Source: a virus
Lineage: Duplodnaviria; Heunggongvirae; Uroviricota; Caudoviricetes
DNA: 64,000 nt
Strand: one strand, 5' to 3'
Virus record (IMG/VR): IMGVR_UViG_3300031993_006620
Shown here: positions 1-64,000 of the stretch, in pieces
How positions within the stretch are numbered: the stretch's first letter is position 1
How the letters are laid out: the number at the start of each line of letters is the position of its first letter
Program-made: the position numbers and the translations under genes
The notes under the pieces: generated by a model
The model's input: the letters and a program-made list of their open reading frames with translations, nothing else
Databases searched by the model: none
Told to the model about the DNA's origin: nothing

Positions 1-249
1 GAGCAAGATGGATTGTGGCACGTACGCCGTTACACGAGTGCGCAAGACTGGCGGGCACATATTACCCGTGAGGACAATGACCTCGGCGGCTACAAAACAA
101 GGAAACTGGCGAAGGAAGCTCGTGAAACGGCCCGTCTGGCACACATCAGTATGCCGGCAGGAGCCAAGTTCGGCGAACCCATGACATTCATGTCGATACT
201 GAACGACAACGTCGATTATGCGCAACTGAACCGGCCCAAATACATGTAG
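1..249 (+). CDS. hypothetical protein, 3' fragment (gene begins upstream of window)
   Basis: Reading frame open from nt 1 to TAG at 250-252; next gene follows 13 nt later with an AAGGAG RBS. Confidence 0.4.
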   Translation, partial: EQDGLWHVRRYTSAQDWRAHITREDNDLGGYKTRKLAKEARETARLAHISMPAGAKFGEPMTFMSILNDNVDYAQLNRPKYM

Positions 250-265
250 CAAAAGGAGAAGAACA

Positions 266-1357
266 ATGGACCGCGAAATTTTCAACGAACTGGCGGCAAA
301 CTACTTTGATTCACGTACACCGGAAGACCCAGCATACTGGGCGACCAACATTTTTGATATCCTTGACAAAGACTATCAACACCTGTTATCTAAACGCGGC
401 ATCGCGGAGACGAAACGTCTTGAAGCGATGGAGTGGCAGGATGTCGCCAGGGAGTATGTCCGCTGGTGGATCAAGGGGATGTCCATGCTACATGTCGTCG
501 ATACCTATTTCAATACAGGGAACGGGTCGCCGTATCAGTACGGATGGTTTCCGAGCGGGTTTAGCGATATTATCCTCAAGAAGATAATCGAGAAGTACAG
601 GGACCGAATCAAGAATGAAAATCCCAAGACGGACAGCTTGGACATCGGGCCCAATTTCATCCACATAGTACGCAAAATTGGCTATGGACATTCGATTTAT
701 CGCAGGATAGGATTCGACATTGAGTTCAACTTGTCCCGCGCCGGCGGAAAGATTCGCGTAGCATATAAACCTGAGGTTAGTTGCTCCGGGCAACCGGGGT
801 TCCACGACGATTTTGTGCAAATTGCCAAGGACATAAAAGCGGAATTTGACCAGTTGAAGAAGGACCCGCTTTTCAAGGTCGACCTGTCGGAATACAACAC
901 ATATCCCGACGTGTCGCAGTACAAGGACAAGCATGACCAACTCGGGATCATCAATGTGTATGCCAGATGGGATACGCTGGGGCCACGTGGTCGGGTCAAG
1001 TTTAACAAGAATTATATTGCCGCATACAAGGACGCCCGCGAATTTTGTCCCGGCATCCCACAGGTTGAATATAGTGACGACCTGTTAACTTGCGTGTATG
1101 AGGGCAAAACCTATACCGCGACCGACGCTGACGAGGACTGCGGCAGGAGATTGCCCGACTCGCTACGTTTTATCACGCAAGGCGTTAGAGAAGTTCTTAT
1201 TCACAAGTATGGGCTGCTCCCGACCGTCATCGAGAATACTTCCAACCCGCAAAGTCAAATAAGGTCGGACGTGCATTGGATTCACGGCAGATACAAGATG
1301 CCCATCGACGAGAACCTCCAAGCCTTGATCAAGAAGTACAACGTGGAACTTTATTGA
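266..1357 (+). CDS. hypothetical protein (363 aa)
   Basis: ATG preceded by AAAAGGAGAAGAACA; long uninterrupted ORF. The last 15 codons (ENLQALIKKYNVELY) lie inside the tandemly duplicated unit. Confidence 0.7.
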   Translation: MDREIFNELAANYFDSRTPEDPAYWATNIFDILDKDYQHLLSKRGIAETKRLEAMEWQDVAREYVRWWIKGMSMLHVVDTYFNTGNGSPYQYGWFPSGFSDIILKKIIEKYRDRIKNENPKTDSLDIGPNFIHIVRKIGYGHSIYRRIGFDIEFNLSRAGGKIRVAYKPEVSCSGQPGFHDDFVQIAKDIKAEFDQLKKDPLFKVDLSEYNTYPDVSQYKDKHDQLGIINVYARWDTLGPRGRVKFNKNYIAAYKDAREFCPGIPQVEYSDDLLTCVYEGKTYTATDADEDCGRRLPDSLRFITQGVREVLIHKYGLLPTVIENTSNPQSQIRSDVHWIHGRYKMPIDENLQALIKKYNVELY

Positions 1358-1363
1358 AACGGC

Positions 1364-1392
1364 TTGAAGTATGCTGGTTTATCGGTTATATG
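1364..1392 (+). promoter_or_regulatory. sigma70-like promoter TTGAAG-N17-TATATG upstream of gene 1412-2116 (copy 1)
   Basis: Hexamers with a 17-nt spacer; GGGGAG RBS and ATG lie 20 nt downstream. Confidence 0.35.
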
Positions 1393-1411
1393 ATATTCTG
1401 CGGGGAGTGTT

Positions 1412-2116
1412 ATGAATTTAGATGCAACTACAATTCAAGTGTTCTGGGACGCTTCGCTAATGGACTTAGAACAGCCCGACTGCGATGCAGTCTCATTGGA
1501 AGAACAGAAGAAGGTTCTTCCCGATTTATACAACGCGTTCAGCACGTCTTGGCAGTCGATGAACCGGCCGCATTCAGATTCGATGCCTAAAGGTGTCAAG
1601 CTCACTAACTGGTTCATCTCGTTCGACAATGAGTTAGGTATAACCGTCTGTACGGTGTACGAAATCAGCAATAGTTTGCTAAAGAATACCGACGGGCTGA
1701 AAAATATTATCAAGAAGCTTTCCGACGATATCGACGGCTGTTTCGACTCGTGGATGAATACCCATTTTGGCTTTACCGTTGATAAAACTCGATACTCGCT
1801 CTGGGCGCACGGATGGGCGAAAAAGATAGTTGCTCCGGTTGATGGCTGCAATAGCTTGATGGTCCGGTGGAATAACGTGGACGAAATCGAGCACGCCGAC
1901 TGGCTTATGTCCTACAGAAATGAAGCGTATCACATACTTTTCGACAAAAAGTATCACAAGGAAACCGAGAGTCGTGTCCGGCGTCGTATCGAGGTTTACA
2001 AAGTAGATGATAGCGAGTTGGCTAAGAAACTATTGAAAGATGATCTTGGACTCTTGGATATGTATGCGTTCGTAAAGAAGAACAAGGATCGGTTTTTCTT
2101 CGCAACATATTGCTAA
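1412..2116 (+). CDS. hypothetical protein (234 aa), duplicate copy 1
   Basis: ORF with GGGGAG RBS; identical copy at 2994-3698. Confidence 0.6.
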   Translation: MNLDATTIQVFWDASLMDLEQPDCDAVSLEEQKKVLPDLYNAFSTSWQSMNRPHSDSMPKGVKLTNWFISFDNELGITVCTVYEISNSLLKNTDGLKNIIKKLSDDIDGCFDSWMNTHFGFTVDKTRYSLWAHGWAKKIVAPVDGCNSLMVRWNNVDEIEHADWLMSYRNEAYHILFDKKYHKETESRVRRRIEVYKVDDSELAKKLLKDDLGLLDMYAFVKKNKDRFFFATYC

Positions 2117-2125
2117 GGAATGATT

Positions 2126-2509
2126 ATGGCCAGAATCGATCTTGAAGCGTTGGCCAAGGAATACGGCCTGCACGTAGAACGGGTCAACGTCGGGCGCCAT
2201 ACGCTATGGAAGGAAGCCGGCGTGTGCGTATTCATAGACCGCACACATACGGGCGGTTGCGCCATGCTCTGGGCGGTGTACCCGCCGGCCGGACACAAGC
2301 CGATGCGCGTCATCGACAGCTGTATAAGCATGTGGAGCGACCTGCGTTGCGAAAACGACCACAATTCCGGCATCCCAAAATGGCACAAGCACGAGGTGCT
2401 GGCCAACGACACGTTCAACGAGCCCGCGATCAGGAAAACCATCGAGAATACCATAGCCCAGTACAACGAATGGCGGAATGGTATAATTTTAGAGGAAACC
2501 CCGCGATAA
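2126..2509 (+). CDS. hypothetical protein (127 aa), duplicate copy 1
   Basis: ORF 2120-2509. The second ATG (2126) is preferred because it sits 6 nt from an AAGGA RBS; identical copy at 3708-4091. Confidence 0.55.
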   Translation: MARIDLEALAKEYGLHVERVNVGRHTLWKEAGVCVFIDRTHTGGCAMLWAVYPPAGHKPMRVIDSCISMWSDLRCENDHNSGIPKWHKHEVLANDTFNEPAIRKTIENTIAQYNEWRNGIILEETPR

Positions 2510-2525
2510 TTTTCTAAAATTTTGC

Positions 2526-2554
2526 TTGACAAAACGGGTACGCGTGACTATATT
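2526..2554 (+). promoter_or_regulatory. consensus sigma70-type promoter TTGACA-N17-TATATT (copy 1)
   Basis: Perfect -35 TTGACA at 2526-2531, 17-nt spacer, TATATT at 2549-2554, about 25 nt before the ATG at 2580. Confidence 0.55.
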
Positions 2555-2579
2555 TGTTCGTAATCAAGAGGATAAATAT

Positions 2580-2939
2580 ATGTACACTCGTTCAGAAAAC
2601 GGTGCCGTGATGCACGCTTCGAGCGGCCACACCCTGCTCGACCTTAACTTCAACGCGCTCGGTATGCGCAAGCTGTCGAGCGAGAAGATCGTAGACCTGT
2701 TCTCCAAGGCGTACGCCGAGGACAAGCAGCTCGCCGTCCGCTGGCTCTTCTACGCCGGCGACATCCGCGAGGGCATGGGCGAACGCCACCTGTTCCGCTC
2801 CGCCCTCCCCTTCGTCGCCAAGCGCCACCAGCATCTGCTCAAGTTCGTGGGCGAGTACAACCGTTTCGACTCGCTGCTCCCGATGCTCGACGAGAACCTC
2901 CAAGCCTTGATCAAGAAGTACAACGTGGAACTTTATTGA
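2580..2939 (+). pseudogene. truncated chimeric copy of the vWA gene: N-terminal 104 codons fused in frame to the 15-codon tail of gene 266-1357
   Basis: Protein is identical to 4162-5637 up to ...LLPMLD, then switches to ENLQALIKKYNVELY at the duplication junction (2887). Confidence 0.5.
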
Positions 2940-2945
2940 AACGGC

Positions 2946-2974
2946 TTGAAGTATGCTGGTTTATCGGTTATATG
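2946..2974 (+). promoter_or_regulatory. sigma70-like promoter TTGAAG-N17-TATATG (copy 2)
   Basis: Duplicate of 1364-1392 at offset 1582. Confidence 0.35.
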
Positions 2975-2993
2975 ATATTCTGCGGGGAGTGTT

Positions 2994-3698
2994 ATGAATT
3001 TAGATGCAACTACAATTCAAGTGTTCTGGGACGCTTCGCTAATGGACTTAGAACAGCCCGACTGCGATGCAGTCTCATTGGAAGAACAGAAGAAGGTTCT
3101 TCCCGATTTATACAACGCGTTCAGCACGTCTTGGCAGTCGATGAACCGGCCGCATTCAGATTCGATGCCTAAAGGTGTCAAGCTCACTAACTGGTTCATC
3201 TCGTTCGACAATGAGTTAGGTATAACCGTCTGTACGGTGTACGAAATCAGCAATAGTTTGCTAAAGAATACCGACGGGCTGAAAAATATTATCAAGAAGC
3301 TTTCCGACGATATCGACGGCTGTTTCGACTCGTGGATGAATACCCATTTTGGCTTTACCGTTGATAAAACTCGATACTCGCTCTGGGCGCACGGATGGGC
3401 GAAAAAGATAGTTGCTCCGGTTGATGGCTGCAATAGCTTGATGGTCCGGTGGAATAACGTGGACGAAATCGAGCACGCCGACTGGCTTATGTCCTACAGA
3501 AATGAAGCGTATCACATACTTTTCGACAAAAAGTATCACAAGGAAACCGAGAGTCGTGTCCGGCGTCGTATCGAGGTTTACAAAGTAGATGATAGCGAGT
3601 TGGCTAAGAAACTATTGAAAGATGATCTTGGACTCTTGGATATGTATGCGTTCGTAAAGAAGAACAAGGATCGGTTTTTCTTCGCAACATATTGCTAA
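2994..3698 (+). CDS. hypothetical protein (234 aa), duplicate copy 2
   Basis: Identical to 1412-2116. Confidence 0.6.
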   Translation: MNLDATTIQVFWDASLMDLEQPDCDAVSLEEQKKVLPDLYNAFSTSWQSMNRPHSDSMPKGVKLTNWFISFDNELGITVCTVYEISNSLLKNTDGLKNIIKKLSDDIDGCFDSWMNTHFGFTVDKTRYSLWAHGWAKKIVAPVDGCNSLMVRWNNVDEIEHADWLMSYRNEAYHILFDKKYHKETESRVRRRIEVYKVDDSELAKKLLKDDLGLLDMYAFVKKNKDRFFFATYC

Positions 3699-3707
3699 GG
3701 AATGATT

Positions 3708-4091
3708 ATGGCCAGAATCGATCTTGAAGCGTTGGCCAAGGAATACGGCCTGCACGTAGAACGGGTCAACGTCGGGCGCCATACGCTATGGAAGGAAGCC
3801 GGCGTGTGCGTATTCATAGACCGCACACATACGGGCGGTTGCGCCATGCTCTGGGCGGTGTACCCGCCGGCCGGACACAAGCCGATGCGCGTCATCGACA
3901 GCTGTATAAGCATGTGGAGCGACCTGCGTTGCGAAAACGACCACAATTCCGGCATCCCAAAATGGCACAAGCACGAGGTGCTGGCCAACGACACGTTCAA
4001 CGAGCCCGCGATCAGGAAAACCATCGAGAATACCATAGCCCAGTACAACGAATGGCGGAATGGTATAATTTTAGAGGAAACCCCGCGATAA
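3708..4091 (+). CDS. hypothetical protein (127 aa), duplicate copy 2
   Basis: Identical to 2126-2509. Confidence 0.55.
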   Translation: MARIDLEALAKEYGLHVERVNVGRHTLWKEAGVCVFIDRTHTGGCAMLWAVYPPAGHKPMRVIDSCISMWSDLRCENDHNSGIPKWHKHEVLANDTFNEPAIRKTIENTIAQYNEWRNGIILEETPR

Positions 4092-4107
4092 TTTTCTAAA
4101 ATTTTGC

Positions 4108-4136
4108 TTGACAAAACGGGTACGCGTGACTATATT
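4108..4136 (+). promoter_or_regulatory. consensus sigma70-type promoter TTGACA-N17-TATATT (copy 2)
   Basis: Duplicate of 2526-2554. The ORF track starts this ORF at the TTG of the -35 hexamer, which is an artefact. Confidence 0.55.
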
Positions 4137-4161
4137 TGTTCGTAATCAAGAGGATAAATAT

Positions 4162-5637
4162 ATGTACACTCGTTCAGAAAACGGTGCCGTGATGCACGCT
4201 TCGAGCGGCCACACCCTGCTCGACCTTAACTTCAACGCGCTCGGTATGCGCAAGCTGTCGAGCGAGAAGATCGTAGACCTGTTCTCCAAGGCGTACGCCG
4301 AGGACAAGCAGCTCGCCGTCCGCTGGCTCTTCTACGCCGGCGACATCCGCGAGGGCATGGGCGAACGCCACCTGTTCCGCTCCGCCCTCCCCTTCGTCGC
4401 CAAGCGCCACCAGCATCTGCTCAAGTTCGTGGGCGAGTACAACCGTTTCGACTCGCTGCTCCCGATGCTCGACGACGCCGAGCTTTCGGGCCCCGTGCTG
4501 AACCTCATCAAGGACCAGTTCAACGCCGACCTCGCCAACCTCAAGGACGGACGTTCCGTGTCCCTGCTCGGCAAGTGGCTCCCGTCCATCAACGCGTCTT
4601 CCAAGAAGACCCGCCATTACGCGAAGATCGTGTCCCGCGCACTCTTCGATTCTCACCGTACCTACCGCAACGCGTGCTCGATGCTCCGCGAGTACATCGA
4701 CGTCGTCGAGCGCAAGATGTGTTCGGGCCAGTGGGGACTCGTCGAATACTCCAAGGTGCCGGGCGTGGCCATCCACCGCTACCGCGAGGCCTTCTACAAG
4801 CACGACCTCGCCCGCTTCACCGAGTTCAACGCCAAGGTGCTGAAGGGAGAGGCGAAGAAGAACGCCGCCACGGTGTCCTCGGCAGAGCTCGTGCATAGTT
4901 ACCGCTATGGCTACGACAGCGTGAAGAAGGTCGACGTCGCGATCGAGGCGTCCTGGACCGCGTTGCCGGACCTCCTGGCAAATGACTACTCCATCATCCC
5001 GGTGTGCGACATCTCCGAATCCATGACCAACTGCACGATATCCGATGCGACTACCGCGCAGGTACTCGACGCTGCCGTGGGCCTGTCCCTCTACTGCGCC
5101 CGCTACAACAAGTGTCCGGCGTTCCGCGACAGGGTGATGACGTTCTCCTCGACCCCGAGGTTCGTGGACGTCGACGCGCCCACCCTGCGCGAGAACATCA
5201 AGCGCATCATGGCGTCGCCGAACAAGGGGTACAACACGAACATCACCCGCATGTTCGAGACGTACCTCAACGCCCTGATTGGATCCGGCGTCCCGGTCAA
5301 CGCGAAGCTGCCGACCCTCGTGATCTTCTCCGACATGGAGTTCGACCGCGAGGCCCCGCGCAACATGGGCTTTGATGACTCGCCCACGCTGTTCGACGCG
5401 ATCCGCAGGAAGTTCAAGCAGTACGGCTACGACCTCCCGCGCCTCGTGCTCTGGAACCTCAGCAGCCGTAGCGGCGGTGTCGCTGTCAGGACCAACCCGG
5501 CCGGTATCGTGATGCTGAGCGGCGTGTCCGCGATGACGATGGACATGATCTTCAGCAACAAGACCGACCCGTTCGACATCCTTTGCGACAAGCTGAACGG
5601 AAAGCGTTACCAGCAGATTACGCTGGAGGAAAAGTAA
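4162..5637 (+). CDS. vWA-domain protein (491 aa), possibly DUF2828-like
   Basis: ATG after an AAGAGGA RBS. MIDAS-like DxSxS motif (VCDISESMT) followed by a hydrophobic beta-strand pattern (LVIFSDMEFD). Confidence 0.65.
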   Translation: MYTRSENGAVMHASSGHTLLDLNFNALGMRKLSSEKIVDLFSKAYAEDKQLAVRWLFYAGDIREGMGERHLFRSALPFVAKRHQHLLKFVGEYNRFDSLLPMLDDAELSGPVLNLIKDQFNADLANLKDGRSVSLLGKWLPSINASSKKTRHYAKIVSRALFDSHRTYRNACSMLREYIDVVERKMCSGQWGLVEYSKVPGVAIHRYREAFYKHDLARFTEFNAKVLKGEAKKNAATVSSAELVHSYRYGYDSVKKVDVAIEASWTALPDLLANDYSIIPVCDISESMTNCTISDATTAQVLDAAVGLSLYCARYNKCPAFRDRVMTFSSTPRFVDVDAPTLRENIKRIMASPNKGYNTNITRMFETYLNALIGSGVPVNAKLPTLVIFSDMEFDREAPRNMGFDDSPTLFDAIRRKFKQYGYDLPRLVLWNLSSRSGGVAVRTNPAGIVMLSGVSAMTMDMIFSNKTDPFDILCDKLNGKRYQQITLEEK

Positions 5638-5999
5638 TGGCTAACTCCCTGAAAGATGCGAAAAGCATCTTCGATTCCAGCCCGGTCGATTTCATTGTCG
5701 AGTTAGACGAGGAAAAGTCCGAGCTGGTCGCGAAGCTGCCTATGGGTAACCTGGAGCCTGTATTCAAGGTGACGAAGAAAGCGGACGCTGACGAACTCGT
5801 CATCGTTCGCTGGCCGCTGTCCGTCAGCTTCGACACCTCGTCCGGCTTCAAGTGCAGCTACAGGCTCGGTGAAGAAACCCCCGTGGAGAACCTCACCGGT
5901 CTCGTCAACCGCACCGCCGAGGTGGCGCAACTCGTTTCCGCATACCAGGACTGCTACACGTTCTATGCCCGCGTAAAGCAGGTGAAGAATTATTCATGA
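5637..5999 (+). CDS. hypothetical protein (120 aa)
   Basis: ATG overlaps the upstream stop (TAATG) and follows a GGAGGAAAAG RBS. Confidence 0.55.
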   Translation: MANSLKDAKSIFDSSPVDFIVELDEEKSELVAKLPMGNLEPVFKVTKKADADELVIVRWPLSVSFDTSSGFKCSYRLGEETPVENLTGLVNRTAEVAQLVSAYQDCYTFYARVKQVKNYS

Positions 6000-6862
6000 A
6001 CTGGTTCCAGAGCAACGACATCACGCACTCGACCGAAAAAGAAATGGCGGCGATGTCGACCATCCTCAACTCTCCCCGTGGCGGCGCCATAGTCCACGGC
6101 CTGATCTTGAAGATGGTCGACGCCGACCCGATTCAGGCGGGCCCGTTCTTCATATCGATGATTACCCAGATTTCGTCGTTGCTGACGAAAAAGCAGAATG
6201 TCCGCTCGGACAACATGCGCTCGTTTGTGCGGACTCTCGGCCGTGCCATGACCTGTTGCAAGGTTCCTTCGGGCGAACGGCAGGGCGAGCCGGCATTCCT
6301 TACGAAAAAGTTTGCCGAAATGGTGGACATCAGCACCGGCGACGTCATCACGTTCGTCAGGGATTTCTGCAACTTCAAGGAATCCGACGAAAAGTTCAAG
6401 CTGGGACAGGTGACCGAACGCCTGACGGCGTCATCGGTATGCTCCGCCAACGCTCTCGCGAAGGTCTACCTTGACAGCTTCATCAAGATAATCGACGGCA
6501 TGAAGTCTAAGTCGATCGAGGAGCTGTTTCCGACTTGCTACGCTTTCGAGGACGGCGACAAGGAACTGCTCACGTGGTGCTTCGAAAACCGGAAACTCTG
6601 GGACGACGTTTCGCCTAAGCCCGCTAAGATGACGGCCGACGAGTTCAAGGCGCTCTGCAAGTCCTACTTCCCCGACTGCATTTTCAAGGAGGAAGGTACG
6701 TGCGGTCTCCTTTGCTACAACAAAGGCCTTAATCTTGAAAACATACTTGTCGGGTTCCTGCCAAGAGGCGACTTCGCGGTCTACGACAAGTGGCGCGACT
6801 GCACCATAACGGACGACCGCGAATACCTTGAAAATTTCTTGAAAACCAGATCCAGAAGGTAA
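5996..6862 (+). CDS. hypothetical protein (288 aa)
   Basis: ATGA start/stop overlap with the upstream gene; long ORF. Confidence 0.6.
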   Translation: MNWFQSNDITHSTEKEMAAMSTILNSPRGGAIVHGLILKMVDADPIQAGPFFISMITQISSLLTKKQNVRSDNMRSFVRTLGRAMTCCKVPSGERQGEPAFLTKKFAEMVDISTGDVITFVRDFCNFKESDEKFKLGQVTERLTASSVCSANALAKVYLDSFIKIIDGMKSKSIEELFPTCYAFEDGDKELLTWCFENRKLWDDVSPKPAKMTADEFKALCKSYFPDCIFKEEGTCGLLCYNKGLNLENILVGFLPRGDFAVYDKWRDCTITDDREYLENFLKTRSRR

Positions 6863-6866
6863 GCAT

Positions 6867-7067
6867 ATGTGGATGCTCGTTCTAGTATTCCTCACGATGG
6901 GCAACGGCACGCCCGCCCCAAGCGTCGTAGCGTTTCAAGTTGAATCCGAGAACACCTGTCGCGCCGTCGGCGAGAAGGTGGTTTCCGACGTCTCCAAGGA
7001 CGCCAACGACCATTTCGCGTTCAAGTCACCGATGAAGGTCGCCAAGTACCACTGCTACAAGCTCTAG
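6867..7067 (+). CDS. small hypothetical protein (66 aa) with hydrophobic N-terminus
   Basis: Short ORF immediately after the previous stop; the N-terminus MWMLVLVFLTMG looks signal-like. Confidence 0.35.
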   Translation: MWMLVLVFLTMGNGTPAPSVVAFQVESENTCRAVGEKVVSDVSKDANDHFAFKSPMKVAKYHCYKL

Positions 7068-7106
7068 CCCGCAATAAACTGCGGTTGGCCTTAACCAAGG
7101 AGTTAG

Positions 7107-8237
7107 ATGCCTAGCAAGTGGCTCAACTGCGCGATACCCGGTGTCGCGCTTACTACCTGTATCGGTTCGGTCTACTGCTGGTCGCAGTTTTCCCAGAACC
7201 TCATGGCCGTATTCGGTCTGTCCAAGATGATGACCGACGTCGGCTTTACCCTCATCATATTTTTCCTCGGCATGTTCGCCGCCCTGTTCGGGAGCACGAT
7301 CGAGAAGAACCCGCGCATAGGCGCGTGGCTCTCCACTGCCGTGTTCATCACCGGGTTTGCTATGCTCGGTATTTCGGTGGACGCCGTGTCGGTGCCCCTG
7401 TTCTACGTTTCGACCGCCCTGATAGGCGCCGGTACGGGAATAGGGTACGTGACGCCCGTGAAGACGCTCATGGCTTTCTTCTCCGACCACAAGGGTCTGG
7501 CGTCCGGACTGGCGATTACCGGCTTTGGTCTCGCGAAGTTCGTAGCAGCCCCGGTGATCGAGTTCCTTCTCGCCAACGTCAGCCTGTCCCATATGTTCTA
7601 CATAATGGGGGCGATATACGCAGCGGTGATGACGGGCTCGTCCCTGATGCTCAGGAAATACCCGAAGGCGGAAACCGAGTTCGGCAACAGGAGCTTCAGC
7701 TACAAGCTGATCCTGAAGAGCAAGGAATGGTGGTCGATATGGTTCATGTTCGCCGTGAACATCAGCTGCGGACTCTCCATCATCTCACAGGAGAAGTCGA
7801 TACTGAGCGCACTGGGCATAACCGCCATCGCGGCTATCCTGTCCGGAACGGCCCTGTCCAACTCGGGAGGCCGTCTTGGGTTCTCGACGCTATCGGACAA
7901 GATCGGGCGCAAGGCCGCCTACCATTTCGTCTGTTCGTTCGGCATCCTCGGTGCGCTGTTCTGTGTCACGGGCAGTCCCGTACTATCCGTGCTCGGCATC
8001 CTCCTGTGCGAGGCCGCCTACGGCGGAAATTTCAGCGTGTTGCCCAGCCTTCTCGCAAAGCGATTCGGTATGGCCAATGCCTCCAGGGTACATGCTATGA
8101 CGCTGACGGGATGGAGCGTCGGCGGTATCGTCGGCCCGCTCCTCGCGAACACGTTCACTGGGTCTACCCTGTACATCGTGCTCGCCACGCTCTACTTCAT
8201 CGCGTTCACGGTGATGGAGATGAACGTCCGGAAATAG
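7107..8237 (+). CDS. MFS transporter (376 aa, OFA-like)
   Basis: AAGGAG RBS. About 12 hydrophobic segments and an MFS loop motif GRLGFSTLSDKIGRK. Confidence 0.75.
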   Translation: MPSKWLNCAIPGVALTTCIGSVYCWSQFSQNLMAVFGLSKMMTDVGFTLIIFFLGMFAALFGSTIEKNPRIGAWLSTAVFITGFAMLGISVDAVSVPLFYVSTALIGAGTGIGYVTPVKTLMAFFSDHKGLASGLAITGFGLAKFVAAPVIEFLLANVSLSHMFYIMGAIYAAVMTGSSLMLRKYPKAETEFGNRSFSYKLILKSKEWWSIWFMFAVNISCGLSIISQEKSILSALGITAIAAILSGTALSNSGGRLGFSTLSDKIGRKAAYHFVCSFGILGALFCVTGSPVLSVLGILLCEAAYGGNFSVLPSLLAKRFGMANASRVHAMTLTGWSVGGIVGPLLANTFTGSTLYIVLATLYFIAFTVMEMNVRK

Positions 8238-8257
8238 ATCGGGTTACGAATAACGGA

Positions 8258-8290
8258 AAGGCCGTCCAGAAGGACGGCCTTATTTTATTT
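8258..8290 (+). terminator. rho-independent terminator (GGCCGTCC-AGAA-GGACGGCC followed by TTATTTTATTT)
   Basis: 8-bp GC stem plus T-tract directly after the MFS gene. It sits at the convergence point with the minus-strand block. Confidence 0.6.
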
Positions 8291-8302
8291 AACAGGAAGT
8301 CA

Positions 8303-8464
8303 CTATTTTTTGCGCCTCATGATGAATCGTGCGATCGCGAGCTTGGTGGACGTGTCTACGGCATCCGATCCCAGCTTGCGCTTGATGGTCACGTAGGCGA
8401 TGAACGAAGCCGCGATACTGAGCAAGATCATGACCACGGCTGCCTTGAATAGAAATAGAATCAT
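8303..8464 (-). CDS. small membrane protein (53 aa)
   Basis: ATGA overlap with the upstream gene (stop 8461). Hydrophobic sequence MILFLFKAAVVMILLSIAASFIAYV. Not in the ORF track because it is shorter than 60 aa. Confidence 0.3.
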   Translation of the reverse strand: MILFLFKAAVVMILLSIAASFIAYVTIKRKLGSDAVDTSTKLAIARFIMRRKK

Positions 8465-8802
8465 TGAACGCTCCTTTTGTTTCGGTTAATGTTCCTCGAA
8501 TAGATTACTACGTCCGACGTCGTGCCCTGGGTGCGACCGTGCTTCCGTTCGATCTCGTACAAGAACCTCAATGCGGCATCCTTGTCGGTGAACGAGTCGT
8601 CAAGGTCCTTGAACCCCTTGTTGAAGACGTACATCTGCACCACGAAGCGGTCGCCTCGATGCACGATACGGCAGACCCCGTCGTACTTGGCGTTGCGAAA
8701 ATGCCAGATGACCTTGCGCGTTGCGAGGATCGACAACACCAGGAATACCGCGCCCCCAGAGCAGGCAAATATTATTATGGTGAGCATCGTGTTCGTGTCC
8801 AT
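8461..8802 (-). CDS. hypothetical membrane-anchored protein (113 aa)
   Basis: N-terminal TM helix. Overlapping plus-strand ORFs look like artefacts. Confidence 0.5.
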   Translation of the reverse strand: MDTNTMLTIIIFACSGGAVFLVLSILATRKVIWHFRNAKYDGVCRIVHRGDRFVVQMYVFNKGFKDLDDSFTDKDAALRFLYEIERKHGRTQGTTSDVVIYSRNINRNKRSVQ

Positions 8803-8822
8803 TTGTAACGTCCTTTAACGCA

Positions 8823-9128
8823 TCATTTTACGGATAGCCGCTTGAATGCGTTCTGGAGGGTTATGTGCAGGCACCTGATGTTTTCAGGGTGCATCCTGTC
8901 GGCGACCTTCCGCCATTCGCGGATATTGGGCCACATGTAGTCCCTGACGAGCTTCCGGTGCTGCCGGTTGACGGGCAACTTCCAGACCATACGGAACAGC
9001 TTGTACTCGGCCTCGACGAGCACTTTCATGTCGCCAGTCTCCACGGCTGCGTCGACTGCCTTGACCTGTTCCGCAATCGCCTCGGGCGTAGCCAAGAGAT
9101 ATGACGGTCTCCTCGTAGTCGAAAGCAA
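8823..9128 (-). CDS. hypothetical protein (101 aa)
   Basis: ORF abuts the stop of the upstream gene. Confidence 0.5.
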   Translation of the reverse strand: MLSTTRRPSYLLATPEAIAEQVKAVDAAVETGDMKVLVEAEYKLFRMVWKLPVNRQHRKLVRDYMWPNIREWRKVADRMHPENIRCLHITLQNAFKRLSVK

Positions 9129-9401
9129 CTAGGCCTCCGGGTTGAACTCGCCCTGTACGCATTTCATCGCTATGACGACAAACGGGTCCTTTCTATCCAG
9201 CGGACTCATTGTCACCTTGTAGGCCTTCTTCGTTCCGATAAGAGCCTCGGCTATATTCACTACCCCGTAGGTCGTTGGACTGCTGCTCGCCCTGCCGCAT
9301 TCGGCGAACTTCACCTTGTACGTCTTGTCGTCGCTCTTCTTGACGAAAATGTCGGTTCCCTTCCACAGGCCCAGTAAATCATATTGACTAACGCTAGACA
9401 T
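9129..9401 (-). CDS. hypothetical protein (90 aa)
   Basis: Start MSSVSQ with an AAGGGG RBS; ORF-track start 9458 trimmed. Confidence 0.5.
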   Translation of the reverse strand: MSSVSQYDLLGLWKGTDIFVKKSDDKTYKVKFAECGRASSSPTTYGVVNIAEALIGTKKAYKVTMSPLDRKDPFVVIAMKCVQGEFNPEA

Positions 9402-9625
9402 AGTATGCCCCTTGCTAAAAAATCGGCGGAGCCCGGAGGCCCCACCGAAATATAGCAAATTTTATGGCTATCGGCATCAACCGGCTTTAGTTTCGTCCCG
9501 AATACCGGCAATGTAATTCCTGAAACTCTCTACCAGTTTCATGGGCATTTCCCTATTGGCGCGAATATGGTCGGTCCGCCGGTCTATGTCGTCGGCCAAA
9601 TGCGCCGGCATCGCGCCGGGGCGGG

Positions 9626-11149
9626 CTACCCGCCCACCTCGTTGCGACGCGGCGTCGTGTTCCATCCGAGGCTGAACTCCCCGAACCGGCCGAAGTCACG
9701 GATGTACCTGTCCACGGCCGTCTCGGGTATGCGCTCCCCGAAATGGGTGAGGATGATGCTCATCATGTCCCCGTAGCCTGCCACGGGGTACTTGGCGCGA
9801 TATTGCTCAAGTACAGTGAAGTCGTAGTCGCCTGCGGGGCGACCGCGACCGACCTCGTTGAAGAGATCCACGGGCCACTCGTTGCCCTCGGACTGGACGG
9901 TGCCGGTCTCGAAGTCAACTTCCCTCGAGAAGCCGACAAACGTGTTCCTGTCGACGTACTCGACGACGCGGTCGATGAACATGTCGCTGCAGTACACGCC
10001 GTGTACCCTGCGCTCGGCTTCGCCAGTGGCGATGATCATGTCGCCGTGCCCGAGAAGCCTTTCGGCGCCGCCGTGACCGAGGATGGTGGAGCTGTCCACC
10101 GCCGAGCTCACCTTGAAGGCGATTCGGTAGGGGAGGTTCGCCTTCAGGTCGCCCGTGATGACCTTCACGGACGGACGCTGGGTGGCGAGAACCAGGTGGA
10201 TGCCCACAGCACGGCTCTTCTGCGCGAGCCTCTGGACGAGGCGCGTGAGCTCGGCACCGCTGGACAGCATCAGGTCGGCGAACTCGTCAACCACGCACAC
10301 GATGTAGCGCATGCGGGCACCCGAAAGCCGGGAGATCGGCATGGTCGAGAGCCTCGCGTTGTACGCGCCGATGTTGCGGCAACCCTTTGCGGCGAGGAGG
10401 GCATAGCGGCGCTCCATCTCGTCGACGAGCCACCCGAGACCTCGCATGGACTCTTCGGGCGAGACGAGAACCCTGTTGTTCACGCAGTTGGGGAGCTTCG
10501 CGAACATCCCGAGCTCGACACCCTTGGGGTCGACAAGGAGGAGGTCGAAGTCTCGCAGGTCGACGTTCTTGATGAGGCTCGCCACGATAGCGCCGATGCA
10601 CACGGACTTGCCGGAGCCGGTCATCCCGGCTATCAGCAGGTGGGGCGCCTTGGCGAGGTCTATCGCGACGCCGTGGCCGTCCACGGAGACGCCGAGCTCG
10701 AGGGGGAGGGACATTCCGGAAACGTCGGCCACGACGGAGCCGGGCAGGACATACTTCCTCGTCTTCGCGGGGATGTCCACCGCGAGGACGCCTTCCTCGG
10801 GAATCTGGGTGCAGGAGACCTTGCTGACCCTGAGGCCCATCGCGATGTCGTCGCACAGCGACTCGACCTGCGAGACCTTCACCCCCTCGGGGAGAGCCAG
10901 CTTGATACGGACGAGCACGGGACCGCACTCGATCCCCCTGACGACCGCACCGCGAACGCCGAAGCTGCCGAGCACCTTCACGAGACGGTCGGATATTCCG
11001 TCGGGGACTTCGTTGCCGAGGTCGGCCGTTTCGGAATAGCACCGTTCCACGAAGTTGTCGCGACTGGTTATCCCGTAGCAGGATATGAGCGACTTCGTAG
11101 CGTTGTCGAGCTGGATGCCGAACATTGTCTCGATGTCTTTGCAGTACAT
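9626..11149 (-). CDS. FtsK/SpoIIIE-family DNA translocase ATPase (507 aa)
   Basis: Walker A GMTGSGKS, LLVDPKGVEL and FtsK-type motifs; AAGGAGG RBS before MYCKD. Confidence 0.8.
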   Translation of the reverse strand: MYCKDIETMFGIQLDNATKSLISCYGITSRDNFVERCYSETADLGNEVPDGISDRLVKVLGSFGVRGAVVRGIECGPVLVRIKLALPEGVKVSQVESLCDDIAMGLRVSKVSCTQIPEEGVLAVDIPAKTRKYVLPGSVVADVSGMSLPLELGVSVDGHGVAIDLAKAPHLLIAGMTGSGKSVCIGAIVASLIKNVDLRDFDLLLVDPKGVELGMFAKLPNCVNNRVLVSPEESMRGLGWLVDEMERRYALLAAKGCRNIGAYNARLSTMPISRLSGARMRYIVCVVDEFADLMLSSGAELTRLVQRLAQKSRAVGIHLVLATQRPSVKVITGDLKANLPYRIAFKVSSAVDSSTILGHGGAERLLGHGDMIIATGEAERRVHGVYCSDMFIDRVVEYVDRNTFVGFSREVDFETGTVQSEGNEWPVDLFNEVGRGRPAGDYDFTVLEQYRAKYPVAGYGDMMSIILTHFGERIPETAVDRYIRDFGRFGEFSLGWNTTPRRNEVGG

Positions 11150-11171
11150 TGTGCCTCCTTGCTGGTTCACG

Positions 11172-11204
11172 TAATAAAAAATGCCGGGGCGGAGGAGCCC
11201 CGGC
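11172..11204 (-). terminator. rho-independent terminator downstream of the tmRNA
   Basis: Minus-strand read GCCGGGGCTCCTCCGCCCCGGC followed by ATTTTTTTATT. The stem sequence resembles the reiterated hairpin motif. Confidence 0.6.
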
Positions 11205-11346
11205 GACATTGACGATGTGCTGGAACCGTTCCGGCGAGAAAAAAGAGGCCAGCCGCCTTAGCGCAAGTTCCCAAACAACGAAATGGGTAACTGCGCGTCT
11301 GCCGCGTGCTGAACGGTGGTGCTACCGGCGGCTGGCGTGAGTTTCG

Positions 11347-11701
11347 TGGAGGTGGCGGGAGTCGAACCCGCGTCCAAAAACACTTACCCGCTTGCTACTA
11401 CACGCGTTTCCTCTGGATTTGAAATTTCGCAGGATCATACGCCCTAGAGGCCGGCGCGTGAACCCGCAAGCACCGATGGATCTCGGGGACGGCCTCGGTA
11501 CCGGACTTGTCCCCTACCCCGCATTGCGGCCCGGAGTCACCCCCAGCGGAGAAGGGGGCGGTCCAGGGGTTGCCTTAAATTAGGCAGCCATTGCTACAGG
11601 TGCAGCATTTATTTTTTACAGACTTTTTAACGAGTGCCCACGTCTGTGACCTCGGCGTGCAACTTGCGTATCGGCGTCCCTGTCGAAACCAGGTCACCCC
11701 C
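11347..11701 (-). ncRNA. ssrA: tmRNA (SsrA), about 355 nt
   Basis: 5' end GGGGGTGACCTGGTTTCGACAGGG and 3' end GGACGCGGGTTCGACTCCCGCCACCTCCA match E. coli tmRNA closely. An internal tag ORF ends ...GCAATGGCTGCCTAA (candidate tag AAPVAMAA); CCA is not encoded. Confidence 0.85.
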
Positions 11702-11769
11702 AAGTTTTACGTTTAAAAATCTCGCCGGAATGTTAATCTGCGGGGACGCTCTGCGGCGGTCCCGGACGA

Positions 11770-11798
11770 AATATAAGTATTTCTGCAAATGTTGTCAA
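11770..11798 (-). promoter_or_regulatory. consensus sigma70-type promoter TTGACA-N17-TATATT driving ssrA
   Basis: Reverse complement gives TTGACA acatttgcagaaatact TATATT, about 70 nt upstream of the tmRNA 5' end. Confidence 0.55.
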
Positions 11799-11800
11799 GG

Positions 11801-12358
11801 CTACCACTCGATCGAATGGCGCTTGGCCTTCGCCGATGGAAAGTTGAGGCGCCGGTAGAGCACCTGGTCGCGGACCCTGTAGTCGTCCGACAGCGACCAG
11901 TCTATGCTCTGCCTCGGAATCTCCGTCCCGACATAGTAGAGCCGGTGGTCGTCGACGGCGTCGAAGTTGACCGCGTCGAAGAATCGGAACCCGCTGTAGC
12001 TCGCCAGGATGTCCGGACAGCCGTCGACCCTTGAAATGCTCAGCACGTAGCTGTAGTCCCGGTTGTAGTCGTAGTAGCAGCTCAGCTTCCCCCTGTTCCC
12101 GGAAATCCTCACGAGATGGTATATCGCCACCTGGGGACAGGTCAGGTCGGAGTCGGGCGGTGTCGCGATCGAGCCGAGGTAGGCGCAGGTCGGCCTGCCG
12201 TCCACGAGGACGGGAAGCGTCTCCATCACCGCCACGGTGCTGAGGCGCGTGTCCTGTATGTCGCCCTTGACCTTCTTCCCGTCGAAGGGGACGGGAACGT
12301 GCTCCGCGAAAGCGGACGCGGCGAGCGCCACCGCCATTGCTAGGATTGCCTTTATCAT
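11801..12358 (-). CDS. secreted hypothetical protein (185 aa)
   Basis: Start MIKAILAMAVALAASAFA is a signal peptide, with RBS GAGAGGAAACCA. Motif copy and terminator lie upstream. ORF-track start 12412 trimmed. Confidence 0.55.
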   Translation of the reverse strand: MIKAILAMAVALAASAFAEHVPVPFDGKKVKGDIQDTRLSTVAVMETLPVLVDGRPTCAYLGSIATPPDSDLTCPQVAIYHLVRISGNRGKLSCYYDYNRDYSYVLSISRVDGCPDILASYSGFRFFDAVNFDAVDDHRLYYVGTEIPRQSIDWSLSDDYRVRDQVLYRRLNFPSAKAKRHSIEW

Positions 12359-12410
12359 TGGTTTCCTCTCGGGTTGTGTCCTGTCGATATGCCCGCCGGG
12401 GAGCCCCGGC

Positions 12411-12448
12411 ACAAAAAGAAGCGCCGCCGAGGTTCGCTCGGCGACGCC
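12411..12448 (-). terminator. rho-independent terminator after gene 12469-13161
   Basis: Minus-strand read GGCGTCGCCGAG-CGAAC-CTCGGCGGCGC followed by TTCTTTTTGT. Confidence 0.5.
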
Positions 12449-12468
12449 GGTGTGTTATGCAGAATTTG

Positions 12469-13161
12469 CTAGTTGGCGCCGCGCACCCAGTCGATGTCCT
12501 TCGCCGTCATGAGCGTAGGGTCCTTGCAGCCCGTCATCCCCTGGGTCTTGAGGTTGCACTCGTCGGGGTCGTAGTCGACCTCGCCCGTGGCCGCCGTGCC
12601 AACGCCGACCTGCTGGCCGGGGTTCTCGCGGGTGGCGTCGTCGAACGTCTGCCCTTCGGGCATACGGAACACCTTGCCCGTGACCGTGGAATAGTAGGTG
12701 CGCCTGTCAGGAGATACGTACCATCCCACCTTGGCGGCGGGGGCCTTCGCGATGTCGGAGAGCGCCACGTGGTTGAGCGAGTCGCTGTAAAGTCCCGGAC
12801 GGGATTCCGCGTCGACGTATGTCCACCCCTTCGACGCGAGTTCGTCTCCGTAGAAGGCGTAGTTCTGCGCCTTGCGGGTTGTCAGGTCCTCGTTGAGGTC
12901 CTTCTGCGCGTCTGCCTTGACCTCGGCGGCGGTCTCCTTGGCGGAGTCGAGAGCCTTGTCGACCGGGTTGCCCGCGACGTGGTTCAGGCCGAGAGCGCCC
13001 ATTGCGCCGATGGCGCCGATGCCGAGCGCCCTGCCGATCTTGCCTTCGAGCGCGACCTTGCGCTCGCAGGCCTCGTAGAGCTTCCCGACGGATTCGGCTA
13101 TGCCCTTCATCTTCGGGTTCTCCTTGACCTTCTCGAGGTTGTCCAGAAATATTTGGTTCAT
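12469..13161 (-). CDS. hypothetical protein (230 aa)
   Basis: Long ORF; start MNQIFLD. Confidence 0.6.
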   Translation of the reverse strand: MNQIFLDNLEKVKENPKMKGIAESVGKLYEACERKVALEGKIGRALGIGAIGAMGALGLNHVAGNPVDKALDSAKETAAEVKADAQKDLNEDLTTRKAQNYAFYGDELASKGWTYVDAESRPGLYSDSLNHVALSDIAKAPAAKVGWYVSPDRRTYYSTVTGKVFRMPEGQTFDDATRENPGQQVGVGTAATGEVDYDPDECNLKTQGMTGCKDPTLMTAKDIDWVRGAN

Positions 13162-13191
13162 CGTGCAGCCTGTGTTACATCTGTCCGCAGT

Positions 13192-13353
13192 TTATACGGT
13201 GAGGTAGCGCAGTACGGCCGCGAAGATGATACCGAGGACAAGCGCGGGCACCCAGTCCCTCGACCTCTTCGGGGAATCCTGAAGAGGCGTCCGGGCGGTT
13301 TCCGTGGACGGGAGGATGCGCGGTCCGGACCAGATGTCGTCGGCGTTCCGCAT
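13192..13353 (-). CDS. small tail-anchored membrane protein (53 aa)
   Basis: ATG lies 3 nt after the upstream stop. C-terminal hydrophobic helix WVPALVLGIIFAAVL. Shorter than 60 aa, so not in the ORF track. Confidence 0.3.
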   Translation of the reverse strand: MRNADDIWSGPRILPSTETARTPLQDSPKRSRDWVPALVLGIIFAAVLRYLTV

Positions 13354-13356
13354 CGG

Positions 13357-13638
13357 CTACTTGGCCGTCCTGAAGGTGAGCCAGGAGTTCCAGCGCGGGA
13401 TGCGGGTGGACTTGCCGGTCACGTTGTCGGTACGGGTGTCGATCTGGAGGATGGCGGCATCCTTGCCGGTCTCGTCGACAATCGTGGCGGACTCGATGAG
13501 GCCGAACTTCTTCTCGCCGACACGCGCCTTCAGGGCGTCCTGCAGCTTCAGGCCTGCCTGGAACGGGGTGTTGGTTTCGGTCTCGCCGATGACGATTTCG
13601 GGGAGGCCTTCGAGCTTGAGCTTGCAAGTGTATTTCAT
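13357..13638 (-). CDS. hypothetical protein (93 aa)
   Basis: AAGGAAATCCACAA RBS; ATGA overlap with the upstream gene. Confidence 0.55.
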   Translation of the reverse strand: MKYTCKLKLEGLPEIVIGETETNTPFQAGLKLQDALKARVGEKKFGLIESATIVDETGKDAAILQIDTRTDNVTGKSTRIPRWNSWLTFRTAK

Positions 13639-13967
13639 TTGTGGATTTCCTTGAGTTTGTATGTTTTTGTACCGTCGTCGGTAACCTTCTCGACGATGGC
13701 GAACACCAGCGGACGGGGCCAGTAGTCCCCGAGCGTGTAACCGTCCTGCGTGATTAGCTCGGCGTGGACGGCCAGCTCGTGGAATTTCCCCGGAAGGGCG
13801 CGGACGATGGCCATGGCGTCCTCGATCAGGTCGGGTATCTCCTTCCTAGTCGAGGCAATCAGGACTCGTTCGCGCTCCGGCCAGTTGTTCAGGTGGCACA
13901 CGCCCCAACCGTCGCAGGCCGCGACGTAGCGTCTACTGTTGCTGAGTTCCACTCGTAACGATATCAT
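13635..13967 (-). CDS. hypothetical protein (110 aa)
   Basis: AAGGAGG RBS before MISLR. Confidence 0.55.
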   Translation of the reverse strand: MISLRVELSNSRRYVAACDGWGVCHLNNWPERERVLIASTRKEIPDLIEDAMAIVRALPGKFHELAVHAELITQDGYTLGDYWPRPLVFAIVEKVTDDGTKTYKLKEIHK

Positions 13968-14000
13968 GGTGGCCTCCTTGGTAAGGGCGTGGGTTGATGG

Positions 14001-14408
14001 TTAGTTTCCGTCGACGGCCTCGGCGATGTGCTCCTGCTGGTACTTCTCGAACGCGAAGGCGGCGAGGGGCAGGCCGTAGTCCTGCGAGACACGGGCCGAG
14101 ATGTCGGCCATCTGCGTGTCGGTGAGGGTGTGGTTGCCGTTCGCCTCGAAGCATCCACGCACCTGGCACACGATGCTGTTGACGATGTCGGCGCCGATAA
14201 TTTCGCCGATGATGACCGGACGGAAGTTTCCCTCCTCGGGATGCTCGTCGGCCACTCGGCTGAACTCTTCCATGAAGTCCCTGGCGCAGTCCTCGCACCT
14301 CGGGATGACCTTCACGAAGTCGTTGGCCACGTTGTTGCGGTCGACCTTGTGGACGGCGCTGGAATACACTTCCCAGTTTTCCTTGGTAGATGCGATAGTA
14401 ATGGACAT
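14001..14408 (-). CDS. hypothetical protein (135 aa)
   Basis: Motif copy plus AAGGAG RBS upstream. Confidence 0.6.
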   Translation of the reverse strand: MSITIASTKENWEVYSSAVHKVDRNNVANDFVKVIPRCEDCARDFMEEFSRVADEHPEEGNFRPVIIGEIIGADIVNSIVCQVRGCFEANGNHTLTDTQMADISARVSQDYGLPLAAFAFEKYQQEHIAEAVDGN

Positions 14409-14475
14409 TGTAAATCTCCTTGATTTGCGTTATTTTCGCCTAACTCCATGTATGGGGCGGGGGAGCCCCGGTCGG

Positions 14476-14967
14476 TCACTTGCGCTTCGGCTTCTTGGGG
14501 ATGAAGCGGGACAACAGCGCATCCACCTTCTTCGCGCACCTTTTGGCCAGCCTGCGAGCTTCCTTTTCGGAAATGATCTTGTACGAGGTCTCGTCGTCCG
14601 GGTCGACGGTGAGCGTGACGTCTTGGAAACGGATGTCTTCGGGGACGGGTGCCGCGAAGCCGTGAATCCTGAGCAGGGCGCCGTCGAGCTTCAGTTCGAC
14701 TCTGCCGGTGCCTGCGTCAATGGAGTTGACGTACTTGACCTTGGCGAGACGGAATCCGACGTGTTCATCGGTGTGATCGTATGCGGAACCGAGGAGAATG
14801 AACTTGCCCGAAAACTTCTTGTTGAGATCGGCCTTGCTTTCGGCCAGTTCCGCTGTACGGGCGTCTTCCAGCTCCTCGCGGAGCTTGGCGATTTCGGCCT
14901 TGATTTCAGTAGAGCTGCGACGCTTCTGCTGTGCTTCAGTTGCTCGTTTCGTGGGTCTCTTTGACAT
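14476..14967 (-). CDS. hypothetical protein (163 aa), lysine-rich C-terminus
   Basis: Start MSKRPTK with an AGAGGACACT RBS; ORF-track N-terminus trimmed. Confidence 0.55.
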   Translation of the reverse strand: MSKRPTKRATEAQQKRRSSTEIKAEIAKLREELEDARTAELAESKADLNKKFSGKFILLGSAYDHTDEHVGFRLAKVKYVNSIDAGTGRVELKLDGALLRIHGFAAPVPEDIRFQDVTLTVDPDDETSYKIISEKEARRLAKRCAKKVDALLSRFIPKKPKRK

Positions 14968-14975
14968 AGTGTCCT

Positions 14976-15203
14976 CTAGATTGATGTTGTTTCGTACTGG
15001 GCGAGCTTCTCCGCCCGTCGTACGTCGGCCCGGAAGTTGAGCAGTGCCCGCTTGGGGTCCGAACTCGAACCGGCCACGACCACTACCGCGTTGCTCTTCA
15101 GAAGACACATCTTGACGTGCTTGGAGCCTTCCTTGAGCGCCCATCGGCCGCTCGCCAGCATAGCCTTGACTATCGGGAGCATATTCTTGTCGATCTTCTT
15201 CAT
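14976..15203 (-). CDS. hypothetical protein (75 aa)
   Basis: Hairpin CCGGGGCTCCGTGGAGG lies directly before the ATG. Confidence 0.45.
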   Translation of the reverse strand: MKKIDKNMLPIVKAMLASGRWALKEGSKHVKMCLLKSNAVVVVAGSSSDPKRALLNFRADVRRAEKLAQYETTSI

Positions 15204-15224
15204 GTTACCTCCACGGAGCCCCGG

Positions 15225-15791
15225 CTATCCAGCCTTGGCGTCCTTCTTGACGTCGCTCCACTGGATGCGCCACGCCTTGTCTGGCTTGTCGTTATACGTG
15301 TAGGTGCTCAGGTCGACGGACATGGTGTACCCGCAACTCTCGAGAGCCTTGTAGATGTCTTCTTCGAGGTCCTTGAAAAAGAGTCCGAATTTCGTTGCGT
15401 GTTCACAATACCTCAGCACATAGTTAGTGTAGTAATGTCCGCTCGTCTTTGCCAGTTCGATCGCGTCGTTCCGTATATCACGGACGAACTCCATAACTGC
15501 GCGGTCGTGGTACTTCTCGATGTGCCGCCTGGTGGCTTCCTTGGTCTCTTTCGCGAGATTGGAGAAGTCGGATAGCGTTATGGAAGTGCGGTAGCAGTTG
15601 ACCGCGCTGGACACGTAGCCGATGACGAATCCGACGGCGAACAGGACGGGCGCGATGAAACGGGAAACGCCGTCCGTGTCGAGATAGAGAGCGACCATCG
15701 AGAACGGGCCGACAATCGACCATGCACTGCAGAAGGCGAACAGGATGTTGGCCGGACGGAGCAGGGCGGGTTTCAGCTTCTTACTTATCAT
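15225..15791 (-). CDS. membrane protein (188 aa)
   Basis: Two N-terminal TM helices. Confidence 0.55.
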   Translation of the reverse strand: MISKKLKPALLRPANILFAFCSAWSIVGPFSMVALYLDTDGVSRFIAPVLFAVGFVIGYVSSAVNCYRTSITLSDFSNLAKETKEATRRHIEKYHDRAVMEFVRDIRNDAIELAKTSGHYYTNYVLRYCEHATKFGLFFKDLEEDIYKALESCGYTMSVDLSTYTYNDKPDKAWRIQWSDVKKDAKAG

Positions 15792-16380
15792 AGGTATTCT
15801 CCTTTGCGGGCCAGCTCAACTGAAATTTTGTCAATTTGGCGAACACGGTGTCATATATTTCCTGGGTCAGGCCAGCTGCCCCGTACTGCTTCTCGACGAC
15901 GCTGTTCACCAGTGACCTTTCGGGCAGGTTCTCTTCGACGATGTATCCGTCCGATTGGAGCATCGCCTTGATTTCGGGGAGCAGGTCCTCGAGATGGAAC
16001 TGATCCATCGAGCAGGTTTCAATGATTTCGTACGGGGATACCAACGCAGTGAACTGATTCCTTTTCGAGTAGTTGGCGTCGATGTACCTGATGATTTGGT
16101 CGGCGCATGTCCTGGCGATGGGCGCCTTGGCTGACTGCGCCTCGGTCGCGAGCCGTCGAGACTTGTCCGCAGGGCTGAGTTTCAGATCGGTCTCGTCGTC
16201 TCGGCCGCTATCGTCCGCATCCTGCGGCACTGATCTGGTGCAGTGGAGCGACATGGCGCAGACGAGGAAGACCACCAGACTGACGACGCCGGGAGTGTAG
16301 GGGTGGTTATCGCCGAGACCGAGCAGGTACAGGACGATAAGGGTGAGCAGTGCGATGAAAAATGAAATTAGGTATTTCAT
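15781..16380 (-). CDS. membrane protein (199 aa)
   Basis: Start MKYLISFF via ATGA overlap with the upstream stop; TM helices present. Confidence 0.5.
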   Translation of the reverse strand: MKYLISFFIALLTLIVLYLLGLGDNHPYTPGVVSLVVFLVCAMSLHCTRSVPQDADDSGRDDETDLKLSPADKSRRLATEAQSAKAPIARTCADQIIRYIDANYSKRNQFTALVSPYEIIETCSMDQFHLEDLLPEIKAMLQSDGYIVEENLPERSLVNSVVEKQYGAAGLTQEIYDTVFAKLTKFQLSWPAKENTYDK

Positions 16381-17048
16381 GTGTTCGAGCTTCTCCTTTT
16401 TGCTTGATTCCATAATGCTTTTGTGATGTAAGTAACGTTGCCGTTAATTTCGACTGACACCGTATTATCGTCCGATACGACTATATTATCGGCGTTGGTT
16501 ATGTTGATGTATGTCAAATCGGTATTTACATTGCCGATTTTGACAAACACCGCGCTCCCGATGCAAATCACGTCGTCCGGATTGCCGGAGTCGACACGGA
16601 TGTAATCAGGCGCCGGTCCAGCGGCCTTTTCATTGGTGTTCTTGATGGGGGGCATCGATTCGACAATATCCTTGAGTTGCTCGTCGGTCATGCCAAGCCA
16701 GCTCTCCGGGATGTAGATGCGGGTCGGCTGCCCGTTCTCCGCATCGCGGCAGTTCGCGGGGGTGACGGGTGCGCCTTCCAGGTAACGGTTGGCCTTGACG
16801 GGGTTGAACGTCTCGACTTGTGCGATAAGCTGTCCCTGCTCGCCCTGCAGGATGCGAGTAATCTTGTGGGCTGCGTGTACCGGCACGCCGACAACTACTC
16901 CGCCAACGAGCTTGTTGAACTGGCGCCCGTGCTGTTTGAAAAAGTCGCTGATGTTCCAAATTCGGGAACACAGGAGGCTGTAGAACCTGAAATGGCCTTG
17001 CACTTGCTGGTGGCCGATCAAATCGGTCTTCTTGTTTTCTTGTGTCAT
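16377..17048 (-). CDS. hypothetical protein (223 aa)
   Basis: First gene downstream of the consensus promoter at 17065-17093. Confidence 0.6.
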   Translation of the reverse strand: MTQENKKTDLIGHQQVQGHFRFYSLLCSRIWNISDFFKQHGRQFNKLVGGVVVGVPVHAAHKITRILQGEQGQLIAQVETFNPVKANRYLEGAPVTPANCRDAENGQPTRIYIPESWLGMTDEQLKDIVESMPPIKNTNEKAAGPAPDYIRVDSGNPDDVICIGSAVFVKIGNVNTDLTYINITNADNIVVSDDNTVSVEINGNVTYITKALWNQAKRRSSNT

Positions 17049-17064
17049 GATAGTAGTCCTTTTT

Positions 17065-17093
17065 GGTTGGAATATAAATTATTTATCCTGAGT
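17065..17093 (-). promoter_or_regulatory. consensus sigma70-type promoter TTGACA-N17-TATATT
   Basis: Reverse complement gives TTGACA actcaggataaataatt TATATT. AT-rich intergenic region lacking the GC motif. Confidence 0.5.
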
Positions 17094-17135
17094 TGTCAAT
17101 ACCTTTTCGCAATCGGGAAATAATTTCTGGCGCAA

Positions 17136-17585
17136 CTAATTGTATTGTAGAATCTCAGCTGCCATCTGCGCGGCCTCGTTGGCTTTGCAACGCTTCCTGT
17201 CCTCGGCCTCCCACCGTTCGCGTTCGCGCCGTATTTCAGCTCTCAGGTCGGAGGCGACCTTGTCCAGCTGCTCGTCGGTCATCGAGAAGTATTCCAGATT
17301 GATATAGTAGGTGTAGCTCTCCCATCCGTCAGCGTGAACAACCAGGTAGTTCTGGCCGTCGGCTCCCTTCGCCACGTCGCCAATGTCGGTGACAACTTCG
17401 CACTCCACATCCGGCACTCCGACTATTTCGTGCTTATCCAGTCTCTCGCCTGACTCGGTGACGAAACGCGTCCCGTCGAAACAACCGCGCAACTTTTTCG
17501 AAAGCCTGCTGATCGCCTCGCGGATCCGCTTGCCGGTCACGATATAGTTGTCGATTACATTGGGCAATATGATGTTCTGTTCCAT
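17136..17585 (-). CDS. hypothetical protein (149 aa)
   Basis: Motif copy upstream. Confidence 0.6.
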   Translation of the reverse strand: MEQNIILPNVIDNYIVTGKRIREAISRLSKKLRGCFDGTRFVTESGERLDKHEIVGVPDVECEVVTDIGDVAKGADGQNYLVVHADGWESYTYYINLEYFSMTDEQLDKVASDLRAEIRRERERWEAEDRKRCKANEAAQMAAEILQYN

Positions 17586-17653
17586 GTTATCTCCTTCTTG
17601 CGTTTACCCCATAAAGTGGAAAGGGAGCCCCGGCAGGGACTCCCTCGGATGGA

Positions 17654-18487
17654 TTACTTTGCCTTCGGCTTGCGACCCCTCTTCCGTTCGGGCTTGGCGG
17701 GGTTCGCCTTGCTGGCCTTCCTCGCCTCCGCCTTTTCCCACTTGACAAGCAGGGCCTCCTTGTCCTCGAGGGACAGGGCTTCCCACTTGGCGTCGGCATC
17801 CGCCCTGCGGGAACGCTCGGCCTCGTACTTTGTAAAGGCGTCACGCTGGAACTGGACGAGCGAGTCGACCAAGGTGGACTTTGTCTCCAGGTTAGCCAGC
17901 CCGTCCCTTTCGTGACGAGCCGCGAGCTTCTTGAGCTCGTTGGCGCCCTCGGTCCATTCGTCGAACGCGTACTTGATTCCCTCGTACGGGTCCCAGAAGA
18001 TCTTCGCGTTGAAGATGACGGGGATGTTCGGGCTGATCGCCTCGGCGATGACGTCCTTGTCGTTGGGGAGAGGGACGTCCATAATCGTGCAAGTCGCGCC
18101 GTTCGACGTGCCGATGCGGTTCAGACTGGCATTGAGGCTCACCGTGCCGTCGTCATTGACGGGAATCCAATAGACGTACGGTGCGCTTAACGGGATAGGC
18201 TTCTTGTTGAGGGACGGGGACATCACGGCAAGGACGCACGCTCTCCCATCCGGCTTCCGTTCCATCACGTGACCCTGAACGCCGATGATACCGTCTCTGT
18301 ACAGGGCGTCGCCTGCGCGACATTCGACGATTTCCAGGTTGGACTCCACCAACTTGAAGCCGTTGCTATTGCCGAGAATCCCGTAGTTTAAGTCGACGCC
18401 GGTGTTTAAACGATTTCCGCCGGGGTTGACGTTTGTCAGGACGGGGAAAAGGTTCGTGGACGACTTGATTCTTTGGATATTGCTCAT
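17654..18487 (-). CDS. hypothetical protein (277 aa), Lys/Arg-rich C-terminal tail
   Basis: Motif copy upstream. Confidence 0.6.
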   Translation of the reverse strand: MSNIQRIKSSTNLFPVLTNVNPGGNRLNTGVDLNYGILGNSNGFKLVESNLEIVECRAGDALYRDGIIGVQGHVMERKPDGRACVLAVMSPSLNKKPIPLSAPYVYWIPVNDDGTVSLNASLNRIGTSNGATCTIMDVPLPNDKDVIAEAISPNIPVIFNAKIFWDPYEGIKYAFDEWTEGANELKKLAARHERDGLANLETKSTLVDSLVQFQRDAFTKYEAERSRRADADAKWEALSLEDKEALLVKWEKAEARKASKANPAKPERKRGRKPKAK

Positions 18488-18556
18488 TGTGTTCCTCTTG
18501 GTTGACTGTTGAACGCGGTCGTCCGGGCGATACGGGGCCGGGGGAGCCCCGGATGC

Positions 18557-19453
18557 CTAGATGAATACACGGACGATGTCCTTGAACCGGTCGGGGATTG
18601 CCTTGCGCACCGCCTTGACGATGTGTTCCCTGCTGTACTTCATGGAGAAGTGGTTCAGGACGATGCACTCGCACTTCACGTCGTCGCCGAGCTGGGTGAG
18701 CGCGTACTCGATGTCGGACAGGTGGGTGTGACCCTTCTTCAGGGCCATGTCCCTGTCCTCCCAGTCGACGAACGTGCATTCGGTGACGAGCACCCTGGAC
18801 TTGAACGCTTCGGGCCTCATCAGGAGCGTCGAGCCGATGCAGTCGCCCATGAACGTGATGAGCGGCGAACGCACCGTGTTGGTGATGTCGACATTCTGCC
18901 GCTTCAGCTCGACGATCTCCTGAGTGGACATTCCGACGAACTCGTCCTTGAGCTTCTTCTTCTCGAGGCTCACCGTGTAGCCGAACGCAGGCACGTAGTG
19001 CTTGACGGGGAACGCCTCGACCACGATGTCGTGCCTGTGCGGGAGCCGGAACGGTTCACCGCTCTTCACGGGGACGAAAACCGGGGGAACGTACTTGCTC
19101 GGGGACACGCCCTCGAACATAGCCTCGGCCTTGGCCATCGCCAGCGCGTTGCCGACAATATCCTCGGACATGTAGTAGGTCGCGTCCTTTCCCATACCCG
19201 TCATCTTCCTGAGGTTGTCGTGACGCATGAGGCAACGCGTATGGTCGCCGTGAGCGTGGGTCAGGAGGACGTGGTTGATGGGGAGGGATCCGATCGGGCA
19301 TTCGCCCATGTCGACCGCGATGTCGAGTTCGGGAACCCGCATGTGGGTAGCGAGACCGGATATAGAGATGCCGGTAAGCGTGCCGACGGGGATGGGCATT
19401 GAGACCGTCCGGATGTAGTCGGTAAGGGAAGCGTCCCTTTTCTTGTTTGCCAT
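18557..19453 (-). CDS. RNase Z / ElaC-like metallo-beta-lactamase-fold ribonuclease (298 aa)
   Basis: HxHxDH motif (LLTHAHGDH) plus C-terminal HFSxKY (VLNHFSMKYS), typical of tRNase Z. Confidence 0.7.
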   Translation of the reverse strand: MANKKRDASLTDYIRTVSMPIPVGTLTGISISGLATHMRVPELDIAVDMGECPIGSLPINHVLLTHAHGDHTRCLMRHDNLRKMTGMGKDATYYMSEDIVGNALAMAKAEAMFEGVSPSKYVPPVFVPVKSGEPFRLPHRHDIVVEAFPVKHYVPAFGYTVSLEKKKLKDEFVGMSTQEIVELKRQNVDITNTVRSPLITFMGDCIGSTLLMRPEAFKSRVLVTECTFVDWEDRDMALKKGHTHLSDIEYALTQLGDDVKCECIVLNHFSMKYSREHIVKAVRKAIPDRFKDIVRVFI

Positions 19454-19521
19454 TGTCTACCTCCTTGTTGGTCGACTTGTTGATTGTTACGGGGAGGAGC
19501 CCCGGTGTGTTTCATTCCATT

Positions 19522-19935
19522 TTAGTTGGTTTCGGCATATACTTCGTCAGGGTGCTTGCCGTATTTCAACTCCTGCTCGAACGAAATGTTCTCCTCATTG
19601 ATGGGCTTCGCCATTTCGGGCGGAATGTAGTCCACATTGAAGATGTAGACCTTTGTCTTGCATTCGTAGAGCTGGTCTGCGGTGTTGGGGAGCGAACTCC
19701 ACATGAACTGGGTCATTCCTTCGGCCTGGAATACGCATCCTGGATGGTATTTCTGGTCCGGATTCTTCACGTGGACATGCCAGTTCGGGAGAGCGGCGTC
19801 GTTGCACTCCACATTGGACTTGGCACACCGGATAAGGTAATTCAAATCCGGGTGGATCGACTGGTACAAGGTGACTTTGCCCTTACCGTTTTTGGTAAGA
19901 TTCTTTTCGTGACTGATTCGCCTGAACAGGTACAT
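19522..19935 (-). CDS. hypothetical protein (137 aa)
   Basis: Motif copy upstream of the start. Confidence 0.55.
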   Translation of the reverse strand: MYLFRRISHEKNLTKNGKGKVTLYQSIHPDLNYLIRCAKSNVECNDAALPNWHVHVKNPDQKYHPGCVFQAEGMTQFMWSSLPNTADQLYECKTKVYIFNVDYIPPEMAKPINEENISFEQELKYGKHPDEVYAETN

Positions 19936-19949
19936 AGTTGATGATCCTT

Positions 19950-21345
19950 AGTTGACGACAAAATTATAAAATTTTTTCGCGTCAACTACCCACGCCCTAA
20001 AGGGCGTGAGCTTGTACGGCTCCCGTTGTTACCGCAGGGAGGCTTATGTACGATTGGGCGGTTGACATACACCCTGCCTTCCAAGTTCTCAATGCACCAT
20101 CAAGGGGCGTCTTGAACGAGGAAGGATGTTTGCTCTTCCGAGCTATATTGATTGCGGCATTCCAGTCGGCATCCAGGACAGTACCGTTCTTGCAATAGAA
20201 TCTACGATTCTTGCGAGTACCTTCCTTCTTGCCGGTGGTGCAATCTGTTTGGCTTGTCATGAACGGAGAAACCGTTTCCACTGTCTTACCGTACAGCGGT
20301 GCCTTGTATGACAAGATTTGCTTGAACTTGTAGAATGGAATTTGGTACATCCTACGATTATGGGATTTCCGTTTGAATCCCTCTTTAGACTTTGAAGTCT
20401 TCTGCTTAATTCCGCTTAAATCTTCCATTACGATAATGGAAGCCGCTGTGCTTTGAATTACCGCATTGGCAATCTTTCTGCACATATCGGTAGACTGGTT
20501 ATGTTCCTTGATGGATAGCTTACGAAAATGCCTATGAGCTGACTTGGTTCCTTTCTTCTGCAAGCATCGTTTCAAGTAACGTAGTTTGCGTTTACGCTTG
20601 TTATATTCCTTGTCATGGAACATGATGCCATCGGAGGAAATTGCGAAACGGCGTTCGCCCATATCCAATCCGATGCAGTTGTCATCATATAGAGGTACAT
20701 CGGGAACATTGAATGTTATCGAAAGGAAGAAACGCCCATTTCGCATGAAAATCAACGGGTCGGCGGTGGTATATTGCACAAACAGCGACTCCAGCCTGTC
20801 ATAGCCGACAATATCCGCTACGGCTCTTTTGCAAGCCTTGCCGGAGCACAATGCAATGCTCTTGCGATTGAACTTGGAATACAGCCGCTTGTCCAGCCTC
20901 ATTGATAGACCATGCTTTTCTGGTATTTTGTGCTTCTTATGACCGTTGCTCTTGATGGAACGAAATGCCGATATACATTCCTTGTATATTTTGATTACGG
21001 CTTGGCTTGGAATTGTTGGATATTCTTCTCGGAGAATATCATACACGGCTTTATGGACTGAACGCAAGTCTATATGGACATTGTTGGAATCTAATATGTT
21101 AGCACACTTGTTATAGGCTTCCCTGGACAATGCAAGAAGACTAGACCAGTATTCGTGGTCTTCCTTGGTACGGAACCGTATCTCTGCATTGTAGGTCAGT
21201 TCTACCATATAACTTTCACCCGTGTTCACCTATAAGTTTAGATAATTTCGGTTTGCAAAGCAAGTATTTTAGGCACAATATTGGAATAAATTGTTCCCAA
21301 AGTGTTCTCGTGGGCATTCCTATGCCGCCCTAAAGGGACGGCATC
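19950..21345 (-). mobile_element. IS200/IS605-family (IS1341-like) element carrying only tnpB
   Basis: Lower GC than flanks. Subterminal hairpins CACGCCCTAAAGGGCGTG at 19991-20008 and GCCGCCCTAAAGGGACGGC at 21324-21343, plus palindrome AGTTGACG..CGTCAACT at 19950-19987. Inserted between two motif-bearing genes. Confidence 0.6.
19997..21229 (-). CDS. tnpB: TnpB (IS605 OrfB-family RuvC-like RNA-guided nuclease), 410 aa
   Basis: RuvC-I CIGLDMGE, RuvC-II IVMEDL, Zn-finger Cys pairs, and RuvC-III CKNGTVLDADWNAAINIARK. Confidence 0.8.
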   Translation of the reverse strand: MNTGESYMVELTYNAEIRFRTKEDHEYWSSLLALSREAYNKCANILDSNNVHIDLRSVHKAVYDILREEYPTIPSQAVIKIYKECISAFRSIKSNGHKKHKIPEKHGLSMRLDKRLYSKFNRKSIALCSGKACKRAVADIVGYDRLESLFVQYTTADPLIFMRNGRFFLSITFNVPDVPLYDDNCIGLDMGERRFAISSDGIMFHDKEYNKRKRKLRYLKRCLQKKGTKSAHRHFRKLSIKEHNQSTDMCRKIANAVIQSTAASIIVMEDLSGIKQKTSKSKEGFKRKSHNRRMYQIPFYKFKQILSYKAPLYGKTVETVSPFMTSQTDCTTGKKEGTRKNRRFYCKNGTVLDADWNAAINIARKSKHPSSFKTPLDGALRTWKAGCMSTAQSYISLPAVTTGAVQAHAL

Positions 21346-21388
21346 TTCCTACCCACTCTTTCCGTGAATGTGATGATCGCCGATGAAC

Positions 21389-21709
21389 TTACCGTACTTC
21401 ACGTCTCGCCTCCTTGGCAATCGCCTCATTGATTCGCTTCTCCATCGTGCCGAGTAGGTAGTCGGCCACCTTCCCGCATCGCAACGGCGTCATGACCTTA
21501 CGGACGAGGATGGTGTGGTATGCGATAGTGTAGACGCCTGCAATACACACCGCGCCAACGAACGCGCCTTCACTTACACGATTGAAGATGCAGACTGCAC
21601 CGGCGATTGCGAGCGGCAACACGTACAGGACTGCCCATATCACATAGTACAGCGAGATGAAGGCGAAGCACAGGATAATGTGCAGGATGAGTTTCGGTGT
21701 GTATTTCAT
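21389..21709 (-). CDS. small membrane protein (106 aa)
   Basis: Three hydrophobic helices; motif copy upstream. Confidence 0.55.
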   Translation of the reverse strand: MKYTPKLILHIILCFAFISLYYVIWAVLYVLPLAIAGAVCIFNRVSEGAFVGAVCIAGVYTIAYHTILVRKVMTPLRCGKVADYLLGTMEKRINEAIAKEARREVR

Positions 21710-21758
21710 ATGGCTCCTTTGTTATGCACGGAAGATGCTCCCCGAGGGGAGCCCCGGA

Positions 21759-22334
21759 CTATTCGTCGGCCTTGGCCAGTGTCTGGTGCTCGCCTGTGTT
21801 GTAGCTCAGGAAGACGTCGGACGGGATGTTGATGCTGCGGATCGGTGACTGGTCGACCTTCTGGTCGTAGACCACCTTCACCGGGCCGGACACGAATCCG
21901 AACGATTCGTATTCGCGATCGAATACGAGCGTGACGCCGATGCTTTTGAGCGTATTGAACAACGTGTCGGCGGCGGCCTTCGCCACTTCGAACTTGTCGT
22001 CGGCGAGCTTGTCGAGCGCATCGTTCTCGAACAGGTCTTCGGGGATGTTGTTTTGGCGCACCGCCTCGACGGTCTCGCCGTTGGCGTGCCGGACGACCCT
22101 GACGTACACTTCGTCACCGGTGGCGGGCAGCTTCGCGATGCTGGCGATCAGCTCGTTCGCCGCCTTGATCTGGTTCTTGTCGAGGTAGTCCTTCACCTTC
22201 TTCTTCGCCTCGAACAACTTTACGTATTCCTTGGCTCGTTCGATCCCGCCGTCTATGCCGTCCTTGATGAGAAGGTTGAATGCGGCGTCAAACCCGCGCT
22301 TGAAAATAGTTTCTAAGAACTGCTTCTTCTTCAT
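21759..22334 (-). CDS. hypothetical protein (191 aa)
   Basis: Start MKKKQFLE after a motif copy; ORF-track N-terminus trimmed. Confidence 0.55.
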   Translation of the reverse strand: MKKKQFLETIFKRGFDAAFNLLIKDGIDGGIERAKEYVKLFEAKKKVKDYLDKNQIKAANELIASIAKLPATGDEVYVRVVRHANGETVEAVRQNNIPEDLFENDALDKLADDKFEVAKAAADTLFNTLKSIGVTLVFDREYESFGFVSGPVKVVYDQKVDQSPIRSINIPSDVFLSYNTGEHQTLAKADE

Positions 22335-22458
22335 TTTATTCCCTCTTGCTGAATTGTTATACATCGGGATGCCGTCAAAGGGGAGCCCCGGAATGATAAA
22401 AATAAAAGGGGGACGGCCCACCCGACCGCCCCCAGTCCACCCAAGCGAGTATTCCTGA

Positions 22459-22875
22459 CTACCCCGCCACCCAGACGAGGTTGCCCTTTTCCTTGCCGAC
22501 GAGGTGCGGGCGGAACTTCTTGTACACGGCGGTCGTCTTGAAGGTTTCGCCCGTCTTGGACAGCTCGAACACCTTGTTGAACGGGATGCCCCACACGATG
22601 CGGTTGCCCTTCACCTTGGCCTTGGCCGGAATCTTCAGCTTCTTCAGCTTGTCCTGGATGCGCTTCACGGCGGCGATCAGGCCGTCGAGCGCCGGACGGG
22701 CGGTGAGCTTCGGGACGCGGTTCGCCTTGTCGCAGACGAGCTTGAGGTCGACCTTGCGGTCTTCGTACTTGGCGTTCTTCAGTTCGAAGTTGAGAGCCTT
22801 GACTTCGGCCGGGAACAGTCGCTTGATGACTGCCGGTTTGATGGTGAGGGTTTCCTTGATGTATGTCTTGGCCAT
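22459..22875 (-). CDS. hypothetical basic protein (138 aa)
   Basis: Motif copy upstream. Confidence 0.55.
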   Translation of the reverse strand: MAKTYIKETLTIKPAVIKRLFPAEVKALNFELKNAKYEDRKVDLKLVCDKANRVPKLTARPALDGLIAAVKRIQDKLKKLKIPAKAKVKGNRIVWGIPFNKVFELSKTGETFKTTAVYKKFRPHLVGKEKGNLVWVAG

Positions 22876-22950
22876 ATGGGCCTCCTTTTTGTTTGTTGGG
22901 TTGTTGGTTTGTTGCGCTTTCCGGATATCGGGCCGGGGGAGCCCCGGCGT

Positions 22951-23580
22951 CTATCCGTTGTGCTGGAAATCGATTATGCGTTCGAGAATCTTGGACTGGA
23001 AGGTGCTGGCGAACACGGGAATCTCGCCGCTGAACAGCACTCCCCAGTAATGAGACGTGCTCGAAAAGGCCGACAAGATTATCGAGCATCCGGCGTCGGT
23101 GGTCGATACCTTGACCTTTACGCGGATGCTGACCGACCCGTGTCCGGGCTGGGTATGGAAGTTGGTCGTGAACACGACGGTGCGGTCGCCGTCAACTTCG
23201 CAGGAGCCGTCGAGGAGTACGAGGTCGCAGTTAGTGTCCTCAAGAATGGCCTTCTTGACGCGCTCCGAGTATGCGGTGGCGGCAACAGCGCCAGCCTCGT
23301 TGATGACGCCGAGAATCTTGTCCACGACCCTCTGGATGCCGGAGGTGATGTTGCCGGAATCGAGCTCGTAGGAGATTTGACCAGCACGGGTAATGGTTCC
23401 CGCGTCGCGGATCCACAGGGGGGCGTCGGTCTTCTGCGAGATGTGGTGGCCGTCGAAGTAGAGGTCTCCGTCCTGTATGATGCAGGGCGTCCCGTCGATA
23501 ATGAGGAGCTGCCCACGGCGTGTTCCCCCGCCGTTTCCCACACCCTCGTAGTTGTTCACGTTGATGGCAGATTTTGACAT
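22951..23580 (-). CDS. hypothetical protein (209 aa)
   Basis: Start MSKSAINV after an AAGGAG RBS. Confidence 0.55.
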   Translation of the reverse strand: MSKSAINVNNYEGVGNGGGTRRGQLLIIDGTPCIIQDGDLYFDGHHISQKTDAPLWIRDAGTITRAGQISYELDSGNITSGIQRVVDKILGVINEAGAVAATAYSERVKKAILEDTNCDLVLLDGSCEVDGDRTVVFTTNFHTQPGHGSVSIRVKVKVSTTDAGCSIILSAFSSTSHYWGVLFSGEIPVFASTFQSKILERIIDFQHNG

Positions 23581-23603
23581 AAAATTCTCCTTAGTTAATG
23601 GTG

Positions 23604-23942
23604 CTACCTTATGTTGAGCGCCTTGCGGTTCGCTTTGGTGTCCACGAAGCGGACGCAATGGTATATTCCTTTCTTGGGCTGCTCCCTGTACGGGATCAGC
23701 TTCACGCCGTCCTTGGCCGCCTGCTTCGCGGCCTCCACGTCGCTCTTGTAGATACCGAGCTCGTCGAGCCTTTCGATGTGGACGGAATGCTCGGGGAAGA
23801 AACCCCCGGTGAACTTGCCGTACCCGCGCAGTCCCTGCTTGCCCCACTCGGCGATCACCGCTTCGCGGGCTTCCTTGTCGGTCTTTACGCCGTAGACGGC
23901 CTTGGCCGCCTCGATGACCTTCTGCTCGATCTTGTCCGCCAT
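23604..23942 (-). CDS. hypothetical protein (112 aa)
   Basis: GGAGGAGG RBS. Confidence 0.55.
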   Translation of the reverse strand: MADKIEQKVIEAAKAVYGVKTDKEAREAVIAEWGKQGLRGYGKFTGGFFPEHSVHIERLDELGIYKSDVEAAKQAAKDGVKLIPYREQPKKGIYHCVRFVDTKANRKALNIR

Positions 23943-23951
23943 GCCTCCTCC

Positions 23952-24296
23952 CTATGCGTTCTGTTTGATTGCCTCGTTGACGGACTTGCCGAGTTCGGCC
24001 CACCAGTCCGGGACGTCCTCGGTCCCACGGACTTCGACTTCGTCGGGATAGTAGTGGCTGATGGTAAGCAGGCTGGGGCAGTCCGAGATGAAGTCGTCGG
24101 AGTTCTGTCCTTCCGATCCGGCCTCGAAGGACACGCCTACCGGGATTACCTCAATGAACTCTTCGTTGGCGATCAGGTTGCATCCGGCCTTGGCGACGAG
24201 CTCATTTGCCTGCTCCATCAGCTTCTTCGCCTGCAGGATGAGCGCGAGTCGTTCCTCGTTCGTCTGAACAGTGGCGGTGGTATCTTCAGTTGCCAT
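23952..24296 (-). CDS. hypothetical acidic protein (114 aa)
   Basis: Start MATEDTT after a GGAGG RBS and a motif copy. The ORF-track N-terminal extension MSPGLP... is a translation of the hairpin. Confidence 0.5.
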   Translation of the reverse strand: MATEDTTATVQTNEERLALILQAKKLMEQANELVAKAGCNLIANEEFIEVIPVGVSFEAGSEGQNSDDFISDCPSLLTISHYYPDEVEVRGTEDVPDWWAELGKSVNEAIKQNA

Positions 24297-24405
24297 TGTG
24301 AACCTCCTGAGATGGCTTGTTTGCACAGGTAGAATGGGTGGCCGGGGGAGCCCCGGACTCATTCGTTGGTGCTGGTGGCGTCTATAATCCGCGCCGTGGA
24401 AGTGA

Positions 24406-25412
24406 TTTCGAACCCCATGCGTATGGGGAGTATAATTATCGGCCAGTATTCGATGATCCGCTTTGTTTCAAACCCCATGCGTATGGGGAGTATTCGTCTT
24501 GTTGTGATTGAAGATGAACTGGACTATTTTCGATCCCCACACGTATGGGGAGTATATCAGCCTCACCACGAACCAACTGTACATGCGTATTTCGATCCCC
24601 ACACGTATGGGGAGTATATAAGCAATGACTGCCGGATGCCCTTATACAATTTCGATCCCCACACGTATGGGGAGTATCGACTTCTTAGACACGTCAGCAA
24701 GCTTCTTGGTTTCGATCCCCACACGTATGGGGAGTATCGTACCATTCTTCTTGACTAGGAACTCGTTCATGTTTCGATCCCCACACGTATGGGGAGTATA
24801 GCACAGGACTCGTGTCGCCTGCGGTGTAGTAGTTTCGATCCCCACACGTATGGGGAGTATAAATTAGCGGTGGGCAGCGAGCAGGCGTGCCGTTTCGATC
24901 CCCACACGTATGGGGAGTATATAAAGGTGCTTGCAGCAATAACATTAGCAGTTTTTCGATCCCCACACGTATGGGGAGTATCACCATTGTTTAGTTTTAC
25001 CTCTGCTCATAAAGTTTCGATCCCCACACGTATGGGGAGTATTCTTGCAACTTGCTCTCTATGGCGTGATCACTATTTCGATCCCCACACGTATGGGGAG
25101 TATCGCGAGGTCGCTGATTGCATCCTGCTTGGCGTTTTTCGATCCCCACACGTATGGGGAGTATAAGGGATGGGCCGGATGCCTTTTAGGGTGGCGTTTT
25201 CGATCCCCACACGTATGGGGAGTATCATCCAGAACAAGCCGACGGAGAAGCCGATTGTATTTCGATCCCCACACGTATGGGGAGTATTTACAATGTCGAC
25301 CAACGTCCCGACCTCAGTGCAGTTTCGATCCCCACACGTATGGGGAGTATTCCGAGCTGAAGGCTGTACGTCTTGCGCACGATATTTCGATCCCCACACG
25401 TATGGGGAGTAT
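24406..25412 (-). CRISPR. CRISPR array, 17 repeats of 28 nt with 16 spacers of 32-35 nt
   Basis: Plus-strand repeat TTTCGATCCCCACACGTATGGGGAGTAT; minus-strand read ATACTCCCCATACGTGTGGGGATCGAAA, containing a 5-bp stem. The two leader-distal repeats (24406, 24466) are degenerate. Confidence 0.95.
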
Positions 25413-25633
25413 CGAGGTTTTTTGCTAAAAAACGGCAATTTCGGGGATAATTCCGTGTTTAGAATCTTTTACAATTGAAAAAGTTACTTTATTTTTCAGC
25501 AAAAGTTCTTGCAAATATGAAACAATAGAGCTGTTGGCCATTGTTGCATAAACTCCGTTTGAAATTTTTGCTGTATAGTGCTGTAAAGCCCCAGACAGTT
25601 TTGGTGGTATCGAATGTTGAATTACAAAAATTG
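25413..25633 (-). promoter_or_regulatory. AT-rich CRISPR leader between cas1 and the first repeat
   Basis: About 220 bp and strongly AT-rich against a 60% GC background. Adjacent to the conserved (youngest) end of the array. Confidence 0.5.
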
Positions 25634-26464
25634 TCATAACCGTTTTTGAAATAGTTCAGTCAACAAATTGGTAAAGTTAGCGGTTACGTTAACATCACTA
25701 AGCCGCCTGGACAAGTCTGCCAGCAATTCACTTAGGTCGACTTCGTTATGCGTAGATACATAATTCATCGCTACTGGAATCGAAGTAGAAGTCTTTATTG
25801 TATCGGCAATATCATATGATAATGGGGTTGCTCCCGACCCGTGGATGATACCAAACTGCGGTAGATACCCCATTCCAGAGATACACGCGGTTGCGATTCC
25901 ATATAAAGCCATGTTGCATATGGTAATCGCGAAATTCATTTTATCGTCTGGGTCCATCTTTGAAGTCTGCGGGACACGACCATTCCATTTCAGTCCATAT
26001 TGCTTAGCGATCGCCTCGTATTGACGTTTCATGAAATTGGCTTCGAGCAAAAGCAACTCTTTTACATTGTCCGTGTCTTTGTAAGAAATCGACCGAACAA
26101 ATAAAAGTTTTTTCCATAGCGATATCCGATGATTCATAGTTCGATCAATTTGGGTTTTTGCATTTGCCATACTGCTGTTTGCGTTCAACCCAACCGTGTA
26201 CATACTCATACCACGCTTGCCGCACCATAATACCGTTGTGCCACAGTCTGACAGCATCTTAATTGCGTCTCGACTAATGCTTGTTCCAGCACCCAACAAT
26301 AGACAGGTATATGCAGATGGGCATAAACTGTTTCGGCTCGGCGTTGGTTTAGTGGTTGACACAATCAAATTGTTGTCTTTAACGTATAAAGCCGATTTTT
26401 CAATATACTGAAATCCTAGTCTGGATTCCATCCGCACAAGCGGAATGTTGTCTACATTTAGCAT
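25634..26464 (-). CDS. cas1: Cas1 integrase (276 aa), type I-E/I-F-like
   Basis: Strong similarity to E. coli Cas1 in the blocks YEAIAKQYGLKWNGR and LYGIATACISGMGYLPQFGIIHGSGATPLSYDIADTIK, including the catalytic E/H/D positions. Confidence 0.85.
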   Translation of the reverse strand: MLNVDNIPLVRMESRLGFQYIEKSALYVKDNNLIVSTTKPTPSRNSLCPSAYTCLLLGAGTSISRDAIKMLSDCGTTVLWCGKRGMSMYTVGLNANSSMANAKTQIDRTMNHRISLWKKLLFVRSISYKDTDNVKELLLLEANFMKRQYEAIAKQYGLKWNGRVPQTSKMDPDDKMNFAITICNMALYGIATACISGMGYLPQFGIIHGSGATPLSYDIADTIKTSTSIPVAMNYVSTHNEVDLSELLADLSRRLSDVNVTANFTNLLTELFQKRL

Positions 26465-27000
26465 TTAGGCAACAGTCTCACCATACCAAGGCCAAGGTAT
26501 TTCATACGACCGACTCGGCTCAGCAAGAGGCGTTCCAGATTGGCGGTATCGGTGACTTTCCATTCTCCAACCACTTCGCAGATGGGGAAGCTCTTGATTC
26601 CGTGGACATCGTCAACGCCCTGGCCTCGATAAGAACAGCGAGGCGTATCAACCGGTGCTAAGCCAAATTCGCCAAACCGTCTGGTAACGTAAGCGACCAT
26701 AGCTGCATCGTCGACACGTTGGTTTGCCAAAACCGGAAGCATCGTCCCGTTCTTGCGCTTAACAGCCGCGATGCGCACGGCGAGTCGTACCGTAGTCAAC
26801 CCTTCCAAATCAAGTTCGCAAGTAGCGACCCCGGCCATCTTGGGCTTGGTATTGGACTGGATGATAATGCTGTCGCCTTGAATAAGGAACGGCGGACATG
26901 GCTTGCTTTCATCAGCGTCGTGCATAACCTTGTGGACGATCTGATGTGCTTGGTTTAGTGAGTCAATGGCCACATTGTCAAGAATGGTTTTGTAAATCAT
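26458..27000 (-). CDS. cas6: Cas6e/Cas6f-like crRNA endoribonuclease (180 aa)
   Basis: Size, position next to cas1, and a C-terminal glycine-rich loop GRMKYLGLGMVRLLP like Cas6e ...MGCGLLSLAPL. Start MIYKT after a motif variant (GGGAAACCCGG). Confidence 0.55.
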   Translation of the reverse strand: MIYKTILDNVAIDSLNQAHQIVHKVMHDADESKPCPPFLIQGDSIIIQSNTKPKMAGVATCELDLEGLTTVRLAVRIAAVKRKNGTMLPVLANQRVDDAAMVAYVTRRFGEFGLAPVDTPRCSYRGQGVDDVHGIKSFPICEVVGEWKVTDTANLERLLLSRVGRMKYLGLGMVRLLPKC

Positions 27001-27074
27001 ATTAACCTCGCTGTGCGCTGTATGGATGATTGGATAAGGGAAACCCGGCCGACATTGTGTCAGTCGGGATTCTG

Positions 27075-28061
27075 TTATTCGAACGGTACAGGAAGCGTCT
27101 CGTTGTGTTCGTCCCAGTTGCAGACCGTCTCGCGCCAATTCGCAAAGTCGGTCTTACCGTCTTTATCAGCCGGATAGAGAGAACCACCATCAAGAAGGGT
27201 CGCCATTTCCGGTCCGGCGAGAAGCATTTCTGCTTCCTCGGCGGTAACTTGAAGGAAAATCATACCGCTTGCAATCCAAGTGCGTTCCGGGGTTCCGTGT
27301 ACGGAAACCGGAGCACCCCAGCTTTTCAGTTCGGCATATCTGCCCCACGTTTCGCCACGGAAGATGGATCCGCTGACCACACCTCGAACCACCGGGTCGA
27401 CCAAGTCGCGTTCGGTCACGGTTACATTCGGTATATCGGCAAAGAAGTCAAGCACGTCTTTGTTTCCGTTCTTATACTGTTCGCGGAGTTCGGTCAGGGT
27501 TTCGAGTACATTCAATCGGTACTTGTAGTTGCTGCCGATGACTTTGGCGCACATCTGGTCGAACATATTGTATGTTTCGTAACCCCAGACTGTCGGAAGC
27601 GTATCGTGGCTCGGACAAGCTCGGATCAGCTCGTGGGCAACTCCGTCGATGACTAGCTTGGCAGATGTCTTCTGTTGCTTTACAGAAAGATCTGTGCTGT
27701 TCATACTATACATCGACAGTTTTGCCGTCTGCATAATGCTTTGGTTATCGGGAACCGTGTCAATACGGACGCGAGCGCGTTTGGCGATATCGACATATTT
27801 CGCGAAACCATCGTAATCGGCGAGCGGGGAATGCTTGCGCTTGGTGGGAATCGGACGGTCGCCGCAGAGTACCGCGATTGCGTTAGCTACGCAGTGCAGC
27901 GGCAACGTGTCATCCGGACATACGGTGCGGTCGTTTTCGGAAGCCGCACGGAAGCCACCAAATTCAAACATTGTGTGTTCGCCTTGCAAAAGATTTCCCT
28001 TTGCCGTAGTGTGGATGAAACGCTTGGTACTGTCAAATTTCAACGCAATCTGGTACATCAT
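27075..28061 (-). CDS. candidate Cascade subunit (328 aa), Cas5-like by synteny only
   Basis: Located between cas7-like and cas6. Size matches Cas5f/Cas5fv; no sequence motif recognised. Confidence 0.35.
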   Translation of the reverse strand: MMYQIALKFDSTKRFIHTTAKGNLLQGEHTMFEFGGFRAASENDRTVCPDDTLPLHCVANAIAVLCGDRPIPTKRKHSPLADYDGFAKYVDIAKRARVRIDTVPDNQSIMQTAKLSMYSMNSTDLSVKQQKTSAKLVIDGVAHELIRACPSHDTLPTVWGYETYNMFDQMCAKVIGSNYKYRLNVLETLTELREQYKNGNKDVLDFFADIPNVTVTERDLVDPVVRGVVSGSIFRGETWGRYAELKSWGAPVSVHGTPERTWIASGMIFLQVTAEEAEMLLAGPEMATLLDGGSLYPADKDGKTDFANWRETVCNWDEHNETLPVPFE

Positions 28062-28072
28062 TGGTCAACTCC

Positions 28073-29086
28073 TTACTTGGTTTCTTCGGTGTCGCTGGAC
28101 TTCTTTCCCTTCTTTCCCTTCTTGGGTTCCTTGGGATGCAAGAGGTCGCGGACTTTCTGTTCGGCTTCGAGAGCAGCTTCCATACTGGTTTCGTCATACT
28201 GAAGCGCAACAGAAATTTTTTCGGCAAGCTGACCATTGACGATGTCAACGTCCTTACGCGTACCATCGTCCAAGGTAACGGTTGCCTTCATCGTTTCAAA
28301 TTCGACGTATTCGGTCGCGTTGTGAATGTCGATTTTTTGGATCTGACCTATCAAGTAGTTGACAAACTTGTTCACTGTGTCGTCGTCAAACTGATAGCAG
28401 ATTTCCGGCTGAACGCTGTTCTTCTTGCAGAGTGCAACTTTCTTGAACACGAACCCGTTTTCGGAAAGTTTCTGTTCGAATAGCGGTTGAAGGTCGGGAC
28501 GAACGCAGGGACGATCCAGCGTGTCGCTGCAAGCGAGAACGGAAAGTTCGGAGAGGTCAAGGCGTGCGGTAAAGGTGAAGTGAGACTTTCCGAGCGATTC
28601 CTTAACGAAGAACGATGTGTCGGACCTGGGGCCAGAGCTGCTGTGGGTTTCGAGCTGGGAAACCGCATCGTTGTCGAGTTCAGCGTCGGAGACGGTCAGC
28701 GGACTCTTTCGTTTCGTGGTGATGTCGGCCTTGGACGGATTCAAGTATCCGCGAATCAATCCAACATAGCTCGCGTTTTCGGCAATGAGAGAAGTAATGT
28801 CTTCCTTGGTCGCCGGGTTGTTTACTATGTCGAAAATGGCGTGGCGAATGCAGTCGCCGCTCGTCTTGATGACACGACCGCGGCCATCTTTGTAGCCGTT
28901 GGCCTTCATAAACGTGATGTTGTCGTTGAGAGCCATCGGCAAGAAAGCTCCGCCTTCGTTCTTGGCAAGTTCGTTTTTAGCCTTGACGTGCTGGTTATAG
29001 AGGTACTTGCCGTCCTTGCCTTCCTTGTTCGGACTGCCGAATCCGGCAAGGGTGACGATGAATTCGATTTTCTTCGCTTTCTGCAT
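28073..29086 (-). CDS. candidate Cascade backbone subunit (337 aa), Cas7-like by synteny only
   Basis: Immediately downstream of cas3. N-terminal G-rich segment (TLAGFGSPNKEGKDGK). Motif variant GGGGGAACCCCGG lies upstream. Confidence 0.35.
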   Translation of the reverse strand: MQKAKKIEFIVTLAGFGSPNKEGKDGKYLYNQHVKAKNELAKNEGGAFLPMALNDNITFMKANGYKDGRGRVIKTSGDCIRHAIFDIVNNPATKEDITSLIAENASYVGLIRGYLNPSKADITTKRKSPLTVSDAELDNDAVSQLETHSSSGPRSDTSFFVKESLGKSHFTFTARLDLSELSVLACSDTLDRPCVRPDLQPLFEQKLSENGFVFKKVALCKKNSVQPEICYQFDDDTVNKFVNYLIGQIQKIDIHNATEYVEFETMKATVTLDDGTRKDVDIVNGQLAEKISVALQYDETSMEAALEAEQKVRDLLHPKEPKKGKKGKKSSDTEETK

Positions 29087-29155
29087 AATGGATTCCTTTG
29101 GTTAAATTGTTGTGTTGTTGCACCTTATCGATGCCAAGGTTGGGGGAACCCCGGT

Positions 29156-31495
29156 CTATTTCTGGTCGGTCGGTTCAATCTCGTACCATCCATATTCATG
29201 GTCGTAGGCCATATCGGAAGGTCTAACCACGAACGGATAGTCTGGGTTGCGCCACATCGCTGGGTGTGTCCCGTAGAACTGACATTTGCGTTCTTGGGCC
29301 TTGCCGCCTTTCCCTTCCAAATACTTGTGAAGAACTGGAAAGTGTTCAGCAAAAGTTGAGTCGCTACGAACATACCTAAGCAGTTCGTTTCCCGACTTGA
29401 TATACGGTCTGAACGATGGTTTCGCCTTGAATGTCGTAAAGTCGGTATAGGATTCGCCAATCTGGAACGGACCGCAGTACACGCCGTCAGTGTCCTTTAC
29501 GACGAAGCTAATCGACGGGTCGATATTGCGGAGCGAACCGATATTTCCCTTGTTTTTGATGGACTTGCGCATAAAGGCTGGACGGTGCGGATAGCACTGC
29601 TTGACAAGCTCTTCCAAACCCTTCTTGTACAAGGTTTCTTGATACTTATTAAGCAAGTCGATATGTTCGGCGTTGAACGAGTCGAGCATCGCGTAAATGT
29701 CGCTCAAGGTCATCTTTTCCTTGACGTGAGACTTGATATAGTTCGTCCACGCCTTGTAGATGTCGTGAGTGACCTCGAAATCGTTGTGGTCGAGATAGAC
29801 TCGGTTTGCCTGTGACAAGTTAGATGGAATGACGAACACGATGGTCGCGTCTTGCACCTCACCCCAACGGTCACACCGACCGATGATCTGGATGTCGCCG
29901 TTAGGGGTACTTACCATAAATTCGATTTGGCGGAACGAAATGTCAAGGCTCGCTTTCATAATCGGTCCGGACGCAACACCTACCTTGTCGGCGGTCGCAC
30001 CCTTTCCGTACATCGAGTAAATCTTGTCCATTTTCGCCTTCTTGTCCTCGTCGGTGAACTTGCTGTGGAAGCAGATTGCGCCTTCGACGGACTTCGCTGC
30101 TTCCTGAGCGTCTGCAACTACGTTGAACACCTGAGCAGAGCCGTTCTCCAGCTTACCGAAATCTTCCTTTACCATAACATTGTACGGAACATTGTGCTGC
30201 GGCTGATAATGGGCGTTTCTTTTCGGAAGGTAGTTGACCCTCTCGTTGTCGCGGAAGAATTTCTCGTTATAGATGGTAATTGGAGTGGCAGAGACGAGCA
30301 GAGACTTCGCCTTGGTGAAGTTGTTGCGGAGCTGCAAGAGAATACAATAGGCCGCGTACATCGGGCAATTATCCATTGAGAACTCGTGGAACTCGTCGAA
30401 CACCATCGGAGCGGACATCATAACGTACTGCATATTGGCTTGTCTGTTGCTCGCGTACGGCTTTGTGATTGCGTCCAAATTCGTGACGATAATGTGCGGA
30501 CACGTCCCATCGTCCTCACGGTTGCTTCCCTTGATTTCGCCCGTATACATCTTTTCGATGCACACATCAAGGCCAAGCACTTCGTTGAGCTGAACGAGTC
30601 CGATGTACACGGATTCAATGACGGGGTTTCTTGGGCATACCCAATAAACCGTCTTGCGACACTTCAATGCCCAAGCCATACCGACGAGCGTCTTGCCGAA
30701 CCCAGCCGGGGCGGCGACCACATTGGTCGGTTTGTCGGCCAGGTTGACAATATCCATCTGTTGCGCGAAGCGTTCGGCATTGAAATTGTCCGGCTTGCGG
30801 ATTGTTTCGATGTTAAAACGGTCTTCGTTAAAGGAGTCGGCGTAACCGCTCACTTCTCGGTCGGCTCGGATAACCACTGCGCGAACGAACATCGTGAGAA
30901 CATTGTCGTCATACTTGGTCGGTTCGATTGCGAATAAGTTAGGCGCGACGAAGCTCTGCACGTCCCTTTCAGGAAATTCCATTCCGACAAGGTCGGAAAC
31001 GAAATCCGCGATGGCCTTAATGTCGAACTGGTCGCCGTAGAATATCTTCTGGCTGTAGTTCAGTTCGCCGTAGTCAGGCGCAGCGGCGTGATGCCAAAAC
31101 ACAGCCGACTTTACCGATTCATAGCACTTTCGGTCGGTTATGCCGAACTTTTCGCAAAGTTCAGGGCCATATACACAAAGGAAAGCCCAACTGAACTCGT
31201 TGTGGTATCGAGTAGCGTCGTCGGTGACTGCGTCCACCAATTCATCCGGTTCGGCGGACGCATCTTCGTTTTTCTTGATGTAGTCTTGAAAATACGGGAC
31301 TGACTTACCGATATCGTGAAGCAAACCGGCGACAAAGCAAGCCGTAATTACGGATTCCGTAGAATATTGCGGTCCGAACTGCTTCTTGAGTTCTGCACCC
31401 GAAAGAAGACTGGTCGCGATTTCCTTGGCTCGTAATGCGACCGTATTGCTGTGGTCTTTAAGGGTTACGCCGTTGTGCTTTGCGAGAATGGTCAT
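29156..31495 (-). CDS. cas3: Cas3 HD-nuclease/SF2-helicase (779 aa), not fused to Cas2
   Basis: N-terminal HD motifs (LLHDIGK, FWHHAAAPD). Walker A AAPAGFGKT and DExH-like DEFHEF. Confidence 0.85.
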   Translation of the reverse strand: MTILAKHNGVTLKDHSNTVALRAKEIATSLLSGAELKKQFGPQYSTESVITACFVAGLLHDIGKSVPYFQDYIKKNEDASAEPDELVDAVTDDATRYHNEFSWAFLCVYGPELCEKFGITDRKCYESVKSAVFWHHAAAPDYGELNYSQKIFYGDQFDIKAIADFVSDLVGMEFPERDVQSFVAPNLFAIEPTKYDDNVLTMFVRAVVIRADREVSGYADSFNEDRFNIETIRKPDNFNAERFAQQMDIVNLADKPTNVVAAPAGFGKTLVGMAWALKCRKTVYWVCPRNPVIESVYIGLVQLNEVLGLDVCIEKMYTGEIKGSNREDDGTCPHIIVTNLDAITKPYASNRQANMQYVMMSAPMVFDEFHEFSMDNCPMYAAYCILLQLRNNFTKAKSLLVSATPITIYNEKFFRDNERVNYLPKRNAHYQPQHNVPYNVMVKEDFGKLENGSAQVFNVVADAQEAAKSVEGAICFHSKFTDEDKKAKMDKIYSMYGKGATADKVGVASGPIMKASLDISFRQIEFMVSTPNGDIQIIGRCDRWGEVQDATIVFVIPSNLSQANRVYLDHNDFEVTHDIYKAWTNYIKSHVKEKMTLSDIYAMLDSFNAEHIDLLNKYQETLYKKGLEELVKQCYPHRPAFMRKSIKNKGNIGSLRNIDPSISFVVKDTDGVYCGPFQIGESYTDFTTFKAKPSFRPYIKSGNELLRYVRSDSTFAEHFPVLHKYLEGKGGKAQERKCQFYGTHPAMWRNPDYPFVVRPSDMAYDHEYGWYEIEPTDQK

Positions 31496-31515
31496 TGTGC
31501 TGATTCCTTAGCTGA

Positions 31516-31541
31516 TTGTTATATGGCTAATATAGCAACAA
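31516..31541 (-). promoter_or_regulatory. imperfect palindrome TTGTTATATGGCTAATATAGCAACAA upstream of cas3 (candidate operator)
   Basis: Dyad TTGTT..ATAT / ATAT..AACAA between the motif copy at 31544 and the cas3 RBS. Confidence 0.3.
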
Positions 31542-31582
31542 AAGGGAGCCCCGGACTCAAAGCTGGTCAAGGTGGGGCGTTT

Positions 31583-32389
31583 TTAGTTCAGGTTGAAGAA
31601 GGGTGTAATGTGCTCTCCCGGCACGACTTGCGGGAGGGTGCCGTTCCAGCGGTCGAGCATCTGCAGCTTGACGTAGTTGCCCACGGCGGGAGATTGCAGT
31701 GCGCGGAGCTTCGTGACGATGGCGATCGAGTCGGCCTTCGCCTTGATGATGGTGGCGATGGAATCCTTCTGCGCGGCGATGACTTTCTGTTCGCCTATCG
31801 CAGTTATCTTTTCCTTGACTTTCTTTTCCTTTTCGGCCTCCTGCTGGGCTACCTGCTTGTCTTCGACCGCAAGTCGGAACTTCTCCTTGAAATTGAACTT
31901 GTATATGCTGAACCCGTCGATGATGATATGGCTGTCGGCAGAATCCAGCTTGGCGCTCAGCACGATCTCCATCCTGTGCCTGATCTCTTCTCGCTTCTGC
32001 AGAAGGTCTTCCGCCTTGTATTGCGGGGTTAGCCCGGTGATGGTCTCTCGGATTTTCGGCCTGATTCCCGAGCTGATGGCGTCCATCCCGTACTTGTTGT
32101 AGAGCGCGTCGGCCTTTGACGGGTCGAAATGGAAGTTCACGTCGACACCGACGTCGACCGTCTGCAGGTCCTGCGTACCGGCTTCCATTTCAAGCGTCTC
32201 GAGCTGCGTCTTGATCGGGACCTTTTCGATGGTGCGGAACCACGGGAAAATGAAAGCGGCACCCGGTTCGACGATACCGGTCACTTTACCGCAGAGCTTG
32301 ACCACGCCTCGTTCGGTGGAGTCTACTTTGGTGCAACCCGTGAGAGCGAGGAGCGCGAAAATCGCGATAATGAGAATGGTCTTCTTCAT
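31583..32389 (-). CDS. SPFH/band-7 domain lipoprotein (268 aa)
   Basis: Lipobox LLALTGC. SPFH-like core and C-terminal QMLDRWNGTLPQVVPG. Confidence 0.7.
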   Translation of the reverse strand: MKKTILIIAIFALLALTGCTKVDSTERGVVKLCGKVTGIVEPGAAFIFPWFRTIEKVPIKTQLETLEMEAGTQDLQTVDVGVDVNFHFDPSKADALYNKYGMDAISSGIRPKIRETITGLTPQYKAEDLLQKREEIRHRMEIVLSAKLDSADSHIIIDGFSIYKFNFKEKFRLAVEDKQVAQQEAEKEKKVKEKITAIGEQKVIAAQKDSIATIIKAKADSIAIVTKLRALQSPAVGNYVKLQMLDRWNGTLPQVVPGEHITPFFNLN

Positions 32390-32416
32390 TTGTTTGTTTC
32401 CTTTGTTTGTTGTGGG

Positions 32417-32719
32417 TTAAACTGAGAACTTGTGGATGGTCCAGGTGTAGATCGCGCCTTCGCCGTCCGTATAGCAGGCGCCGTGCCCCCTGACGATTTG
32501 GTCAATGGTCGGCCCCCCGTCCAGCGCCGGGTCGTAGCCGAGCTTCTTCATCCTGTTGATGATTCGCTTGGCCGCCAGTTGCTCGTTGCCGCAGGACAAC
32601 TTGCGGAACGCTGTCGGCCTGCCCTTGAGCAGCTCGCCCGACGAACACGGCACGACCTTGGTCTCGACGACGCCGAACATGTTGAGCAACAGGTGCTTGA
32701 TTGGTCTTCCTCGTTTCAT
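32417..32719 (-). CDS. hypothetical protein (100 aa)
   Basis: Start MKRGRPIK after a motif copy. Confidence 0.5.
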   Translation of the reverse strand: MKRGRPIKHLLLNMFGVVETKVVPCSSGELLKGRPTAFRKLSCGNEQLAAKRIINRMKKLGYDPALDGGPTIDQIVRGHGACYTDGEGAIYTWTIHKFSV

Positions 32720-32753
32720 TGCTTCTCCTTCTTGGTTTGTGTCGGTGATATGC

Positions 32754-33530
32754 CTACCCGAGGGAGCCCCGGCAGGCAGGCGCGACGGGCTCCAGCATCC
32801 CGACAAGTCTGGAAACGTCCGGCTTGGCGAGCAGGCTCTTGACCGTGCAGGCCTTGCCGACCAAGCGCACCTTGTACGTGAGCTTGGTATAGATTGCGCG
32901 TACGAAGTCGGTCGGGTCGCACGACTTCCGGAAGATCCTGTTCAGCCCGTTCACGACCTTCTTGCACAGGGACGGCCCGTATGTGTAGCCTATGAGCAGG
33001 TTGACCTCTCGCTCGTTCTCCGTCTTGCGCTTGAAGATGCGGTTCCCGAGGTCGAGAACCTTGGCGCACCACGCAGCCTGCGGGTCGTTCCCGTCGGCGG
33101 CGAGTGGATCGTTCAAGAGACAGGTGCGGACCTTGTTGTAGTCGGCGTGCCCGTACACGGGGCTCGTGAAGTACAGGTGGGTGTGCCCGAAACTCGGGAC
33201 CTTCGTGTAGCCGGACAGCGGTTCGGTGGCGAGTAGGCGGAGCATCTTCAGGGCGACTTGCCTGTAATGGGCCGTCCCGTACTGGGCGTACCCTCCCCTC
33301 CTCACGAAGGCGTCGTTATCGGCCTGCGCACGCTTGGCCTCGTCGGTGTTCAGGTACGTGAGCCAGTTGGCGAGACGCCTCTGTTTCCTCACGGTGCAAC
33401 AGCAGTGGATCAGGTCGTACACTTCATCTTTGGTCGGTGTATGTCCGAGCCTGATCGCGGCGAGGTGCCAGACGAGCGTGCGGTCGGAACGGCGTACCGC
33501 GTCGCGGAACGCCTTCTTGGTGAATTTCAT
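32754..33530 (-). CDS. hypothetical protein (258 aa)
   Basis: Motif copy upstream. The C-terminus is encoded across the next hairpin. Confidence 0.55.
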   Translation of the reverse strand: MKFTKKAFRDAVRRSDRTLVWHLAAIRLGHTPTKDEVYDLIHCCCTVRKQRRLANWLTYLNTDEAKRAQADNDAFVRRGGYAQYGTAHYRQVALKMLRLLATEPLSGYTKVPSFGHTHLYFTSPVYGHADYNKVRTCLLNDPLAADGNDPQAAWCAKVLDLGNRIFKRKTENEREVNLLIGYTYGPSLCKKVVNGLNRIFRKSCDPTDFVRAIYTKLTYKVRLVGKACTVKSLLAKPDVSRLVGMLEPVAPACRGSLG

Positions 33531-33618
33531 AGGTCCTCCGTTTTAGTTGGGGATATGGGCTCGGGGGAGCCCCGGCCTGATCAGGCGGGCTGGCCGCTCT
33601 TCACTTCGCGGGCGCTCC

Positions 33619-34617
33619 CTAAAGAATTTTTTCTTCCACTTCGAACGAGCCCGTCCTGAGACGTTCGACGAACACCACGTACCCGCGTCCGGACATATGG
33701 TCGAGGGCGTGCTCGGACTCCTTGCGCAGCTTCGTGATTTTCCTGTGGCGGATAATCTCGGAAACCACGATGTCCATCAGCCCGTAGTAGCACTCGCTCT
33801 TCGACGCTCCCTTGGCGGGACGGACGTACCGCACGTCATCGTCGTGGAAAAGGATCTGGATCGATTCCTTCCCGTCGCGGACGTGCTTGCTGAACCGCAC
33901 CGTCTCCTCGCGGTACTTGATGATGAGGTCGGTGTCTTTCACGTAGAACGTGCTGTTCTCCATCATCGTGGCGTGCTTGTAGCCGGTGCGGTCCACGAAC
34001 GAGGCCATCTGGCACGGGTTGAAGATACGCTCCAGCTCGTTACGGAACCCGGTGCTGCCGAGGACGGCCTTGTTCTCGGCCAGGAATACGTCCCTGAACG
34101 CCTTGCCCTTGTACACTACGGGCCCGGCGGCGTCCTCGGTCGGGTTGTCGAGCGTGTTGTAGAGCATGTCGCAGAGCTTGATGAGCAGGGCGTCCTCGCT
34201 AAGCGAGAGCAGCTTCTCCGTCATATAGGCCTCCTTCCCGACCTCCGCGATGTCGAACCGGTTGTTGGTCAGCTCGTTGCAGAGCCTCGCGACGTTGGGA
34301 CCGAAGATAGCCATGAGCTCGGGGAACGAGGTCTTGGTGTCCTCCATCAGGTCGTGGCCCAGCGCCGCGTTGATGAGGGTCACGGAACGGTTGCACTCCA
34401 GCGTCCCGCAGTGCTCGGAGACGAGCCACGCCACGCCCCTGCAGTGCAGGAAGTACGGCACGCCCGTGGCCTTGCGCTTCTGGTGCGCGTGGCGACCCTT
34501 GGCGAAGTAGTACATCGCCCTGCACCTGACCGGGAAGTCGGTGGACTGCATCTTCATGAAAGGGGAGTCGTAGTCGAAATCGTCCTTTTCGTCGCAATCG
34601 TAATCGTAATTGGCCAT
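33619..34617 (-). CDS. HD-domain phosphohydrolase-like protein (332 aa)
   Basis: Start MANYDYD after a motif copy; H...HD pattern (ALGHDLMED). Confidence 0.5.
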   Translation of the reverse strand: MANYDYDCDEKDDFDYDSPFMKMQSTDFPVRCRAMYYFAKGRHAHQKRKATGVPYFLHCRGVAWLVSEHCGTLECNRSVTLINAALGHDLMEDTKTSFPELMAIFGPNVARLCNELTNNRFDIAEVGKEAYMTEKLLSLSEDALLIKLCDMLYNTLDNPTEDAAGPVVYKGKAFRDVFLAENKAVLGSTGFRNELERIFNPCQMASFVDRTGYKHATMMENSTFYVKDTDLIIKYREETVRFSKHVRDGKESIQILFHDDDVRYVRPAKGASKSECYYGLMDIVVSEIIRHRKITKLRKESEHALDHMSGRGYVVFVERLRTGSFEVEEKIL

Positions 34618-34670
34618 AATGCCCTCCTGTTTGGTTACACTTGCCGTATGCACCCTCGGGGGAGCCCCGG

Positions 34671-34922
34671 CTAGTCCTTCGGGATGAAGCGGTTCTTCCC
34701 GCCGCCCAGCTTCTCGTAGACGAGGGAACGTGCGAACTTGCTGAGGCCGAAGTCCTTCGCGTCCAGCAGGGACAGCAGCTCCTTGCGCCGTGCCCTTATG
34801 ACGGACTTGCCTATCTCCTCCTCCAGGATCTCCTTCACGTCGCTCCCGTCCGTGTTGAGCCAATGCACCTCGGCCTCGCACTGGCCGATGGCGTTGGAAA
34901 GTTTTTCTTCAAGGTTCTGCAT
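34671..34922 (-). CDS. hypothetical protein (83 aa)
   Basis: Start MQNLEEK after a GAAGGAGG RBS. Confidence 0.45.
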   Translation of the reverse strand: MQNLEEKLSNAIGQCEAEVHWLNTDGSDVKEILEEEIGKSVIRARRKELLSLLDAKDFGLSKFARSLVYEKLGGGKNRFIPKD

Positions 34923-34950
34923 GGTAGGGCCTCCTTCGTGATTATTCCCC

Positions 34951-35424
34951 TTAATTTTCGCTGTTTTCGTCTTTCTTGCCGGTCTGTTCCCACTCGATGT
35001 CCTCGCAGGGGCCAAAGTCGGCATCGGCCATGAACTGTTCGGCATACTCGAGCGCCTCGTCTTTGTTTCTTGCCCGGACCTTGACGCGGCAAACTGCGGT
35101 AAGTTTGAAGTCGATCTGAAAATCCCGTCGTTCGGCATCTTCCTTGATGGCCTGCTCGATTGTTTCCGGGGAAAGGTCGTGAACGCCATCCATCTCGGCA
35201 CATTCGCGAAGAATATAGTCCTTATCGCTTGCGTCAGTGATGTCCTCCACTTCGATGTTGTACTTGTCTCGGCAAATGTCGGATTCGTCCTTGATGATGC
35301 CGGCCGTTACGGATGCCCTGAGGAGAATATTTTCTTCAAGCTCCCTGTCCGAACGTACGGCAAAGTTGTGCAGGGTATAGCATGCGCCGTCGTCGGAAAT
35401 TGAGATGTGGTAAGTTTTTTCCAT
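34951..35424 (-). CDS. hypothetical acidic protein (157 aa)
   Basis: ORF only. Confidence 0.5.
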   Translation of the reverse strand: MEKTYHISISDDGACYTLHNFAVRSDRELEENILLRASVTAGIIKDESDICRDKYNIEVEDITDASDKDYILRECAEMDGVHDLSPETIEQAIKEDAERRDFQIDFKLTAVCRVKVRARNKDEALEYAEQFMADADFGPCEDIEWEQTGKKDENSEN

Positions 35425-35442
35425 TGTGACCTCTTTTATGTT

Positions 35443-35751
35443 TTATTCCGTTGTTAGTAAGCCCCGTTGAACCTTGTCTTTCAGTTGAGCAATCTCTGCG
35501 TCCTTCTCTGCAATCAGCTCTTCTTTTCGTGCCAACTCAATATTGTGCGCGTGAGCCAAGTCTGCCAATCTTTTGATTTGCCCGCCAGTCTTGGATAGCT
35601 CATCAGTCAGCTTACCAATCTTGGCATCCTTCTTGGCTACGACGGTATCCACTTCGTTCGCATAGTACACTATGGGGTAGCCGATGCCGCCTTTAAGTTT
35701 AATCATGCCAATCAGTTCATTGATGTGGTGGCGTTTCAGTTCTTGTGCCAT
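35443..35751 (-). CDS. hypothetical coiled-coil protein (102 aa)
   Basis: ORF only. Confidence 0.5.
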   Translation of the reverse strand: MAQELKRHHINELIGMIKLKGGIGYPIVYYANEVDTVVAKKDAKIGKLTDELSKTGGQIKRLADLAHAHNIELARKEELIAEKDAEIAQLKDKVQRGLLTTE

Positions 35752-35771
35752 ATCATACCTTCTTCTTTTGC

Positions 35772-36020
35772 TTACTCATTATTGGTCAAGTTATTAACCT
35801 GACTCCAATAGACAATCGGGCAAAAAGGCATACCCCACCACTTACGCTTCAAGTCGATCTCTTTCTTGAGCCATTCAATCTTGTCGTGCGTCGGTGCCTT
35901 GACATCGAGGTATCTGCCGTTCTTGCGGTTACGCCGAGCAATAAGGCGCTCGCCCCTATCGGTAAGGACAAGGACTTCGGTCTTGGGCGGGATTTCGTTT
36001 ACATTGCGGTTCCACTTCAT
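35772..36020 (-). CDS. hypothetical protein (82 aa)
   Basis: Motif copy upstream. Confidence 0.5.
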   Translation of the reverse strand: MKWNRNVNEIPPKTEVLVLTDRGERLIARRNRKNGRYLDVKAPTHDKIEWLKKEIDLKRKWWGMPFCPIVYWSQVNNLTNNE

Positions 36021-36073
36021 ACCATACCTCCTAGTGGGACGGGGGAGCCCCGGCCCGGCTGTCCGGAAACGCG

Positions 36074-36111
36074 AAAAGGGGGAAGCCCGGTCGGCCGAGC
36101 TTCCCCCTTTC
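36074..36111 (-). promoter_or_regulatory. perfect 12-bp inverted repeat (AAAGGGGGAAGC / GCTTCCCCCTTT) with a 12-nt loop
   Basis: Located between the stop of gene 36151-36612 and motif copy 36041. No U-tract follows on the minus strand. Confidence 0.3.
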
Positions 36112-36150
36112 GGGCAACGATTTTTTGTGACGGACTACACCAGCGCCGAC

Positions 36151-36612
36151 CTACCCGAGCTTCCTCTTCAGGTCGGCGACCCTCGCGTAGAACCCGGCGG
36201 TGCGGGCGCTCCTCGCGAGGCCGAGGACCTCCCTGTCGTAGTAGTGCATGAACATCTGCAGCAGGGTGTCCACGAACTGGTCGGCGGGGACGGGGATGCC
36301 GCGCTCCATCGCCCCCCTGCGGGAATGGTTGTACACCGTCAGGCGTGGTACACCGCCCTTCGGGTGGACGAACTCCCCGTAAACCACCACGCGCCCCGGC
36401 TTCGGACGGTAGCGTCCCGACACCACGACCTCCGCCCGAGCGATCCCGAACTCGTCGCAGAGGTGGCCGACGAGCTCGGCCGACAGGGCGCCCCGGTCGG
36501 CCCCCTCCTCCATAAGCGCACCGAGCGCGCCCGTGGAGAACGGGCCGTGCGCCACCTCCCACACGGAGTTGGAACGCCTGTAGCTTTCCTCGTCCTTGTC
36601 CCAGTACTGCAC
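36151..36612 (-). CDS. hypothetical protein (153 aa)
   Basis: Motif copy upstream. Confidence 0.5.
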   Translation of the reverse strand: MQYWDKDEESYRRSNSVWEVAHGPFSTGALGALMEEGADRGALSAELVGHLCDEFGIARAEVVVSGRYRPKPGRVVVYGEFVHPKGGVPRLTVYNHSRRGAMERGIPVPADQFVDTLLQMFMHYYDREVLGLARSARTAGFYARVADLKRKLG

Positions 36613-36668
36613 GTGTCACCTCCTTTTTTGGTTGCCCTCAACCGATGCCCCCCGAGGGGAGCCCCGGC

Positions 36669-36884
36669 CTACAGGGAGTAGTCGACCGCCTCCCGTCTCG
36701 TCATGAAGTGGTGGATGCCGGACGCGCATTCGTCCAGAAGGCTCTCGCTGAACCTGTGCGTGGGGCGCACCACCTTGCCCACCCTGTACACGAACAAGGT
36801 GTCGCACATAGAAAAGGCCTCCTTGAACGCGACCGTCCTGTGCGTCTTCGCGGAACGCGCCACGCTCCTGATGCTCACCACCAC
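36669..36884 (-). CDS. hypothetical protein (71 aa)
   Basis: Motif copy upstream. Confidence 0.45.
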   Translation of the reverse strand: MVVSIRSVARSAKTHRTVAFKEAFSMCDTLFVYRVGKVVRPTHRFSESLLDECASGIHHFMTRREAVDYSL

Positions 36885-36890
36885 CTGCGC

Positions 36891-37331
36891 TTAGCCATCC
36901 TTTACCTCCTTGTCAGGTTGCCCGTTGCCGATCTCCCCCGAGGGGAGCCCCGGCGACAGGGAATCGAGGTCCCCCGACGATATCCGCTCGAGGTCGGCCC
37001 CGACCCGCGAAGCCCACGCGGCGAGCTGCCCGATACGGACATCCACCGTGTCCGCGTCCCGGACGGACGGGTCGGCCGTAAGGAGGATCGTACGGTGGAC
37101 CCTTATCTCGTTGCTCCCCGACTCGGCCACGTAGCGAAGCGATACGTTGACGCTGTCGAACAGGTTCCCCTTGTCGGCACGCCACACCTCCGCGACCGCC
37201 TGCACCCCGGACACCTCCTTCGCGTACTGGTAGTACGCCCCGCGCTCCTTCCCCGTGAACCCGTGGGATTCCAGCCTCTTGCAGAACTCCCTTATAAGGG
37301 CGTCCCGCTCCCTCTTAGCCTTGGTCGCCAT
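36891..37331 (-). CDS. hypothetical protein (146 aa)
   Basis: Start MATKAKR after an AAGGAGG RBS; the C-terminus reads through a motif copy. Confidence 0.5.
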   Translation of the reverse strand: MATKAKRERDALIREFCKRLESHGFTGKERGAYYQYAKEVSGVQAVAEVWRADKGNLFDSVNVSLRYVAESGSNEIRVHRTILLTADPSVRDADTVDVRIGQLAAWASRVGADLERISSGDLDSLSPGLPSGEIGNGQPDKEVKDG

Positions 37332-37354
37332 GGCGAACCTCCTTGAAAAAATTT

Positions 37355-37621
37355 TTAAGGTATCGTAACCACCGCAAACTTGATGTGCGCTTCCCCCGGA
37401 GGGGGGACGATTATGGTCCCCTTGCCCCCGACGAACCACGCACGGTCGAAGTCGCCGTTCTCCTTTACGCGGCGGCCTCGGTCCAGGCACTCTTTCCTCC
37501 ACAGCTCCCTGCATCGGGCCGACGCCTCGTCGGGGTCGTTGATGATGCCGGTAACGATCTTGGGAGTGCTGCCGTCGGTCTCGTAGCGTATGACTACGTC
37601 CTGCACTGGCTTGCCCGTCAC
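37355..37621 (-). CDS. hypothetical protein (88 aa), GTG start
   Basis: GTG overlaps the upstream TGA (GTGA) and follows a GGGAGGAG RBS. Confidence 0.4.
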   Translation of the reverse strand: MTGKPVQDVVIRYETDGSTPKIVTGIINDPDEASARCRELWRKECLDRGRRVKENGDFDRAWFVGGKGTIIVPPPGEAHIKFAVVTIP

Positions 37622-38196
37622 GACTCCTCCCAGTTCTGCCCCGACCACCCGTCGTGGCAGAAGCCGTACTCCGAGCTCAGCCAGTCCGATACGTCGTCCC
37701 CGTCCATCCCCCACGGGACGGCAACGGAACGCTTCAGCCCGCAGGAGGACAGGCTCGCCCCGTCCGTGTCCCACTTCACCCCCGTCACCCTGTGGACTTT
37801 CGCCTTCAGGAGTCCCCCGTGCCCGGCGAGGAACGGGCCCACCTCGCCCCCGTCTCCGAGCTCCGACCACGGCTCGATCCTCGTCCGCAGGTAGGAGTCG
37901 AGACAGTCCCCGACCTCGTCCCTGCGGAACCTGCTCTCGCGTACGTCGGCAAGGCCCGAACGGGCCACCGACCTCACGATGTCCCGGAGTACCGCGTCCT
38001 CCTCGGGGATGTCCCTGTAGCCGACGGGCACTACCTTCGCGGTCCCGCCGCCGACAGCCACCCGCCCCGCCACTATTCGGAACGTGTCGGGACTCCCCGC
38101 GAGGGGGTCCCCCAACGCGGCGAAGCACAGGACGGACTTCCCCACGCGGATAAGGTAGCAGAAATCTCCCGCCGACCTCTCTATAGTAACCTTCAT
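37618..38196 (-). CDS. hypothetical protein (192 aa)
   Basis: Start MKVTIER after an AAAGGAG RBS. Confidence 0.5.
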   Translation of the reverse strand: MKVTIERSAGDFCYLIRVGKSVLCFAALGDPLAGSPDTFRIVAGRVAVGGGTAKVVPVGYRDIPEEDAVLRDIVRSVARSGLADVRESRFRRDEVGDCLDSYLRTRIEPWSELGDGGEVGPFLAGHGGLLKAKVHRVTGVKWDTDGASLSSCGLKRSVAVPWGMDGDDVSDWLSSEYGFCHDGWSGQNWEES

Positions 38197-38795
38197 CTTT
38201 ACGGCTCCTTTGATAAGTGTTTGAACCTTGATTCCCCGGCCGTGGCAACCCGCCCGGCTCGTCGCAACGGATCCCCCGCAGGGGGAACCCCGGCGGGACG
38301 GTGGCAACCCCGCCCCACAAACGGGGGGTAAGCGGACCCGCCCTCTGCCCCGACACCCCGAGGCGGAGAACGCGGGTCCACTTCCCGCATGTTGATGGAT
38401 CGTTGATATCTCGGGAAGCCGATGTGGATTCCCGTCCCGCCTGTCCCAAGCCTCGCGGATTCGCGAAACCCCGGGGACGGGGGGGCTAAGCCCGTGCAGA
38501 ACTGCGTGACGGGGGACACGTGCGCGGGGCGTTTCCGGGGGTTGGCCGGAACCGTTCGCGACCGGTGTCGGCCGTTACGGGAGGTAAGAACGGGAAGGTT
38601 GAGGGTGGAAAGGAAAAAATTCTCGGTAAAGGGTCGCCCCGGTACGGAAGGCTGCACCACCTTGCACTTTTCCGAACGGGTCGCCTCACGGAGAGGGAGG
38701 GAACCTATTCGGGAAGATACGAAAGGAGGGAAGGTGTTGGTGGGAGCCTGCCGAACGGGGGCGGCCCTGCTACATTCGAGAGAAGAATATAGGAT

Positions 38796-39389
38796 TTACA
38801 AAGAATTTTCTGTGGCGTCCTTGACAAAGAACTTGTCAAAGAAGTGGCACTTGAAGACTTGTATGAGCCTGTGCGCGTTCTGCTTGGTCATGCCGTGGCG
38901 TTTGGCGACAACTTCCAGGGAATCCGCTCCACTGATGAACTCCAGATAGAGCGCCTGACCTTTCCGAGCGGCAGCTAGGGATTTTTCCGTTACCTTGGAC
39001 TTGAAAGCGGGTGTGGCGAGTTCGACTGCCGCGAACCTGATCACATCAGCTTTCCGTCTGTGGGGCGGGATTTTACCTTTCTTGACGAGTTTGAGTTCGT
39101 CCTCGGAGAGGGGTGAGTTTCTGAAGAGATCGATGAATGGGATTCCGTGGAGGTTTGCGACCTTGACGGCCTCGTTCCAGAATTTGCCCTTTGGCAACTT
39201 ACCGGCACGTAGGGAATCAATTTGGGACTGGGTCCAGTTTTCGTCGACGATTTTGGCCTTGTGGAAGTGGAACCCTAGTCGTTTGGCCTTGGTGTGGCAA
39301 GCGGCGTGGTGTGGGTGGGATTTCGGGATCTTTCCTTTCTGGATGTCCTTGATATCATCCTCGGACCAGTGATTGTATACTCTGCTCAT
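38796..39389 (-). CDS. HTH DNA-binding protein with three N-terminal W..D..I.KGKIP repeats (197 aa)
   Basis: C-terminal helix-turn-helix LEVVAKRHGMTKQNAHRLIQ. Lower-GC module with its own consensus promoter. Confidence 0.55.
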   Translation of the reverse strand: MSRVYNHWSEDDIKDIQKGKIPKSHPHHAACHTKAKRLGFHFHKAKIVDENWTQSQIDSLRAGKLPKGKFWNEAVKVANLHGIPFIDLFRNSPLSEDELKLVKKGKIPPHRRKADVIRFAAVELATPAFKSKVTEKSLAAARKGQALYLEFISGADSLEVVAKRHGMTKQNAHRLIQVFKCHFFDKFFVKDATENSL

Positions 39390-39427
39390 ATCCTTCCTCC
39401 GGGTTGGGAGAATGGTTCTTGAGACAG

Positions 39428-39456
39428 AATATAGGAAATCCTGTCGGGGTTGTCAA
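39428..39456 (-). promoter_or_regulatory. consensus sigma70-type promoter TTGACA-N17-TATATT
   Basis: Reverse complement gives TTGACA accccgacaggatttcc TATATT, upstream of the HTH gene. CACGTG-type palindromes at 39483-39535 lie further upstream. Confidence 0.5.
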
Positions 39457-39517
39457 GAGTTGCCTAGATGGCACACGTGAACACGTGAGCAGTACGGGTG
39501 GGTTAGTCCGTAGGGTT

Positions 39518-39844
39518 TCACATGAAACGTGTGCGGATGTCGGCGGGTGTCGCGGGGAAGGCGACTAGCTGCCAGGCGGTCGACAGGGTTCGATTGAGGA
39601 GGCTCGTGTCGTGCTTGAGGCGGTTGGGGTCATATGGTGTCCTCAGGAAGAGTTCGGGGTGGTGGTTGAAGTGTTTGATGGCCCCGTCGGGATCGGAGAC
39701 GGTGACTACGGTGCCGTTGATGGAGATGTAACCTTTACGCTTGGCAGCGGAGAAGACCTGTCGAGCGAGGAAACGTCTGTTGTTTTCCTTGTCGAGTTCC
39801 CTTTTCTGGAGGTACTGAGCGGCAAGGAAGAAATCGGCATTCAT
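39518..39844 (-). CDS. hypothetical protein (108 aa)
   Basis: Start MNADFF with an AAAGGAAACC RBS; ORF-track N-terminus trimmed. Confidence 0.4.
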   Translation of the reverse strand: MNADFFLAAQYLQKRELDKENNRRFLARQVFSAAKRKGYISINGTVVTVSDPDGAIKHFNHHPELFLRTPYDPNRLKHDTSLLNRTLSTAWQLVAFPATPADIRTRFM

Positions 39845-39997
39845 AGGCGGTGGTTTCCTTTCGGAGTTGAGGTGGATGCCGTCCGGCGGCACCGATGAGA
39901 TATGCTGGAGGGGGAGGCCCGGTGGGATGTAGGGAGTGTGGGGAGGGGAAGGGGCAAAAGAAAGGCGGGACTTCGATCCCGCGAGTTGTGAACTACT

Positions 39998-40015
39998 CAC
40001 AGCCTAAAGGGTGTG
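39998..40015 (-). repeat. orphan IS200/IS605-type end hairpin CACAGCCTAAAGGGTGTG
   Basis: Near-identical to the TnpB-element end hairpin at 19991-20008. Followed by two TTGTCAAAAAGTCG..AAATTTGAC inverted-repeat units at 40031-40100. Confidence 0.35.
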
Positions 40016-40243
40016 AGCTTGCGACCGCCTATTTGTCAAAAAGTCGAAAAATTTGACAAGGTATATATGTTTGTCAAAAAGTCGGGAAATTTGACCCGTT
40101 GTGTAGAAATGGGAAAAGCCGGGGCTCCCGAAGGAGTCCCGGCCGGCCAGTCGCTGTCAAAACATCCCGGCGACGGAGAGGTAGTCGATGAACCGTCGCC
40201 GGGTCCGGAAGGGAACGGCTGGCCCTAGCCCCGTCCGGAGGAG

Positions 40244-41020
40244 TTACTTGCAGATGATGATGTTTTCCGAGATATGCTGGAAGCGTTTGACATCGTTCGT
40301 GTCGCCCCGGTTGGCGGCGACCTTGATGACTGTCTTGATGGCCTTTTCGCGCTGTTTGGGCGTGAAATAAAATTTTCTGGCGTACTTGTCGAGGGAGTTG
40401 ATATCGACATAGGCGATGAAGAAGCCAGTACCGCCGTGGTTGTTACCGAGCCCGAAGGTGTTATAGTTGTAGACGGGGGGATCGGTTTCGATCCACCAGA
40501 TGTTGTCGAAGAAGACGAACTGGTCTACGACTTTCTGGGCAGCTTCACGGGCCTTGAGCATCGTGTCGGTGACGGCGACGGAGCCGAGGGTTTCGATATC
40601 TGCTACGGACGTGAAGAGTCTCTGGGTTTCGGCGTTGACCTCGGCGACCTTTAATCGGATGCGCCAATTGATTTCGGTTGTGACGACATCTTTGGTGTCC
40701 ATAAAGAGGGTCGAGACGGCGGAACCGTGGGAATACATTACTGGGCGGTAAAGTTTTCCCTTGTATTTCCGGATAGGTGTATCGACGAGGCGGTATTTGC
40801 CTTTGGATGAGTCGAGGAAGTCGTCGGGCTTCTTGGCGTCTTTGTAGACGGAAGCGTAGTCACGGACGACGTAGACCTTCTTGAACTCCTTTTCATCGAG
40901 CTGTCGGCAGTCAAATTCGAAGGAGCGGGTAAATATCTGGTGGAGGTTACGGCGGTGACGGTTGGAACGGCGGAAGATGCCGATGTAAGAGTAGTTGGCT
41001 TCGAGCTTGAAAAGTTTCAT
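40244..41020 (-). CDS. hypothetical protein (258 aa)
   Basis: Start MKLFKLEANY after a motif copy. Confidence 0.55.
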   Translation of the reverse strand: MKLFKLEANYSYIGIFRRSNRHRRNLHQIFTRSFEFDCRQLDEKEFKKVYVVRDYASVYKDAKKPDDFLDSSKGKYRLVDTPIRKYKGKLYRPVMYSHGSAVSTLFMDTKDVVTTEINWRIRLKVAEVNAETQRLFTSVADIETLGSVAVTDTMLKAREAAQKVVDQFVFFDNIWWIETDPPVYNYNTFGLGNNHGGTGFFIAYVDINSLDKYARKFYFTPKQREKAIKTVIKVAANRGDTNDVKRFQHISENIIICK

Positions 41021-41079
41021 GGCGACTCCTTTGGTGGTACAGGATGGATATCCGGTCGGGGGAAGCCCGGCCCGGAAGA

Positions 41080-41382
41080 TCAGATGTGCATGTAGACGGC
41101 TTCGTAGGCGGCGTGGAAAGCGCTGGCGATGGAGCAGGCGGCGATATTCACGACGATGAAGTCGTCTTGCGTCCACTGGTCGGGCTTGTTCCTGTTGTAC
41201 GTGTTGGAGATGTGGATCGTGCCGGCTGCGTAGTCGACCTTCTGTAGGTGGAACTGTGCGCAGGTGAGGTTTATGGCCTTGTCGAGGGTCTCGAGCTGGT
41301 CCTCGGTGAAACGGCTGGCGGTGGCGCCGGAAGATTCGTCGTTGGGTTCGACGATGATAAATTTGCTGTTATTTTGATCCAT
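41080..41382 (-). CDS. hypothetical protein (100 aa)
   Basis: Motif copy upstream. Confidence 0.5.
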   Translation of the reverse strand: MDQNNSKFIIVEPNDESSGATASRFTEDQLETLDKAINLTCAQFHLQKVDYAAGTIHISNTYNRNKPDQWTQDDFIVVNIAACSIASAFHAAYEAVYMHI

Positions 41383-41439
41383 AGTGATACCTCTTTTTGT
41401 TGTATGGAGGGGATTGGGGCTCGGGGGAGCCCCGGACCC

Positions 41440-41775
41440 CTACTTAACCTCGAGCTGCTTGATGGCAGCTTCGGCGTTGTCGAATGCCTTCCCGAGTTCG
41501 TGGAGATCTTCGAGCATTCCGACGATGCCGTTCTTGTAGTGTTTCGGCGTCTTGGAACGGAACTGGGAGCGGATTACCTGTTCGTTGTTGGTGACCTGGA
41601 TGATGGTCCATTTGCGGTGGGGCTCGAGCGGGTCGCGACTGAACACGTATACCTTGCAGTTCTTGTAGAAGATGTCGATTCCGCCGAGGTGACGTTCGAC
41701 CTTGACAATCTGCTTGCGCTTGAATTTTTCCGCCGTGGCGATGTCGGCGGTGGTGAATACGGATTCATTGGGCAT
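41440..41775 (-). CDS. hypothetical protein (111 aa)
   Basis: GGAGGACACT RBS. Confidence 0.5.
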   Translation of the reverse strand: MPNESVFTTADIATAEKFKRKQIVKVERHLGGIDIFYKNCKVYVFSRDPLEPHRKWTIIQVTNNEQVIRSQFRSKTPKHYKNGIVGMLEDLHELGKAFDNAEAAIKQLEVK

Positions 41776-41784
41776 AGTGTCCTC

Positions 41785-42291
41785 CTAGTCGAAAAGTTTT
41801 TTGATCCTGTCTGAGCATCTTTTGATCTGGGACCGGTTGATGTCGATGACGTCGAGGTAGTTCATTATGGACCGGGCGGAAACGGCGATATGCTGCATCG
41901 TGCCGAGATGCCAGTTCTTGTAGTGCCTCAGGTAGAGGCACTTGTAGCGGTCGAACGACACGTTGTTCAGGTTCTCGACTTCGGCGAGGTCTCGTCCGGT
42001 GATGGTAATGACGGCCCTGTCGAGGTCGGTCAGCACCGTCAGACGGATGGATCCTTTCAGGGTTTTGAAGGCGTCGTCCTGGTAGTAGAGGATGGAGATC
42101 TTCGTCTTGTCCTGGAACGTGGACAGGGTAGCCTTGCACTGGCTGCACTGGCAGTCCATGAGCAGTTCGACGGCGGCCGTGAGGTTCTTGGACCCGCCGA
42201 TGGTCGGCAGGTGTTGGCCGGTGGCCGTGGTTGCGTCAGGCCCGTAGAAGATCACCACCGAATCGGGCTTGATATCCTGTTTCTTGTTCAT
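41785..42291 (-). CDS. hypothetical protein (168 aa)
   Basis: Start MNKKQDIK after a motif copy. Confidence 0.5.
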   Translation of the reverse strand: MNKKQDIKPDSVVIFYGPDATTATGQHLPTIGGSKNLTAAVELLMDCQCSQCKATLSTFQDKTKISILYYQDDAFKTLKGSIRLTVLTDLDRAVITITGRDLAEVENLNNVSFDRYKCLYLRHYKNWHLGTMQHIAVSARSIMNYLDVIDINRSQIKRCSDRIKKLFD

Positions 42292-42366
42292 TGGGAAGTC
42301 TCCTTTTTGTTTTGACACCCGATCGATCGGGGCTCTGGGGAGCCCCGGCCGGTGCAGGTCAGTGCG

Positions 42367-42756
42367 TTACGGTCGTCCGATGCTCTCCACGAGCTGCTTT
42401 GCCTTGTCGGCGATGTTGTCGAACACGGCGTGGACGGACGAGGACGCCAGGGAGAGGCTTGCCAGGTATTCCCGACCCTTGCGGACGCCCATGGACAGGC
42501 TCCACGGCTGGTTGATCGTCGGCCTGTCGTCACGGCGGAGGTGGACGGACAGCTCGTAACCATCGGGAAGGTGCTTGAACTCGTTGAACGTGGCGACGAC
42601 GAGGTTACCGTCTGATCCGGTTTTACGGTCGTACCAGAAGTCGCTCATGTTCTCACCGATGGCGGCGAATTCCAAGGACAGAGCGCTCTTGATCGCGTCG
42701 GCGTGGTCGAACGCTTCTCGACAGCGCAACATTGCTATAGAGGTGTAATTCTTCAT
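42367..42756 (-). CDS. hypothetical protein (129 aa)
   Basis: Motif copy upstream. Confidence 0.5.
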   Translation of the reverse strand: MKNYTSIAMLRCREAFDHADAIKSALSLEFAAIGENMSDFWYDRKTGSDGNLVVATFNEFKHLPDGYELSVHLRRDDRPTINQPWSLSMGVRKGREYLASLSLASSSVHAVFDNIADKAKQLVESIGRP

Positions 42757-42825
42757 TGTTCGGTTCCTTGCGGGTTGGTATAGGGGAGATGTCCGGGGCG
42801 GGGAGCCCCGGCTATCCGAAGCCAG

Positions 42826-43464
42826 TTAGTCATCGCCGTAGCGTTCCCAAGTAAATTTGGCGTACTTCTCGGCCTCCTCGGTACCGAACGGGGAACCGTC
42901 GAGCGGGTAGCCGCTGAACGAAGTATTTACTTCCGTCCAGAACTCCTCGAACGTCGTCGCCGTGGACTGGCGATGGATTTCGATGATTTTGTACCTGCCG
43001 ATGAACTCGGCGAGCTGTTCATCCTGAATCTTGTCGCCGTCGGGCTTCCAGAGCTGTTCGATGACAGCCTCGCCCATTTCCCCAAGGTAGTGCTTGAGAA
43101 CGGCGTCGTGGCAATCCTTTTGAGCCTGGTCGAGCCACTGTTCGACCGGAATGCCCATAGTTTCATATTCGCCGTCGATCCAGGCGGAAGCGATGTCGTC
43201 ACAGATATCGGCACGAAGCGCCATCAGGCTGCTATGCTTGTCGCCGTCTTCCGTTTCCTCGTAGGTTTCGGACAGCGGGCCATAGTCGAGGTGTTCTGAC
43301 AGCATGCGTGTCATCGTGTCGAACTCGATATCATATTCATCGATGTTTTCGTTGTAGTTGTGTTCCTCGATTACTTCGCGGCGGGTTTCCTCGTAGTCGC
43401 CGTTGCAAAAATACAGGCCGTTTACCGTGCACGAATGGGCGATAAGTTTCTCTTGATCTGTCAT
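42826..43464 (-). CDS. hypothetical acidic protein (212 aa)
   Basis: Start MTDQEKL after a motif copy. Confidence 0.5.
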   Translation of the reverse strand: MTDQEKLIAHSCTVNGLYFCNGDYEETRREVIEEHNYNENIDEYDIEFDTMTRMLSEHLDYGPLSETYEETEDGDKHSSLMALRADICDDIASAWIDGEYETMGIPVEQWLDQAQKDCHDAVLKHYLGEMGEAVIEQLWKPDGDKIQDEQLAEFIGRYKIIEIHRQSTATTFEEFWTEVNTSFSGYPLDGSPFGTEEAEKYAKFTWERYGDD

Positions 43465-43519
43465 AAGAACTCCTTTGGTTGTATAGGGGAGATGGCCGGG
43501 GCGGGGAGCCCCGGACCGG

Positions 43520-44296
43520 TCACGGGGATTCCTCGAGTTCCTTGTTCCACTTCTCGACGTTCTTGTTACCCGTTTCGACGACGGCGGCCAGGTAGTCGCG
43601 GAGGTTGTACAGGGGATCGAACGTGCTCGGCTCCACGTCACCATCGTTGACGAAGATACGCTCGTCGTAGTTCCTGATGTACTGGGTGCTGACCCCCCAC
43701 GTCTTTTTCTCGTCGTAGTCGGGGTTCGGCGAGAAGGACAGGGTGAGCTGGATGTCGAAGTCCAGACGCTGGCCGTAGATCCCCTTGACGACGAAGACGA
43801 AATCCAGGAAGTCGTCCTTTTGTCCGTCCATGAGCCACGAGGCGACGATGCTCGGCCCGTGGCCGAAATCTTCGAGCAGGGCGTTCGTCAGCGTCTCCCT
43901 GAGCTCGTCGGCAGCCTTGCTGTTCCTTGTCTTGGCGAGTTTCCTGAAGTCGCCGAACTGGTTGTCGACGATCTGTCTGGTCTTGGACGAGCCGACGCGG
44001 CCTCCGACGAGGGAATGGAGCGTATCGGCGAACGTCTTGGCCTCCAGTTCCTTCTCGACGGTGCCTGCGTCGTTCCCGTTATGGTCGCGCCCTATGAGGC
44101 TGAACATGAAGCTGTCGTTTCTGGGATAGATCAGTACCTCGACGACGACGTCGTTGCACATGGCGGGGAAAAACCAGGCGGTCTCTGACCCGACCTTCTT
44201 TGTGACCGCTTTGTCTGCCATCACCTTGAGCTCGTGGGCCGAGAAGGATTCGAGCTGGGTGGCGACGGCGTTAAAAATTGTGTTCTTGATGGACAT
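43520..44296 (-). CDS. hypothetical protein (258 aa)
   Basis: Motif copy upstream. Confidence 0.55.
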   Translation of the reverse strand: MSIKNTIFNAVATQLESFSAHELKVMADKAVTKKVGSETAWFFPAMCNDVVVEVLIYPRNDSFMFSLIGRDHNGNDAGTVEKELEAKTFADTLHSLVGGRVGSSKTRQIVDNQFGDFRKLAKTRNSKAADELRETLTNALLEDFGHGPSIVASWLMDGQKDDFLDFVFVVKGIYGQRLDFDIQLTLSFSPNPDYDEKKTWGVSTQYIRNYDERIFVNDGDVEPSTFDPLYNLRDYLAAVVETGNKNVEKWNKELEESP

Positions 44297-44354
44297 GTGC
44301 AGGCTCCTTGAGGTTGATGCAGGTGAGATGGGCTCCCGGAGGAGCCCCGGACGG

Positions 44355-44690
44355 TTATTCCGCCTTCTCGATGACCCACGTGGCCTTGACCGGCCAGCCG
44401 TCGGGCGTCGTCGCGCCTTTCTTCTGCATCACCTCTTTCATGGATATCAGATCGGCGTTGCCCGCCTGCTTGGCGTAGGCGTTGTATTCGCTGGTCACGA
44501 CCTTGCAGGCGGAATAGTACGAGCGGCGGGCGGTCCCGAAGGGGACGACGTTGCCGTTCTGTTCGACCCGTGCGCCGTGGACGAGCCACAGCTGCGACGG
44601 GCGTTCCTTGCGCTGTTCTGTCTTATTCGCGCCGAAACCCGAGTCGAAAGCATTGACCGTAGCGGCGATAGTGTTGAGTTTCTTGGGCAT
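44355..44690 (-). CDS. hypothetical protein (111 aa)
   Basis: GGAGTAACAC RBS. Confidence 0.5.
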   Translation of the reverse strand: MPKKLNTIAATVNAFDSGFGANKTEQRKERPSQLWLVHGARVEQNGNVVPFGTARRSYYSACKVVTSEYNAYAKQAGNADLISMKEVMQKKGATTPDGWPVKATWVIEKAE

Positions 44691-44699
44691 GTGTTACTC

Positions 44700-44867
44700 C
44701 TAGATATTCCGGATGAAGTCGTCGACCGTCGTGCCAGCCTTGAACGCTTTGTCGATTTCGTCGCTGTGGACGGCGATAAACCACGTTATCTCGTCCGAAT
44801 CGTATCCGGCCTTCCATAGCCACCGGTCGATTTGCTGTAAGAAGTCGTTGATGTCTTTTGTTGCCAT
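44700..44867 (-). CDS. small hypothetical protein (55 aa)
   Basis: ATG directly after a motif copy, sequence MATKDINDFLQQIDRWLWKAGYD... Shorter than 60 aa, so absent from the ORF track. Confidence 0.35.
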   Translation of the reverse strand: MATKDINDFLQQIDRWLWKAGYDSDEITWFIAVHSDEIDKAFKAGTTVDDFIRNI

Positions 44868-44939
44868 GCTGGTCTCCTGGTGCAGGATCGATCGGTGCTC
44901 AGGGGAGCCCCGGCCGGATATGGGGCAGGCGTCTGGCTC

Positions 44940-45527
44940 CTAGAAGAGGTAAAAGTCAATTTTTCGGAGCATGCCCTTATTCTCGTGGAGGTGCTTGAGG
45001 TTCTCATCCGTCAAGGCCTTGTTCTTCAGCCACCGTTCGCCCCTGCGGGTCAGCATCGAAACTTTGTATGAGCTGGACCCGTCGTGGTGGGTGTGGGTGG
45101 TGTGAAGGCCGTCCTCGTCGATGTAGATGTCGATACGGTCGGGGTCGCTGCCTGCGAAGGCGCGGATGAAGCCGTCGAGGTTCTCGATCACCTTGCTCAC
45201 CCCAACGCTGCCGTGGGACGGGCGGAAGTCGGGGTAGAACGAGCGGTAGCCGCCTTCGAAGAGAAGGACGCGGCCGACAAGCGGTCCGTGCTGGAAATTG
45301 TCCTTGAGGTCTTCCCAGTTTTGCCGATCGTCGTCGTTCACTCGGTCCCGGTATTCCTTGGTCCCCTCCTCGGGACAAGGATCGTCCGCGTCGTGGCATT
45401 CTTCCCAGTTCTGCTTGAACTGTTCGTAGTTCACGGGGTCGGACGATGCGTAGACCACCTTCTTGTCGCCCTTGAACGTGTCGAAGTGTATCTTTTCGAA
45501 GTGGGGTCGTTTCGTTGTGGTTGCCAT
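44940..45527 (-). CDS. hypothetical protein (195 aa)
   Basis: Motif copy upstream. Confidence 0.55.
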   Translation of the reverse strand: MATTTKRPHFEKIHFDTFKGDKKVVYASSDPVNYEQFKQNWEECHDADDPCPEEGTKEYRDRVNDDDRQNWEDLKDNFQHGPLVGRVLLFEGGYRSFYPDFRPSHGSVGVSKVIENLDGFIRAFAGSDPDRIDIYIDEDGLHTTHTHHDGSSSYKVSMLTRRGERWLKNKALTDENLKHLHENKGMLRKIDFYLF

Positions 45528-45598
45528 AAGCGGGTCTCCTTTCGTTTACGTACAGCTAATACCCGGGCCGGGGAGCCCCGGTCTCGTTCCGTTAAGGA

Positions 45599-45684
45599 GA
45601 ACCGGGGACACGCGCCTGCATTGTCGGATGTTGAGGTAAAATGTGTGGCGCTGGGCGGGAGGGAAACCCGCCTGTCCCCGGTTC
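45599..45684 (-). ncRNA. candidate structured RNA element (about 86 nt)
   Basis: Perfect 12-bp long-range inverted repeat GAACCGGGGACA/TGTCCCCGGTTC enclosing two internal hairpins (CGCGCC..GGCGC and GCGGG-AGGGAAA-CCCGC). Intergenic, between gene 45693 and motif copy 45563. Confidence 0.3.
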
Positions 45685-45692
45685 AGGGAATG

Positions 45693-46217
45693 TTATTCCG
45701 GCATACGGTAGTTGTTCTCGTCGAGGTAGCTGCGCTCCGGTGCGCAGTAGCTGTCGAAAATTTCTCTGGCTCGGCGTTCCGCCTCGGCGTTGTTGTTGTT
45801 GTTGTTGTTGTAGAGATCAGTTTTCAGGCGGGCGAGTGCCTCGACGTACTTCATGATCTTGTCGAAATCCGTGTTCGCCGAATACCAGGTTGGCCGGTCG
45901 TTGATTTCATAGGGATATAGCGACATGTACGAACGTTTTTTGTATCCGTACACGCCGAGGGCGGCCTCCTTTTCGACGAGATCCACTTCCAGTATTGTCC
46001 CGATGCAATGCTTTTTGTCCGAACTGTACAGGACGAAGTAAATTTCCTGTCGAAAGTCGTCGATTTCTTTGTTTTGGTGGCGTTCAAGCTTGATACGGTA
46101 GCGGATGTCCTTGGGCAGAGCTGCAAGCGCTCGCTCTGCGGTGATCTGCCGCATGTGCTCGAGGTTCGCCTCTCGTACCAGATGGGGATCCACCTCGATA
46201 GGCTTGATTAGGGGCAT
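45693..46217 (-). CDS. hypothetical protein (174 aa) containing an N6 tract
   Basis: GGAGGACAGGC RBS; the (GTT)6 microsatellite at about 45788-45806 encodes NNNNNN. Confidence 0.55.
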   Translation of the reverse strand: MPLIKPIEVDPHLVREANLEHMRQITAERALAALPKDIRYRIKLERHQNKEIDDFRQEIYFVLYSSDKKHCIGTILEVDLVEKEAALGVYGYKKRSYMSLYPYEINDRPTWYSANTDFDKIMKYVEALARLKTDLYNNNNNNNAEAERRAREIFDSYCAPERSYLDENNYRMPE

Positions 46218-46233
46218 GCCTGTCCTCCTGTGG

Positions 46234-46491
46234 CTATTCCGCGCTCACGGCGCAGCTGTCGAGGGGGATGTAGATCGAGTCCACCTCGTGCAAGGCGACC
46301 GTGATGGGGGCGATCTCGTAGCCGCTGGGCTTCTTGCCTGCGTCCTTTTCGACGCGGAACTCCACGCCGTGTTCGTGCGGGACGAACTTGACGACGTCGT
46401 CGGCAGTCCTGACTTTGACGCGGCCTCGGGGTTCGATATAGAAGCAGAGCTCCTTCTTTTCCTTAACGGCGGTTTCGATGAAACTGAGCAT
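46234..46491 (-). CDS. hypothetical protein (85 aa)
   Basis: Motif copy upstream. Confidence 0.5.
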   Translation of the reverse strand: MLSFIETAVKEKKELCFYIEPRGRVKVRTADDVVKFVPHEHGVEFRVEKDAGKKPSGYEIAPITVALHEVDSIYIPLDSCAVSAE

Positions 46492-46528
46492 GTTTGACTC
46501 CTTTGGTTGACGCAGGCCCGATCTAGGC

Positions 46529-46957
46529 TCAGGGGAGCCCCGGACCGGATATGGCAGTGACCGACGTGCCGAGACGGCGCCTCGCGTCGGCGTTCACCTG
46601 CTCGGCGACGCTGAACGCGGTGGCGACCTCGTTGACGTAGGCGACGGCTGCCCGGATTTCCGTCGGCGATGCCACGGGCAGCTTGAACGTGACCTCCTTG
46701 CCGTTGTCCCCCTTCATGGGGCAGGGCTGCAGGGCGGTCTGGTCGATCGACCAGCGCTTGCACGTGGCCACCGGCGCCCCGCCATTTCCGGAGACGGTGA
46801 GTACGGCGACCTTGCGGGACACGCCGTCGGGCGTCCGGTACACGACGTAGAGCGTAGACTCCCCGCGTTCGACCCTGGGCCTGGTGCGGGCGTTGAGCTT
46901 GAAGTAGATACGCTGGGCGGCTTCCTGCCGCGACATGGACTGGCTGTCTTGTTTCAT
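46529..46957 (-). CDS. hypothetical protein (142 aa)
   Basis: Start MKQDSQS; the C-terminus reads through a motif copy. Confidence 0.5.
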   Translation of the reverse strand: MKQDSQSMSRQEAAQRIYFKLNARTRPRVERGESTLYVVYRTPDGVSRKVAVLTVSGNGGAPVATCKRWSIDQTALQPCPMKGDNGKEVTFKLPVASPTEIRAAVAYVNEVATAFSVAEQVNADARRRLGTSVTAISGPGLP

Positions 46958-46968
46958 GGTGCCCCCGT

Positions 46969-47148
46969 TCACCAGGAGAACGTGGCCCCGTCGAACGAGA
47001 ACGTGCCGTCGGAGTTGTCGGCGACGAGCCGTGCTGCGTCCGCGTGGGATTCCGGCACGGCGAAGGATGACCCCTCGTCCCTGCGGACGGTCAGGGCCAC
47101 CTTCGTCAGGATGTCCACCCGCCTGGTGTCGATGTTGGATTCTTTCAT
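46969..47148 (-). CDS. small hypothetical protein (59 aa)
   Basis: Start MKESNID lies downstream of an AT-rich extended -10-like TGcTTATATT; possibly leaderless. This is the C-terminal part of the ORF-track entry 46969-47508. Confidence 0.3.
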   Translation of the reverse strand: MKESNIDTRRVDILTKVALTVRRDEGSSFAVPESHADAARLVADNSDGTFSFDGATFSW

Positions 47149-47207
47149 TTCCCGTATAATATAAGCAAAAAATATGTTTTCGGCTCGTAAATAATTGTTA
47201 ACCGGGC

Positions 47208-47432
47208 CTACGACGTCCAGGTAGGTCGTCGAGGGAAGCTCTCCAGCGGCTCCGCCGACCGGTCCCATTCGCCGGTGAGCACTTGGCACATGGTCTTGGT
47301 CTCGAGCACGCACTTGGTCACCTCCTTGCTGTCGACGGGACGACCTTCCGCGTACTTGTCCGCGAGCTCGCGGAGCTTGTCGCTTATTTCGTAGAGTTTT
47401 TTCTTGATTTCGAACTTTGTGTAGTTTGCCAT
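47208..47432 (-). CDS. hypothetical protein (74 aa)
   Basis: AAAGGAG RBS. Confidence 0.5.
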   Translation of the reverse strand: MANYTKFEIKKKLYEISDKLRELADKYAEGRPVDSKEVTKCVLETKTMCQVLTGEWDRSAEPLESFPRRPTWTS

Positions 47433-47441
47433 TTGGCTCCT

Positions 47442-48041
47442 TTAGGCGATGAATTCCTTTTCGCTGAGGAAGACGACCGACGGGATGATCTGGTACGTAT
47501 CGACGCAACCGGCATTGACGATCCGGACACGTTCTTTGATCTCCGACGGGTTCACTTTCTTGTTCGCGAGGCCGGTCAGGCCGAGCTTGTTCACGAAGTC
47601 GGCGATCGCCTTGGCCGCTTTCTTGCGCGTCGGTGCGCCGAGTACGATCGGCACGGCGTAGGTCGGCGTGAGGCGGAATGCATTGTAGGAGATCGCGGCG
47701 TCGCCGGTGAACAGGCTATCCAGCTTCTTGTAATACTTCTCGACGAGGTCGTAGGCCTTCTTGTAACCCTCCTTCTCGACGTTTTCGCGGAGATGGCCGA
47801 GCGCCTTGTAGGCGCAAATCTGCGCCGTCGCGCCGAACTGGATCCTGAAGGCCGTCTTCACGACCTTGTGGTTGATCGCCACGTATGCCTTGGCCACATA
47901 CTTGCCCTTGGCCTTGATGTCTGCGCCGCTGACCTCGTGGGCTTTGCTGCGATGCCTGACGACAATGCCGACCTTTCCCTTGAACTCGTCGTTCACCTTG
48001 ATGATAGCCATCATGATCTTGTCGAATGTTCTTGAATCCAT
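47442..48041 (-). CDS. hypothetical basic protein (199 aa)
   Basis: Motif copy upstream. Confidence 0.55.
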   Translation of the reverse strand: MDSRTFDKIMMAIIKVNDEFKGKVGIVVRHRSKAHEVSGADIKAKGKYVAKAYVAINHKVVKTAFRIQFGATAQICAYKALGHLRENVEKEGYKKAYDLVEKYYKKLDSLFTGDAAISYNAFRLTPTYAVPIVLGAPTRKKAAKAIADFVNKLGLTGLANKKVNPSEIKERVRIVNAGCVDTYQIIPSVVFLSEKEFIA

Positions 48042-48093
48042 GTTTGACTCCTTTGCTTTGTACAGGCCGGATGGGCTCCCGGAGGAGCCCCGG

Positions 48094-48441
48094 TCAGGCT
48101 TCCGTGAACTTGCTCCTGTCCACCGTGTACACGGGGTAGGTGCAGAAGCCGGACTTGACGGACCGGCCCGGTACCGGCGCGATCAGGCCTTCGGCGACCA
48201 TCTTCTCCACGAGGGGTTTCTGCATGTTGTTCTCGTCGAGGAGGAACTCGGTGTCCTTCTTGTCCTCGTCGATCGATCCCTGAATATTCACGGCGACGCT
48301 GCAGAAGGGTTCGCCGGACGGGGTGACCCCTTCGATGGCGACGCCGCCGCCTTGTACGTACTTTGTAAGAAGGAAGAAGACGGTCTCCCTCTCGCCCCAT
48401 GTGGCGTCGAATGTGATGCGCTTGCTTTGCGGACAGTTCAT
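48094..48441 (-). CDS. hypothetical protein (115 aa)
   Basis: Start MNCPQSK after a GGAGATAACT RBS. Confidence 0.5.
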   Translation of the reverse strand: MNCPQSKRITFDATWGERETVFFLLTKYVQGGGVAIEGVTPSGEPFCSVAVNIQGSIDEDKKDTEFLLDENNMQKPLVEKMVAEGLIAPVPGRSVKSGFCTYPVYTVDRSKFTEA

Positions 48442-48443
48442 AG

Positions 48444-48782
48444 TTATCTCCATGTGTGTATGGTGTACGTGTTACCGTTGATGAAGCTTACGAAAGGTTC
48501 CCCCGAGTCGGACTTTTCGTCGGACAGCTCGCCGGCCGCCCAGCGGCTCACCAGCTCCCGTGCGGACTTGGCCGCCTCGTAGGGGGTGTCGCAGGAAACG
48601 TCGACGACAACGACCCGATTCGCCTGCGTTTCGACGATCAGTGGCAAATCGTACCGCTTCCCGTCGGTTTCGACACATGCGAAGTCCTGGGTGCCTTCAC
48701 CGGAGGTGAGCAGTTCGTCGAGCTCGCAGGGGTCGTCGATCTCGGACGCCAGTATTACGGTCTGGTTGTTGGGCGTTATCAT
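48444..48782 (-). CDS. hypothetical acidic protein (112 aa)
   Basis: Motif copy upstream. Confidence 0.5.
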   Translation of the reverse strand: MITPNNQTVILASEIDDPCELDELLTSGEGTQDFACVETDGKRYDLPLIVETQANRVVVVDVSCDTPYEAAKSARELVSRWAAGELSDEKSDSGEPFVSFINGNTYTIHTWR

Positions 48783-48863
48783 GTAGTCTCCTTGTTCGAT
48801 GCAGGGCAGATGGGGCCCCGGAGGAGCCCCGGACAGGTTCAGATGCCTGCCTAGCCCATTCTG

Positions 48864-49493
48864 CTAGTTTCCGTACTTTTCCCTCAGGACCTCGTTCAGG
48901 ATATCTTTCGAGATACGTTTGAAGAACTGGATGAGATTGCCGCGGGCCGGACTATCTTTTTCGATGACCTGGTCATAGAGGTCGACCAGGTCGTCCGCTA
49001 TTTTCGTCACGTTGGTTTCGAGCGACTCGCTATTCGCAATTGTTTCCTCTTTTTCCGCGACCGCGAGCTTCTTTTCCAGCATTGGCTTCATGCAGGCGAT
49101 GAACTGCTTGAACATGTCCTCGCCGTCCTTCGGCTGATATCCTTCGGGGAACCGCACGTCGTAGGCTAAGCCGCAGTAGGGGAAGAAGGCGTTGTCACTG
49201 AAGCCCAGCTTCTTGAGTAATTCGGCCCCGAGACAGGGAATCTTCAGGGTGAACTGGTTGTACGTGGTGCTTGTCTGTACTACCACGCCAGACTTGCCCG
49301 TGAGCTCGGGGAACCCCTTGACTGCCAGCCCGGACATGATGGTGGGCGTCTTCTTGCCCGGCGCGGGCTCCCAGGCGAGGATGCCGAGGATAGCGAGCGC
49401 GAGTTTCAGCTGCTTGACGGCGTAGCCGGTGGTAGAGCGGATGTCGTCGAGCAAAGACTTCTTGGCGTTTGCCTTAATGGTTGCTTTATCCAT
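48864..49493 (-). CDS. hypothetical protein (209 aa)
   Basis: Motif copy upstream. Confidence 0.55.
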   Translation of the reverse strand: MDKATIKANAKKSLLDDIRSTTGYAVKQLKLALAILGILAWEPAPGKKTPTIMSGLAVKGFPELTGKSGVVVQTSTTYNQFTLKIPCLGAELLKKLGFSDNAFFPYCGLAYDVRFPEGYQPKDGEDMFKQFIACMKPMLEKKLAVAEKEETIANSESLETNVTKIADDLVDLYDQVIEKDSPARGNLIQFFKRISKDILNEVLREKYGN

Positions 49494-49527
49494 TTTCGAT
49501 CTCCTTTGTTAGTTGGTACAGGAATGA

Positions 49528-50571
49528 TTACTGGTCAGAGGAGCCCCGGTTCGGTACCAGAACCTGCGTCCAGCAGTAGTCGCCGTCCTTACTCGTGAAA
49601 TCCTTACACTCCTTGAACAGCCTGTTGGCCCTGATGTCGGTGAGCAGGTCGGAAAATAATCCACCGAGAATGTTCTTCAGCGGGCCCGTCACGGCCATCT
49701 CGGCGTAAATCTTGCGCTCGCCGGACACATAGTATTCGGCCACCATCCCGTCGCGGGCGGGGTTGAGCGTAATCTCAATCCTTGCGTTGTGGTGGATATT
49801 CGCCAAGGATACGTGGAGAGGCCTCGCTTTCCCTTCGTAAAGGTCGACGTAATGCTTCACGGCCTTGCTGGTGAGCACCCTGATGGGCTTCAGGTTCTCG
49901 ACGAGAATCCAGTCGCCACCCTGATGGGCGCCCCTGTGGTAGGTCGTCATCATGCCGGACGCCTCGCACTCTATCCACACGCGCTCCTCGCCGGTCTTGA
50001 GCTTTTCCGACAGGTGGGGGGCGACGGGCCAGAAGCAGCAATGCCACCCGCCGATGTTGCCTTCCCCGACGGAGCGGGGGGCGAACCCTTTCGTAGGCTT
50101 GTACTCGCACGGCATCACCTTCCCGAACTCGAACGGCTTTTTTGCGTCGATGAACAGGGGGAAGCACTGGTTCCCCTTCACGCGCACGAGCTTGAATACC
50201 CTTGCCGTGACGGGGTGCTCCGTGTCGAAGTGGCGCATGAAGCCTTCGGTGGAAATCATCCACCCGCCGACCGTGAGCTCTCCGGCGACGTCGCGGCAGG
50301 GGTTCTCGAGCCTGTACACCTTCCCCTTGGTGAACATGGTGCCCAGGTTGGGGTGGGACAGGCCCTTGGTGCAGCGGTAGGTGCCCAGCGGGAAGAACGT
50401 CGCCGGTTCGGCGAGCTCTTCGGACTGGATGCTCTTGAGCGTGTCGCCGTTCTCGGCGACGAGCCGTTCGGCCTTGTACTTGGCCTCGGCCTCGTTGGTC
50501 GCCTCGACGACGACGGAAAACACCTTGGTCTGGGTCACGTCCATTCGGAACGGGTAAGATTTCTTCGTCAT
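49528..50571 (-). CDS. hypothetical protein (347 aa)
   Basis: Start MTKKSYPF after a motif copy. The ORF-track N-terminal 119 aa is a translation of the motif and the upstream gene's tail. Confidence 0.55.
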   Translation of the reverse strand: MTKKSYPFRMDVTQTKVFSVVVEATNEAEAKYKAERLVAENGDTLKSIQSEELAEPATFFPLGTYRCTKGLSHPNLGTMFTKGKVYRLENPCRDVAGELTVGGWMISTEGFMRHFDTEHPVTARVFKLVRVKGNQCFPLFIDAKKPFEFGKVMPCEYKPTKGFAPRSVGEGNIGGWHCCFWPVAPHLSEKLKTGEERVWIECEASGMMTTYHRGAHQGGDWILVENLKPIRVLTSKAVKHYVDLYEGKARPLHVSLANIHHNARIEITLNPARDGMVAEYYVSGERKIYAEMAVTGPLKNILGGLFSDLLTDIRANRLFKECKDFTSKDGDYCWTQVLVPNRGSSDQ

Positions 50572-50990
50572 GTTGTCTCCTTGGTTGGTACAGGGGTGAT
50601 CCCGGTGCTGGGGAGCCCCGGCTGGGAGTCGGGAGTCTTGTCGTCGAACAGGGTCCAGGTCACGGTCATCATGAAGCAGAACTCCAGCTTGCCCTCCGGG
50701 TTGCGACGGTGGCCCAGCGGGAACCGCTTGAACTTGTTGGCCTCGGCCGTATCGAGCACGGCCATGGCTGCCATGGCCGCCTTGGCGAACGACGGTTCGG
50801 CGTCGTCCGGGATCTGCCCGCCGTTCACCGCCTCGCACACGCGGGTTGCGACCTCGTCGCTCATGTCGTCGGTGTCCGCCAGGTCGAAGATCGCCCCCAG
50901 CAGCTTCGGGTCGTCGCCCCAGCGCCATCCGGCGATAAGAGGCATAACTTCGACGACAGGGACGGGGTCGGTCTTGGAAAAGGTTTTCAT
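50568..50990 (-). CDS. hypothetical protein (140 aa)
   Basis: The C-terminal 25 aa are encoded across the motif (..PGLPSTGITPVPTKETT); ATGA coupling to the next gene. Confidence 0.5.
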   Translation of the reverse strand: MKTFSKTDPVPVVEVMPLIAGWRWGDDPKLLGAIFDLADTDDMSDEVATRVCEAVNGGQIPDDAEPSFAKAAMAAMAVLDTAEANKFKRFPLGHRRNPEGKLEFCFMMTVTWTLFDDKTPDSQPGLPSTGITPVPTKETT

Positions 50991-51040
50991 GCGGTCTCCT
51001 TGTTGGTACAGGGATTATTACCGGTCGGGGGAGACCCGGC

Positions 51041-51100
51041 CGTTCAAAAAATCTTACGGGCGTTCAAAAAATCTTACAGACGTTCAAAAAATCAAAAAAA
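51041..51100 (-). repeat. three tandem 20-bp direct repeats CGTTCAAAAAATCTTACRGR
   Basis: Positions 51041-51060, 51061-51080 and 51081-51100 (the last is partial), between a terminator and motif copy 51021. Spacing is about two helical turns. Confidence 0.5.
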
Positions 51101-51154
51101 TGTGCGGCCCGCCCGGAGAGTCGATGGCTACTTCGACATTTAGGCAGGCCGCAC
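51087..51154 (-). terminator. rho-independent terminator ending the upstream operon
   Basis: Minus-strand read GTGCGGCC...GGCCGCAC stem with an inner TCGA hairpin, followed by ATTTTTTTGATTTTTTG. Confidence 0.5.
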
Positions 51155-51247
51155 GGAGAGCAAAACTTTTCCCGACCGCGCCTAGGAATTATCGCCGGAC
51201 GGCCGACGCGGCCGGAAAAATGTACCAACCGCCGTCCGGGAAATTTT

Positions 51248-52069
51248 TTAGTGGTCGTGGCAGGCGATGACCTTGACCTTCCCCGTGATGCAGAGGCGGC
51301 AGGTTTCGCATGTGAAGTCGTGGTTCAGGACCGCTCGGGTCTTCCCTGCGGGGATCTTGTACGCGGGGCAGTAGTACTTGGTCTTCAGGATGAAATCTTT
51401 CCCGTCGTCGTAGACGAACGCCTTGACGTTGGGCAGGTGCTTGACCTTCTCGTATTCCTTGACGCCCACTTCGTGCCACACCGAGTAGTTGACCGTAAAG
51501 TTTTCCGGGACGAGGCCGCCGAGCAAAAACTTTTCAGCGATCGAGAACATCTTCGTGTAGATGTAGAACTTCACGTCGGGGAACGCCTTCGCGAGCCTGC
51601 ACCACATGGCCATCTGTTCATCGTCCTCGAGCTCGCCAGACTGGTTGAGGCGAACTATTTCGGGCTTGTATTGGGCGAGTTCGGCGGCCAGGTCGTTCTC
51701 GACCTTGTCGATCTCGTTGCGCATGCCCCACGTGTTCACCGCCTGGGCGAAGATGACGTTGGGATAGCGGTAGCTCGACCTGACGTAGCAGCTGGTCGCG
51801 CAGGCTGCGCAGTTCTTGCACGTGCCCACGATGTTCTTCAGGACGCCGCGCATGCCCTTGTAGGTGTAGTCGGCCATGAGCGTGCTGAACGAGAAGATGC
51901 GACCGCCGAGCTTCGTGTTCCCCTTCTTGTTGAAGTGGTACGTGTGGGGCTTCTTGGGGTCGAAGCGGAACCGGTCGATGCCGCCGGTCGGGAAGACGAG
52001 CTTCTTGGCGTCGTCGAACAGCTTACGGCAGGTGTTCAGCGCCTTGGTGATGGTTTTCTTGAGTTTCAT
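51248..52069 (-). CDS. hypothetical Cys-rich protein (273 aa)
   Basis: Motif copy upstream; cysteine clusters CKNCAACATSC and CETCRLC. Confidence 0.55.
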   Translation of the reverse strand: MKLKKTITKALNTCRKLFDDAKKLVFPTGGIDRFRFDPKKPHTYHFNKKGNTKLGGRIFSFSTLMADYTYKGMRGVLKNIVGTCKNCAACATSCYVRSSYRYPNVIFAQAVNTWGMRNEIDKVENDLAAELAQYKPEIVRLNQSGELEDDEQMAMWCRLAKAFPDVKFYIYTKMFSIAEKFLLGGLVPENFTVNYSVWHEVGVKEYEKVKHLPNVKAFVYDDGKDFILKTKYYCPAYKIPAGKTRAVLNHDFTCETCRLCITGKVKVIACHDH

Positions 52070-52217
52070 TCTTGACTCCTTGTTGGTTGGTGCAGTTTCG
52101 ATTGGTGCCCGTGGGAGCCCCGGCTGTCGGCTGGCAGTGGCCGGACCGGACCGGCCGGAAAAGCGGGCGGCTCGGGGGAAGGATCCCGCCGGCCGCCCTT
52201 AGCTACCAACCACGGAG

Positions 52218-53120
52218 CTATAAGTCCTTGAGCCCGCCCATGAGCTCGGCGATGACGTCGACCGTCCAGCCGTTGCCTATCGCACCGATTCTCGCGCCCC
52301 TGCCGAGCCCCGCCTTGCCCGTGTACCCGTCGGGGAGGGTCTGGAGGCGCTCGCACTCCGTCACCGAGAGGAGCCTCGGGACGCACTTGATGCCGTCCAA
52401 GTCGCTCGGGACGAACCTGCGCCCCTGCTTCTTGACCTCGTCCCATCGGGCCTTCAGCTCGGACGGGTCGCTGTCGAACACGACCTGCCCGATGGAGCGC
52501 CCGAAGTAACGGCGGCACATCGAGGCGGGGACGAGCGAGCTCGCGAGGTAGCGGCGGGTGATGCAGACGGATTTCGGCCGGTCGGCCACGCCCGTCTCCA
52601 GTATGCTCTGCAGGGAGATGCCCCTGTCCTCGGGCGCCTTGGCGCCGGGGATGTTCGTCCAGTAGAGGCGCCTGCGGGACTGGGCCGACACGAGCGAGGA
52701 ATTAATTTCCAGCGGCTCGACGCCGAAAGCCTCGGTGATGGCGGCACGCACGTCCTTGTGCATCGACGCGTTGTTCTCGTACAGGAAGTAGGGGACGCCC
52801 GACTCCTTCCAAGCCCTGACGTACTGGCTGAAGAGTTCCCAGCCGACGCCGGAGTTCGTGGTCTCGCGGCCGTGGCCCGCTCGGGCTATGGTCCAGTAGG
52901 TGCAGGGGCTCCCGCCGATGAGGAGGTCGAACCCCTTGTACTGGGTGAAGTCCGCCTTGAACACGTCGCCGTTCTCCTCGATGTCGGGGTAGTTCGACTG
53001 CGCGATCTTGATGGCTCCCCTGTCGATCTCGTACGCGACGTACTTGTCGACCTTGATGCCTGCCCTGTCGAGCGCGACGCGCCCGCAGGAAATCCCGTCG
53101 AATAGGGACAAAACCTTCAT
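52218..53120 (-). CDS. C5-cytosine DNA methyltransferase (300 aa)
   Basis: Motif I LSLFDGISCG, PC motif GGSPCTYWT, ENN, and C-terminal GNGWTVDVI. Confidence 0.8.
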   Translation of the reverse strand: MKVLSLFDGISCGRVALDRAGIKVDKYVAYEIDRGAIKIAQSNYPDIEENGDVFKADFTQYKGFDLLIGGSPCTYWTIARAGHGRETTNSGVGWELFSQYVRAWKESGVPYFLYENNASMHKDVRAAITEAFGVEPLEINSSLVSAQSRRRLYWTNIPGAKAPEDRGISLQSILETGVADRPKSVCITRRYLASSLVPASMCRRYFGRSIGQVVFDSDPSELKARWDEVKKQGRRFVPSDLDGIKCVPRLLSVTECERLQTLPDGYTGKAGLGRGARIGAIGNGWTVDVIAELMGGLKDL

Positions 53121-53212
53121 ATTTTAACTCCGTTGTGGTTGGCTGATGGGAAATTAGCTCTTTTCGTACAGGGATGATGGGGCCCCGGAGGAGCCCCGGT
53201 CCGGTTCAGACA

Positions 53213-53581
53213 TTACTGCTTGGTGGGAATCGTGATGAAGGTGCAGAACGGCTTCCGAATGACACCCACGCCGCTCACCACATTTTCCGTGAAGGTCTCG
53301 TGGATTTCACCCATAACTTGGTCACCGTCCATATAGCGAGCGACGAGCTTGAAACGCACACCATCGATGAAAAAATCCACTTCGGCCGGCTTCTTCAGAA
53401 CTTCCTTCAGAGGGGTTCCGACCTTGTAGTCGTCCAGTTCGAGGTCGATGGTGGTCGGGAATTCGCGACCCTTGGGGGTAATCTGAACGGCGAGGTTTTC
53501 GGAGCCGTCCATACCGCCTTCGACACGGCGGACAGCACAAGAGCCTCGAATGATTGCGTCGGTGAGTTTGTTGGTCTTCAT
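53213..53581 (-). CDS. hypothetical protein (122 aa)
   Basis: ATG MKTNKL after AAAGGAG; the ORF-track GTG start was trimmed. Confidence 0.5.
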   Translation of the reverse strand: MKTNKLTDAIIRGSCAVRRVEGGMDGSENLAVQITPKGREFPTTIDLELDDYKVGTPLKEVLKKPAEVDFFIDGVRFKLVARYMDGDQVMGEIHETFTENVVSGVGVIRKPFCTFITIPTKQ

Positions 53582-53593
53582 TTCCACACTCCT

Positions 53594-53914
53594 TTAGTCC
53601 ACGAGGAACCATTTGACCGAGGTGTTGCTTTCGGAGATGTTCAGTACGGCGACGGGTTCCGTGGCGCTGGTGTTGTTCAGAGGGTCAACACGAAGCATGT
53701 TTTCTTCATCGACTTCGTCTTCGCCGTCGATACTGTACTCCTTGCCGTCGGCGACGGGCGGAATGGTGATTTCGTGCTTATCGAGCTGGGCCTGAACCAT
53801 TTCGGTAAGGGTGGCAGACGCGCTGTCGATATTGTCAACGTCCTTTGCCTGAACATTGTAGTCGACATAGCCGTTGCAGCATTCGTCAACTGTCTTGATT
53901 TCTACGATTTTCAT
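53594..53914 (-). CDS. hypothetical acidic protein (106 aa)
   Basis: Start MKIVEIK after a motif copy. Confidence 0.5.
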   Translation of the reverse strand: MKIVEIKTVDECCNGYVDYNVQAKDVDNIDSASATLTEMVQAQLDKHEITIPPVADGKEYSIDGEDEVDEENMLRVDPLNNTSATEPVAVLNISESNTSVKWFLVD

Positions 53915-53994
53915 TTCTTGACTCCTTTTGGTTGGTTGTTGGTTGGTATAGCGATGATATCCGGGCCGTGGAGACCCGGTATCGTTGGACCAGT

Positions 53995-54465
53995 CTACTT
54001 GAGGGAGAGTAGCTTGGGATCCACGGAGAGGCACGCCTTGTGGTCGCCGTCGATATAGTCGATAGTCACCAAGACCTTCGAGCGAACCGTTTTCTGGTCA
54101 GCCTCGACGACCCCCTGCGAATCTACACGGCAGTTGTAGTCTTCAGTGGAAATGTAACCGCTGACCCATACTTCATCGCCTTTCTTGAAAAGGTTCTTTT
54201 TCGGCTTGTCCTTGCCGGCCGGGGGCAAGTTGACCGCGTGTACCGTGAAGTGGTGGTACAGTCCAGCCACCTCGACGTGGACTTTACCATCGTCTTTGTT
54301 GTGGGTTATCTCGGAAGCGCCCGGCATGTCGGCGCGGTACTTGAGCGCAAGGCTCATCGCTTTACCGAACGCCTTGTCGTACTCTTCAATCGACTGCTTG
54401 TGCACGGTGACTTCAGTCGCTTCGCGGTCGTCGTTCTCGACGATGACCCAAACTTGTTTCTGCAT
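53995..54465 (-). CDS. hypothetical protein (156 aa)
   Basis: Motif copy upstream. Confidence 0.5.
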   Translation of the reverse strand: MQKQVWVIVENDDREATEVTVHKQSIEEYDKAFGKAMSLALKYRADMPGASEITHNKDDGKVHVEVAGLYHHFTVHAVNLPPAGKDKPKKNLFKKGDEVWVSGYISTEDYNCRVDSQGVVEADQKTVRSKVLVTIDYIDGDHKACLSVDPKLLSLK

Positions 54466-54539
54466 ATCCGCTCCTTGATGTTGGTTGGTATAGAGATGAT
54501 ATCCGGGCCAGGGAGGCCCGGTCCGGTCCAGACAGCGGC

Positions 54540-54782
54540 CTAGTATTCGCCGTCTTGGTAGCCGTCGCTGTAGTGGATGACCAGCTGGGCGTCGTCTTTG
54601 GGAAGGTCGGTGCGTTGCTCGCGGCTGGCACGTGCGTCGTCGTTACCCTTTTCCCACCACTTGTTGTTGAAACCTTCGTTGTATTCGTTCTGAGCGCTTT
54701 CGTCAGGGAAACCTTCGGTCTTGCGGGGTGTTTCCTTTTCGGCGTCCTTTGCGCCGAGCTCGTTCCAATTGGTCGTAGCCAT
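54540..54782 (-). CDS. hypothetical acidic protein (80 aa)
   Basis: Motif copy upstream. Confidence 0.5.
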   Translation of the reverse strand: MATTNWNELGAKDAEKETPRKTEGFPDESAQNEYNEGFNNKWWEKGNDDARASREQRTDLPKDDAQLVIHYSDGYQDGEY

Positions 54783-54837
54783 TTTCGTATCTCCTTTTGG
54801 TTGGTATAGTGGTTATAGGCATCCGGGGGAAGCCCGG

Positions 54838-55539
54838 CTACTGCTGGACAGTAGCTTCGGGTTTCTTGGCGGGGTTGAGCCGTTCTCCGCGCTTGATGAG
54901 AGTTTCCAAGCTGCTCTTAGCGTCCTGGATGGCTCGCCAATTTTCATCGATCTCACGAAGGAAATCGTAGTCATCGGGACACTTGGCCTTTTTTCAATTC
55001 GTGAGAAGGTGCTTGGCCATATCGGTAAAGGATTTTGCGGCCAAGATAACTTCGTCCTTGCGCTTCTTGAAATCGTCCTTGCGCTTGGCCTTGTCCGCCT
55101 TGATCCAGTCGGCTACCTTCTTATAGAAGCCGAGGAATCGGTCATAGATCTCGTCAATCTGCTTGGGGGTCATAGTGTCGAACCACGTCTTATCGACACC
55201 GCGTGTGGTAAAGAGAGCGCGTGTGGGAGAATAGGTTTCGGGGCAGCCATTCTTGAGCGGTCCGTCAGTCCATATCATCTTGGCATCCCATTCGCAGTCG
55301 AAGAAGATGTATGAGCTTGTTTCGAGGTACGGACGGCCTTGATCGTGTACAGTGTCGCCTTGACGGATGTCGGACAAGTGGTGGAACTTCTTGTCATAGG
55401 GGTTATAGATTGACAAGCTCAACATATACGGCCAGTCGTGCGGGTCGGTGATCTTGAACTTCTTGGGGTGCTTGGCGATGTACTTGCTAAGCGGCATTTC
55501 CAAGATCTGTTCGTGGGTAATTTTAAGTTCGTCGGCCAT
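54838..55539 (-). CDS. hypothetical protein interrupted by an in-frame TGA (181 aa + TGA + 51 aa)
   Basis: Start MADELKIT after a motif copy. In-frame TGA at 54994-54996 is followed in the same frame by KKAKCPDDYDFLREIDENWRAIQD... down to a TAG at 54838. The TGA is embedded in AAT TGA AAA AAG. Confidence 0.45.
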
Positions 55540-55605
55540 ATTTAACTCCTTGTGGTTGGTACAGGGAGAATGGGGCTCCGGAGGAGCCCCGGACACCCAG
55601 AGACA

Positions 55606-56169
55606 TTACTTCGCCTTGATGATCTTCAGGAAAAGTTTTTCGACCCCTCCGTGCGGCGACAATTCGTAGCCGTCCTTACAATCTTCGGCAGTCACCTTTT
55701 CGTGGCTCGAATTGCTTTCCGTGATCGTTTCGTTCACGATATCGCGGACGGTCTTGGCAGCGTCGTCGAGACTGTCGAAGATAGTCGGCACCTGGATTAC
55801 CTCGTCGCCGTCTTCGAAGTGGTGGCAGCCGCTGATGAAGAACTGGCCTTCGGGTTCGTCGACGACATCGCCGCCCACAATTGCAGCCAGTTCATCGGCC
55901 GCGTCACGGTTCGGCAAGTGGATCTTGAGGTAGTTCTCCTCGTAGTAGTCGTCCATAGAGTTGTCGTTCACCCGGATCTTGAACACCGGGTCGTCCTTAC
56001 CCTTGTCCATATCGTAGGCGGAATCGTCGTCCGGTTCGGAGTCGTCGGGGTAGATACCGTGGAGGAACTTCTCGGCGGCCTCGGAATCAGAGAGGCGGCA
56101 ACCGCATTCAGAGAGGAAGCTATCGACTTCGGTACTGTCATATTCGTGGATGTGGGAATTAACGCTCAT
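55606..56169 (-). CDS. hypothetical acidic protein (187 aa)
   Basis: Motif copy upstream. Confidence 0.55.
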   Translation of the reverse strand: MSVNSHIHEYDSTEVDSFLSECGCRLSDSEAAEKFLHGIYPDDSEPDDDSAYDMDKGKDDPVFKIRVNDNSMDDYYEENYLKIHLPNRDAADELAAIVGGDVVDEPEGQFFISGCHHFEDGDEVIQVPTIFDSLDDAAKTVRDIVNETITESNSSHEKVTAEDCKDGYELSPHGGVEKLFLKIIKAK

Positions 56170-56243
56170 TTTTGAACTCCTTGTGGTTGGTATAGAGAAA
56201 ATAACCGGGCCGGGGAGACCCGGCCGGTTCGAAACCAGTATGG

Positions 56244-56654
56244 CTACCGTGCCGTGAACTCGTTCTGTGGTGTATTTTCAGACATAAGCTGGAACTCCAC
56301 AATGTAACGGTATTGCGGCTTTTTGACCACTGGGTCGTAAACTGGTACGAACGATGCACTGACCTTCATCCAGAACTTGCCTTGTCTGAACAGTCCACCG
56401 TTACAGGCGGCTTGGATACAGTCGAAGTCACGCTTGGCCGTTGCTTTCAGTCTGGCCCGGCGTGTTCCGGCGTATGCGAACGCTGACGGCTTCATGTCGA
56501 AGTGGAAGCATCCCAGTGACATCCCGTCGGCGAGACCGTCGAGTAAAGGCTTGGTAACCCATTTCTGAAGCAGCTGAGTGACGTCAGGATGCGTGGTGAC
56601 CACGTTGAGTACCTTCTGGGTAGCTCGGGAAATGCATGATGGTGTGTGCGCCAT
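56244..56654 (-). CDS. hypothetical protein (136 aa)
   Basis: Start MAHTPSC after a motif copy. Confidence 0.5.
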   Translation of the reverse strand: MAHTPSCISRATQKVLNVVTTHPDVTQLLQKWVTKPLLDGLADGMSLGCFHFDMKPSAFAYAGTRRARLKATAKRDFDCIQAACNGGLFRQGKFWMKVSASFVPVYDPVVKKPQYRYIVEFQLMSENTPQNEFTAR

Positions 56655-56704
56655 TGTTAACTCCTTGTTGGTATAGTGGTTATGGCAAACCAAGGGAAAC
56701 CCGG

Positions 56705-57124
56705 CTACTTCGAGCCAGTTTTCCCACGGTACGCTCCGTACAGAGCGGTTTCGGACAGACTGTAGCTGTCGTGGCCGGTACGAGGCGGATAGTAGTCAAG
56801 ACAGACTTCGGTGCCGCGCTGGCGAACCGTCCACCACTCCTTGCACTTCGCGCACTGGCAACTGGCCTCTATATAGGGGTCTTGGGGGAGTGCCTTGCCG
56901 CGCTCCCAATTGGTGGACATCACGGACATAGACACTTCGTTGGGGTCGGCCTTGCCTCCACAGTACGGACAAGTGTCGCCGTCCTGGATCGCCTTCAGAG
57001 CGATCGTGACGAGGTGGACCGGCTTGCCGAGATAGAAGCCGTCCTTGGCCACTGCCCAGCAGTTCTTATAGAAGCGGGGTATCGTCTTTCCAAACTGTTT
57101 GTTGATTTCCTTTGACCACAGCAT
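56705..57124 (-). CDS. hypothetical Zn-ribbon-like protein (139 aa)
   Basis: Motifs CPYC...CQCAKC; motif copy upstream. Confidence 0.5.
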   Translation of the reverse strand: MLWSKEINKQFGKTIPRFYKNCWAVAKDGFYLGKPVHLVTIALKAIQDGDTCPYCGGKADPNEVSMSVMSTNWERGKALPQDPYIEASCQCAKCKEWWTVRQRGTEVCLDYYPPRTGHDSYSLSETALYGAYRGKTGSK

Positions 57125-57188
57125 TCTTTAGTCTCCTTTGCGGTTGGTATAGTGGTTATAGGCATCCGGGGGAGCCCCGGTACCGTTG

Positions 57189-57461
57189 CTACAGGGTTTC
57201 GAGAAATTCGTCGAGGTACTCGGCGTAACCCTTTTTACCGGGCACCACGGCCTGTTCGGGCAACGTGCGGCACCCGCAGAAGTAGAAAGTGCGCCTGCCG
57301 AGCTTGTATTTGCGGGCCACGACCATCTGGTCCTTTTCGGGGGTGCGTTCCTCGGCGACGAACACCAGCTTCTTGTCGTGGGTACTGTTGTACTGGTCGA
57401 CCTGCTTGGTGATGCGGGCGACCCTTTTGTCAATTTCCTTATCTGACATTTTGTTTGCCAT
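57189..57461 (-). CDS. hypothetical protein (90 aa)
   Basis: Start MANKMSDK after AAGGAG and a motif copy. Confidence 0.5.
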   Translation of the reverse strand: MANKMSDKEIDKRVARITKQVDQYNSTHDKKLVFVAEERTPEKDQMVVARKYKLGRRTFYFCGCRTLPEQAVVPGKKGYAEYLDEFLETL

Positions 57462-57516
57462 GTCTGATCTCCTTGATTGGTACAGGATGGATGGGGCGCC
57501 GGAGGAGCCCCGGTCA

Positions 57517-57927
57517 TCATCGGCCAGTCGGCCTTCGCGGTTCGAGAGCTTCACGGCCAGCTCGGTTGAAGTCCAAGCAGATACTAGACACCATGTACAG
57601 CGGGGTCCTAGTAATCCTTCCGTCCGGCTCGCGCTCCGGTGGAAGGAGCTCACGGGTCGTGCTTATGTTGATATCGACGGCGTGCTTCCATCCAGAACCG
57701 TCGTTCACGACAACGACGCTCTGAAACGGGAACATGGGCGATCCGTTTATCTTGTACCCATAGCTCGGCATGAAGTGGGCCGGATAGGCGACCACTTCAC
57801 ACTTGGACTGGCGGTTGTACCACGCCGTACACACCTCCTGGATTCTCTTGTCCATTTCTTCGCCGGTCAGCTTTAAGGGATTCTTCGCGTCGGTGGCAAT
57901 AAGTTTTGCCTTCAATTCGTCTTTCAT
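57517..57927 (-). CDS. hypothetical protein (136 aa)
   Basis: Start MKDELKAK after a motif copy. Confidence 0.5.
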   Translation of the reverse strand: MKDELKAKLIATDAKNPLKLTGEEMDKRIQEVCTAWYNRQSKCEVVAYPAHFMPSYGYKINGSPMFPFQSVVVVNDGSGWKHAVDINISTTRELLPPEREPDGRITRTPLYMVSSICLDFNRAGREALEPRRPTGR

Positions 57928-57988
57928 GTTCGAACTCCTTTGGATGGTACAGAAGGAATGGGGCCCCAGAGGAGCCCCGGTCATCGGA

Positions 57989-58477
57989 CTAGACGTGATC
58001 CGCGTGGATAACTTTGAAACCGCGCCGGAGCATGTCGAGGATCGTATTGTAGCGGGCGCATTCGGAGCTTTGGGGGTCGCATCCGTGGACGGCTTCCGTG
58101 TAGAACTTGATGGCCGCCTCCGCGTTGTCGTAGTACTTCCCAAATCCACGGGTGATCACGGTGACCCGGTCCTTCTTCTTGGGCTTGCCGGTCGCCCCCG
58201 TCTTCACGAGCACGTACCCTGCGGGCAGCTTGACCTCGCGGACCTTGAAGCGGTGCGCCTGTCCGAGGATGGAGCAGCTCACTCTCCGGTCGTCACGGTC
58301 GACCTTGATATCGAACTTGCATCGGCTCGACCGCCCGTACTCCTGGGCTGCTACGTTGGCGCTGGCCAGCGCGAGCTGCTCGGTCGTGCAAGCCGTCCCG
58401 GCGATATCCGGGCTTTCGCTCAGGTCAGCCCCGTCGTCCCATTCGACGACGACGAAAAGTTTTTCAGATTTTGCCAT
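57989..58477 (-). CDS. hypothetical protein (162 aa)
   Basis: Motif copy upstream. Confidence 0.55.
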   Translation of the reverse strand: MAKSEKLFVVVEWDDGADLSESPDIAGTACTTEQLALASANVAAQEYGRSSRCKFDIKVDRDDRRVSCSILGQAHRFKVREVKLPAGYVLVKTGATGKPKKKDRVTVITRGFGKYYDNAEAAIKFYTEAVHGCDPQSSECARYNTILDMLRRGFKVIHADHV

Positions 58478-58534
58478 GTGTTCTCCTTTGGTTGGTACAG
58501 AAAAAATGGGGGTTCCGAGGAGCCCCGGCCTGTA

Positions 58535-58960
58535 CTAGAACGTGGTCTCGGACACTACCGCCCGTTTCTTCATGCCTGCGTACTGGATGGTCAGGTTGTC
58601 GCGCACCTTCTCGGACATGGTGACGACGCCCGGATGCTCGGGGTCCTGCACGAGGTACACCTTCAGGTCGACGTTCTGCGTGTCAAGAGCCGTCCTGTAC
58701 TCGCCCCTGCTCGTCTTCAGGTAGAAGTCGGTGTGGTTGGCGTGGCGGATGGCCTTGCGCACGGCGGCCTCGTACGTGTCCTTGTCGTTGTACGGGGTCC
58801 CGTCGATGGACGCCTCGACGAACTTCTCCAGCGTCGCGTCCCCCTCTCCGAGGTGACCGCTGGCCAGAACCGCGCACGCGTTGCGGGCGTCGCGCCCCTT
58901 GGTGCGGACTACGCACTCGAGCTTCCCGTTCTTGTTTCCGATTGCCGTGTAGAATTTCAT
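58535..58960 (-). CDS. hypothetical protein (141 aa)
   Basis: Motif copy upstream. Confidence 0.55.
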   Translation of the reverse strand: MKFYTAIGNKNGKLECVVRTKGRDARNACAVLASGHLGEGDATLEKFVEASIDGTPYNDKDTYEAAVRKAIRHANHTDFYLKTSRGEYRTALDTQNVDLKVYLVQDPEHPGVVTMSEKVRDNLTIQYAGMKKRAVVSETTF

Positions 58961-59023
58961 TCCGTATCTCCTTTGGTTGGTATAGAAGAAATGGGCTCCC
59001 GGAGGAGCCCCGGCGCGTCGCGG

Positions 59024-59785
59024 CTATTTCTTCTTCGCCTTATGGATCGATACCACGTGCTCAAGGAGCTCAATGGCCGTCTTCTGGCCCAGCTGGAAAA
59101 ACCTGTGCTCTTCGAAGCCTATGGTGAACCGGATGGCGTCGCGGTTCCTGCGGCAGAGGCTGAGCAACGCCTTTGCCCTCTCCAGCGTCATGCCGTAGGA
59201 CATCGGCATATAGGATGCGCCTGCCTGCACCGCGTCGCGTCGTATGCTGGAAACAAATTTTGTATCCGCGTCCACGAAGTCGGTCAGCTTGGCCAGCGTG
59301 GAACGGGTTATGCCGGTCTTGTTCACGAAGACGACGGACCTGGCCTGCCCGTGTACAAAATCTTGCTCGTACTTGGTAAGACGGGGGAAATCGTAGTACA
59401 GGGTGTTCTCGTAGCGCAGCCACACGAACTGCCCTTCGTTGAGCGGCTTGATCTTCTTGTTAGGCGTCTTCTGTTTCAGCCGCTCAGTCGAGACCTCTAT
59501 GTTACTGTCGAGGCTCTTGACGGGGTTGATACACTCCTTGACTTCGTCCTCGGGGACAATGAACACCGCCTTGACGAAACCCTCCTCGCCGTCGTGGTCG
59601 CCGCGGTCATTGACGACCATATCGAACAGGACGGATTGGCCGTTGTACTTGTGGCGGAGATTGTTCTGGATCTCGTGGATTCGGTCGTATATCCGGTTGG
59701 ACAGATGTTCAAACCAGTCCGAGTAGTAGCCATTGAGGGTGAATCGCCTGTACGTGATCTCGACCATCTGAATAAGTCGTTTCAT
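59024..59785 (-). CDS. hypothetical protein (253 aa)
   Basis: Motif copy upstream. Confidence 0.55.
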   Translation of the reverse strand: MKRLIQMVEITYRRFTLNGYYSDWFEHLSNRIYDRIHEIQNNLRHKYNGQSVLFDMVVNDRGDHDGEEGFVKAVFIVPEDEVKECINPVKSLDSNIEVSTERLKQKTPNKKIKPLNEGQFVWLRYENTLYYDFPRLTKYEQDFVHGQARSVVFVNKTGITRSTLAKLTDFVDADTKFVSSIRRDAVQAGASYMPMSYGMTLERAKALLSLCRRNRDAIRFTIGFEEHRFFQLGQKTAIELLEHVVSIHKAKKK

Positions 59786-59837
59786 TTTAGCCTCCGTTGG
59801 TTGGTACAGGAAAAATGGGCTCCCGGAGGAGCCCCGG

Positions 59838-60134
59838 TCAGAACTGGAACTTCTTGGGCTTGCGCCTGCGGTTTCCGATCTCTGCGACGAAAATTGTCCG
59901 GCCGGCCAGTTTCCTCGGCAGTCGCTCGTTCATATCCTCGTAGAACTGAGAATCGCTGCGCCCGAAGATGCTGGCGACTTGGAACGCCCCGCTCCCGTAG
60001 TCCACGACGTAGGAGCAGTCCTCGGGCCGGTTCGATCGATCGCGCTCGGCGCAGAAGAAGCTGGCGATTGCCGACACGGCGGCGTGTCGCGCCGAGGATA
60101 GTGTGGTGGTACTGCCCTTGAAGTAGTCTTTCAT
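59838..60134 (-). CDS. hypothetical protein (98 aa)
   Basis: Start MKDYFKG after an AAAGGTGG RBS. Confidence 0.5.
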   Translation of the reverse strand: MKDYFKGSTTTLSSARHAAVSAIASFFCAERDRSNRPEDCSYVVDYGSGAFQVASIFGRSDSQFYEDMNERLPRKLAGRTIFVAEIGNRRRKPKKFQF

Positions 60135-60379
60135 TTCGACACCACCTTTCCCGCCTCGCTGAGGGTCTTTCCGCCGGCCGCACGGGCCTCGTCGGTCTTC
60201 GCCACGAGCTTGCGGGCGCTCGCCTCGGCGTACTCCACCACAGCGTCGACGGCCATAGTGGCCACGTCGGACGCCATGGACTTTCCCGCGTCCTTCACCG
60301 TCTTCTGTGTGCTCGGCGTGGACAGGAAAAACAGGATAGCGAAGATGACCACGATCACCGCGCATAAGAATCTGAACAT
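60131..60379 (-). CDS. small membrane protein (82 aa)
   Basis: N-terminal TM helix; motif copy upstream; ATGA coupling. Confidence 0.5.
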   Translation of the reverse strand: MFRFLCAVIVVIFAILFFLSTPSTQKTVKDAGKSMASDVATMAVDAVVEYAEASARKLVAKTDEARAAGGKTLSEAGKVVSK

Positions 60380-60642
60380 TTTGTGCCTCCTTGGTTGGTA
60401 CAGGACGGATGGGACTCCGGAGGAGCCCCGGCCGGCTTACGGGATCCGCCTGCTTTCAGGCGGTCGAAAATGGCTTTCCTCTCGGCGAGCACCTGGGCCT
60501 CGGTCTTCTCCGAGGGTACTATCTCGTACTCGTTGTTGAGCAGCTCGTAGTTGCACTCGGCGGCCTCCTCGAAAGAGAGGAAATCGGCCATCCCGAACAG
60601 GTCCGTGTAGGTCTTCTCGCCCTTCTTCAGAACGTACGGCAT
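60355..60642 (-). CDS. hypothetical protein (95 aa)
   Basis: Start MPYVLKK. The C-terminal about 30 aa read through the motif, so the tail is uncertain. Confidence 0.4.
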   Translation of the reverse strand: MPYVLKKGEKTYTDLFGMADFLSFEEAAECNYELLNNEYEIVPSEKTEAQVLAERKAIFDRLKAGGSRKPAGAPPESHPSCTNQGGTKCSDSYAR

Positions 60643-60662
60643 GTTGAACCCCTGTTGATAAA

Positions 60663-60713
60663 TTGTAAATAAAAAGTTTACAAAATATGGGCAGTCCGTT
60701 GACGTCCTGCCCA
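60663..60713 (-). promoter_or_regulatory. transcription-unit boundary: terminator-like hairpin (TGGGCAG..CTGCCCA plus T-run) followed by AT-rich palindrome TTGTAAA-N7-TTTACAA
   Basis: One of the few AT-rich intergenic regions lacking the GC motif. A sigma70-like TTGTAA-N17-TATCAA is possible. Confidence 0.3.
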
Positions 60714-60735
60714 CATCCTGTGGAAACGCTGTCGA

Positions 60736-61152
60736 CTAGTTGCGGCGGGCCATCACGTCGAACAGGGACTTGACGGACTCCTCGAGCCGGTCGTAGCTGC
60801 ACCAGTTGTTGCTACCGCCCCTGCAGTCGTTCACGTCGTCGGCCGTGCGGTACAGCACGCGACCGTACCAGTCGTTCCAGCGCACGTCGTCGATCCTCGC
60901 GTAGATGAAGCGGCCGTCCTTCTTGAACATGCAGCTGAACTCGAAGGTGTTGTTGCTGAAGCTGGCGAGCTTCGCGCCGATGTTCTTGGCGAGTTTCCTC
61001 ATCTCCCGTCTGGCGATGGGGATGAAGTAACCCTTGGCGAACCGCTGGTAGCCCACCTCCCCCTGGAACTTCTCGGGGACGTAGTTGTTCTCGAAGTCGT
61101 AGTTCCTGAAAGCGGCTACGCTCTTCTCCTTGGGGATTTCGCAGGTCTTCAT
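60736..61152 (-). CDS. hypothetical protein (138 aa)
   Basis: Start MKTCEIPK after a motif copy. Confidence 0.55.
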   Translation of the reverse strand: MKTCEIPKEKSVAAFRNYDFENNYVPEKFQGEVGYQRFAKGYFIPIARREMRKLAKNIGAKLASFSNNTFEFSCMFKKDGRFIYARIDDVRWNDWYGRVLYRTADDVNDCRGGSNNWCSYDRLEESVKSLFDVMARRN

Positions 61153-61216
61153 GTTGCCTCCTTGGTTGGTACAGGGAGTATGGGACCCCGGAGGAACCCC
61201 GGAGCCCAGGCGGGAT

Positions 61217-61819
61217 CTACGGGGCCGAGGTGATGATCGTCTGGTCCGGCACGCCGGTCTTGTCGTGTTGCCTGTCGATGAGAAGCTCAATCCCGTCCAG
61301 GTTCAGCTTCTCCTTGCGGCAGCTGTTGACGAAGTCGTCGACGGAGCCGCCCTTTCTGAGCACCCAGTTTTCCTTCTTTTTCTTGAAGTCCGCCTCGATA
61401 TTGTCGATTTCGGCCTTGCGCCCCGCGTCGAGCTTGTCGTACTCGTCGGCACGGCGTTTCGCCATCTTCTCGGCCTCGGCCTGCACCTCGGCATACTCGG
61501 CGGAGCGCAGCCCGTAGTTCGACAGGGTGTCCCGCAGGCGGTCGTGGAAGACCATGTCCTCGGCGTTCAGCTTGCGGTCCAGCTCGGCTCTCTTCTCCGC
61601 CCAGCGGCGCTCTGCCTCGGCGATGGCCTCCTTTTCCATCTTCTTGACCTCGTCATACTTCTTGCGGAACACCGCGCAGCCGACGTGGCTTTCGAGGAAC
61701 TTGACGAGCGTGTATTTGATGGCGTCCCACGCCTGGTGGGCGAAGGCATACGCCTCGGCACGGAGGACGGCGTCTGCCCAGTCGGTCGGGTAGGTCTGGC
61801 GGATTATTAATTGGAACAT
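61217..61819 (-). CDS. hypothetical charged/coiled-coil protein (200 aa)
   Basis: Motif copy upstream. Confidence 0.55.
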   Translation of the reverse strand: MFQLIIRQTYPTDWADAVLRAEAYAFAHQAWDAIKYTLVKFLESHVGCAVFRKKYDEVKKMEKEAIAEAERRWAEKRAELDRKLNAEDMVFHDRLRDTLSNYGLRSAEYAEVQAEAEKMAKRRADEYDKLDAGRKAEIDNIEADFKKKKENWVLRKGGSVDDFVNSCRKEKLNLDGIELLIDRQHDKTGVPDQTIITSAP

Positions 61820-61877
61820 TTTTTAACTCCTTGTGGTTGGTACAGGGAGGATGGGCCCCTCGAGGAGGCCCGGACGA

Positions 61878-62210
61878 TTACTGGGCGTAGGCGACGGCGA
61901 ACTGCTTGCCGATCTTGGCGATGTCGCCGACCTTGCACCAGATGTCCGCGTGGCCGTCCGTGGGAAGGAGCTGCACGGAGCCGGTGCGCACCCTTTTCGT
62001 GCGGTTGCCGACCATGTCGACCCAGTTGACGGTGTAGGCGATGTTTTGCCCCGCCACGCGGAGCCTGACCCTGACCTTCTCGACCTTCAGGCCCGCCTTC
62101 TTTTTCTGCACGTCGAACGTGCGCTCGTAAGTGTTCTTCTTTCCGGCGACAGCGGCGAAGTTTTCGATCTTCAGCACCGAGTCGAGCGTTTCCTTGAAAG
62201 ATTGGCCCAT
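61878..62210 (-). CDS. hypothetical protein (110 aa)
   Basis: GGGAGGTAGCCC RBS. A degenerate motif (TTGGTTGGTTTCAGGATGCGGG with no GC hairpin) lies upstream. Confidence 0.55.
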   Translation of the reverse strand: MGQSFKETLDSVLKIENFAAVAGKKNTYERTFDVQKKKAGLKVEKVRVRLRVAGQNIAYTVNWVDMVGNRTKRVRTGSVQLLPTDGHADIWCKVGDIAKIGKQFAVAYAQ

Positions 62211-62282
62211 GGGCTACCTCCCTGATATGCGTTTCTTGGTTGGTTTCAGGATGCGGGTGGAATTCTTGGACAAGCTGGCCTC

Positions 62283-62564
62283 CTAGGCGAACGTGGCTGT
62301 GGCGACCTCGGCCGCCGTGAGGGTGAACATGGTGTCGTCGTCCCCGCTGCTGTTGCGGAAGGTGACGGAGCCGTCTTCGTTCACGGACTCGACGAAGCAC
62401 GTCTCGCCGTCCATGCAGGCCACTCCGAGCTTGCTGTGGAGGTCGAAGTAGTTCCCCTTGTGGGTAATCTCGTGACCCAGTGCCGTCTTCGCGGGCCTGT
62501 CGCTGATGCTGTTGTACAAAGCTTGTACGCTGATGGTTGCCGGGTCGCCTGTCTTTAGGGGCAT
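62283..62564 (-). CDS. hypothetical protein (93 aa)
   Basis: Start MPLKTGD after an AAAGGA RBS; expanded motif copy upstream. Confidence 0.5.
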   Translation of the reverse strand: MPLKTGDPATISVQALYNSISDRPAKTALGHEITHKGNYFDLHSKLGVACMDGETCFVESVNEDGSVTFRNSSGDDDTMFTLTAAEVATATFA

Positions 62565-62664
62565 TTTAAATCCTTTGTCGTGGTTGGTTATACTGTTAAA
62601 TGTAAGTTTTTTAGGTCGCCCTGTCAAGGGCACCCGATTGATCCCGAGCCGGGGGAGCCCCGGC

Positions 62665-63234
62665 TCATTCGTTGGAGTTGCAGGCGTCGAGCCCGTGGTT
62701 CTTGAAGAATTCCTTCCAGTTTTCCTCGGAAGCGCCGGTTTCGGGGACCTGCTTGAGATATTCGACCATGAGCTCCTTTATCTCGTCGACGGATAGAAGT
62801 TTCTTCGTGCTCGCGGTCCAGAAAAAGTCGTCGACGGAGTCCATGTGGAAGAACGTGCCGGCGTACCTGGGTTCGGTCCAGACCTTTCCGAAGAAACGCC
62901 CGACGGGTCTGTCGTAGAAGTCAATCCTAGCGTCCTCGCACAGGGGGACGTCCACCGACGACATCATTGTGACGCTTTCATTCGATTCCTTCACGTAGAC
63001 GTCGGCGTGGACATATTCGACCTGGAGGTGATCGATCAGGTCGATAGCGGTGTCGTATTCGTCCTTCAATCGACATTGTACCATCCTGAACTTTCCGCAC
63101 TCGATGGCGTTGACGCCGCCGCGAATCTCCGTGGACATCTTGGTCATGATTTCGTTGTCCTGCTGCTTCGTGAAGTTGGCAACTTCGATGAGGAATGTCC
63201 CCTCGCCGCTGTCGCCGGTAATTAGCTTAATCAT
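62665..63234 (-). CDS. hypothetical protein (189 aa)
   Basis: Motif copy upstream. Confidence 0.55.
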   Translation of the reverse strand: MIKLITGDSGEGTFLIEVANFTKQQDNEIMTKMSTEIRGGVNAIECGKFRMVQCRLKDEYDTAIDLIDHLQVEYVHADVYVKESNESVTMMSSVDVPLCEDARIDFYDRPVGRFFGKVWTEPRYAGTFFHMDSVDDFFWTASTKKLLSVDEIKELMVEYLKQVPETGASEENWKEFFKNHGLDACNSNE

Positions 63235-63295
63235 TGGAAATTCTCCTGTTGTGGTTGGCTTCGTCTACCCGGATGCATGGTCGAGGGAGCCCCGG

Positions 63296-63685
63296 TTACA
63301 GGCAGGACTCGAGGATGAGCGACTTGCAGTGGTAATCCTTGTCGGCGAAATATCCGGCGTTGTAGGATAGGTTGCGGTTGGTGTAGTATATGAGCAGGCA
63401 CACGTGGTTCTTGTTGTCGGTGCCGTACAGCGGTTTCAGCTTCTCGAGGAACTGGTCGACGTCCTCCGGCTTCGTGACCTCGGCGTTCGCCATTCCTTCG
63501 TAGCCGTTGACGACGCTGATGGCGACCGGTTCGTCCTTCTCCTTGCACTCTCTGAATACCTTCTTCATGCGGGCACCCAGGTCGTCGAACGCCTCGTCGA
63601 ACGTAGATGAACGGTTGGTGAGACGTTCCCAGCGCTTCCCGTCGATAAATTCAGACAGAGTTACCAGTGATGTCCTGAATGCCAT
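63296..63685 (-). CDS. hypothetical protein (129 aa)
   Basis: Motif copy upstream. Confidence 0.55.
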   Translation of the reverse strand: MAFRTSLVTLSEFIDGKRWERLTNRSSTFDEAFDDLGARMKKVFRECKEKDEPVAISVVNGYEGMANAEVTKPEDVDQFLEKLKPLYGTDNKNHVCLLIYYTNRNLSYNAGYFADKDYHCKSLILESCL

Positions 63686-63748
63686 ATTGCCTCCTTTGTT
63701 GATATAGAAAAAATAGGGCTCCGGAGGAGCCCCGGCCGGCCAGCAGGC

Positions 63749-63973
63749 CTACTTGACTTCGTTGAACTTGTCGAGGACTGCCTTTTCGATTACCGCCCTG
63801 AGCTCGGACGTGGTGGGGACGCACACGTAGCGGTTTTCTTCGCCCTTGAAGAACGGGTCGCACGGATAGCCTACGAAAAGGCCGTTGATGCCGTCATAAA
63901 CACGCAGGCCGCGGATTTGCAGCTGGTCGTTGAGCACGACGCTGGCCATCGCCTTGATTTTGCCGAGGGACAT
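63749..63973 (-). CDS. SpoVG-like protein (74 aa)
   Basis: ATG after an AAGGGGGG RBS. Sequence IKAMASVVLNDQLQIRGLRVYDGINGLFVGYP parallels the SpoVG core (MRAIASITLD..IRVIDGNNGLFVAMP). The upstream region continues beyond the window. Confidence 0.5.
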   Translation of the reverse strand: MSLGKIKAMASVVLNDQLQIRGLRVYDGINGLFVGYPCDPFFKGEENRYVCVPTTSELRAVIEKAVLDKFNEVK

Positions 63974-64000
63974 TCCCCCCTTGAACGGGAACACTTCCAC

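Follow-up and report, generated by a model that had tools for sequence, protein, structure and literature searches.

An eight-residue-tag, one-piece tmRNA gene within a very large phage-like element

The 64-kb stretch of DNA analysed here (the window) contains a tmRNA (ssrA) gene with a long array of hairpin-motif genes starting directly on one side of it, which raises the question of whose gene it is. The first-pass annotation offered two alternatives, a tmRNA encoded by the element itself or a host ssrA serving as an integration hotspot. Our analysis indicates that it is probably a functional one-piece tmRNA gene of a very large (at least 407 kb) phage-like element, and not the chromosomal ssrA of a host.

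ARAGORN makes a single tmRNA call in the window, on the minus strand at 11346-11701, with the tag AAPVAMAA*. The Rfam model RF00023 matches from 11701 to 11344 over its whole length (model positions 1-374), with a score of 163.9 bits (gathering score, 47) and an E-value of 7e-65. ARAGORN and the covariance model, both proposed as checks by the first-pass annotation, thus agree on the one complete tmRNA that it had claimed, a one-piece gene spanning 11344-11701 (minus strand; ARAGORN, Rfam RF00023, RNAalifold); its length is 356 nt when computed, not the 355 nt given earlier. The mature RNA probably runs from 11701 to the discriminator A at 11347. Its ends are canonical, as had been noticed before: the acceptor stem of 7 bp (GGGGGUG/CACCUCC) includes a G3:U pair and is followed by the discriminator A, and the tRNA-like domain has the T-arm GGGUUCGACUCCC. 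At the position of CCA the gene reads CGA (11346-11344), so that CCA must be added post-transcriptionally. With the model for permuted two-piece tmRNAs, RF04321, the score is 23.8 bits, below that model's gathering score of 47; judged by its sequence, the element tmRNA is of the one-piece and not of the two-piece (permuted) type. We also considered a tmRNA-like inhibitor consisting of the tRNA-like domain only (TLD-only, the DS6A type), which is ruled out by the full-length model match and the conserved tag ORF.

The short-tag form of tmRNA was found only on metagenome or IMG/VR contigs, where it falls into two clades that are about 77% identical. Among the carriers of clade A is a contig of 407 kb; those of clade B include a 135-kb viral contig, on which a gene for a PNKP-phosphatase domain stands directly upstream of the tmRNA, and a 27-kb contig carrying QueD. 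When RNAalifold was applied to seven family members, it predicted 102 pairs, ten of which show compensatory changes between clades A and B. The G3:U pair is present in all seven members, and acceptor pair 5 changes from G5:C in clade A to A5:U in clade B, in a family alignment whose 5' end is offset by one column. The Rfam alignment spans the regions of the predicted pseudoknots PK1-PK4, and compensatory changes are seen in the nested helices.

The tag ORF lies at 11580-11606 on the minus strand (ARAGORN coding part 96-122, and the sequence itself). It consists of the codons GCU GCA CCU GUA GCA AUG GCU GCC UAA and is preceded by the resume context AAAAAUAAAU; the stop codon is located in the loop of the following helix, GCUGCC/GGCAAC. 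The ORF falls within the longest block that is identical between clades A and B (34 nt), which are otherwise about 74-79% identical. Its eight residues are equal to the last eight of the 22-residue Caldilineaceae/Anaerolineae tag, and likewise to the last eight of the 19-residue tag of a Tepidisphaeraceae MAG. At the nucleotide level, 1 of 27 positions differs from the 3' end of the Caldilineaceae tag ORF at locus L072, and 5 of 27 differ from the Tepidisphaeraceae tmRNA. The ending AMAA, which had been called unusual, is indeed there, but the same eight residues end these cellular tags. Nor is a tag length of eight residues exceptional. As far as the sequences tell, the only unusual point of the element tmRNA is a short tag that equals the tail of a longer cellular one.

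The cellular tmRNAs concerned come from Caldilineaceae, Litorilinea and an Anaerolineae MAG, with the tag AKTTGKAFNFGFANAAPVAMAA, and from the Tepidisphaeraceae MAG, with the tag ANSDVAGRVGFAAPVAMAA. They share their architecture and the G3:U pair with the element tmRNA, and the T-arm almost entirely. They are longer, however, at 380-409 nt with tags of 19 or 22 residues, compared with 356 nt and eight residues; genes of the Caldilineaceae type encode CCA where the element gene encodes CGA; and the surroundings of the cellular loci L072 and L065 consist of ordinary cellular genes, unlike those of the element tmRNA. The element tag looks like the result of an in-frame loss of the first 14 codons with the AAAU resume context kept. 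As the bodies of the cellular tmRNAs and of the element forms share just about 70% (64-73%) identity, an origin from a Caldilineaceae-type gene through in-frame deletion is plausible, though unproven.

A search with a degenerate tag pattern found only long-tag tmRNAs, and not the short-tag form, in 185,579 species-representative genomes, which make up the cellular side of the comparison. Five of the 11 genome matches to the tag pattern (Afipia, an alphaproteobacterium, Steroidobacteraceae, Kiritimatiellae and Comamonas) were set aside, as neither ARAGORN nor Rfam finds a tmRNA there; read directly, the Kiritimatiellae match, from yak rumen, lies in GC-rich DNA and is apparently due to chance. 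In a BLAST comparison with the INPHARED phages, the tmRNA region gave nothing beyond a T-arm match of 33 nt in an Alcaligenes phage; among the PLSDB plasmids there was no match. By this sequence comparison, the element tmRNA is without a close relative among deposited phage and plasmid genomes. Clade B originates at least partly from a goat rumen metagenome (3300001425). Since Caldilineaceae are not expected to be prominent in the goat rumen, the Caldilineaceae tag match may point to the wrong host.

Upstream of the gene is a sigma-70-like promoter, TTGACAA-N16-TATATT, at 11770-11798 on the minus strand, with the -35 hexamer at 11798-11793 and the -10 hexamer at 11775-11770. It had been described as perfect; as TTGACA-17-TATATT it matches 11 of the 12 consensus positions, which makes it a near-consensus promoter. 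Transcription is predicted to start near 11763, and the spacing between the -10 hexamer and the start of the tmRNA implies a 5' leader of about 62 nt (11702-11763, minus strand). The leader has no significant structure of its own (z = 0.28) and is presumably removed by RNase P. That the same promoter type is used elsewhere in the window, another earlier claim, was borne out: the exact motif TTGACAA-N16-TATATT occurs five times, against 0.03 expected from shuffles. Four of the five copies are independent, because two sit in a tandem duplication. The exact motif is found on both sides of the tmRNA, at 2526/4108 on one and at 17099 and 39456 on the other. The tandem duplication is exact, comprises 1582 bp and is missing from another assembly of the same element.

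On the 3' side, a trailer structure at 11239-11336 (minus strand) is a candidate first terminator. It has a 10-bp stem around a branched loop, its arms (11336-11327 and 11257-11248) forming a 100% complementary inverted repeat, and is followed by a U-run (11244-11239). The 176-nt trailer has a minimum free energy of -69.5 kcal/mol (z = -3.61); the clade B trailer is without significant structure. This structure, located between the tmRNA and a GC-rich hairpin, had been absent from the first-pass annotation, which had named a terminator. The hairpin GCCGGGGCTCCTCCGCCCCGGC with its T-run, seen at 11204-11183, fits that description. In full, the GC hairpin reads GCCGGGGC-UCCUCC-GCCCCGGC, then AUUUUUU (11176-11204, minus strand); within the element-wide family of CCGGGGCTCCYC hairpins, no copy lies further downstream. 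The 12-mer CCGGGGCTCCYC occurs in 37 copies from 11192 to 63735, all on the minus strand (0.02 expected), and its copies at 11192 and 12398 bracket the tmRNA. After the GC hairpin comes, in degenerate form, a box-plus-RBS of the kind found before other array genes. Given this and the family to which it belongs, the hairpin may equally be a second terminator or an upstream module of the FtsK-like gene that follows. When the leader and trailer were scanned against Rfam by E-value, no credible match and no riboswitch emerged.

The placement of the tmRNA between an FtsK-like gene and the hairpin-motif array was correct in the first-pass annotation. Directly downstream lies the FtsK/SpoIIIE-like gene (507 aa; 9626-11149, minus strand; PF01580, E = 3e-44; PF17854; phrog_1358, E = 6e-80), with the RBS AAGGAGG at 11160-11154. 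It is probably co-transcribed with the tmRNA or reached by read-through, and exact copies of it are present on at least three independent assemblies. The upstream neighbour, without an assigned function, encodes 203 aa (11801-12412, minus strand) and is 44% identical by tblastn to positions 9455-9844 of L004, a 348-kb IMG/VR viral contig. The array extends from 11.8 to 64 kb. The tmRNA has FtsK-like, Ro-like, MFS and unassigned genes on its 3' side and hairpin-preceded genes without assigned functions on its 5' side. ARAGORN finds no tRNA genes in the 64-kb window.

Two relatives of the element, L004 and the 467-kb IMG/VR viral contig L010, indicate how this arrangement may have arisen. In both, the promoter motif is located 22-25 nt before the ATG of the FtsK-like gene, and there is no tmRNA within 10 kb on either side of that gene. 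The FtsK-like gene of L004 is 55% identical to that in the window and has homologues of the window's other-flank genes on both sides; the homologue of the 11801-12412 gene is followed directly by the promoter and the FtsK-like gene, no tmRNA intervening. In the window, unlike in L004 and L010, the tmRNA sits between the FtsK-like promoter and the FtsK-like gene. The tmRNA is thus probably an accessory gene that was inserted into the FtsK-like gene's 5' UTR. Because both relatives place the motif before the FtsK-like gene, the comparison suggests that the promoter is the ancestral FtsK-like promoter, now also driving the tmRNA, and did not arrive with it. No direct repeats flank the insertion.

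With the surroundings described, the host alternative can be weighed. It holds that the gene is a host chromosomal ssrA alongside which a prophage or island, the hairpin-motif array, has integrated. PMC11915505 and PMC9004378 describe ssrA as a frequent integration site for islands and prophages, and the array does start directly beside the tmRNA. However, the tmRNA has element-specific motifs on either side, and the FtsK-like gene belongs to the element family, since in L004 and L010 it stands amid homologues of the array genes. The 23-nt 3' segment of ssrA, allowing up to three mismatches, occurs once only in the window, so there is no duplicate of the kind left by att-site integration, and Pfam finds no integrase (PF00589-type recombinase) among the approximately 50 ORFs scanned. 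On a 98-kb ENA contig whose annotated parts are without core cellular genes, 45 kb or more separate the tmRNA from each end, and, as already mentioned, the short-tag form was found in none of the species-representative cellular genomes. Of the two alternatives originally offered, then, the element-encoded one is supported by the motifs and family genes on both sides; the hotspot reading is supported neither by the flanks, nor by the window, which has no duplicate, nor by the ORFs scanned, among which no integrase was found, nor by the cellular genomes, and we consider it very unlikely.

The gene could also be mainly an attP-like homology target for integration into a host ssrA, with no part in trans-translation. 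The 3' T-arm and acceptor region is nearly identical to that of Caldilineaceae tmRNAs (blocks of 14, 8 and 6 nt), and integrative elements often carry 3' fragments of ssrA. An attP, however, is normally such a fragment only, whereas here the gene is intact, its helices are compensated and its tag ORF is perfectly conserved. Nor was an integrase found in the window, and the promoter and terminator-like signals are those of an expressed gene. An attP role in place of tmRNA function therefore appears highly improbable.

An assembly chimera or a decaying pseudogene is extremely improbable. The data are of the metagenome type, and the 1582-bp duplication differs between assemblies, which would be expected to give some cause for suspicion. 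The order g19, tmRNA, FtsK-like gene is nevertheless repeated in the ENA contig (100% identical) and, with 98% identity, in the 407-kb GenBank WGS contig JAEEGK010000010.1. On a 120-kb NCBI contig the tmRNA position is occupied by an equally long stretch without annotated genes, and a Logan contig joins the FtsK-like gene to the tmRNA 3' end. Against decay stand the full-model Rfam score and the compensatory changes.

The gene thus lies inside the element, but what kind of element is this? Phage-typical genes are present, namely those for a Ro-like RNA-binding protein, the FtsK-like protein, GP88 and a DNA methylase. Neither the 64-kb window nor the 10 kb beyond its upstream end nor 21-kb pieces of the relatives showed a terminase, capsid or portal gene, and PHROG scans of the 21-kb pieces of L004 and L010 found no virion genes. 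The term phage therefore rests on the IMG/VR class of the relatives, the phage-typical genes and the gene organisation, and it is possible that the element is a megaplasmid rather than a phage. The element carries a CRISPR-Cas system, whose spacers match none of the loci compared here; for the two leader-proximal ones, IMG/VR contains no exact match either.

tmRNAs of phages and huge phages are documented (PMC4131195, PMC9004378, PMC7162821). In Bxz1-type mycobacteriophages, Bacillus phage G and the huge phages of Al-Shayeb et al. 2020, a complete ssrA resides in a large genome, as here; these tmRNAs, like that of the element, presumably work with host SmpB or add to the rescue capacity of the host, and many huge phages carry CRISPR-Cas, as the element does (PMC4131195, PMC7162821, PMC12484599). 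The element differs from these one-piece examples in that its tag is identical to the C-terminal octapeptide of known cellular tags (that of phage G, AKLNITNNELQVA, has nothing in common with AAPVAMAA), in that its window contains no tRNA genes, and in the position of the gene between a conserved promoter and an FtsK-like gene; in addition, no virion genes were seen in its window. In the Methylophilales phage Melnitz and pelagimyophage a complete ssrA follows just after a predicted early sigma-70-type promoter, which resembles the present arrangement, and the Melnitz-type tmRNA, shared among phages, has been used as a host clue (PMC9004378). Those tmRNAs are two-piece, however, one of them with a glutamine riboswitch, whereas the element tmRNA is one-piece and has no riboswitch in its flanks. 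The TLD-only RNA of mycobacteriophage DS6A is, like the element tmRNA, a phage-borne ssrA derivative shorter than cellular genes, but DS6A keeps the tRNA-like domain alone and inhibits tmRNA, whereas the element keeps the mRNA-like domain and only the tag ORF is shorter. With ssrA attachment sites the locus shares a tmRNA gene directly beside a long block of mobile genes; it differs in that the tmRNA is internal, with no integrase found, no 3' duplicate in the window and no flanking cellular genes.

The DS6A example suggests a further possibility, that the element RNA is a decoy or competitor that titrates SmpB or swamps the host tmRNA, giving a different or less effective tag. Precedent exists in PMC4131195 and PMC11915505, where the DS6A RNA is reported to inhibit the endogenous tmRNA. 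A decoy would need host SmpB, and Pfam finds no SmpB among the approximately 50 ORFs scanned; a tblastn search of the window with an E. coli SmpB sequence, a weak probe run without a positive control, found nothing either. The element tag lacks the first 11-14 residues of the cellular tags, and in E. coli this N-terminal part can carry adaptor-binding determinants for SspB. The mRNA-like domain, the resume context, the stop codon and the C-terminal octapeptide are, on the other hand, strictly conserved across both clades, which argues that the tag is translated and that its sequence matters. Moreover, the C-terminal residues of the E. coli ssrA tag are those recognised by proteases, and these are the ones retained in the element. 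We regard a decoy function as unlikely.

We infer that the element tmRNA would instead act in ribosome rescue as follows. Host RNA polymerase would read the sigma-70-type promoter of the element's class and produce a precursor in which the 356-nt tmRNA is preceded by the roughly 62-nt leader and followed by a structured trailer with one or two hairpin-plus-U-run ends before the FtsK-like gene. Host RNase P, 3' nucleases and the CCA-adding enzyme would mature this precursor, and host AlaRS would charge it via the G3:U pair. With host SmpB and EF-Tu the charged RNA would enter stalled ribosomes, where translation would resume at GCU, add (A)AAPVAMAA and end at UAA. As the octapeptide is the C-terminus of the cellular tag, the product should carry a degron for host proteases, at a cost of 11-14 fewer codons per rescue. 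The likely benefit to the element would be more ribosome recycling and more clearance of truncated proteins during infection.

A more specific history is conceivable, and we put it forward tentatively, as a possibility that we would not yet favour. A virus-adapted short-tag lineage may have arisen from a Caldilineales-like ssrA by losing the first 14 tag codons in frame, which left the degron octapeptide, and may have spread by horizontal transfer among large phages or elements that are unrelated but have the same host range, where it would speed up rescue or redirect host quality control; in the lineage of the window it would have entered the 5' UTR of the FtsK-like gene, taken to be an early gene, and be expressed from the promoter of that gene. 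The carriers in such an exchange would be a clade A element of at least 407 kb and clade B phages of at least 135 kb.

Phage-borne tmRNAs are documented already, and the present locus leaves knowledge of trans-translation unchanged. Assigning the ssrA to the element matters for annotation and for defining where the element ends. The relatives show how an accessory RNA gene may come to lie between an existing early promoter and its gene. The tag may also serve as a clue to the host, whose proteases should recognise a terminus of the form ..AAPVAMAA. Finally, the family amounts to a natural 'minimal tag' experiment, in which two virus-like lineages keep the last eight of the 19-22 residues of cellular tags.

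The only tRNA-like gene that ARAGORN calls in the 64-kb window is a tmRNA (11346..11701, minus strand) with the tag AAPVAMAA*. The Rfam model RF00023 matches 11701..11344 (minus strand) over its full length (model positions 1-374) with a score of 163.9 bits (E = 7e-65; gathering score, 47). No further Rfam match anywhere in the window reaches its gathering score. The complete tmRNA described in the first-pass annotation, which was made from the sequence alone, is thus borne out by both programs. The acceptor stem, GGGGGUG/CACCUCC, contains a G3:U pair, the one recognised by AlaRS; as read from the sequence, the discriminator is A and the T-arm is canonical. The 3' end of the gene encodes CGA at the CCA position, so CCA addition must be post-transcriptional. 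The tag ORF, GCU GCA CCU GUA GCA AUG GCU GCC UAA, follows the resume context AAAAAUAAAU; its stop codon falls within the loop of the helix that comes next.

The promoter noted at first pass is present but not perfect: the promoter-like site TTGACA-17-TATATT (11798..11770, minus strand) matches the consensus at 11 of 12 positions. The proposed terminator was also found, as a GC hairpin with a T-run 3' of the tmRNA (11204..11183, minus strand). Between the tmRNA and this hairpin, a 10-bp stem (11336-11327 with 11257-11248) closes a branched loop and is followed by a U-run; the 176-nt trailer containing both structures folds at z = -3.6. The GC hairpin is followed by GTGAACCAGCAAGGAGG. Because this resembles the CTGTACCAAC box and RBS that follow the hairpins ahead of most genes in the array (the long run of small minus-strand genes from 11.8 to 64 kb), the hairpin may be read equally as a tmRNA terminator or as an upstream module belonging to the FtsK-like gene. 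The 5' leader (11730-11720) is perfectly complementary to the 3' trailer (11239-11229) over 11 nt (UUCCGGCGAGA / UCUCGCCGGAA; chance expectation for the region, ~0.1), and the two segments might pair into a stem for processing of the precursor.

Two readings had been offered for this gene, a host ssrA and an element-encoded tmRNA. Exact copies of TTGACAA-N16-TATATT occur five times in the window (0.03 expected), on both sides of the tmRNA: at 2526 and 4108 (plus strand) on one side, and at 11798, 17099 and 39456 (minus strand) on the other. The 12-mer CCGGGGCTCCYC has 37 copies from 11192 to 63735, all of them minus-strand (0.02 expected). Two copies bracket the tmRNA: the one furthest downstream corresponds to the hairpin that follows it, and the adjacent one, at 12398, lies just upstream of it. 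The 12-mer is absent from two distantly related IMG/VR contigs, L004 (348 kb) and L010 (467 kb). These contigs encode relatives of the FtsK-like protein (55% and 39% identity, respectively). The FtsK-like gene of L004 is directly preceded by a homologue of the window gene 11801-12412, and homologues of three other array genes flank it on both sides. The promoter motif on both flanks, the bracketing 12-mer and the FtsK-like relatives amid array homologues place the tmRNA inside the element, and so support the reading that it is element-encoded.

TTGACAA-N16-TATATT is also found in L004 (429, 6384, 9926 and 12195) and L010 (6281 and 9789), and seems to be characteristic of this huge-element family. 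The intergenic module found ahead of most array genes (11192-63735, minus strand) consists, on the coding strand, of a GC hairpin (CCGGGGCTCC-YC..GGAGCCCC), AT-yy-TC-CTGTACCAAC, the RBS AAGGAG and ATG, as at 55523-55595. Possible roles for this module are that of a terminator/promoter unit or of a hairpin-type promoter read by an element-encoded polymerase.

The tmRNA arrangement recurs in independent assemblies. A 98-kb ENA contig is 100% identical to the window over the shared 19.6 kb, and its tmRNA is at least 45 kb from each end; the GenBank WGS contig JAEEGK010000010.1 (407,066 bp) matches at 98% identity with conserved synteny over 14 kb including the tmRNA; and a 120.6-kb NCBI contig has the gene order of the window, with a gene-free gap at the tmRNA position. 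This recurrence rules out an assembly chimera, and the element is therefore at least 407 kb long. The 407-kb contig (at 3102-3836 of the piece compared, L079) and the 120-kb NCBI contig share a 244-aa gene immediately 3' of the FtsK-like gene that is absent near 9600 in the window and in the ENA contig; this is gene-content variation among strains that are 98% identical.

In L004 and L010, TTGACAA-N16-TATATT lies 22-25 nt ahead of the start codon of the FtsK-like gene, and there is no tmRNA within 10 kb on either side of that gene. In the window, the tmRNA and its trailer separate this promoter from the FtsK-like ATG, which lies ~620 nt further on. Most simply, the comparison can be read as insertion of a tmRNA cassette into the 5' UTR of an early FtsK-like gene, so that the tmRNA would be expressed from the promoter of that gene.

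The exact tag-ORF DNA is present on three IMG/VR contigs, and the tag pattern including the AAAU resume context on nine metagenome contigs. Every complete copy with the 8-residue tag is 356-357 nt long, has the tag AAPVAMAA and ends in ..CCACGA. Clade A comprises the window, the ENA contig and the 407-kb contig; clade B comprises contigs of up to 135 kb that are 96-100% identical to each other and ~77% identical to clade A. The clade B flanks (51-53% GC) contain small phage-like ORFs and have no DNA or protein similarity to the window. A PNKP-phosphatase (HAD_PNKP) gene lies directly upstream of the tmRNA in the clade B loci L003 (5942-6397), L078 (1538-1990) and L080 (1245-1700), which hints at an RNA-repair/translation module in a context unlike that of the window. 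QueD is encoded on one 27-kb clade B contig. For clade B, one of the samples of origin is a goat rumen metagenome. Comparison of the two clades shows compensatory changes in 10 of 102 predicted pairs, and the longest block identical between them (34 nt) is made up of resume context, tag ORF and stop codon; together, these results argue for folding and translation of the RNA. We consider it improbable that the tmRNA acts as a decoy or competitor, a role that fits poorly with the strictly conserved tag ORF.

A degenerate AAPVAMAA* pattern was scanned over 185,579 species (one genome each), none of which has the short-tag form. Eleven genomes matched, six of them through tmRNAs. Four are complete (Caldilineaceae, Litorilinea and an Anaerolineae MAG; 407-409 nt, tag AKTTGKAFNFGFANAAPVAMAA, CCA encoded), a fifth, from Caldilineaceae, is cut by the contig end, and that of a Tepidisphaeraceae MAG has 380 nt and the tag ANSDVAGRVGFAAPVAMAA. 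The other five matches lack a tmRNA; the one examined closely, from Kiritimatiellae, appears to have arisen by chance in GC-rich DNA. Both cellular loci that we checked are surrounded by ordinary cellular genes, and the cellular tmRNAs are 64-73% identical to clades A and B. AAPVAMAA is the C-terminal octapeptide of the longer cellular tags. The AMAA ending seen at first pass is real; it is a lineage variant of ALAA that cellular genes also have. The element's tag ORF differs from a Caldilineaceae gene at one of 27 nt and retains AAAU ahead of the resume codon, as would be expected if 14 codons had been lost in frame; the tmRNA bodies are too diverged for proof of descent.

A rough gene call from third-position GC gives plus-strand genes up to ~8.2 kb and near-continuous, mostly small minus-strand genes from ~8.3 to 64 kb. 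A Ro-like protein (DUF2828/DUF7788, TROVE-type; 4108-5637, true start probably near 4162), 6 kb away from the tmRNA, matches phrog_850 (E = 5e-98) and has relatives in 695 phage records. This RNA-binding protein and the tmRNA may form an RNA quality-control set; Rfam found no Y-RNA-like gene in the window. An MFS transporter (7107-8237) and the FtsK/SpoIIIE-like protein (9626-11149) follow. The low third-position GC of a TnpB/IS605 OrfB-like gene at 19997-21229 (0.52, against 0.7-0.9 in its neighbours) suggests a recent insertion. At 24393-31495 lies what looks like a type I-E-like CRISPR-Cas locus: an array (24393-25412) of 17 repeats of ~28 nt (TTTCGATCCCCACACGTATGGGGAGTAT), degenerate at the 24.4-kb end, with 16 spacers of 32-35 nt, adjoins genes (25634-31495) for Cas1, a Cas6e-like protein, two unassigned proteins and Cas3 with HD and helicase domains. 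The spacers have no match in the loci compared here, and the two cas1-proximal ones no exact match in IMG/VR. The element may modify host physiology through an SPFH/Band 7 protein (31583-32389) and a nearby HD_4 protein (33619-34881); HD_4 is the RelA/SpoT-type hydrolase domain, and the latter protein may be a (p)ppGpp hydrolase. A GP88-like protein (51248-52069) and a C5 DNA methylase (52218-53120) are also encoded. For about 30 more ORFs (129-258 aa) Pfam gives no family at all, and no SmpB, integrase or virion protein was seen among the scanned ORFs of the window. An exact 1582-bp tandem duplication (1305-2886 and 2887-4468; a 234-aa gene, a 129-aa gene and one promoter copy) is single-copy in the otherwise identical ENA contig, and is either strain variation or an assembly artefact.

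From established trans-translation biology, we propose the following function. Host RNA polymerase would initiate near 11763, RNase P and 3' processing would free the tmRNA, and after CCA addition AlaRS would charge it via the G3:U pair. Host SmpB and EF-Tu would bring it to stalled ribosomes, which would append (A)AAPVAMAA and terminate; the tagged product would be degraded by host proteases that recognise the cellular ..AAPVAMAA tail. During infection, the element would gain extra rescue capacity, each event costing 11-14 fewer codons.

An element-borne tmRNA as such is already known: phage tmRNAs have long been documented for Bxz1-type mycobacteriophages and Bacillus phage G (PMC4131195), were found in 2.3% of phage genomes in one survey (PMC9004378), and have been noted in huge phages and large plasmids (PMC7162821). 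The 8-residue tag is unexceptional by length, since the modal tag in the tmRNA database has 10 residues and the shortest tags have 2 (PMC11915505). Of modest interest are the degron-only tag common to two unrelated virus-like lineages, the insertion of a tmRNA between a conserved promoter and that promoter's gene, and the tag as a clue to the host.

Follow-up and report, generated by a model that had tools for sequence, protein, structure and literature searches.

The PeSLs of the phages RB49 and phi1 are promoter-plus-terminator cassettes that mediate cassette shuffling, and the PmSLs combine a Mot box with the sequence TATTAT (PMC2839356, PMC4122927). The stoperators of Cluster A mycobacteriophages are asymmetric sites of 10–13 bp that have one orientation relative to transcription, lie in short intergenic gaps, and occur in dozens per genome (PMC3203893). 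Here, we describe a repeated element in a 64,000-nucleotide stretch of DNA (the window) from a very large, uncultivated, phage-like genome, where nearly every small gene is preceded by a copy.

The copies of the element share a common order. The stop codon of the upstream gene is followed by the core 10-mer CCGGGGCTCC, by some 10 nt, usually complementary to it, and then by an A-T dinucleotide, TGTACC, a CA-rich leader, AAGGAG, and ATG. In a logo anchored on the 43 exact cores only, the A-T is invariant and is located precisely 11 nt past the 10-mer (A in 42 of 43 copies at +22 and T in 41 of 43 at +23). The positions between +15 and +21 are variable, and further enrichment is found downstream at T30/R31/T32/A33 and A36. 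The start codon follows the core at a median distance of 53 nt (interquartile range 51–56), and the spacing of the boxes is rigid across 35–55 bp, whatever the hairpin. The leader is 86% A+C. A few copies are contained in the 3′-terminal part of the preceding ORF, as had been noted in the first-pass annotation (e.g., 50621, 49549, 46543, and 32772).

From this geometry, the predicted transcription start is the purine in TGT-A-CC, which lies 32 nt past the base at which the core begins. This position was found to be a purine in 38 of 43 window copies and in 32 of 33 copies from the related lineage L106, and the preceding base is a pyrimidine in 35 of 43 and 31 of 33, respectively. The Y-R step is located 6 nt past a −10-like hexamer, where a start site is expected. 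The −10-like element is a poor match to the rules for sigma70, and the T at −7 is not conserved (10 of 43 in the window, 16 of 33 in L106). No −35 hexamer is present in the element. The center of the core is at about −28 relative to the predicted start, a position that, to our knowledge, is read by no standard sigma region 4.

The copies were counted with a composite definition: a core with at most two mismatches, the A-T at +22/23, and an SD and start codon no more than 120 nt away. There are 53 non-redundant full copies on the minus strand of the window and one on the plus strand, in agreement with the initial estimate of about 55 copies in a shared orientation. For the exact 10-mer, the minus strand has 43 occurrences and the plus strand has one. 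When one mismatch is allowed, there are 63 matches on both strands (59 on the minus strand), compared with 7.4 ± 2.7 in shuffled sequences. The array had been assigned to 12396–63735. It is present there but extends beyond both ends: copies within the window run from 63735 down to 11203, and the overlapping contig L017, which shares positions 56816–64000 with the window, contains 22 core matches (at most one mismatch) in 13 kb. About 9 of these are upstream of the window end, and the array continues past base 64000. As originally described, there are no copies in the plus-strand block at 1–8.2 kb. For 46 of 50 small proteins of the array there is no match in Pfam, and the genes are ORFans. Low-GC foreign cassettes (CRISPR-Cas, TnpB) lie between elements. 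The coordinates are presented in Table 1.

Table 1. Positions of the array and of the individual element copies in the window (distances in nt from core to ATG; dG, hairpin folding).
Coordinates	Strand	Feature	Details
11147..64000	−	array of co-oriented small gene cassettes, element at each head	53 composite copies; continues past window end
63683..63735	−	element copy	core CCGGGGCTCC, AT +22/23, 50 nt, hairpin −14.8, T-run tail
63232..63295	−	element copy, weak hairpin	exact core, AT +22/23, 61 nt, dG −5.4
62562..62663	−	element copy, then sigma70-type promoter TTGACA-N17-TACATT at 62627, then TATAACCAACC and RBS	
61817..61873	−	element copy	core CCGGGCCTCC, 54 nt
61150..61202	−	element copy	core CCGGGGTTCC, 50 nt
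60377..60431	−	element copy	exact core, 52 nt, dG −14.5
59783..59837	−	element copy	exact core, 52 nt, dG −16.5, T-run tail
58958..59013	−	element copy	exact core, 53 nt, dG −16.5, T-run tail
58475..58528	−	element copy	exact core, 51 nt
57925..57980	−	element copy	exact core, 53 nt, dG −16.3
57459..57513	−	element copy	exact core, 52 nt
57122..57180	−	element copy	exact core, 56 nt
56652..56704	−	element copy, upstream breakpoint partner of one-cassette indel vs strain JAEEGH010001140.1	core CCGGGTTTCC; L112 hybrid element
56167..56223	−	element copy, downstream breakpoint partner of one-cassette indel vs JAEEGH010001140.1	core CCGGGTCTCC
55537..55592	−	element copy, near-consensus	exact core, perfect 8-bp stem, 53 nt
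54780..54837	−	element copy; L112 homology stops just past SD	core CCGGGCTTCC
54463..54521	−	element copy	core CCGGGCCTCC
53912..53979	−	element copy	core CCGGGTCTCC, 65 nt
53118..53199	−	element copy preceding C5 DNA methylase gene; L112 homology begins at first base of core	
52067..52123	−	element copy preceding GP88-like gene	
50988..51039	−	element copy, T-rich 20-nt tandem repeat upstream	
50569..50621	−	element copy within 3′ end of upstream 140-aa ORF	
49491..49549	−	element copy without hairpin; ~960-nt cassette insertion here in L112	dG −3.2
48780..48832	−	element copy	
48039..48093	−	element copy	
46489..46543	−	element copy	
45525..45581	−	element copy	
44865..44913	−	element copy	
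44294..44350	−	element copy	
43462..43514	−	element copy, breakpoint of cassette replacement vs L114	
42754..42811	−	element copy; L114 homology stops at first base of core	
42289..42348	−	element copy	
41380..41435	−	element copy	
41018..41070	−	element copy	core CCGGGCTTCC
38194..38293	−	element copy, long leader	core CCGGGGTTCC, 97 nt
36896..36953	−	element copy	
36610..36667	−	element copy	
36018..36053	−	truncated copy right after intrinsic terminator	exact core, then directly SD and ATG
34615..34670	−	element copy	
33528..33575	−	element copy	
32717..32772	−	element copy	
31493..31554	−	element copy without hairpin, at head of cas3 gene and CRISPR-Cas cassette	dG −2.6
29084..29154	−	variant copy within cas operon	core CCGGGGTTCC, AT shifted by 1
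26998..27048	−	variant copy within cas operon	core CCGGGTTTCC
24294..24356	−	element copy directly following CRISPR array	
22873..22947	−	element copy	
22332..22391	−	element copy without hairpin, after T-run	
21707..21757	−	element copy	
19451..19505	−	element copy, right-hand breakpoint of TnpB-containing replacement vs strain L018	
18485..18552	−	element copy	
17583..17633	−	element copy	
15201..15224	−	truncated copy	exact core, then directly SD and ATG
14406..14471	−	element copy	AT shifted by 1
12356..12409	−	element copy right after intrinsic terminator (GCGCCGAG..CTCGGCGGCGC TTCTTTTT)	
11147..11203	−	element copy preceding FtsK/SpoIIIE-like gene	outside the range first annotated

The hairpin is a genuine feature of the element, though not of every copy, and several registers are used. 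Folding at −8 kcal/mol or better was found for 40 of 50 copies, with little or no hairpin in about 10, and the mean fold is −10.8, compared with −7.3 for controls with a shuffled 3′ arm (Wilcoxon p = 1.6e-10). The core can form the 5′ arm, the tip, or the 3′ arm of the hairpin. Since these three registers are arranged around a stationary core, the core appears to be recognized by its sequence, and selection acts on the hairpin independently. The outer stem covaries among the relatives, with 74 double-sided changes versus 48 ± 5.7 expected from shuffling (none of 500 shuffles reaches 74), and all slid registers score below the true one. The element had been described as lacking a U-tract and as not being a classical terminator, which is incomplete. 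Most window copies are without a T-run, so termination may be weak, but six copies in 44–64 kb pass a simple hairpin-plus-T-run scan, and some copies in the window and many in the relatives consist of a hairpin and a T-run. The terminator reported upstream of the 12409 copy is clear, whereas that at 51.1 kb is less clear-cut. The proposed anti-SD translational switch is not supported by the predicted folds: of 248 nucleotides in the SDs, only 7 are paired to the core or loop. The probability that the SD is unpaired is 0.56 without the upstream part and 0.43 with it.

Perfect TTGACA-N17-TATATT promoters were found at six positions in the window, one of them upstream of the tmRNA gene, and two genes (at 17048 and 39389) lack the element and have a canonical promoter. 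Few canonical promoters are visible within the array, where a further TTGACA-N17 site at 62627 has TACATT as its −10 hexamer. Some copies come right after an independent intrinsic terminator (12409 and 36053 in the window, and many sites in the lineages L106 and L103), and because of these terminators the downstream genes need a promoter of their own. The earlier suggestion of a promoter within or next to the element, possibly one for an element-encoded factor, is thus backed, as far as sequence and comparison can indicate, by the rigid boxes, the Y-R step, the copies after terminators, and the separate set of sigma70-type promoters.

The architecture and its spacing are common to four related phage lineages, each with its own variant of the core. 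These were found using the GP88-like protein as the query, which is only 53–62% identical among them. Aligned in the same frame, the core of the window corresponds to CCGGGYTTCC in L116, CGGGRCTGCC in L106, and CGGGWCTGCC in L103. In most of the related lineages, the TATT box is more distinct and a GACTGG box lies upstream. Full profiles were made for L106 and L103, which are alike and identically spaced: GACTGG, 11 nt, CG-GGGNCTGCC, 9 nt, TATT, 5 nt, and TAYRYAACC. In a related phage, the structural module lacks these repeats and instead carries T4-late-like (A/G)TATAAAC motifs. A 64%-identical GP88 homologue is located between T4-type portal and capsid genes, and the phage of the window is probably distantly T4-like, a weak assignment that rests on this homologue in another contig.

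Strains differ from one another by the gain, loss, or exchange of gene cassettes, and most of the breakpoints are inside elements or at their edge. Cassette indels are marked by three single hybrid elements. In two cassette replacements, versus L112 and versus L114, the breakpoints are the first base of the core and a point just past the SD or near the start codon. The first-pass annotation had not mentioned the element as a breakpoint of cassette gain and loss.

We consider it reasonably likely that the element is a composite of terminator/attenuator, promoter, and ribosome site that resembles the PeSLs and PmSLs, with a phage-encoded factor probably taking part in its recognition. In the proposed layout, box 1 would be a weak ACTGG at about −47 to −43 that is strong in the relatives, and box 2 the invariant core at −32 to −23. 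Box 3 would be a minimal −10-like element with invariant A(−11) and T(−10), represented by TATT in the relatives. The start site, Y(−1)/R(+1), would be followed by the unstructured leader, AAGGAG, and the start codon. The GC-rich hairpin, which overlaps the core and the spacer, may serve as a terminator/attenuator and 3′ stabilizer on the RNA of the upstream gene, with the greatest effect where a T-run comes next. With perfect canonical promoters elsewhere in the genome, the element would constitute a second promoter class, and the core, which occupies the position of the MotA box in T4 middle promoters, points to recognition by host RNA polymerase and a phage-encoded activator or sigma factor. 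The window was found to contain neither an activator gene nor a sigma gene. The close strains L018 and L019 contain a 241-aa sigma70-family gene, which is not a safe candidate for the recognizing factor since it is missing from the window and its extensions. Each copy would be a compact three-function cassette, insulating and expressing a single small accessory gene (or a short operon) within a hyperplastic region of this very large phage. As a side effect, the repeated elements may act as homology patches for the insertion, deletion, and swapping of cassettes between strains.

Early RNAs of T7 and T4 are processed at intergenic hairpins, and a protein could likewise recognize boxes at fixed spacing at the RNA level. 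As an alternative, the array might be transcribed from few promoters as long polycistronic RNAs, with the hairpin and boxes as a processing or stabilizing site on which, for example, an RNase or an RNA-binding protein of the phage would act. After cleavage, the upstream message would end in a 3′ hairpin, and the downstream one would begin with a translation-favoring CA-rich leader. The strict co-orientation of elements with genes, the selected hairpin, the composition of the leader, the somewhat more accessible SD, and the scarcity of canonical promoters in the array are consistent with this model. We nevertheless regard it as unlikely: the core is constant while the hairpin shifts or disappears, the A-T and the GACTGG box are outside any helix and still exactly spaced, and little read-through RNA would reach the copies that directly follow good intrinsic terminators. 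Somewhat less probable is an operator function, in which the core, separate from the promoter, binds a phage repressor or silencer at every gene boundary and switches the whole accessory region on or off. The size, asymmetry, single orientation, short gaps, and number of the sites do fit the description of stoperators (PMC3203893), and a core that differs among lineages is expected under co-evolution with a phage protein. An adjoining normal promoter would be expected, however, and none is visible, although canonical promoters are easily seen elsewhere in the genome. That the A-T and the start-like step each lie at an exact distance from the core argues for a single recognition complex. Neither a repressor nor an integrase was seen, which is weak evidence given that the genome is only partly covered.

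The breakpoints in elements and the foreign low-GC cassettes between them might also suggest the dedicated recombination sites of an integron-like cassette-capture system, with secondary expression signals. This we find improbable. The crossover points vary among the core, the GACTGG box, TATACCAAC, and a position after the SD, which fits homologous exchange and not a fixed cleavage site. Boxes of the attC type (RYYYAAC/GTTRRRY) are absent, no integrase was found in the window, and recombination would have no need of the conserved SD-proximal and start-site modules. A passive REP/MITE-like repeat, functionless and spread by duplication, would account for many copies of an imperfect palindrome, and it is very unlikely given the 53 to 1 strand bias, the fixed placement relative to stop and start codons, the invariant boxes within variable sequence, and an architecture kept across lineages with such divergent GP88-like proteins.

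The first-pass annotation recognized no matching system, but the PeSL/PmSL promoter–terminator cassettes of T4-type phages provide a close precedent, the closest that was found (PMC2839356, PMC4122927). The proposed composite element would be like the PeSL cassettes in joining the expression of accessory genes to their shuffling, and it is unlike them in that the promoter boxes of the window are unfamiliar.

The repeated, oriented hairpin-plus-box element reported in the first-pass annotation was confirmed. The exact 10-nt core, CCGGGGCTCC, was found 43 times on the minus strand of the window and once on the plus strand. When up to one mismatch was allowed, 63 matches were obtained on both strands, 59 of them minus, relative to 7.4 ± 2.7 in dinucleotide shuffles. 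A composite definition that required the core with no more than two mismatches, A-T at positions +22/23, and a Shine-Dalgarno (SD) sequence and start codon within 120 nt returned 53 non-redundant minus-strand copies and a single plus-strand copy. As had been claimed, there are none in the plus-strand block (1-8.2 kb). The array assigned to 12396-63735 stands, but those limits do not. The copies within the window run from 63735 to 11203, where the copy precedes the FtsK-like gene, and the array continues upstream past base 64000. The overlapping ENA contig L017 contains 22 core matches (one mismatch or fewer) in 13 kb, approximately 9 of which lie beyond 64000. There are at least 62 successive cassettes across at least 58 kb.

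The anatomy of the element was determined from a window logo anchored solely on the 43 exact cores. The stop codon of the upstream gene mostly lies 0-20 nt 5' of the core. With the core at positions 1-10, positions 11-14 read YCnG, positions 15-21 are variable, and these are followed by A22 (42 of 43 copies) and T23 (41 of 43). No feature of the element is more informative than this near-invariant pair, whose distance from the core is exact although the segment between them varies. Further downstream are T30-R31-T32-A33-C34-C35-A36 (TGTACCA), a leader composed of 47% A and 39% C, the SD sequence AAGGAG, and the ATG. The invariant parts keep exact spacing to one another and a variable distance to the start codon (core to ATG: median 53 nt, interquartile range 51-56, full range 45-99); AAGGAG alone is start-proximal. 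A weak ACT at positions -15 to -13 is the remnant of a GACTGG box that is found in related phages.

Homologues of the GP88-family gene product, 53-62% identical, led to three further lineages (L116, L106, and L103) with the same kind of array. The frame and architecture are identical in all four lineages, and each has a core of its own, listed in the table below together with the coordinates of individual features. In the logos of L106 and L103, numbered from the first G of GGG, GACTGG(C) occupies -18 to -12, the core and its 5' flank -4 to 9, and TATT 19-22; T28-A29-Y30-R31-Y32-A33-A34-C35-C36 and then AACCAAGGAG follow. The core of the relatives is also written CGGGNCTGCC, at the same position as CCGGGGCTCC. 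Upon alignment, A22/T23 of the window corresponds to A20/T21 of L106 and L103, and TGTACCA to their TATRYAA. Other intergenic repeats, GCCCATCCCTTCCCGTAGGGGA...CGCGATATGCAAC and TTTTTCTATATT, are found in a fifth, more distant lineage, L118 (ENA ERZ27276727 k141_7966), which suggests that lineage-specific composite signals may be general in this phage group. Among deposited phages, no match was returned by megablast of 16 kb of the window or by blastn of two consensus elements, and a scan of IMG/VR with the element pattern gave single chance matches only.

Cores of the element in four phage lineages, and coordinates of selected genes, promoters and element copies in the window
Feature	Coordinates	Strand	Details
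Core, window			CCGGGGCTCC
Core, L116			CCGGG(C/T)(T/C)TCC
Core, L106			CGGG(G/A)CTGCC
Core, L103			CGGG(A/T)CTGCC
Truncated element copies	36053 and 15224	-	core abuts SD
Cas3	29156-31495	-	HD + helicase
Three unassigned genes between cas3 and cas1	26458-29086	-	
Cas1-like gene	25634-26464	-	
CRISPR array	~24430-25410	-	~17 repeats ATACTCCCCATACGTGTGGGGATCGAAA, period ~61
tmRNA gene	11344-11701	-	Rfam 163.9 bits; tag peptide AAPVAMAA
TTGACA-N17-TATATT	2526 and 4108	+	near-perfect
TTGACA-N17-TATATT	17099 and 39456 (near-perfect)	-	
TTGACA-N17-TATATT	11798-11770	-	perfect; directly 5' of tmRNA gene
sigma70-type site	62627	-	10 of 12; TACATT as -10 hexamer

All that is said here about transcription from the element is inferred from its sequence and from comparison of the lineages. 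If the conserved (T)AT(T) opens a -10-like hexamer, transcription would start at the purine 6 nt past that hexamer. The start predicted in this way is A or G in 32 of 33 copies from L106, and the nucleotide just before it is a pyrimidine in 31 of these 33 (T in 30). For the window the predicted start is a purine in 38 of 43 copies and the preceding nucleotide a pyrimidine in 35 of 43. On this numbering the core spans -32 to -23 in the window (-34 to -22 in L106), and GACTGG lies at about -48 to -43. By sigma70 rules the -10-like element is a poor one, since the T at -7 is not conserved (16 of 33 copies in L106 and 10 of 43 in the window); the relatives have TATT and the window A-T only. Neither a TTGACA-like -35 hexamer nor TAnnnT was seen in the element logos of the window, L106, or L103.

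The genes at 17048 and 39389 have a canonical promoter and no element, and the tmRNA gene has a predicted TTGACA-N17-TATATT promoter in place of the element. Similar TTGACA-N17 sites are present in L106. Since canonical promoters occur in the same genome, the host polymerase presumably reads ordinary sigma70-type promoters and the element would constitute a second class. In T4 middle promoters, the place of the -35 element is taken by a box centred near -30, and the two-class arrangement proposed here would parallel the early and middle promoters of T4. The position of the element relative to terminators bears on the same question. The copy at 12409 follows the terminator GCGCCGAG..CTCGGCGGCGC-TTCTTTTT, the copy at 36053 follows a hairpin with a T-run, and in L106 and L103 many copies are found 3' of a separate canonical terminator located upstream of the GACTGG box. 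Where an element directly follows an independent terminator, the downstream gene would need a promoter of its own, unless termination is very leaky.

The hairpin was evaluated apart from the core. In the window, 40 of 50 copies fold at -8 kcal/mol or below (core plus 11 nt), with a mean of -10.8, relative to -7.3 when the 3' arm alone is shuffled (Wilcoxon p = 1.6e-10). The pairing registers differ among the window copies (GGGGCTCC-TCC-GGAGCCCC, CCGGGG-CTC-CCCCGG, and CCGGGGC-TCCCC-GCCCCGG), and approximately 10 copies have little or no hairpin, so pairing does not explain the invariant core; the 3' arm adapts to a fixed 5' sequence. Three registers are found in the relatives. The core is the 5' arm in the first (GGGCTGC-ctc-GCAGCCC), lies at the tip between variable paired flanks in the second (e.g., GATCGGCGGGG-CTG-CCTCGCCGATC), and in the third is the 3' arm, with a T-run after it (GGCAGCCC-ttc-GGGGCTGCC-TTTTATTTTT), the classic form of an intrinsic terminator. 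The hairpin overlaps both the core and the spacer and stops 1-2 nt short of the A-T or, in the third register, at the core itself. When the tip register was tested on an ungapped alignment of 59 copies from the relatives, 74 double-sided changes were counted in the outer stem versus 48 ± 5.7 after shuffling, and none of 500 shuffles reached 74. The covariation score was 0.261 versus 0.201, and six slid registers all scored below the tip register. It follows from the outer-stem covariation that selection acts on the hairpin itself, apart from the core sequence. For the register in which the core is the 5' arm, covariation in the relatives was not above that of shuffles because that arm is invariant. 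A T-run follows the hairpin in a minority of the window copies, 6 of which pass a hairpin-plus-T-run scan in 44-64 kb, and is more common in L106 and L103.

Several other explanations for the conserved parts were considered. The first-pass annotation had proposed a translational switch in which the CUCC of the core or loop pairs with the SD sequence; this was not borne out, as only 7 of 248 SD nucleotides pair there in the minimum-free-energy folds. TATACA/TGTACC cannot serve as the -10 element, since the start would land inside the SD sequence in those copies where it abuts AAGGAG. A sigma54 promoter (GG at -24 and GC at -12; TGGCAC-N5-TTGC) was rejected; the GACTGGC box of the relatives includes TGGC, but the GC partner is not conserved, being TC in L103, and TGGC is missing from the window. 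A promoter for an ECF-type sigma factor was set aside on spacing, which is our own reading and not the output of a tool. An N4-type hairpin promoter, whose recognition depends on a hairpin that is constant in size and in its place relative to the start site, was also rejected; here three registers and hairpin-less copies surround a fixed core. With regard to the recognizing factor, a gene adjacent to the array in two close strains (L018, 19491-20216, and L019, 12302-13027, both minus strand) encodes a 241-aa sigma70-family protein (phrog_351) with regions 2 and 4. This gene is missing from the window and its extensions, and it was rejected as the source of the factor. Neither MotA nor AsiA was found among the window proteins.

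The repeats also coincide with the sites at which closely related strains differ. A 107-aa gene is present in L106 and absent from L107, and the sole L107 element at this locus is a hybrid, the left half resembling the upstream and the right half the downstream L106 element, with the crossover in the core. A 160-aa gene distinguishes the strains L105 and L103 in the same manner, again with a hybrid element (in L103), and here the crossover is at the GACTGG box. The 136-aa cassette at 56196-56666 is missing from strain L112 (JAEEGH010001140.1), which has a hybrid of the elements at 56704 and 56223. A four-gene block (53200-54788) is replaced in L112, and the limits of homology are the first base of the core at 53199 and a point just past the SD sequence of the element at 54837. 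In the same strain, a cassette of approximately 960 nt is inserted at the 49549 element. In L114, a contig compared with the window, the 212-aa gene (42812-43469) has been replaced; one breakpoint is at the core at 42811 and the other close to the start codon that follows the element at 43514. The TnpB segment that sets the window apart from L018 ends within the 19505 element. In this segment (19484-21363, minus strand; GC ~48%), the TnpB/Cas12f-like gene (19997-21229) and a 137-aa gene replace a 187-aa gene of L018, a strain 97% identical to the window. L112 also has an insertion of approximately 1046 nt at 52905-52911, inside the C5 methylase gene (52218-53120); this insertion is a candidate intron, homing element, or mobile gene.

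Since the crossover position varies from case to case, the exchanges fit homologous recombination between repeats and not site-specific cutting. An integron attC site was rejected; the RYYYAAC...GTTRRRY boxes are not in the logos, and the crossover points vary. No integrase was found among the scanned window proteins.

The window encodes an FtsK/SpoIIIE-like protein, a tmRNA, a locus with Cas3 and Cas1, a TnpB/Cas12f-like protein, a C5 DNA methylase, and the GP88-family protein, and 46 of 50 array proteins are ORFans without a Pfam match. The tmRNA was the only match in an Rfam scan of the window. Several public assemblies hold DNA that is identical or more than 96% identical to the window, and contigs with the same proteins reach 475 kb. 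In L100, a contig with the structural module of a related phage, a 64%-identical GP88 homologue is located between the Portal_T4 and Gp23 capsid genes, adjoining the S77 prohead protease. The L100 capsid protein is distantly related (~29% identical) to the capsid proteins of T4-like phages, and the structural genes (1700-17150) are preceded by (A/G)TATAAAC, which is similar to the T4 late promoter TATAAATA. No enriched repeat was found in this 20-kb structural module. The replicon is treated here as a very large, distantly T4-like phage, the structural genes being known from L100 and not from the window. The FtsK-like protein is closest to sequences from Fibrobacter and Fibrobacteres MAGs (52% and 43%), which points weakly to a host in that group because other phyla score almost as well (~41-44%). 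The repeats of L020, obtained in an FtsK-based genome search, were discarded as coding leucine-rich repeats.

The CRISPR-Cas locus (24430-31554, minus strand) is complete-looking and has a GC content of ~49%, relative to ~58% in the flanking DNA; it is bounded by the elements at 31554 and 24356. A tandem duplication of 1582 bp (~1310-4475, plus strand) includes a 234-aa gene, a 129-aa gene, and a promoter. It is absent from an otherwise identical ENA contig (L001, L015) and could be a strain difference or an assembly artefact. Approximately 350 bp at 39900-40250 (minus strand) contain no obvious gene. This segment has a GACTGGC box, a hairpin (CCGGGACTCC) with a T-run, the repeat TTTTGACAA in three copies (one inverted), more hairpins, and a clean terminator, GCGGGA-TCGAAG-TCCCGC-CTTTCTTTT; a small RNA gene, a regulatory region, or an origin region may lie here. 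Directly upstream of the 51039 element is a 20-nt tandem repeat, TAAGATTTTTTGAACGNCCG (minus strand, 2.8 copies, 51037-51093).

Taken together, the element is most likely a cassette composed of a terminator or attenuator, a promoter, and a ribosome-binding site (RBS) that also acts as a seam for gene shuffling, and the system that recognizes it is probably phage-encoded. More tentatively, and at somewhat less than even odds, the CCGGGGCTCC/CGGGNCTGCC core and the invariant A(-11)T(-10) would define an undescribed promoter class in which a phage-encoded activator or sigma factor replaces recognition of the -35 element and drives at least 62 cassettes, each insulated individually and one of them a complete CRISPR-Cas locus. 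On the same reading, the putative core-reading factor would be a functional analogue of the "sigma appropriation" by MotA/AsiA of T4, with no relation in sequence. If the cassette reading is right, the accessory genome of very large uncultivated phages is organized as a long succession of plug-in units. Every unit would bring a stop signal, a start signal, and a ribosome site of its own, and the repeated signals would also serve as exchange seams. A precise, testable promoter motif would help to find the responsible phage factor and to predict the timing of expression in phages that are known from metagenomes only. It would also mark the boundaries of cassettes, including those of a phage-borne CRISPR-Cas system.

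The element shares features with several known systems. As in Rho-independent termination, each gene ends with a GC-rich hairpin, with a T-run in a minority of copies and in many of those from the relatives; however, most window copies are without a T-run, one arm of the element is invariant, and additional conserved boxes are found downstream. The stoperators of Cluster A mycobacteriophages are dozens of asymmetric sites of ~13 bp that are co-oriented with transcription in short intergenic gaps (PMC3203893). The many asymmetric, co-oriented sites in short gaps are common to both, but stoperators are stand-alone repressor sites without fixed partner boxes, a hairpin, or an RBS module. The SAS of Cluster K mycobacteriophages, a motif of 13 bp, keeps a constant distance to the start codon, and no function is yet known for SAS/ESAS (Pope et al. 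2011, PMC3203893). Here too a conserved box is fused to the RBS with an imperfect inverted repeat just upstream, in one orientation, at many genes, and with a lineage-specific consensus. There is no similarity in sequence, however, and the invariant parts of the element are ~30-53 nt upstream, with the core 45-99 nt from the start codon. The 13-bp SAS pairs in part with 16S rRNA, whereas in the element a generic AAGGAG alone is start-proximal.

The closest precedent, by analogy, is the promoter early stem-loop (PeSL) of T4-type phages, in which a G/C-rich stem-loop, shown to terminate, is joined to a strong early promoter and an SD sequence (PMC2839356, PMC4122927). In RB49/phi1, T4/PST, and KVP40/nt-1, PeSLs recur in hyperplastic regions, lying between ORFans (Arbiol et al. 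2010, PMC2839356; Comeau et al. 2014, PMC4122927); they serve as exchange points and can form mini-circles. The middle-promoter variant of nt-1, PmSL, contains a Mot box and TATTAT (PMC4122927). The element resembles PeSLs in its composite of stem-loop, promoter-like boxes, SD sequence, and start codon, co-oriented with small ORFan genes, and in its hyperplastic setting, with most array proteins lacking a Pfam match and the repeat missing from the L100 structural module. It also has lineage-specific sequence variants, and the breakpoints of strain indels and replacements lie within the motifs (L107, L103, L112, and L114). PeSLs differ in having a near-consensus sigma70 -35/N17/-10 promoter with AT-rich DNA upstream, whereas the element has no -35 hexamer, a GC-rich core of 10-13 bp at about -34 to -22, and a minimal -10. 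The stem-loop of the PeSL is upstream of the promoter, whereas the hairpin of the element overlaps the core; the element is also far denser, in a far larger genome, and it is known here from sequence, whereas the function of PeSLs has been tested. With PmSLs and the MotA/AsiA-dependent middle promoters of T4, the element shares an activator-type box in place of the -35 element, centred near -30 and followed by a TATT(AT) -10-like box, the fusion to a stem-loop and RBS, and coexistence with a host-consensus promoter class. The MotA box is TGCTT, whereas the element has CCGGGGCTCC or CGGGNCTGCC at that position, and the spacing from box to -10 is ~12 bp in the former and 9-10 bp in the latter, in which the T at -7 is not conserved. 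The element would thus appear to work like a PeSL or PmSL, yet in sequence it is a member of neither, and it would extend the PeSL idea well past the cultured T4-type phages to a lineage with a different recognition system.

What the first reader, a model, noticed from the sequence alone, without database searches (positions are those of the whole stretch)
27038..31554. The backbone's hairpin motif occurs inside the lower-GC cas operon
Variant motif copies precede cas6 (about 27038, GGGAAACCCGG), the cas7-like gene (about 29142, GGGGGAACCCCGG) and cas3 (about 31544). There is none before cas1 or the 328-aa gene. The imported, lower-GC CRISPR-Cas module has therefore acquired the host element's gene-expression signal, which implies co-regulation with the surrounding genes and some evolutionary residence time.
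Basis: seen in the sequence. Interest (0 to 1): 0.55.

Follow-up and report, generated by a model that had tools for sequence, protein, structure and literature searches.

The report
Element-wide expression cassettes punctuate cas operon
Three copies of a roughly 55-base signal that sits before almost every gene of this uncultivated rumen mobile element also lie inside its CRISPR-Cas locus and split it into three units, but the cas genes most likely arrived recently with those signals already in place.

Summary
The minus strand carries 56 copies of one intergenic cassette: CCGGGGCTCC, a variable 11 nt that often pairs with it, an invariant AT at +21/+22, yTGTACCAAC, then Shine-Dalgarno and ATG. 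Three copies precede cas3, the cas7fv-like gene and cas6. No plus-strand position in the 64 kb scores as high as the weakest of them. The 328-aa gene and cas1 lack a copy because they are translationally coupled (11-nt gap, 7-nt overlap).

Two of the three cas copies are not hairpins; only box, spacing and downstream box are kept.

In relatives, cas7 and, where the junction is visible, cas6 carry each element's own box variant. Cas modules in elements without the cassette lack it.

The "residence time" inference is not supported. The cas island has GC3 27-65% against 76% in the backbone. A relative with 96-97% identical flanking genes has no detectable Cas7 or close Cas3. Indels between the two relatives break inside cassettes. 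The module probably came recently from another cassette-using element.

The mechanism is not settled: promoter-type signal about 0.55, RNA-level intercistronic element about 0.3.

The parts
31496..31554 (-). Cassette copy upstream of cas3. It has a perfect box CCGGGGCTCC (31554-31545) and AT at offsets +21/+22 (31533-31532) inside TATATT. The downstream box is CATATAACAA, followed by SD AAGGAA. There is no hairpin. It lies at the upstream edge of the low-GC island.
   Evidence: MFE -2.6; 22.1 bits; TATATT at offsets 20-25
29156..31495 (-). cas3 (779 aa): HD nuclease plus DEAD/ResIII helicase plus Cas3 C-terminal domain. The best PADLOC model is Cas3fv.
29087..29154 (-). Cassette copy between cas3 and cas7. 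The box is CCGGGGTTCC (1 mismatch) with a moderate hairpin. The AT is displaced by +1 nt. GTGCAACAAC and SD AAAGGA follow.
   Evidence: MFE -9.2; 6.4 bits ungapped; conserved GGG..CC..AT in six relatives
28073..29086 (-). cas7fv-like gene (337 aa).
   Evidence: Cas7fv 3.5e-13; PF28157; profile hits Cas7fv 5O6U, E 9e-17
27075..28061 (-). 328-aa gene in the Cas5fv/large-subunit position. It has no family or PDB hit. It lies 11 nt after cas7 and has no cassette (translationally coupled).
   Evidence: conserved next to cas7 in L007, L011 and L012 at 55-56% identity
27001..27048 (-). Cassette copy upstream of cas6. The box is CCGGGTTTCC (2 mismatches) with AT at +21/+22, then GCGCACAGC and SD GAGG. 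There is no hairpin. It is probably the entry point for the cas6-cas1-cas2-array unit.
   Evidence: MFE -2.8; 14.4 bits
26458..27000 (-). cas6 (180 aa), Cas6e-like.
   Evidence: (Cas6e 6.8e-8)
25634..26464 (-). cas1 (276 aa), Cas1e-like. It overlaps the end of cas6 by 7 nt and has no cassette. GC 42%.
   Evidence: (2.7e-48)
25425..25637 (-). Short cas2e-like ORF (70 aa). GC 33%. It overlaps the end of cas1.
   Evidence: weak, E about 1e-3; homologous ORF in L011
24406..25412 (-). CRISPR array of 17 repeats (ATACTCCCCATACGTGTGGGGATCGAAA, type I-E-like) and 16 spacers. It starts about 12 nt after the cas2 stop, so there is no separate leader promoter region. The last two repeats are degenerate.
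24297..24356 (-). Full-strength backbone cassette (43.7 bits) immediately after the array. It marks the downstream edge of the low-GC island.

Best explanation
The three sites are true, somewhat degenerate members of an element-wide intergenic cassette. The cassette consists of:
- box1, CCGGGGCTCC;
- an 11-nt variable segment that usually pairs with box1;
- an invariant AT exactly 21 nt from the start of box1;
- yTGTACCAAC with a pyrimidine-purine step at +31/+32;
- a CA-rich leader, a Shine-Dalgarno sequence and the ATG.

The cassettes divide the cas locus into three expression units: [cas3], [cas7 plus the 328-aa gene] and [cas6-cas1-cas2-CRISPR array]. The genes without a cassette are translationally coupled to the gene ahead.

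Most likely the cassette is an element-specific promoter-type signal (inferred). On this reading, box1 sits at about -32 to -23 and is read by a factor that co-evolves with it. AT sits at -11/-10 and initiation is at the TA of GTAC. The optional hairpin acts as a leaky terminator or 3' stabiliser for the upstream gene. In the cas copies the hairpin is largely absent, so read-through plus internal initiation is expected.

The cassettes in the cas locus were not created here after import (inferred). The cas sub-modules circulate among a group of cassette-using rumen elements with cassettes as their boundaries. The island entered this backbone recently, by recombination at cassettes, from a lower-GC member of that group.
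For: Shown:
- There are 56 strand-specific intergenic copies and none on the other strand at the same score.
- Spacing is rigid: A21 is present in 95% and T22 in 94% of the 53 backbone copies, while offsets 12-20 vary.
- The 3' end of the hairpin stem ranges from offset 12 to 20, yet the AT stays fixed relative to box1.
- The variable segment pairs with box1 beyond a composition-matched shuffle (empirical p <= 0.05) in 30 of 56 copies. Copies without a hairpin, including two cas copies, keep box, AT and box3.
- A Y31-R32 step is present in 45 of 56 copies, and the cas3 copy has TATATT at the predicted -10 position.
- Four canonical TTGACA-17-TATATT promoters exist separately, one of them before the tmRNA gene. 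The cassette is therefore a distinct class.
- Relatives keep the CGGGRCT-N13-AT architecture but with element-specific boxes. Their cas7 and cas6 (and cas3 in L007) carry the local variant.
- Elements without cassettes have cas modules without cassettes.
- The low-GC island is bounded exactly by the cassettes at 31554 and 24356.
- The flanking genes occur at 96-97% identity on an NCBI-source contig of 78,703 bp. No Cas7 homologue, and no member of the Cas3 90% cluster, has an NCBI source.
- Five of six rearrangements between the window and that relative have their ends inside cassettes.
- The TnpB insertion (GC 45%) has no cassette.
Against: - There is no transcript evidence of any kind.
- Only AT is conserved in the putative -10. 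T at -7 occurs in 16 of 56 copies and at least 4/6 matches to TATAAT in 13 of 56. It is therefore not a normal sigma-70 promoter.
- No RNA polymerase, sigma factor or obvious regulator was found among 83 window proteins. Roughly 34 kb of the 98-kb contig was not examined.
- Fifty-six promoters in 53 kb is unusually dense.
- At 62663 a box1 hairpin plus AT is followed by a sigma-70-like promoter instead of box3. At 40142 a box1-like hairpin with a T-run ends the 41-64 kb gene block. The hairpin part therefore has a life of its own that fits RNA-level roles.
- Absence of cas from the close relative is inferred from database sources and not read from its sequence.
- The Cas7 tree is neighbour-joining without support values.
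Confidence: 0.55

Rival explanations
1. The cassette is an RNA-level intercistronic element. A few sigma-70 promoters (for example near 62.6 kb and at 39456) would drive very long polycistronic transcripts. Each cassette would then act in the RNA. The hairpin would attenuate or terminate, or protect the 3' end of the upstream cistron after cleavage at the invariant AU. CUGUACCAACC plus the SD would form a standard unstructured translation leader. In the cas locus the hairpin-poor copies would serve mainly as leaders, keeping cas as one transcript.
For: - The 3' arm pairs with box1 in several different registers, which is what selection on a folded single strand looks like.
- Between close relatives, substitutions fall in the loop and 3' arm, and one hairpin was swapped for another of the same length.
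- Several copies are followed by T-runs, and three were called terminator-like.
- A box1-like hairpin plus T-run closes the 41-64 kb block at 40142.
- Only four strong sigma-70 promoters were seen.
- The CRISPR array abuts cas2, so it needs upstream transcription in any case.
Against: - The AT is fixed relative to box1 and not relative to the stem end, which varies by 8 nt. A stem-measuring nuclease does not explain this.
- In about a quarter to a half of copies the predicted hairpin is no more stable than a shuffle of the 3' arm, yet they keep box1, AT and box3.
- The terminator scan is not enriched over shuffles (19 against 23.1).
- Most tails after the stem are C-rich and not U-rich.
Confidence: 0.3
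2. A cas module was imported from outside the cassette-using elements. During a long residence in this backbone it evolved the backbone's signal de novo at three junctions.
For: - The cas copies match this backbone's variant (CT/TT followed directly by CCC, with no G as in L007 and L014).
- They are degenerate, as newly evolved sites might be.
- The cas island has lower GC.
Against: - The junction before cas7 carries a cassette in seven distinct elements (window, L017, L018, L013, L007, L014, L022). The junction before cas6 does so in the three where it is visible (window, L007, L014).
- Cas GC3 of 27-65% against 76% shows little amelioration, whereas L007 and L014 cas genes are fully ameliorated.
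- A backbone with 96-97% identical flanks appears to lack cas.
Confidence: 0.12
3. The cas copies are chance GC-rich near-palindromes, or the motif is an intrinsic part of the cas operon unrelated to the backbone.
For: The boxes are short (11-13 nt) and two of them deviate from the consensus.
Against: - Occurrence is 34 against 0.32 expected.
- The full 41-nt architecture, strand and intergenic placement all match.
- Fifty-three non-cas genes carry the cassette.
- Cas modules in cassette-free elements lack it.
Confidence: 0.02

Closest known systems
Phage-specific promoter classes repeated before many genes (T4 middle promoters with a MotA box at about -30 plus a -10; SPO1 gp28 or gp33/34 sigma promoters; T7/T3/SP6 promoter families). 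Cited from my own knowledge.
   Same: A conserved box lies at fixed spacing from a short -10-like element. It is used many times on the gene strand, is distinct from the host-type TTGACA/TATATT promoters in the same element, and has box variants that differ between related elements.
   Different: The box sequence is unrelated. Only AT is conserved in the -10 region. The box doubles as the 5' arm of a hairpin. The density is about one per gene. No cognate factor or polymerase was identified.
Bacteriophage N4 virion-RNA-polymerase hairpin promoters (from my own knowledge)
   Same: A short GC-rich hairpin (5-8 bp stem, 3-5 nt loop) lies upstream of the genes it serves, with the invariant AT about 10-11 nt from the loop centre in the commonest class.
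   Different: The hairpin register varies. In about a quarter to a half of copies, including two cas copies, the predicted hairpin is no better than a shuffle. The spacing is kept to the box and not to the loop. N4 has three such promoters, not fifty.
Intercistronic stabiliser or processing hairpins (REP/BIME elements, T7 early RNase III sites) and mycobacteriophage cluster K start-associated sequences (from my own knowledge)
   Same: A repeated intergenic hairpin-containing element lies between co-directional genes, close to start codons.
   Different: The stems are far too short for RNase III. There is a sequence-conserved 5' arm with a free-register 3' arm. There is a fixed AT and a downstream box that those elements lack.
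Type I-Fv (I-F2) CRISPR-Cas of Shewanella putrefaciens CN-32 (PMC4937334; PDB 5O6U) and the phage ICP1 type I-F system (PMC10161043)
   Same: It is a minimal effector built on a Cas7fv-type backbone protein without recognisable large or small subunits, plus Cas3. It is carried by a mobile element, as in ICP1.
   Different: Cas6, Cas1, Cas2 and the repeat are I-E-like. Cas3 is not fused to Cas2. The Cas5fv-position protein has no detectable similarity. The operon is split by element-specific cassettes.

Membership tests
Backbone intergenic cassette of this element | Box1 CCGGGGCTCC on the gene strand in an intergenic gap | tested here: met
   The cas3 copy has 0 mismatches, cas7 has 1 and cas6 has 2. 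All three are intergenic and on the minus strand.
Backbone intergenic cassette of this element | Invariant AT at offsets +21/+22 from the start of the box | tested here: met
   The cas3 and cas6 copies match exactly. The cas7 copy is at +22/+23. Its 93%-identical relative L017 has the canonical spacing.
Backbone intergenic cassette of this element | Downstream yTGTACCAAC-type box, then SD and start codon 50-70 nt from the box | tested here: met
   The boxes are CATATAACAA, GTGCAACAAC and GCGCACAGC, followed by an SD. The whole-cassette matrix scores (22.1, 6.4 and 14.4 bits) exceed every plus-strand position in the window.
Backbone intergenic cassette of this element | Hairpin between box1 and the following 11 nt | tested here: not met
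   MFE is -2.6 for the cas3 copy and -2.8 for the cas6 copy, no better than shuffles. The cas7 copy gives -9.2 (p 0.095). Only 30 of 56 copies overall are significant, so the hairpin is common but not defining.
Sigma-70 promoter | TTGACA-like -35 and TATAAT-like -10 at 16-18 bp | tested here: not met
   The cassettes were not called by the consensus scan. T at -7 occurs in 16 of 56. Only the cas3 copy has a good -10 (TATATT).
Intrinsic terminator | GC-rich stem followed directly by a U-run | tested here: not met
   None of the three cas copies has the hairpin/U-run combination on the gene strand as a functional-looking unit. The scan is not enriched over shuffles. A minority of backbone copies do qualify.
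N4-type hairpin promoter | Obligatory hairpin with fixed loop-to-start distance | tested here: not met
   The hairpin is absent or variable in register, while the AT stays fixed to box1.
Integron attC cassette array | IntI integrase, and attC sites of 57 nt or more with RYYYAAC/GTTRRRY cores | tested here: not met
   No integrase was found among 83 proteins. The repeat hairpin is about 21 nt with no inverted core pair.
Type I-Fv (I-F2) CRISPR-Cas | Cas7fv backbone subunit | tested here: met
   PADLOC Cas7fv 3.5e-13, PF28157, profile against 5O6U at 9e-17.
Type I-Fv (I-F2) CRISPR-Cas | Cas5fv subunit | tested here: inconclusive
   The 328-aa protein is in the right position but has no family or PDB hit. 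Its structure was not predicted.
Type I-Fv (I-F2) CRISPR-Cas | Cas6f, a Cas2-Cas3 fusion and I-F-type Cas1 | tested here: not met
   Cas6 and Cas1 are best matched by I-E models. Cas3 starts with the HD domain and has no Cas2 part. A separate short Cas2e-like ORF is present.

The most novel reading that the evidence does not exclude
The cassette may be a previously undescribed expression-and-exchange system of a group of very large uncultivated rumen elements. A box read by an element-encoded factor would co-evolve with it, giving different box variants in different elements. The same roughly 55-nt unit would serve as the homologous-recombination joint through which single genes and whole modules are swapped. 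Those modules would include the three CRISPR-Cas sub-modules, which would arrive already wired into the recipient's programme.
Probability: 0.3. Interest if true: 0.65.

Novelty: new variant of a known kind. Interest (0 to 1): 0.45.

Why it matters
Mobile-element-borne CRISPR-Cas systems are weapons in conflicts between elements, and when they are expressed is decisive. Here the cas genes and probably the CRISPR array (which has no leader promoter region of its own) are placed under the element's own gene-by-gene signal instead of a host-type promoter. The comparison also shows how such a module can move between elements without losing expression, because the signals sit at its joints and double as recombination sites. 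The cassette itself is a clean, testable candidate for a new promoter or intercistronic signal class. It has 56 copies, rigid geometry and element-specific variants, and it is absent from GenBank phages, from IMG/VR, from GTDB genomes and from the searchable literature.

Tried and rejected
- GenBank phages: no nucleotide similarity for the backbone or the cas region.
- Exact cassette pattern: absent from IMG/VR and from GTDB genomes. The metagenome scan found only one contig, a close relative.
- Cas7 relatives: none in IMG/VR or GTDB.
- Rfam: only the tmRNA.
- A polymerase, sigma factor or regulator that could read the box: nothing recognisable in Pfam or PHROGs among 83 proteins.
- Literature searches for the motif strings and for comparable phage intergenic elements returned nothing relevant.
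- The cassette resembles the CRISPR repeat (both contain CTCCCC and a G/C stem followed by AUC), which would suggest Cas6 processing. I rejected this because L007 has a different backbone box but a similar repeat, so the two do not co-vary.
- Integron attC array: rejected (no integrase, hairpin too short, no core sites).
- Sigma-32-like -10 (CCCCATNT): present only in the subclass whose 3' arm ends in CCCC.
- Spacers: no match to the window or any fetched locus apart from the array itself.
- An empty-site relative could not be read directly.
Full report
**What is in the region.**
All genes between about 9.6 kb and 64 kb run on the minus strand. The region of the finding holds a compact CRISPR-Cas locus in this order:
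- cas3, 31495-29156, 779 aa, with HD, DEAD/ResIII and Cas3 C-terminal domains; the best PADLOC model is Cas3fv;
- a cas7fv-like gene, 29086-28073; its profile hits the Shewanella Cas7fv structure 5O6U at E 9e-17;
- a 328-aa gene, 28061-27075, with no recognisable family, in the Cas5fv position;
- a Cas6e-like gene, 27000-26458;
- a Cas1e-like gene, 26464-25634;
- a 70-aa Cas2e-like ORF, 25637-25425;
- an array of 17 I-E-like repeats, about 25412-24406, that starts roughly 12 nt after the cas2 stop.

These assignments rest. The window is part of a 98-kb rumen-type metagenome contig.

The three strings are at the stated coordinates. On the gene strand they read CCGGGGCTCCC (before cas3), CCGGGGTTCCCCC (before cas7) and CCGGGTTTCCC (before cas6).
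- The degenerate pattern that covers all three occurs 34 times in the window against 0.32 expected, 33 of them on the minus strand.
- Allowing two mismatches to CCGGGGCTCCCC gives 58 minus-strand and 7 plus-strand hits. The plus-strand hits are mostly mirror images of palindromic copies.

I aligned 53 non-cas copies on the box without gaps. This shows:
- CCGGGGCTCC at offsets 0-9;
- a variable stretch at offsets 12-20;
- A at +21 in 95% and T at +22 in 94% of copies;
- yTGTACCAAC at +29 to +37;
- then AAGGAG, with ATG at about +50 to +56.

A 41-position weight matrix built from these copies scores the cas copies 22.1 bits (cas3), 14.4 bits (cas6) and 6.4 bits (cas7). No plus-strand position in 64 kb reaches 6.4 bits. 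All 56 minus-strand positions that do are intergenic and precede a start codon. Shuffled cas sequence gives 0.016 such hits per 6.2 kb.

The cas7 copy scores low because its AT lies 1 nt further out. Its 93%-identical relative L017 has the canonical spacing.

The 328-aa gene and cas1 lack a copy because they have no intergenic space: an 11-nt gap and a 7-nt overlap.

**"Hairpin" is only partly apt.**
I folded offsets -3 to +21 and shuffled only the variable 3' part.
- In 30 of 56 copies the pairing with the box exceeds what composition gives (empirical p <= 0.05).
- The pairing uses several different registers. The 3' end of the stem lies anywhere from offset 12 to 20, while the AT stays fixed relative to the box.
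- A substantial minority of copies have essentially no hairpin. These include the cas3 copy (-2.6 kcal/mol) and the cas6 copy (-2.8). The cas7 copy is moderate (-9.2).
- Between the window and a 96-97% identical relative, substitutions concentrate in the loop and the 3' arm. One hairpin was exchanged for a different one of the same length.

So the constant features are box, spacing, AT and the downstream box. The hairpin is a frequent add-on.

**Other promoter classes in the element.**
Four near-consensus host-type promoters (TTGACA-17-TATATT) occur elsewhere: before the tmRNA gene (11798-11770), at 2526-2554 and 4108-4136 on the plus strand, and at 39456-39428. The cassette is therefore a separate signal class.

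Within the cassette, the hexamer at offsets 20-25 resembles TATAAT (at least 4 of 6 matches) in only 13 of 56 copies, and T at the -7 position occurs in 16 of 56. The cas3 copy has TATATT. A pyrimidine-purine step at +31/+32 is present in 45 of 56 copies.

**Comparative evidence.**
Cas7 has 18 homologues, all from metagenomes. None is in IMG/VR or in GTDB genomes. I fetched their contexts.

| Locus | Cas7 identity | What is seen |
|---|---|---|
| L007 (116-kb contig) | 56% | Own cassette GGCGGGGCTGGCCCCGCC-gTAT-N6-GTACAACCAAC before 15 genes on the gene strand, none on the other. Present before cas7, cas6 and cas3, absent before the Cas5-position gene. |
| L014 | 56% | Uses CCGGGACTGGCCC, present before cas7 and cas6. 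|
| L013 | 68% | A cassette before cas7. |
| L017 | 93% | A cassette before cas7. |
| L018 | 83% | A cassette before cas7. |
| L022 | 57% | A cassette before cas7. |
| L011 | 51% | Sparse cassettes in the backbone, none in cas. |
| L012, L021 | 51-53% | Bacteroidetes-type TAnnTTTG promoters, no cassette anywhere. |
| L016 | 33% | No cassette anywhere. |

In all cassette-bearing variants the distance from CGGGRCT to AT is 13 nt.

A neighbour-joining Cas7 tree does not group the cassette-bearing modules together (no support values). Cassette presence therefore follows the host element and not the cas lineage.

Visible gene content shared between the window and L007 outside cas is minimal.

**Is the island imported, and when?**
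- In the window, cas3, cas7, the 328-aa gene and cas6 have GC 50-52% (GC3 57-65%). cas1 has 42% (GC3 44%) and cas2 33% (GC3 27%). The 69 backbone genes average 57.5% (GC3 76%).
- The step occurs exactly at the cassettes at 31554 and 24356.
- In L007 and L014 the cas genes have the backbone's composition.
- The 90%-identity clusters of the two flanking genes (Band_7 and the 114-aa gene) each contain a member from an NCBI-source contig of 78,703 bp. That is the length of JAEEGH010001140.1. These members are 97% and 96% identical to the window proteins.
- The Cas3 cluster has no NCBI-source member, and none of the 18 Cas7 homologues has one.
- This is indirect evidence that a near-identical backbone lacks the island.

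Comparing the window with the fetched pieces of that contig shows six rearrangements, and five of them have their ends within 0-3 nt of a cassette:
- loss of the gene at 56244-56654 between two cassettes;
- replacement of 53199-54789;
- a 950-bp insertion at cassette 49549;
- two block edges.

Cassettes cover only about 6% of the sequence.

The TnpB insertion (GC 45%) has no cassette.

**Interpretation.**
Shown:
- the three sites are members of the backbone cassette family;
- they lie at the boundaries of three gene groups;
- those boundaries carry cassettes in every relative that uses cassettes and in which the boundary is visible;
- the box variant matches the local backbone.

Inferred:
- the cas sub-modules circulate among cassette-using elements with the cassettes as their joints;
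- the island entered this backbone recently by recombination in cassettes.

The presence of the motif therefore says little about residence time in this particular element. The cas3 copy has a perfect box followed by AT-rich sequence. That fits a crossover inside the cassette, but this was not tested.

**Mechanism.**
I favour a promoter-type signal, at about 0.55. The reasons are:
- the geometry is rigid relative to the box and not to the stem;
- hairpin-free copies keep every other feature;
- there is a Y-R step at the expected start;
- box variants are element-specific, as in phage polymerase or sigma promoter families;
- the cassette is distinct from the host-type promoters.

The hairpin would then serve the upstream gene as a leaky terminator or 3' stabiliser.

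The main rival, at about 0.3, is an RNA-level intercistronic element in long transcripts from the few sigma-70 promoters. Four observations favour it:
- the 3' arm pairs in free register;
- some copies are followed by T-runs;
- a box-containing terminator lies at 40142;
- a box hairpin at 62663 is followed by a sigma-70-like promoter instead of box3.

No polymerase, sigma factor or regulator was found in the window. No transcript data are available.

In either case the cas6 cassette is probably the entry point for cas6-cas1-cas2 and for the pre-crRNA, because the array has no room for its own promoter.

**Nature of the element.**
It is unknown.
- Most proteins are ORFans. Recognisable ones include FtsK/SpoIIIE-like, a C5 methylase, Band_7, HD domains, GP88, TnpB and a tmRNA.
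- The relative also carries an ArdC-like protein.
- Contigs carrying close variants reach 475 kb.
- It may be a very large phage or a megaplasmid.

**Novelty and interest.**
The cas-internal copies are an ordinary consequence of a module living in, and moving between, elements with a gene-by-gene signal. The signal itself and its role as a recombination joint appear undescribed. I rate the finding as moderately interesting. It is a new variant of a known kind: element-specific expression signals driving a mobile-element-borne CRISPR-Cas system.

Noticed in passing
window 44341-57468 compared with L003-L005 (JAEEGH010001140.1): Five of six insertions, deletions or replacements between the window and a 96-97% identical relative have their ends inside cassettes. 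One example is the precise loss of gene 56244-56654 between cassettes 56704 and 56223. The cassettes act as recombination joints for single-gene exchange.
   Followed up: partly
window 11344-11701 (-), promoter 11798-11770: The element carries a full-length tmRNA gene (Rfam 163.9 bits, tag AAPVAMAA) with its own consensus TTGACA-17-TATATT promoter. A box1 hairpin plus T-run follows at 11204-11183.
   Followed up: partly
window 1305-2893 and 2887-4475 (+): There is a perfect (100%) tandem duplication of 1,589 bp at an offset of 1,582 bp. It carries two ORFs (234 and 127 aa) and a consensus sigma-70 promoter. It could be a real duplication or an assembly artefact.
   Followed up: partly
window about 19990-21360 (-): An IS605-type TnpB gene (410 aa, GC 45%) is inserted between cassette-bearing genes and has no cassette of its own. 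CCCTTTAGGG...GTAGTT end motifs flank it. A similar solitary end lies at about 40000-40030, and one occurs in L021.
   Followed up: partly
window 39960-40150 (-): This looks like a regulatory hub. A box1-like hairpin with a T-run (40142) ends the 41-64 kb gene block. It is followed by three copies of CGACTTTTTGACAAA, including an inverted TTGACAA/TTGTCAA pair, and by a second terminator-like hairpin at 39982-39965. The arrangement resembles an operator/promoter region.
   Followed up: no
window 25425-26464: cas1 (GC 42%, GC3 44%) and cas2 (GC 33%, GC3 27%) are much lower in GC than cas3, cas7 and cas6 (50-52%). No cassette separates them from cas6. Cas1 is 69% identical to that of L011, whereas the effector proteins are 38-55% identical. 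The adaptation genes may have a separate origin.
   Followed up: partly
window 25412-25425; L011, L014 and L007 array starts: In all relatives the CRISPR array begins 9-12 nt after the cas2 stop (or after a cas1 remnant), preceded by a conserved ATTTTACT-like string. There is no conventional leader.
   Followed up: no
L007 12767-14900: This relative has lost adaptation. Only about 170 nt of cas1 remain. A long array of about 30 repeats follows, many of them degenerate, and then a cassette and cas3.
   Followed up: no
window 51037-51093: A 20-nt tandem repeat (CGGACGTTCAAAAAATCTTA, 2.8 copies) lies directly upstream of and runs into cassette 51039.
   Followed up: no
window 41000-64000 compared with 11000-40000: Cassettes in the 41-64 kb block score 34-47 bits and have strong hairpins and CTGTACCAACC. 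Those in the 11-40 kb block score 12-34 bits and have looser downstream boxes. These may be two strength or timing classes. The cas copies fall at or below the low end of the weaker class.
   Followed up: partly
L006 4428-5399 (-) (JAEEGH010001140.1, outside the window): An ArdC-like anti-restriction protein (ArdcN plus zincin peptidase) sits among cassette-preceded genes. Together with the FtsK/SpoIIIE-like gene this hints at a plasmid- or ICE-like lifestyle instead of, or in addition to, a phage one.
   Followed up: no
cluster table: Close variants of the cas3, cas7 and flanking proteins occur on contigs of up to 138,839, 221,175 and 474,914 bp, so the element (or its host replicon) may be very large.
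   Followed up: no
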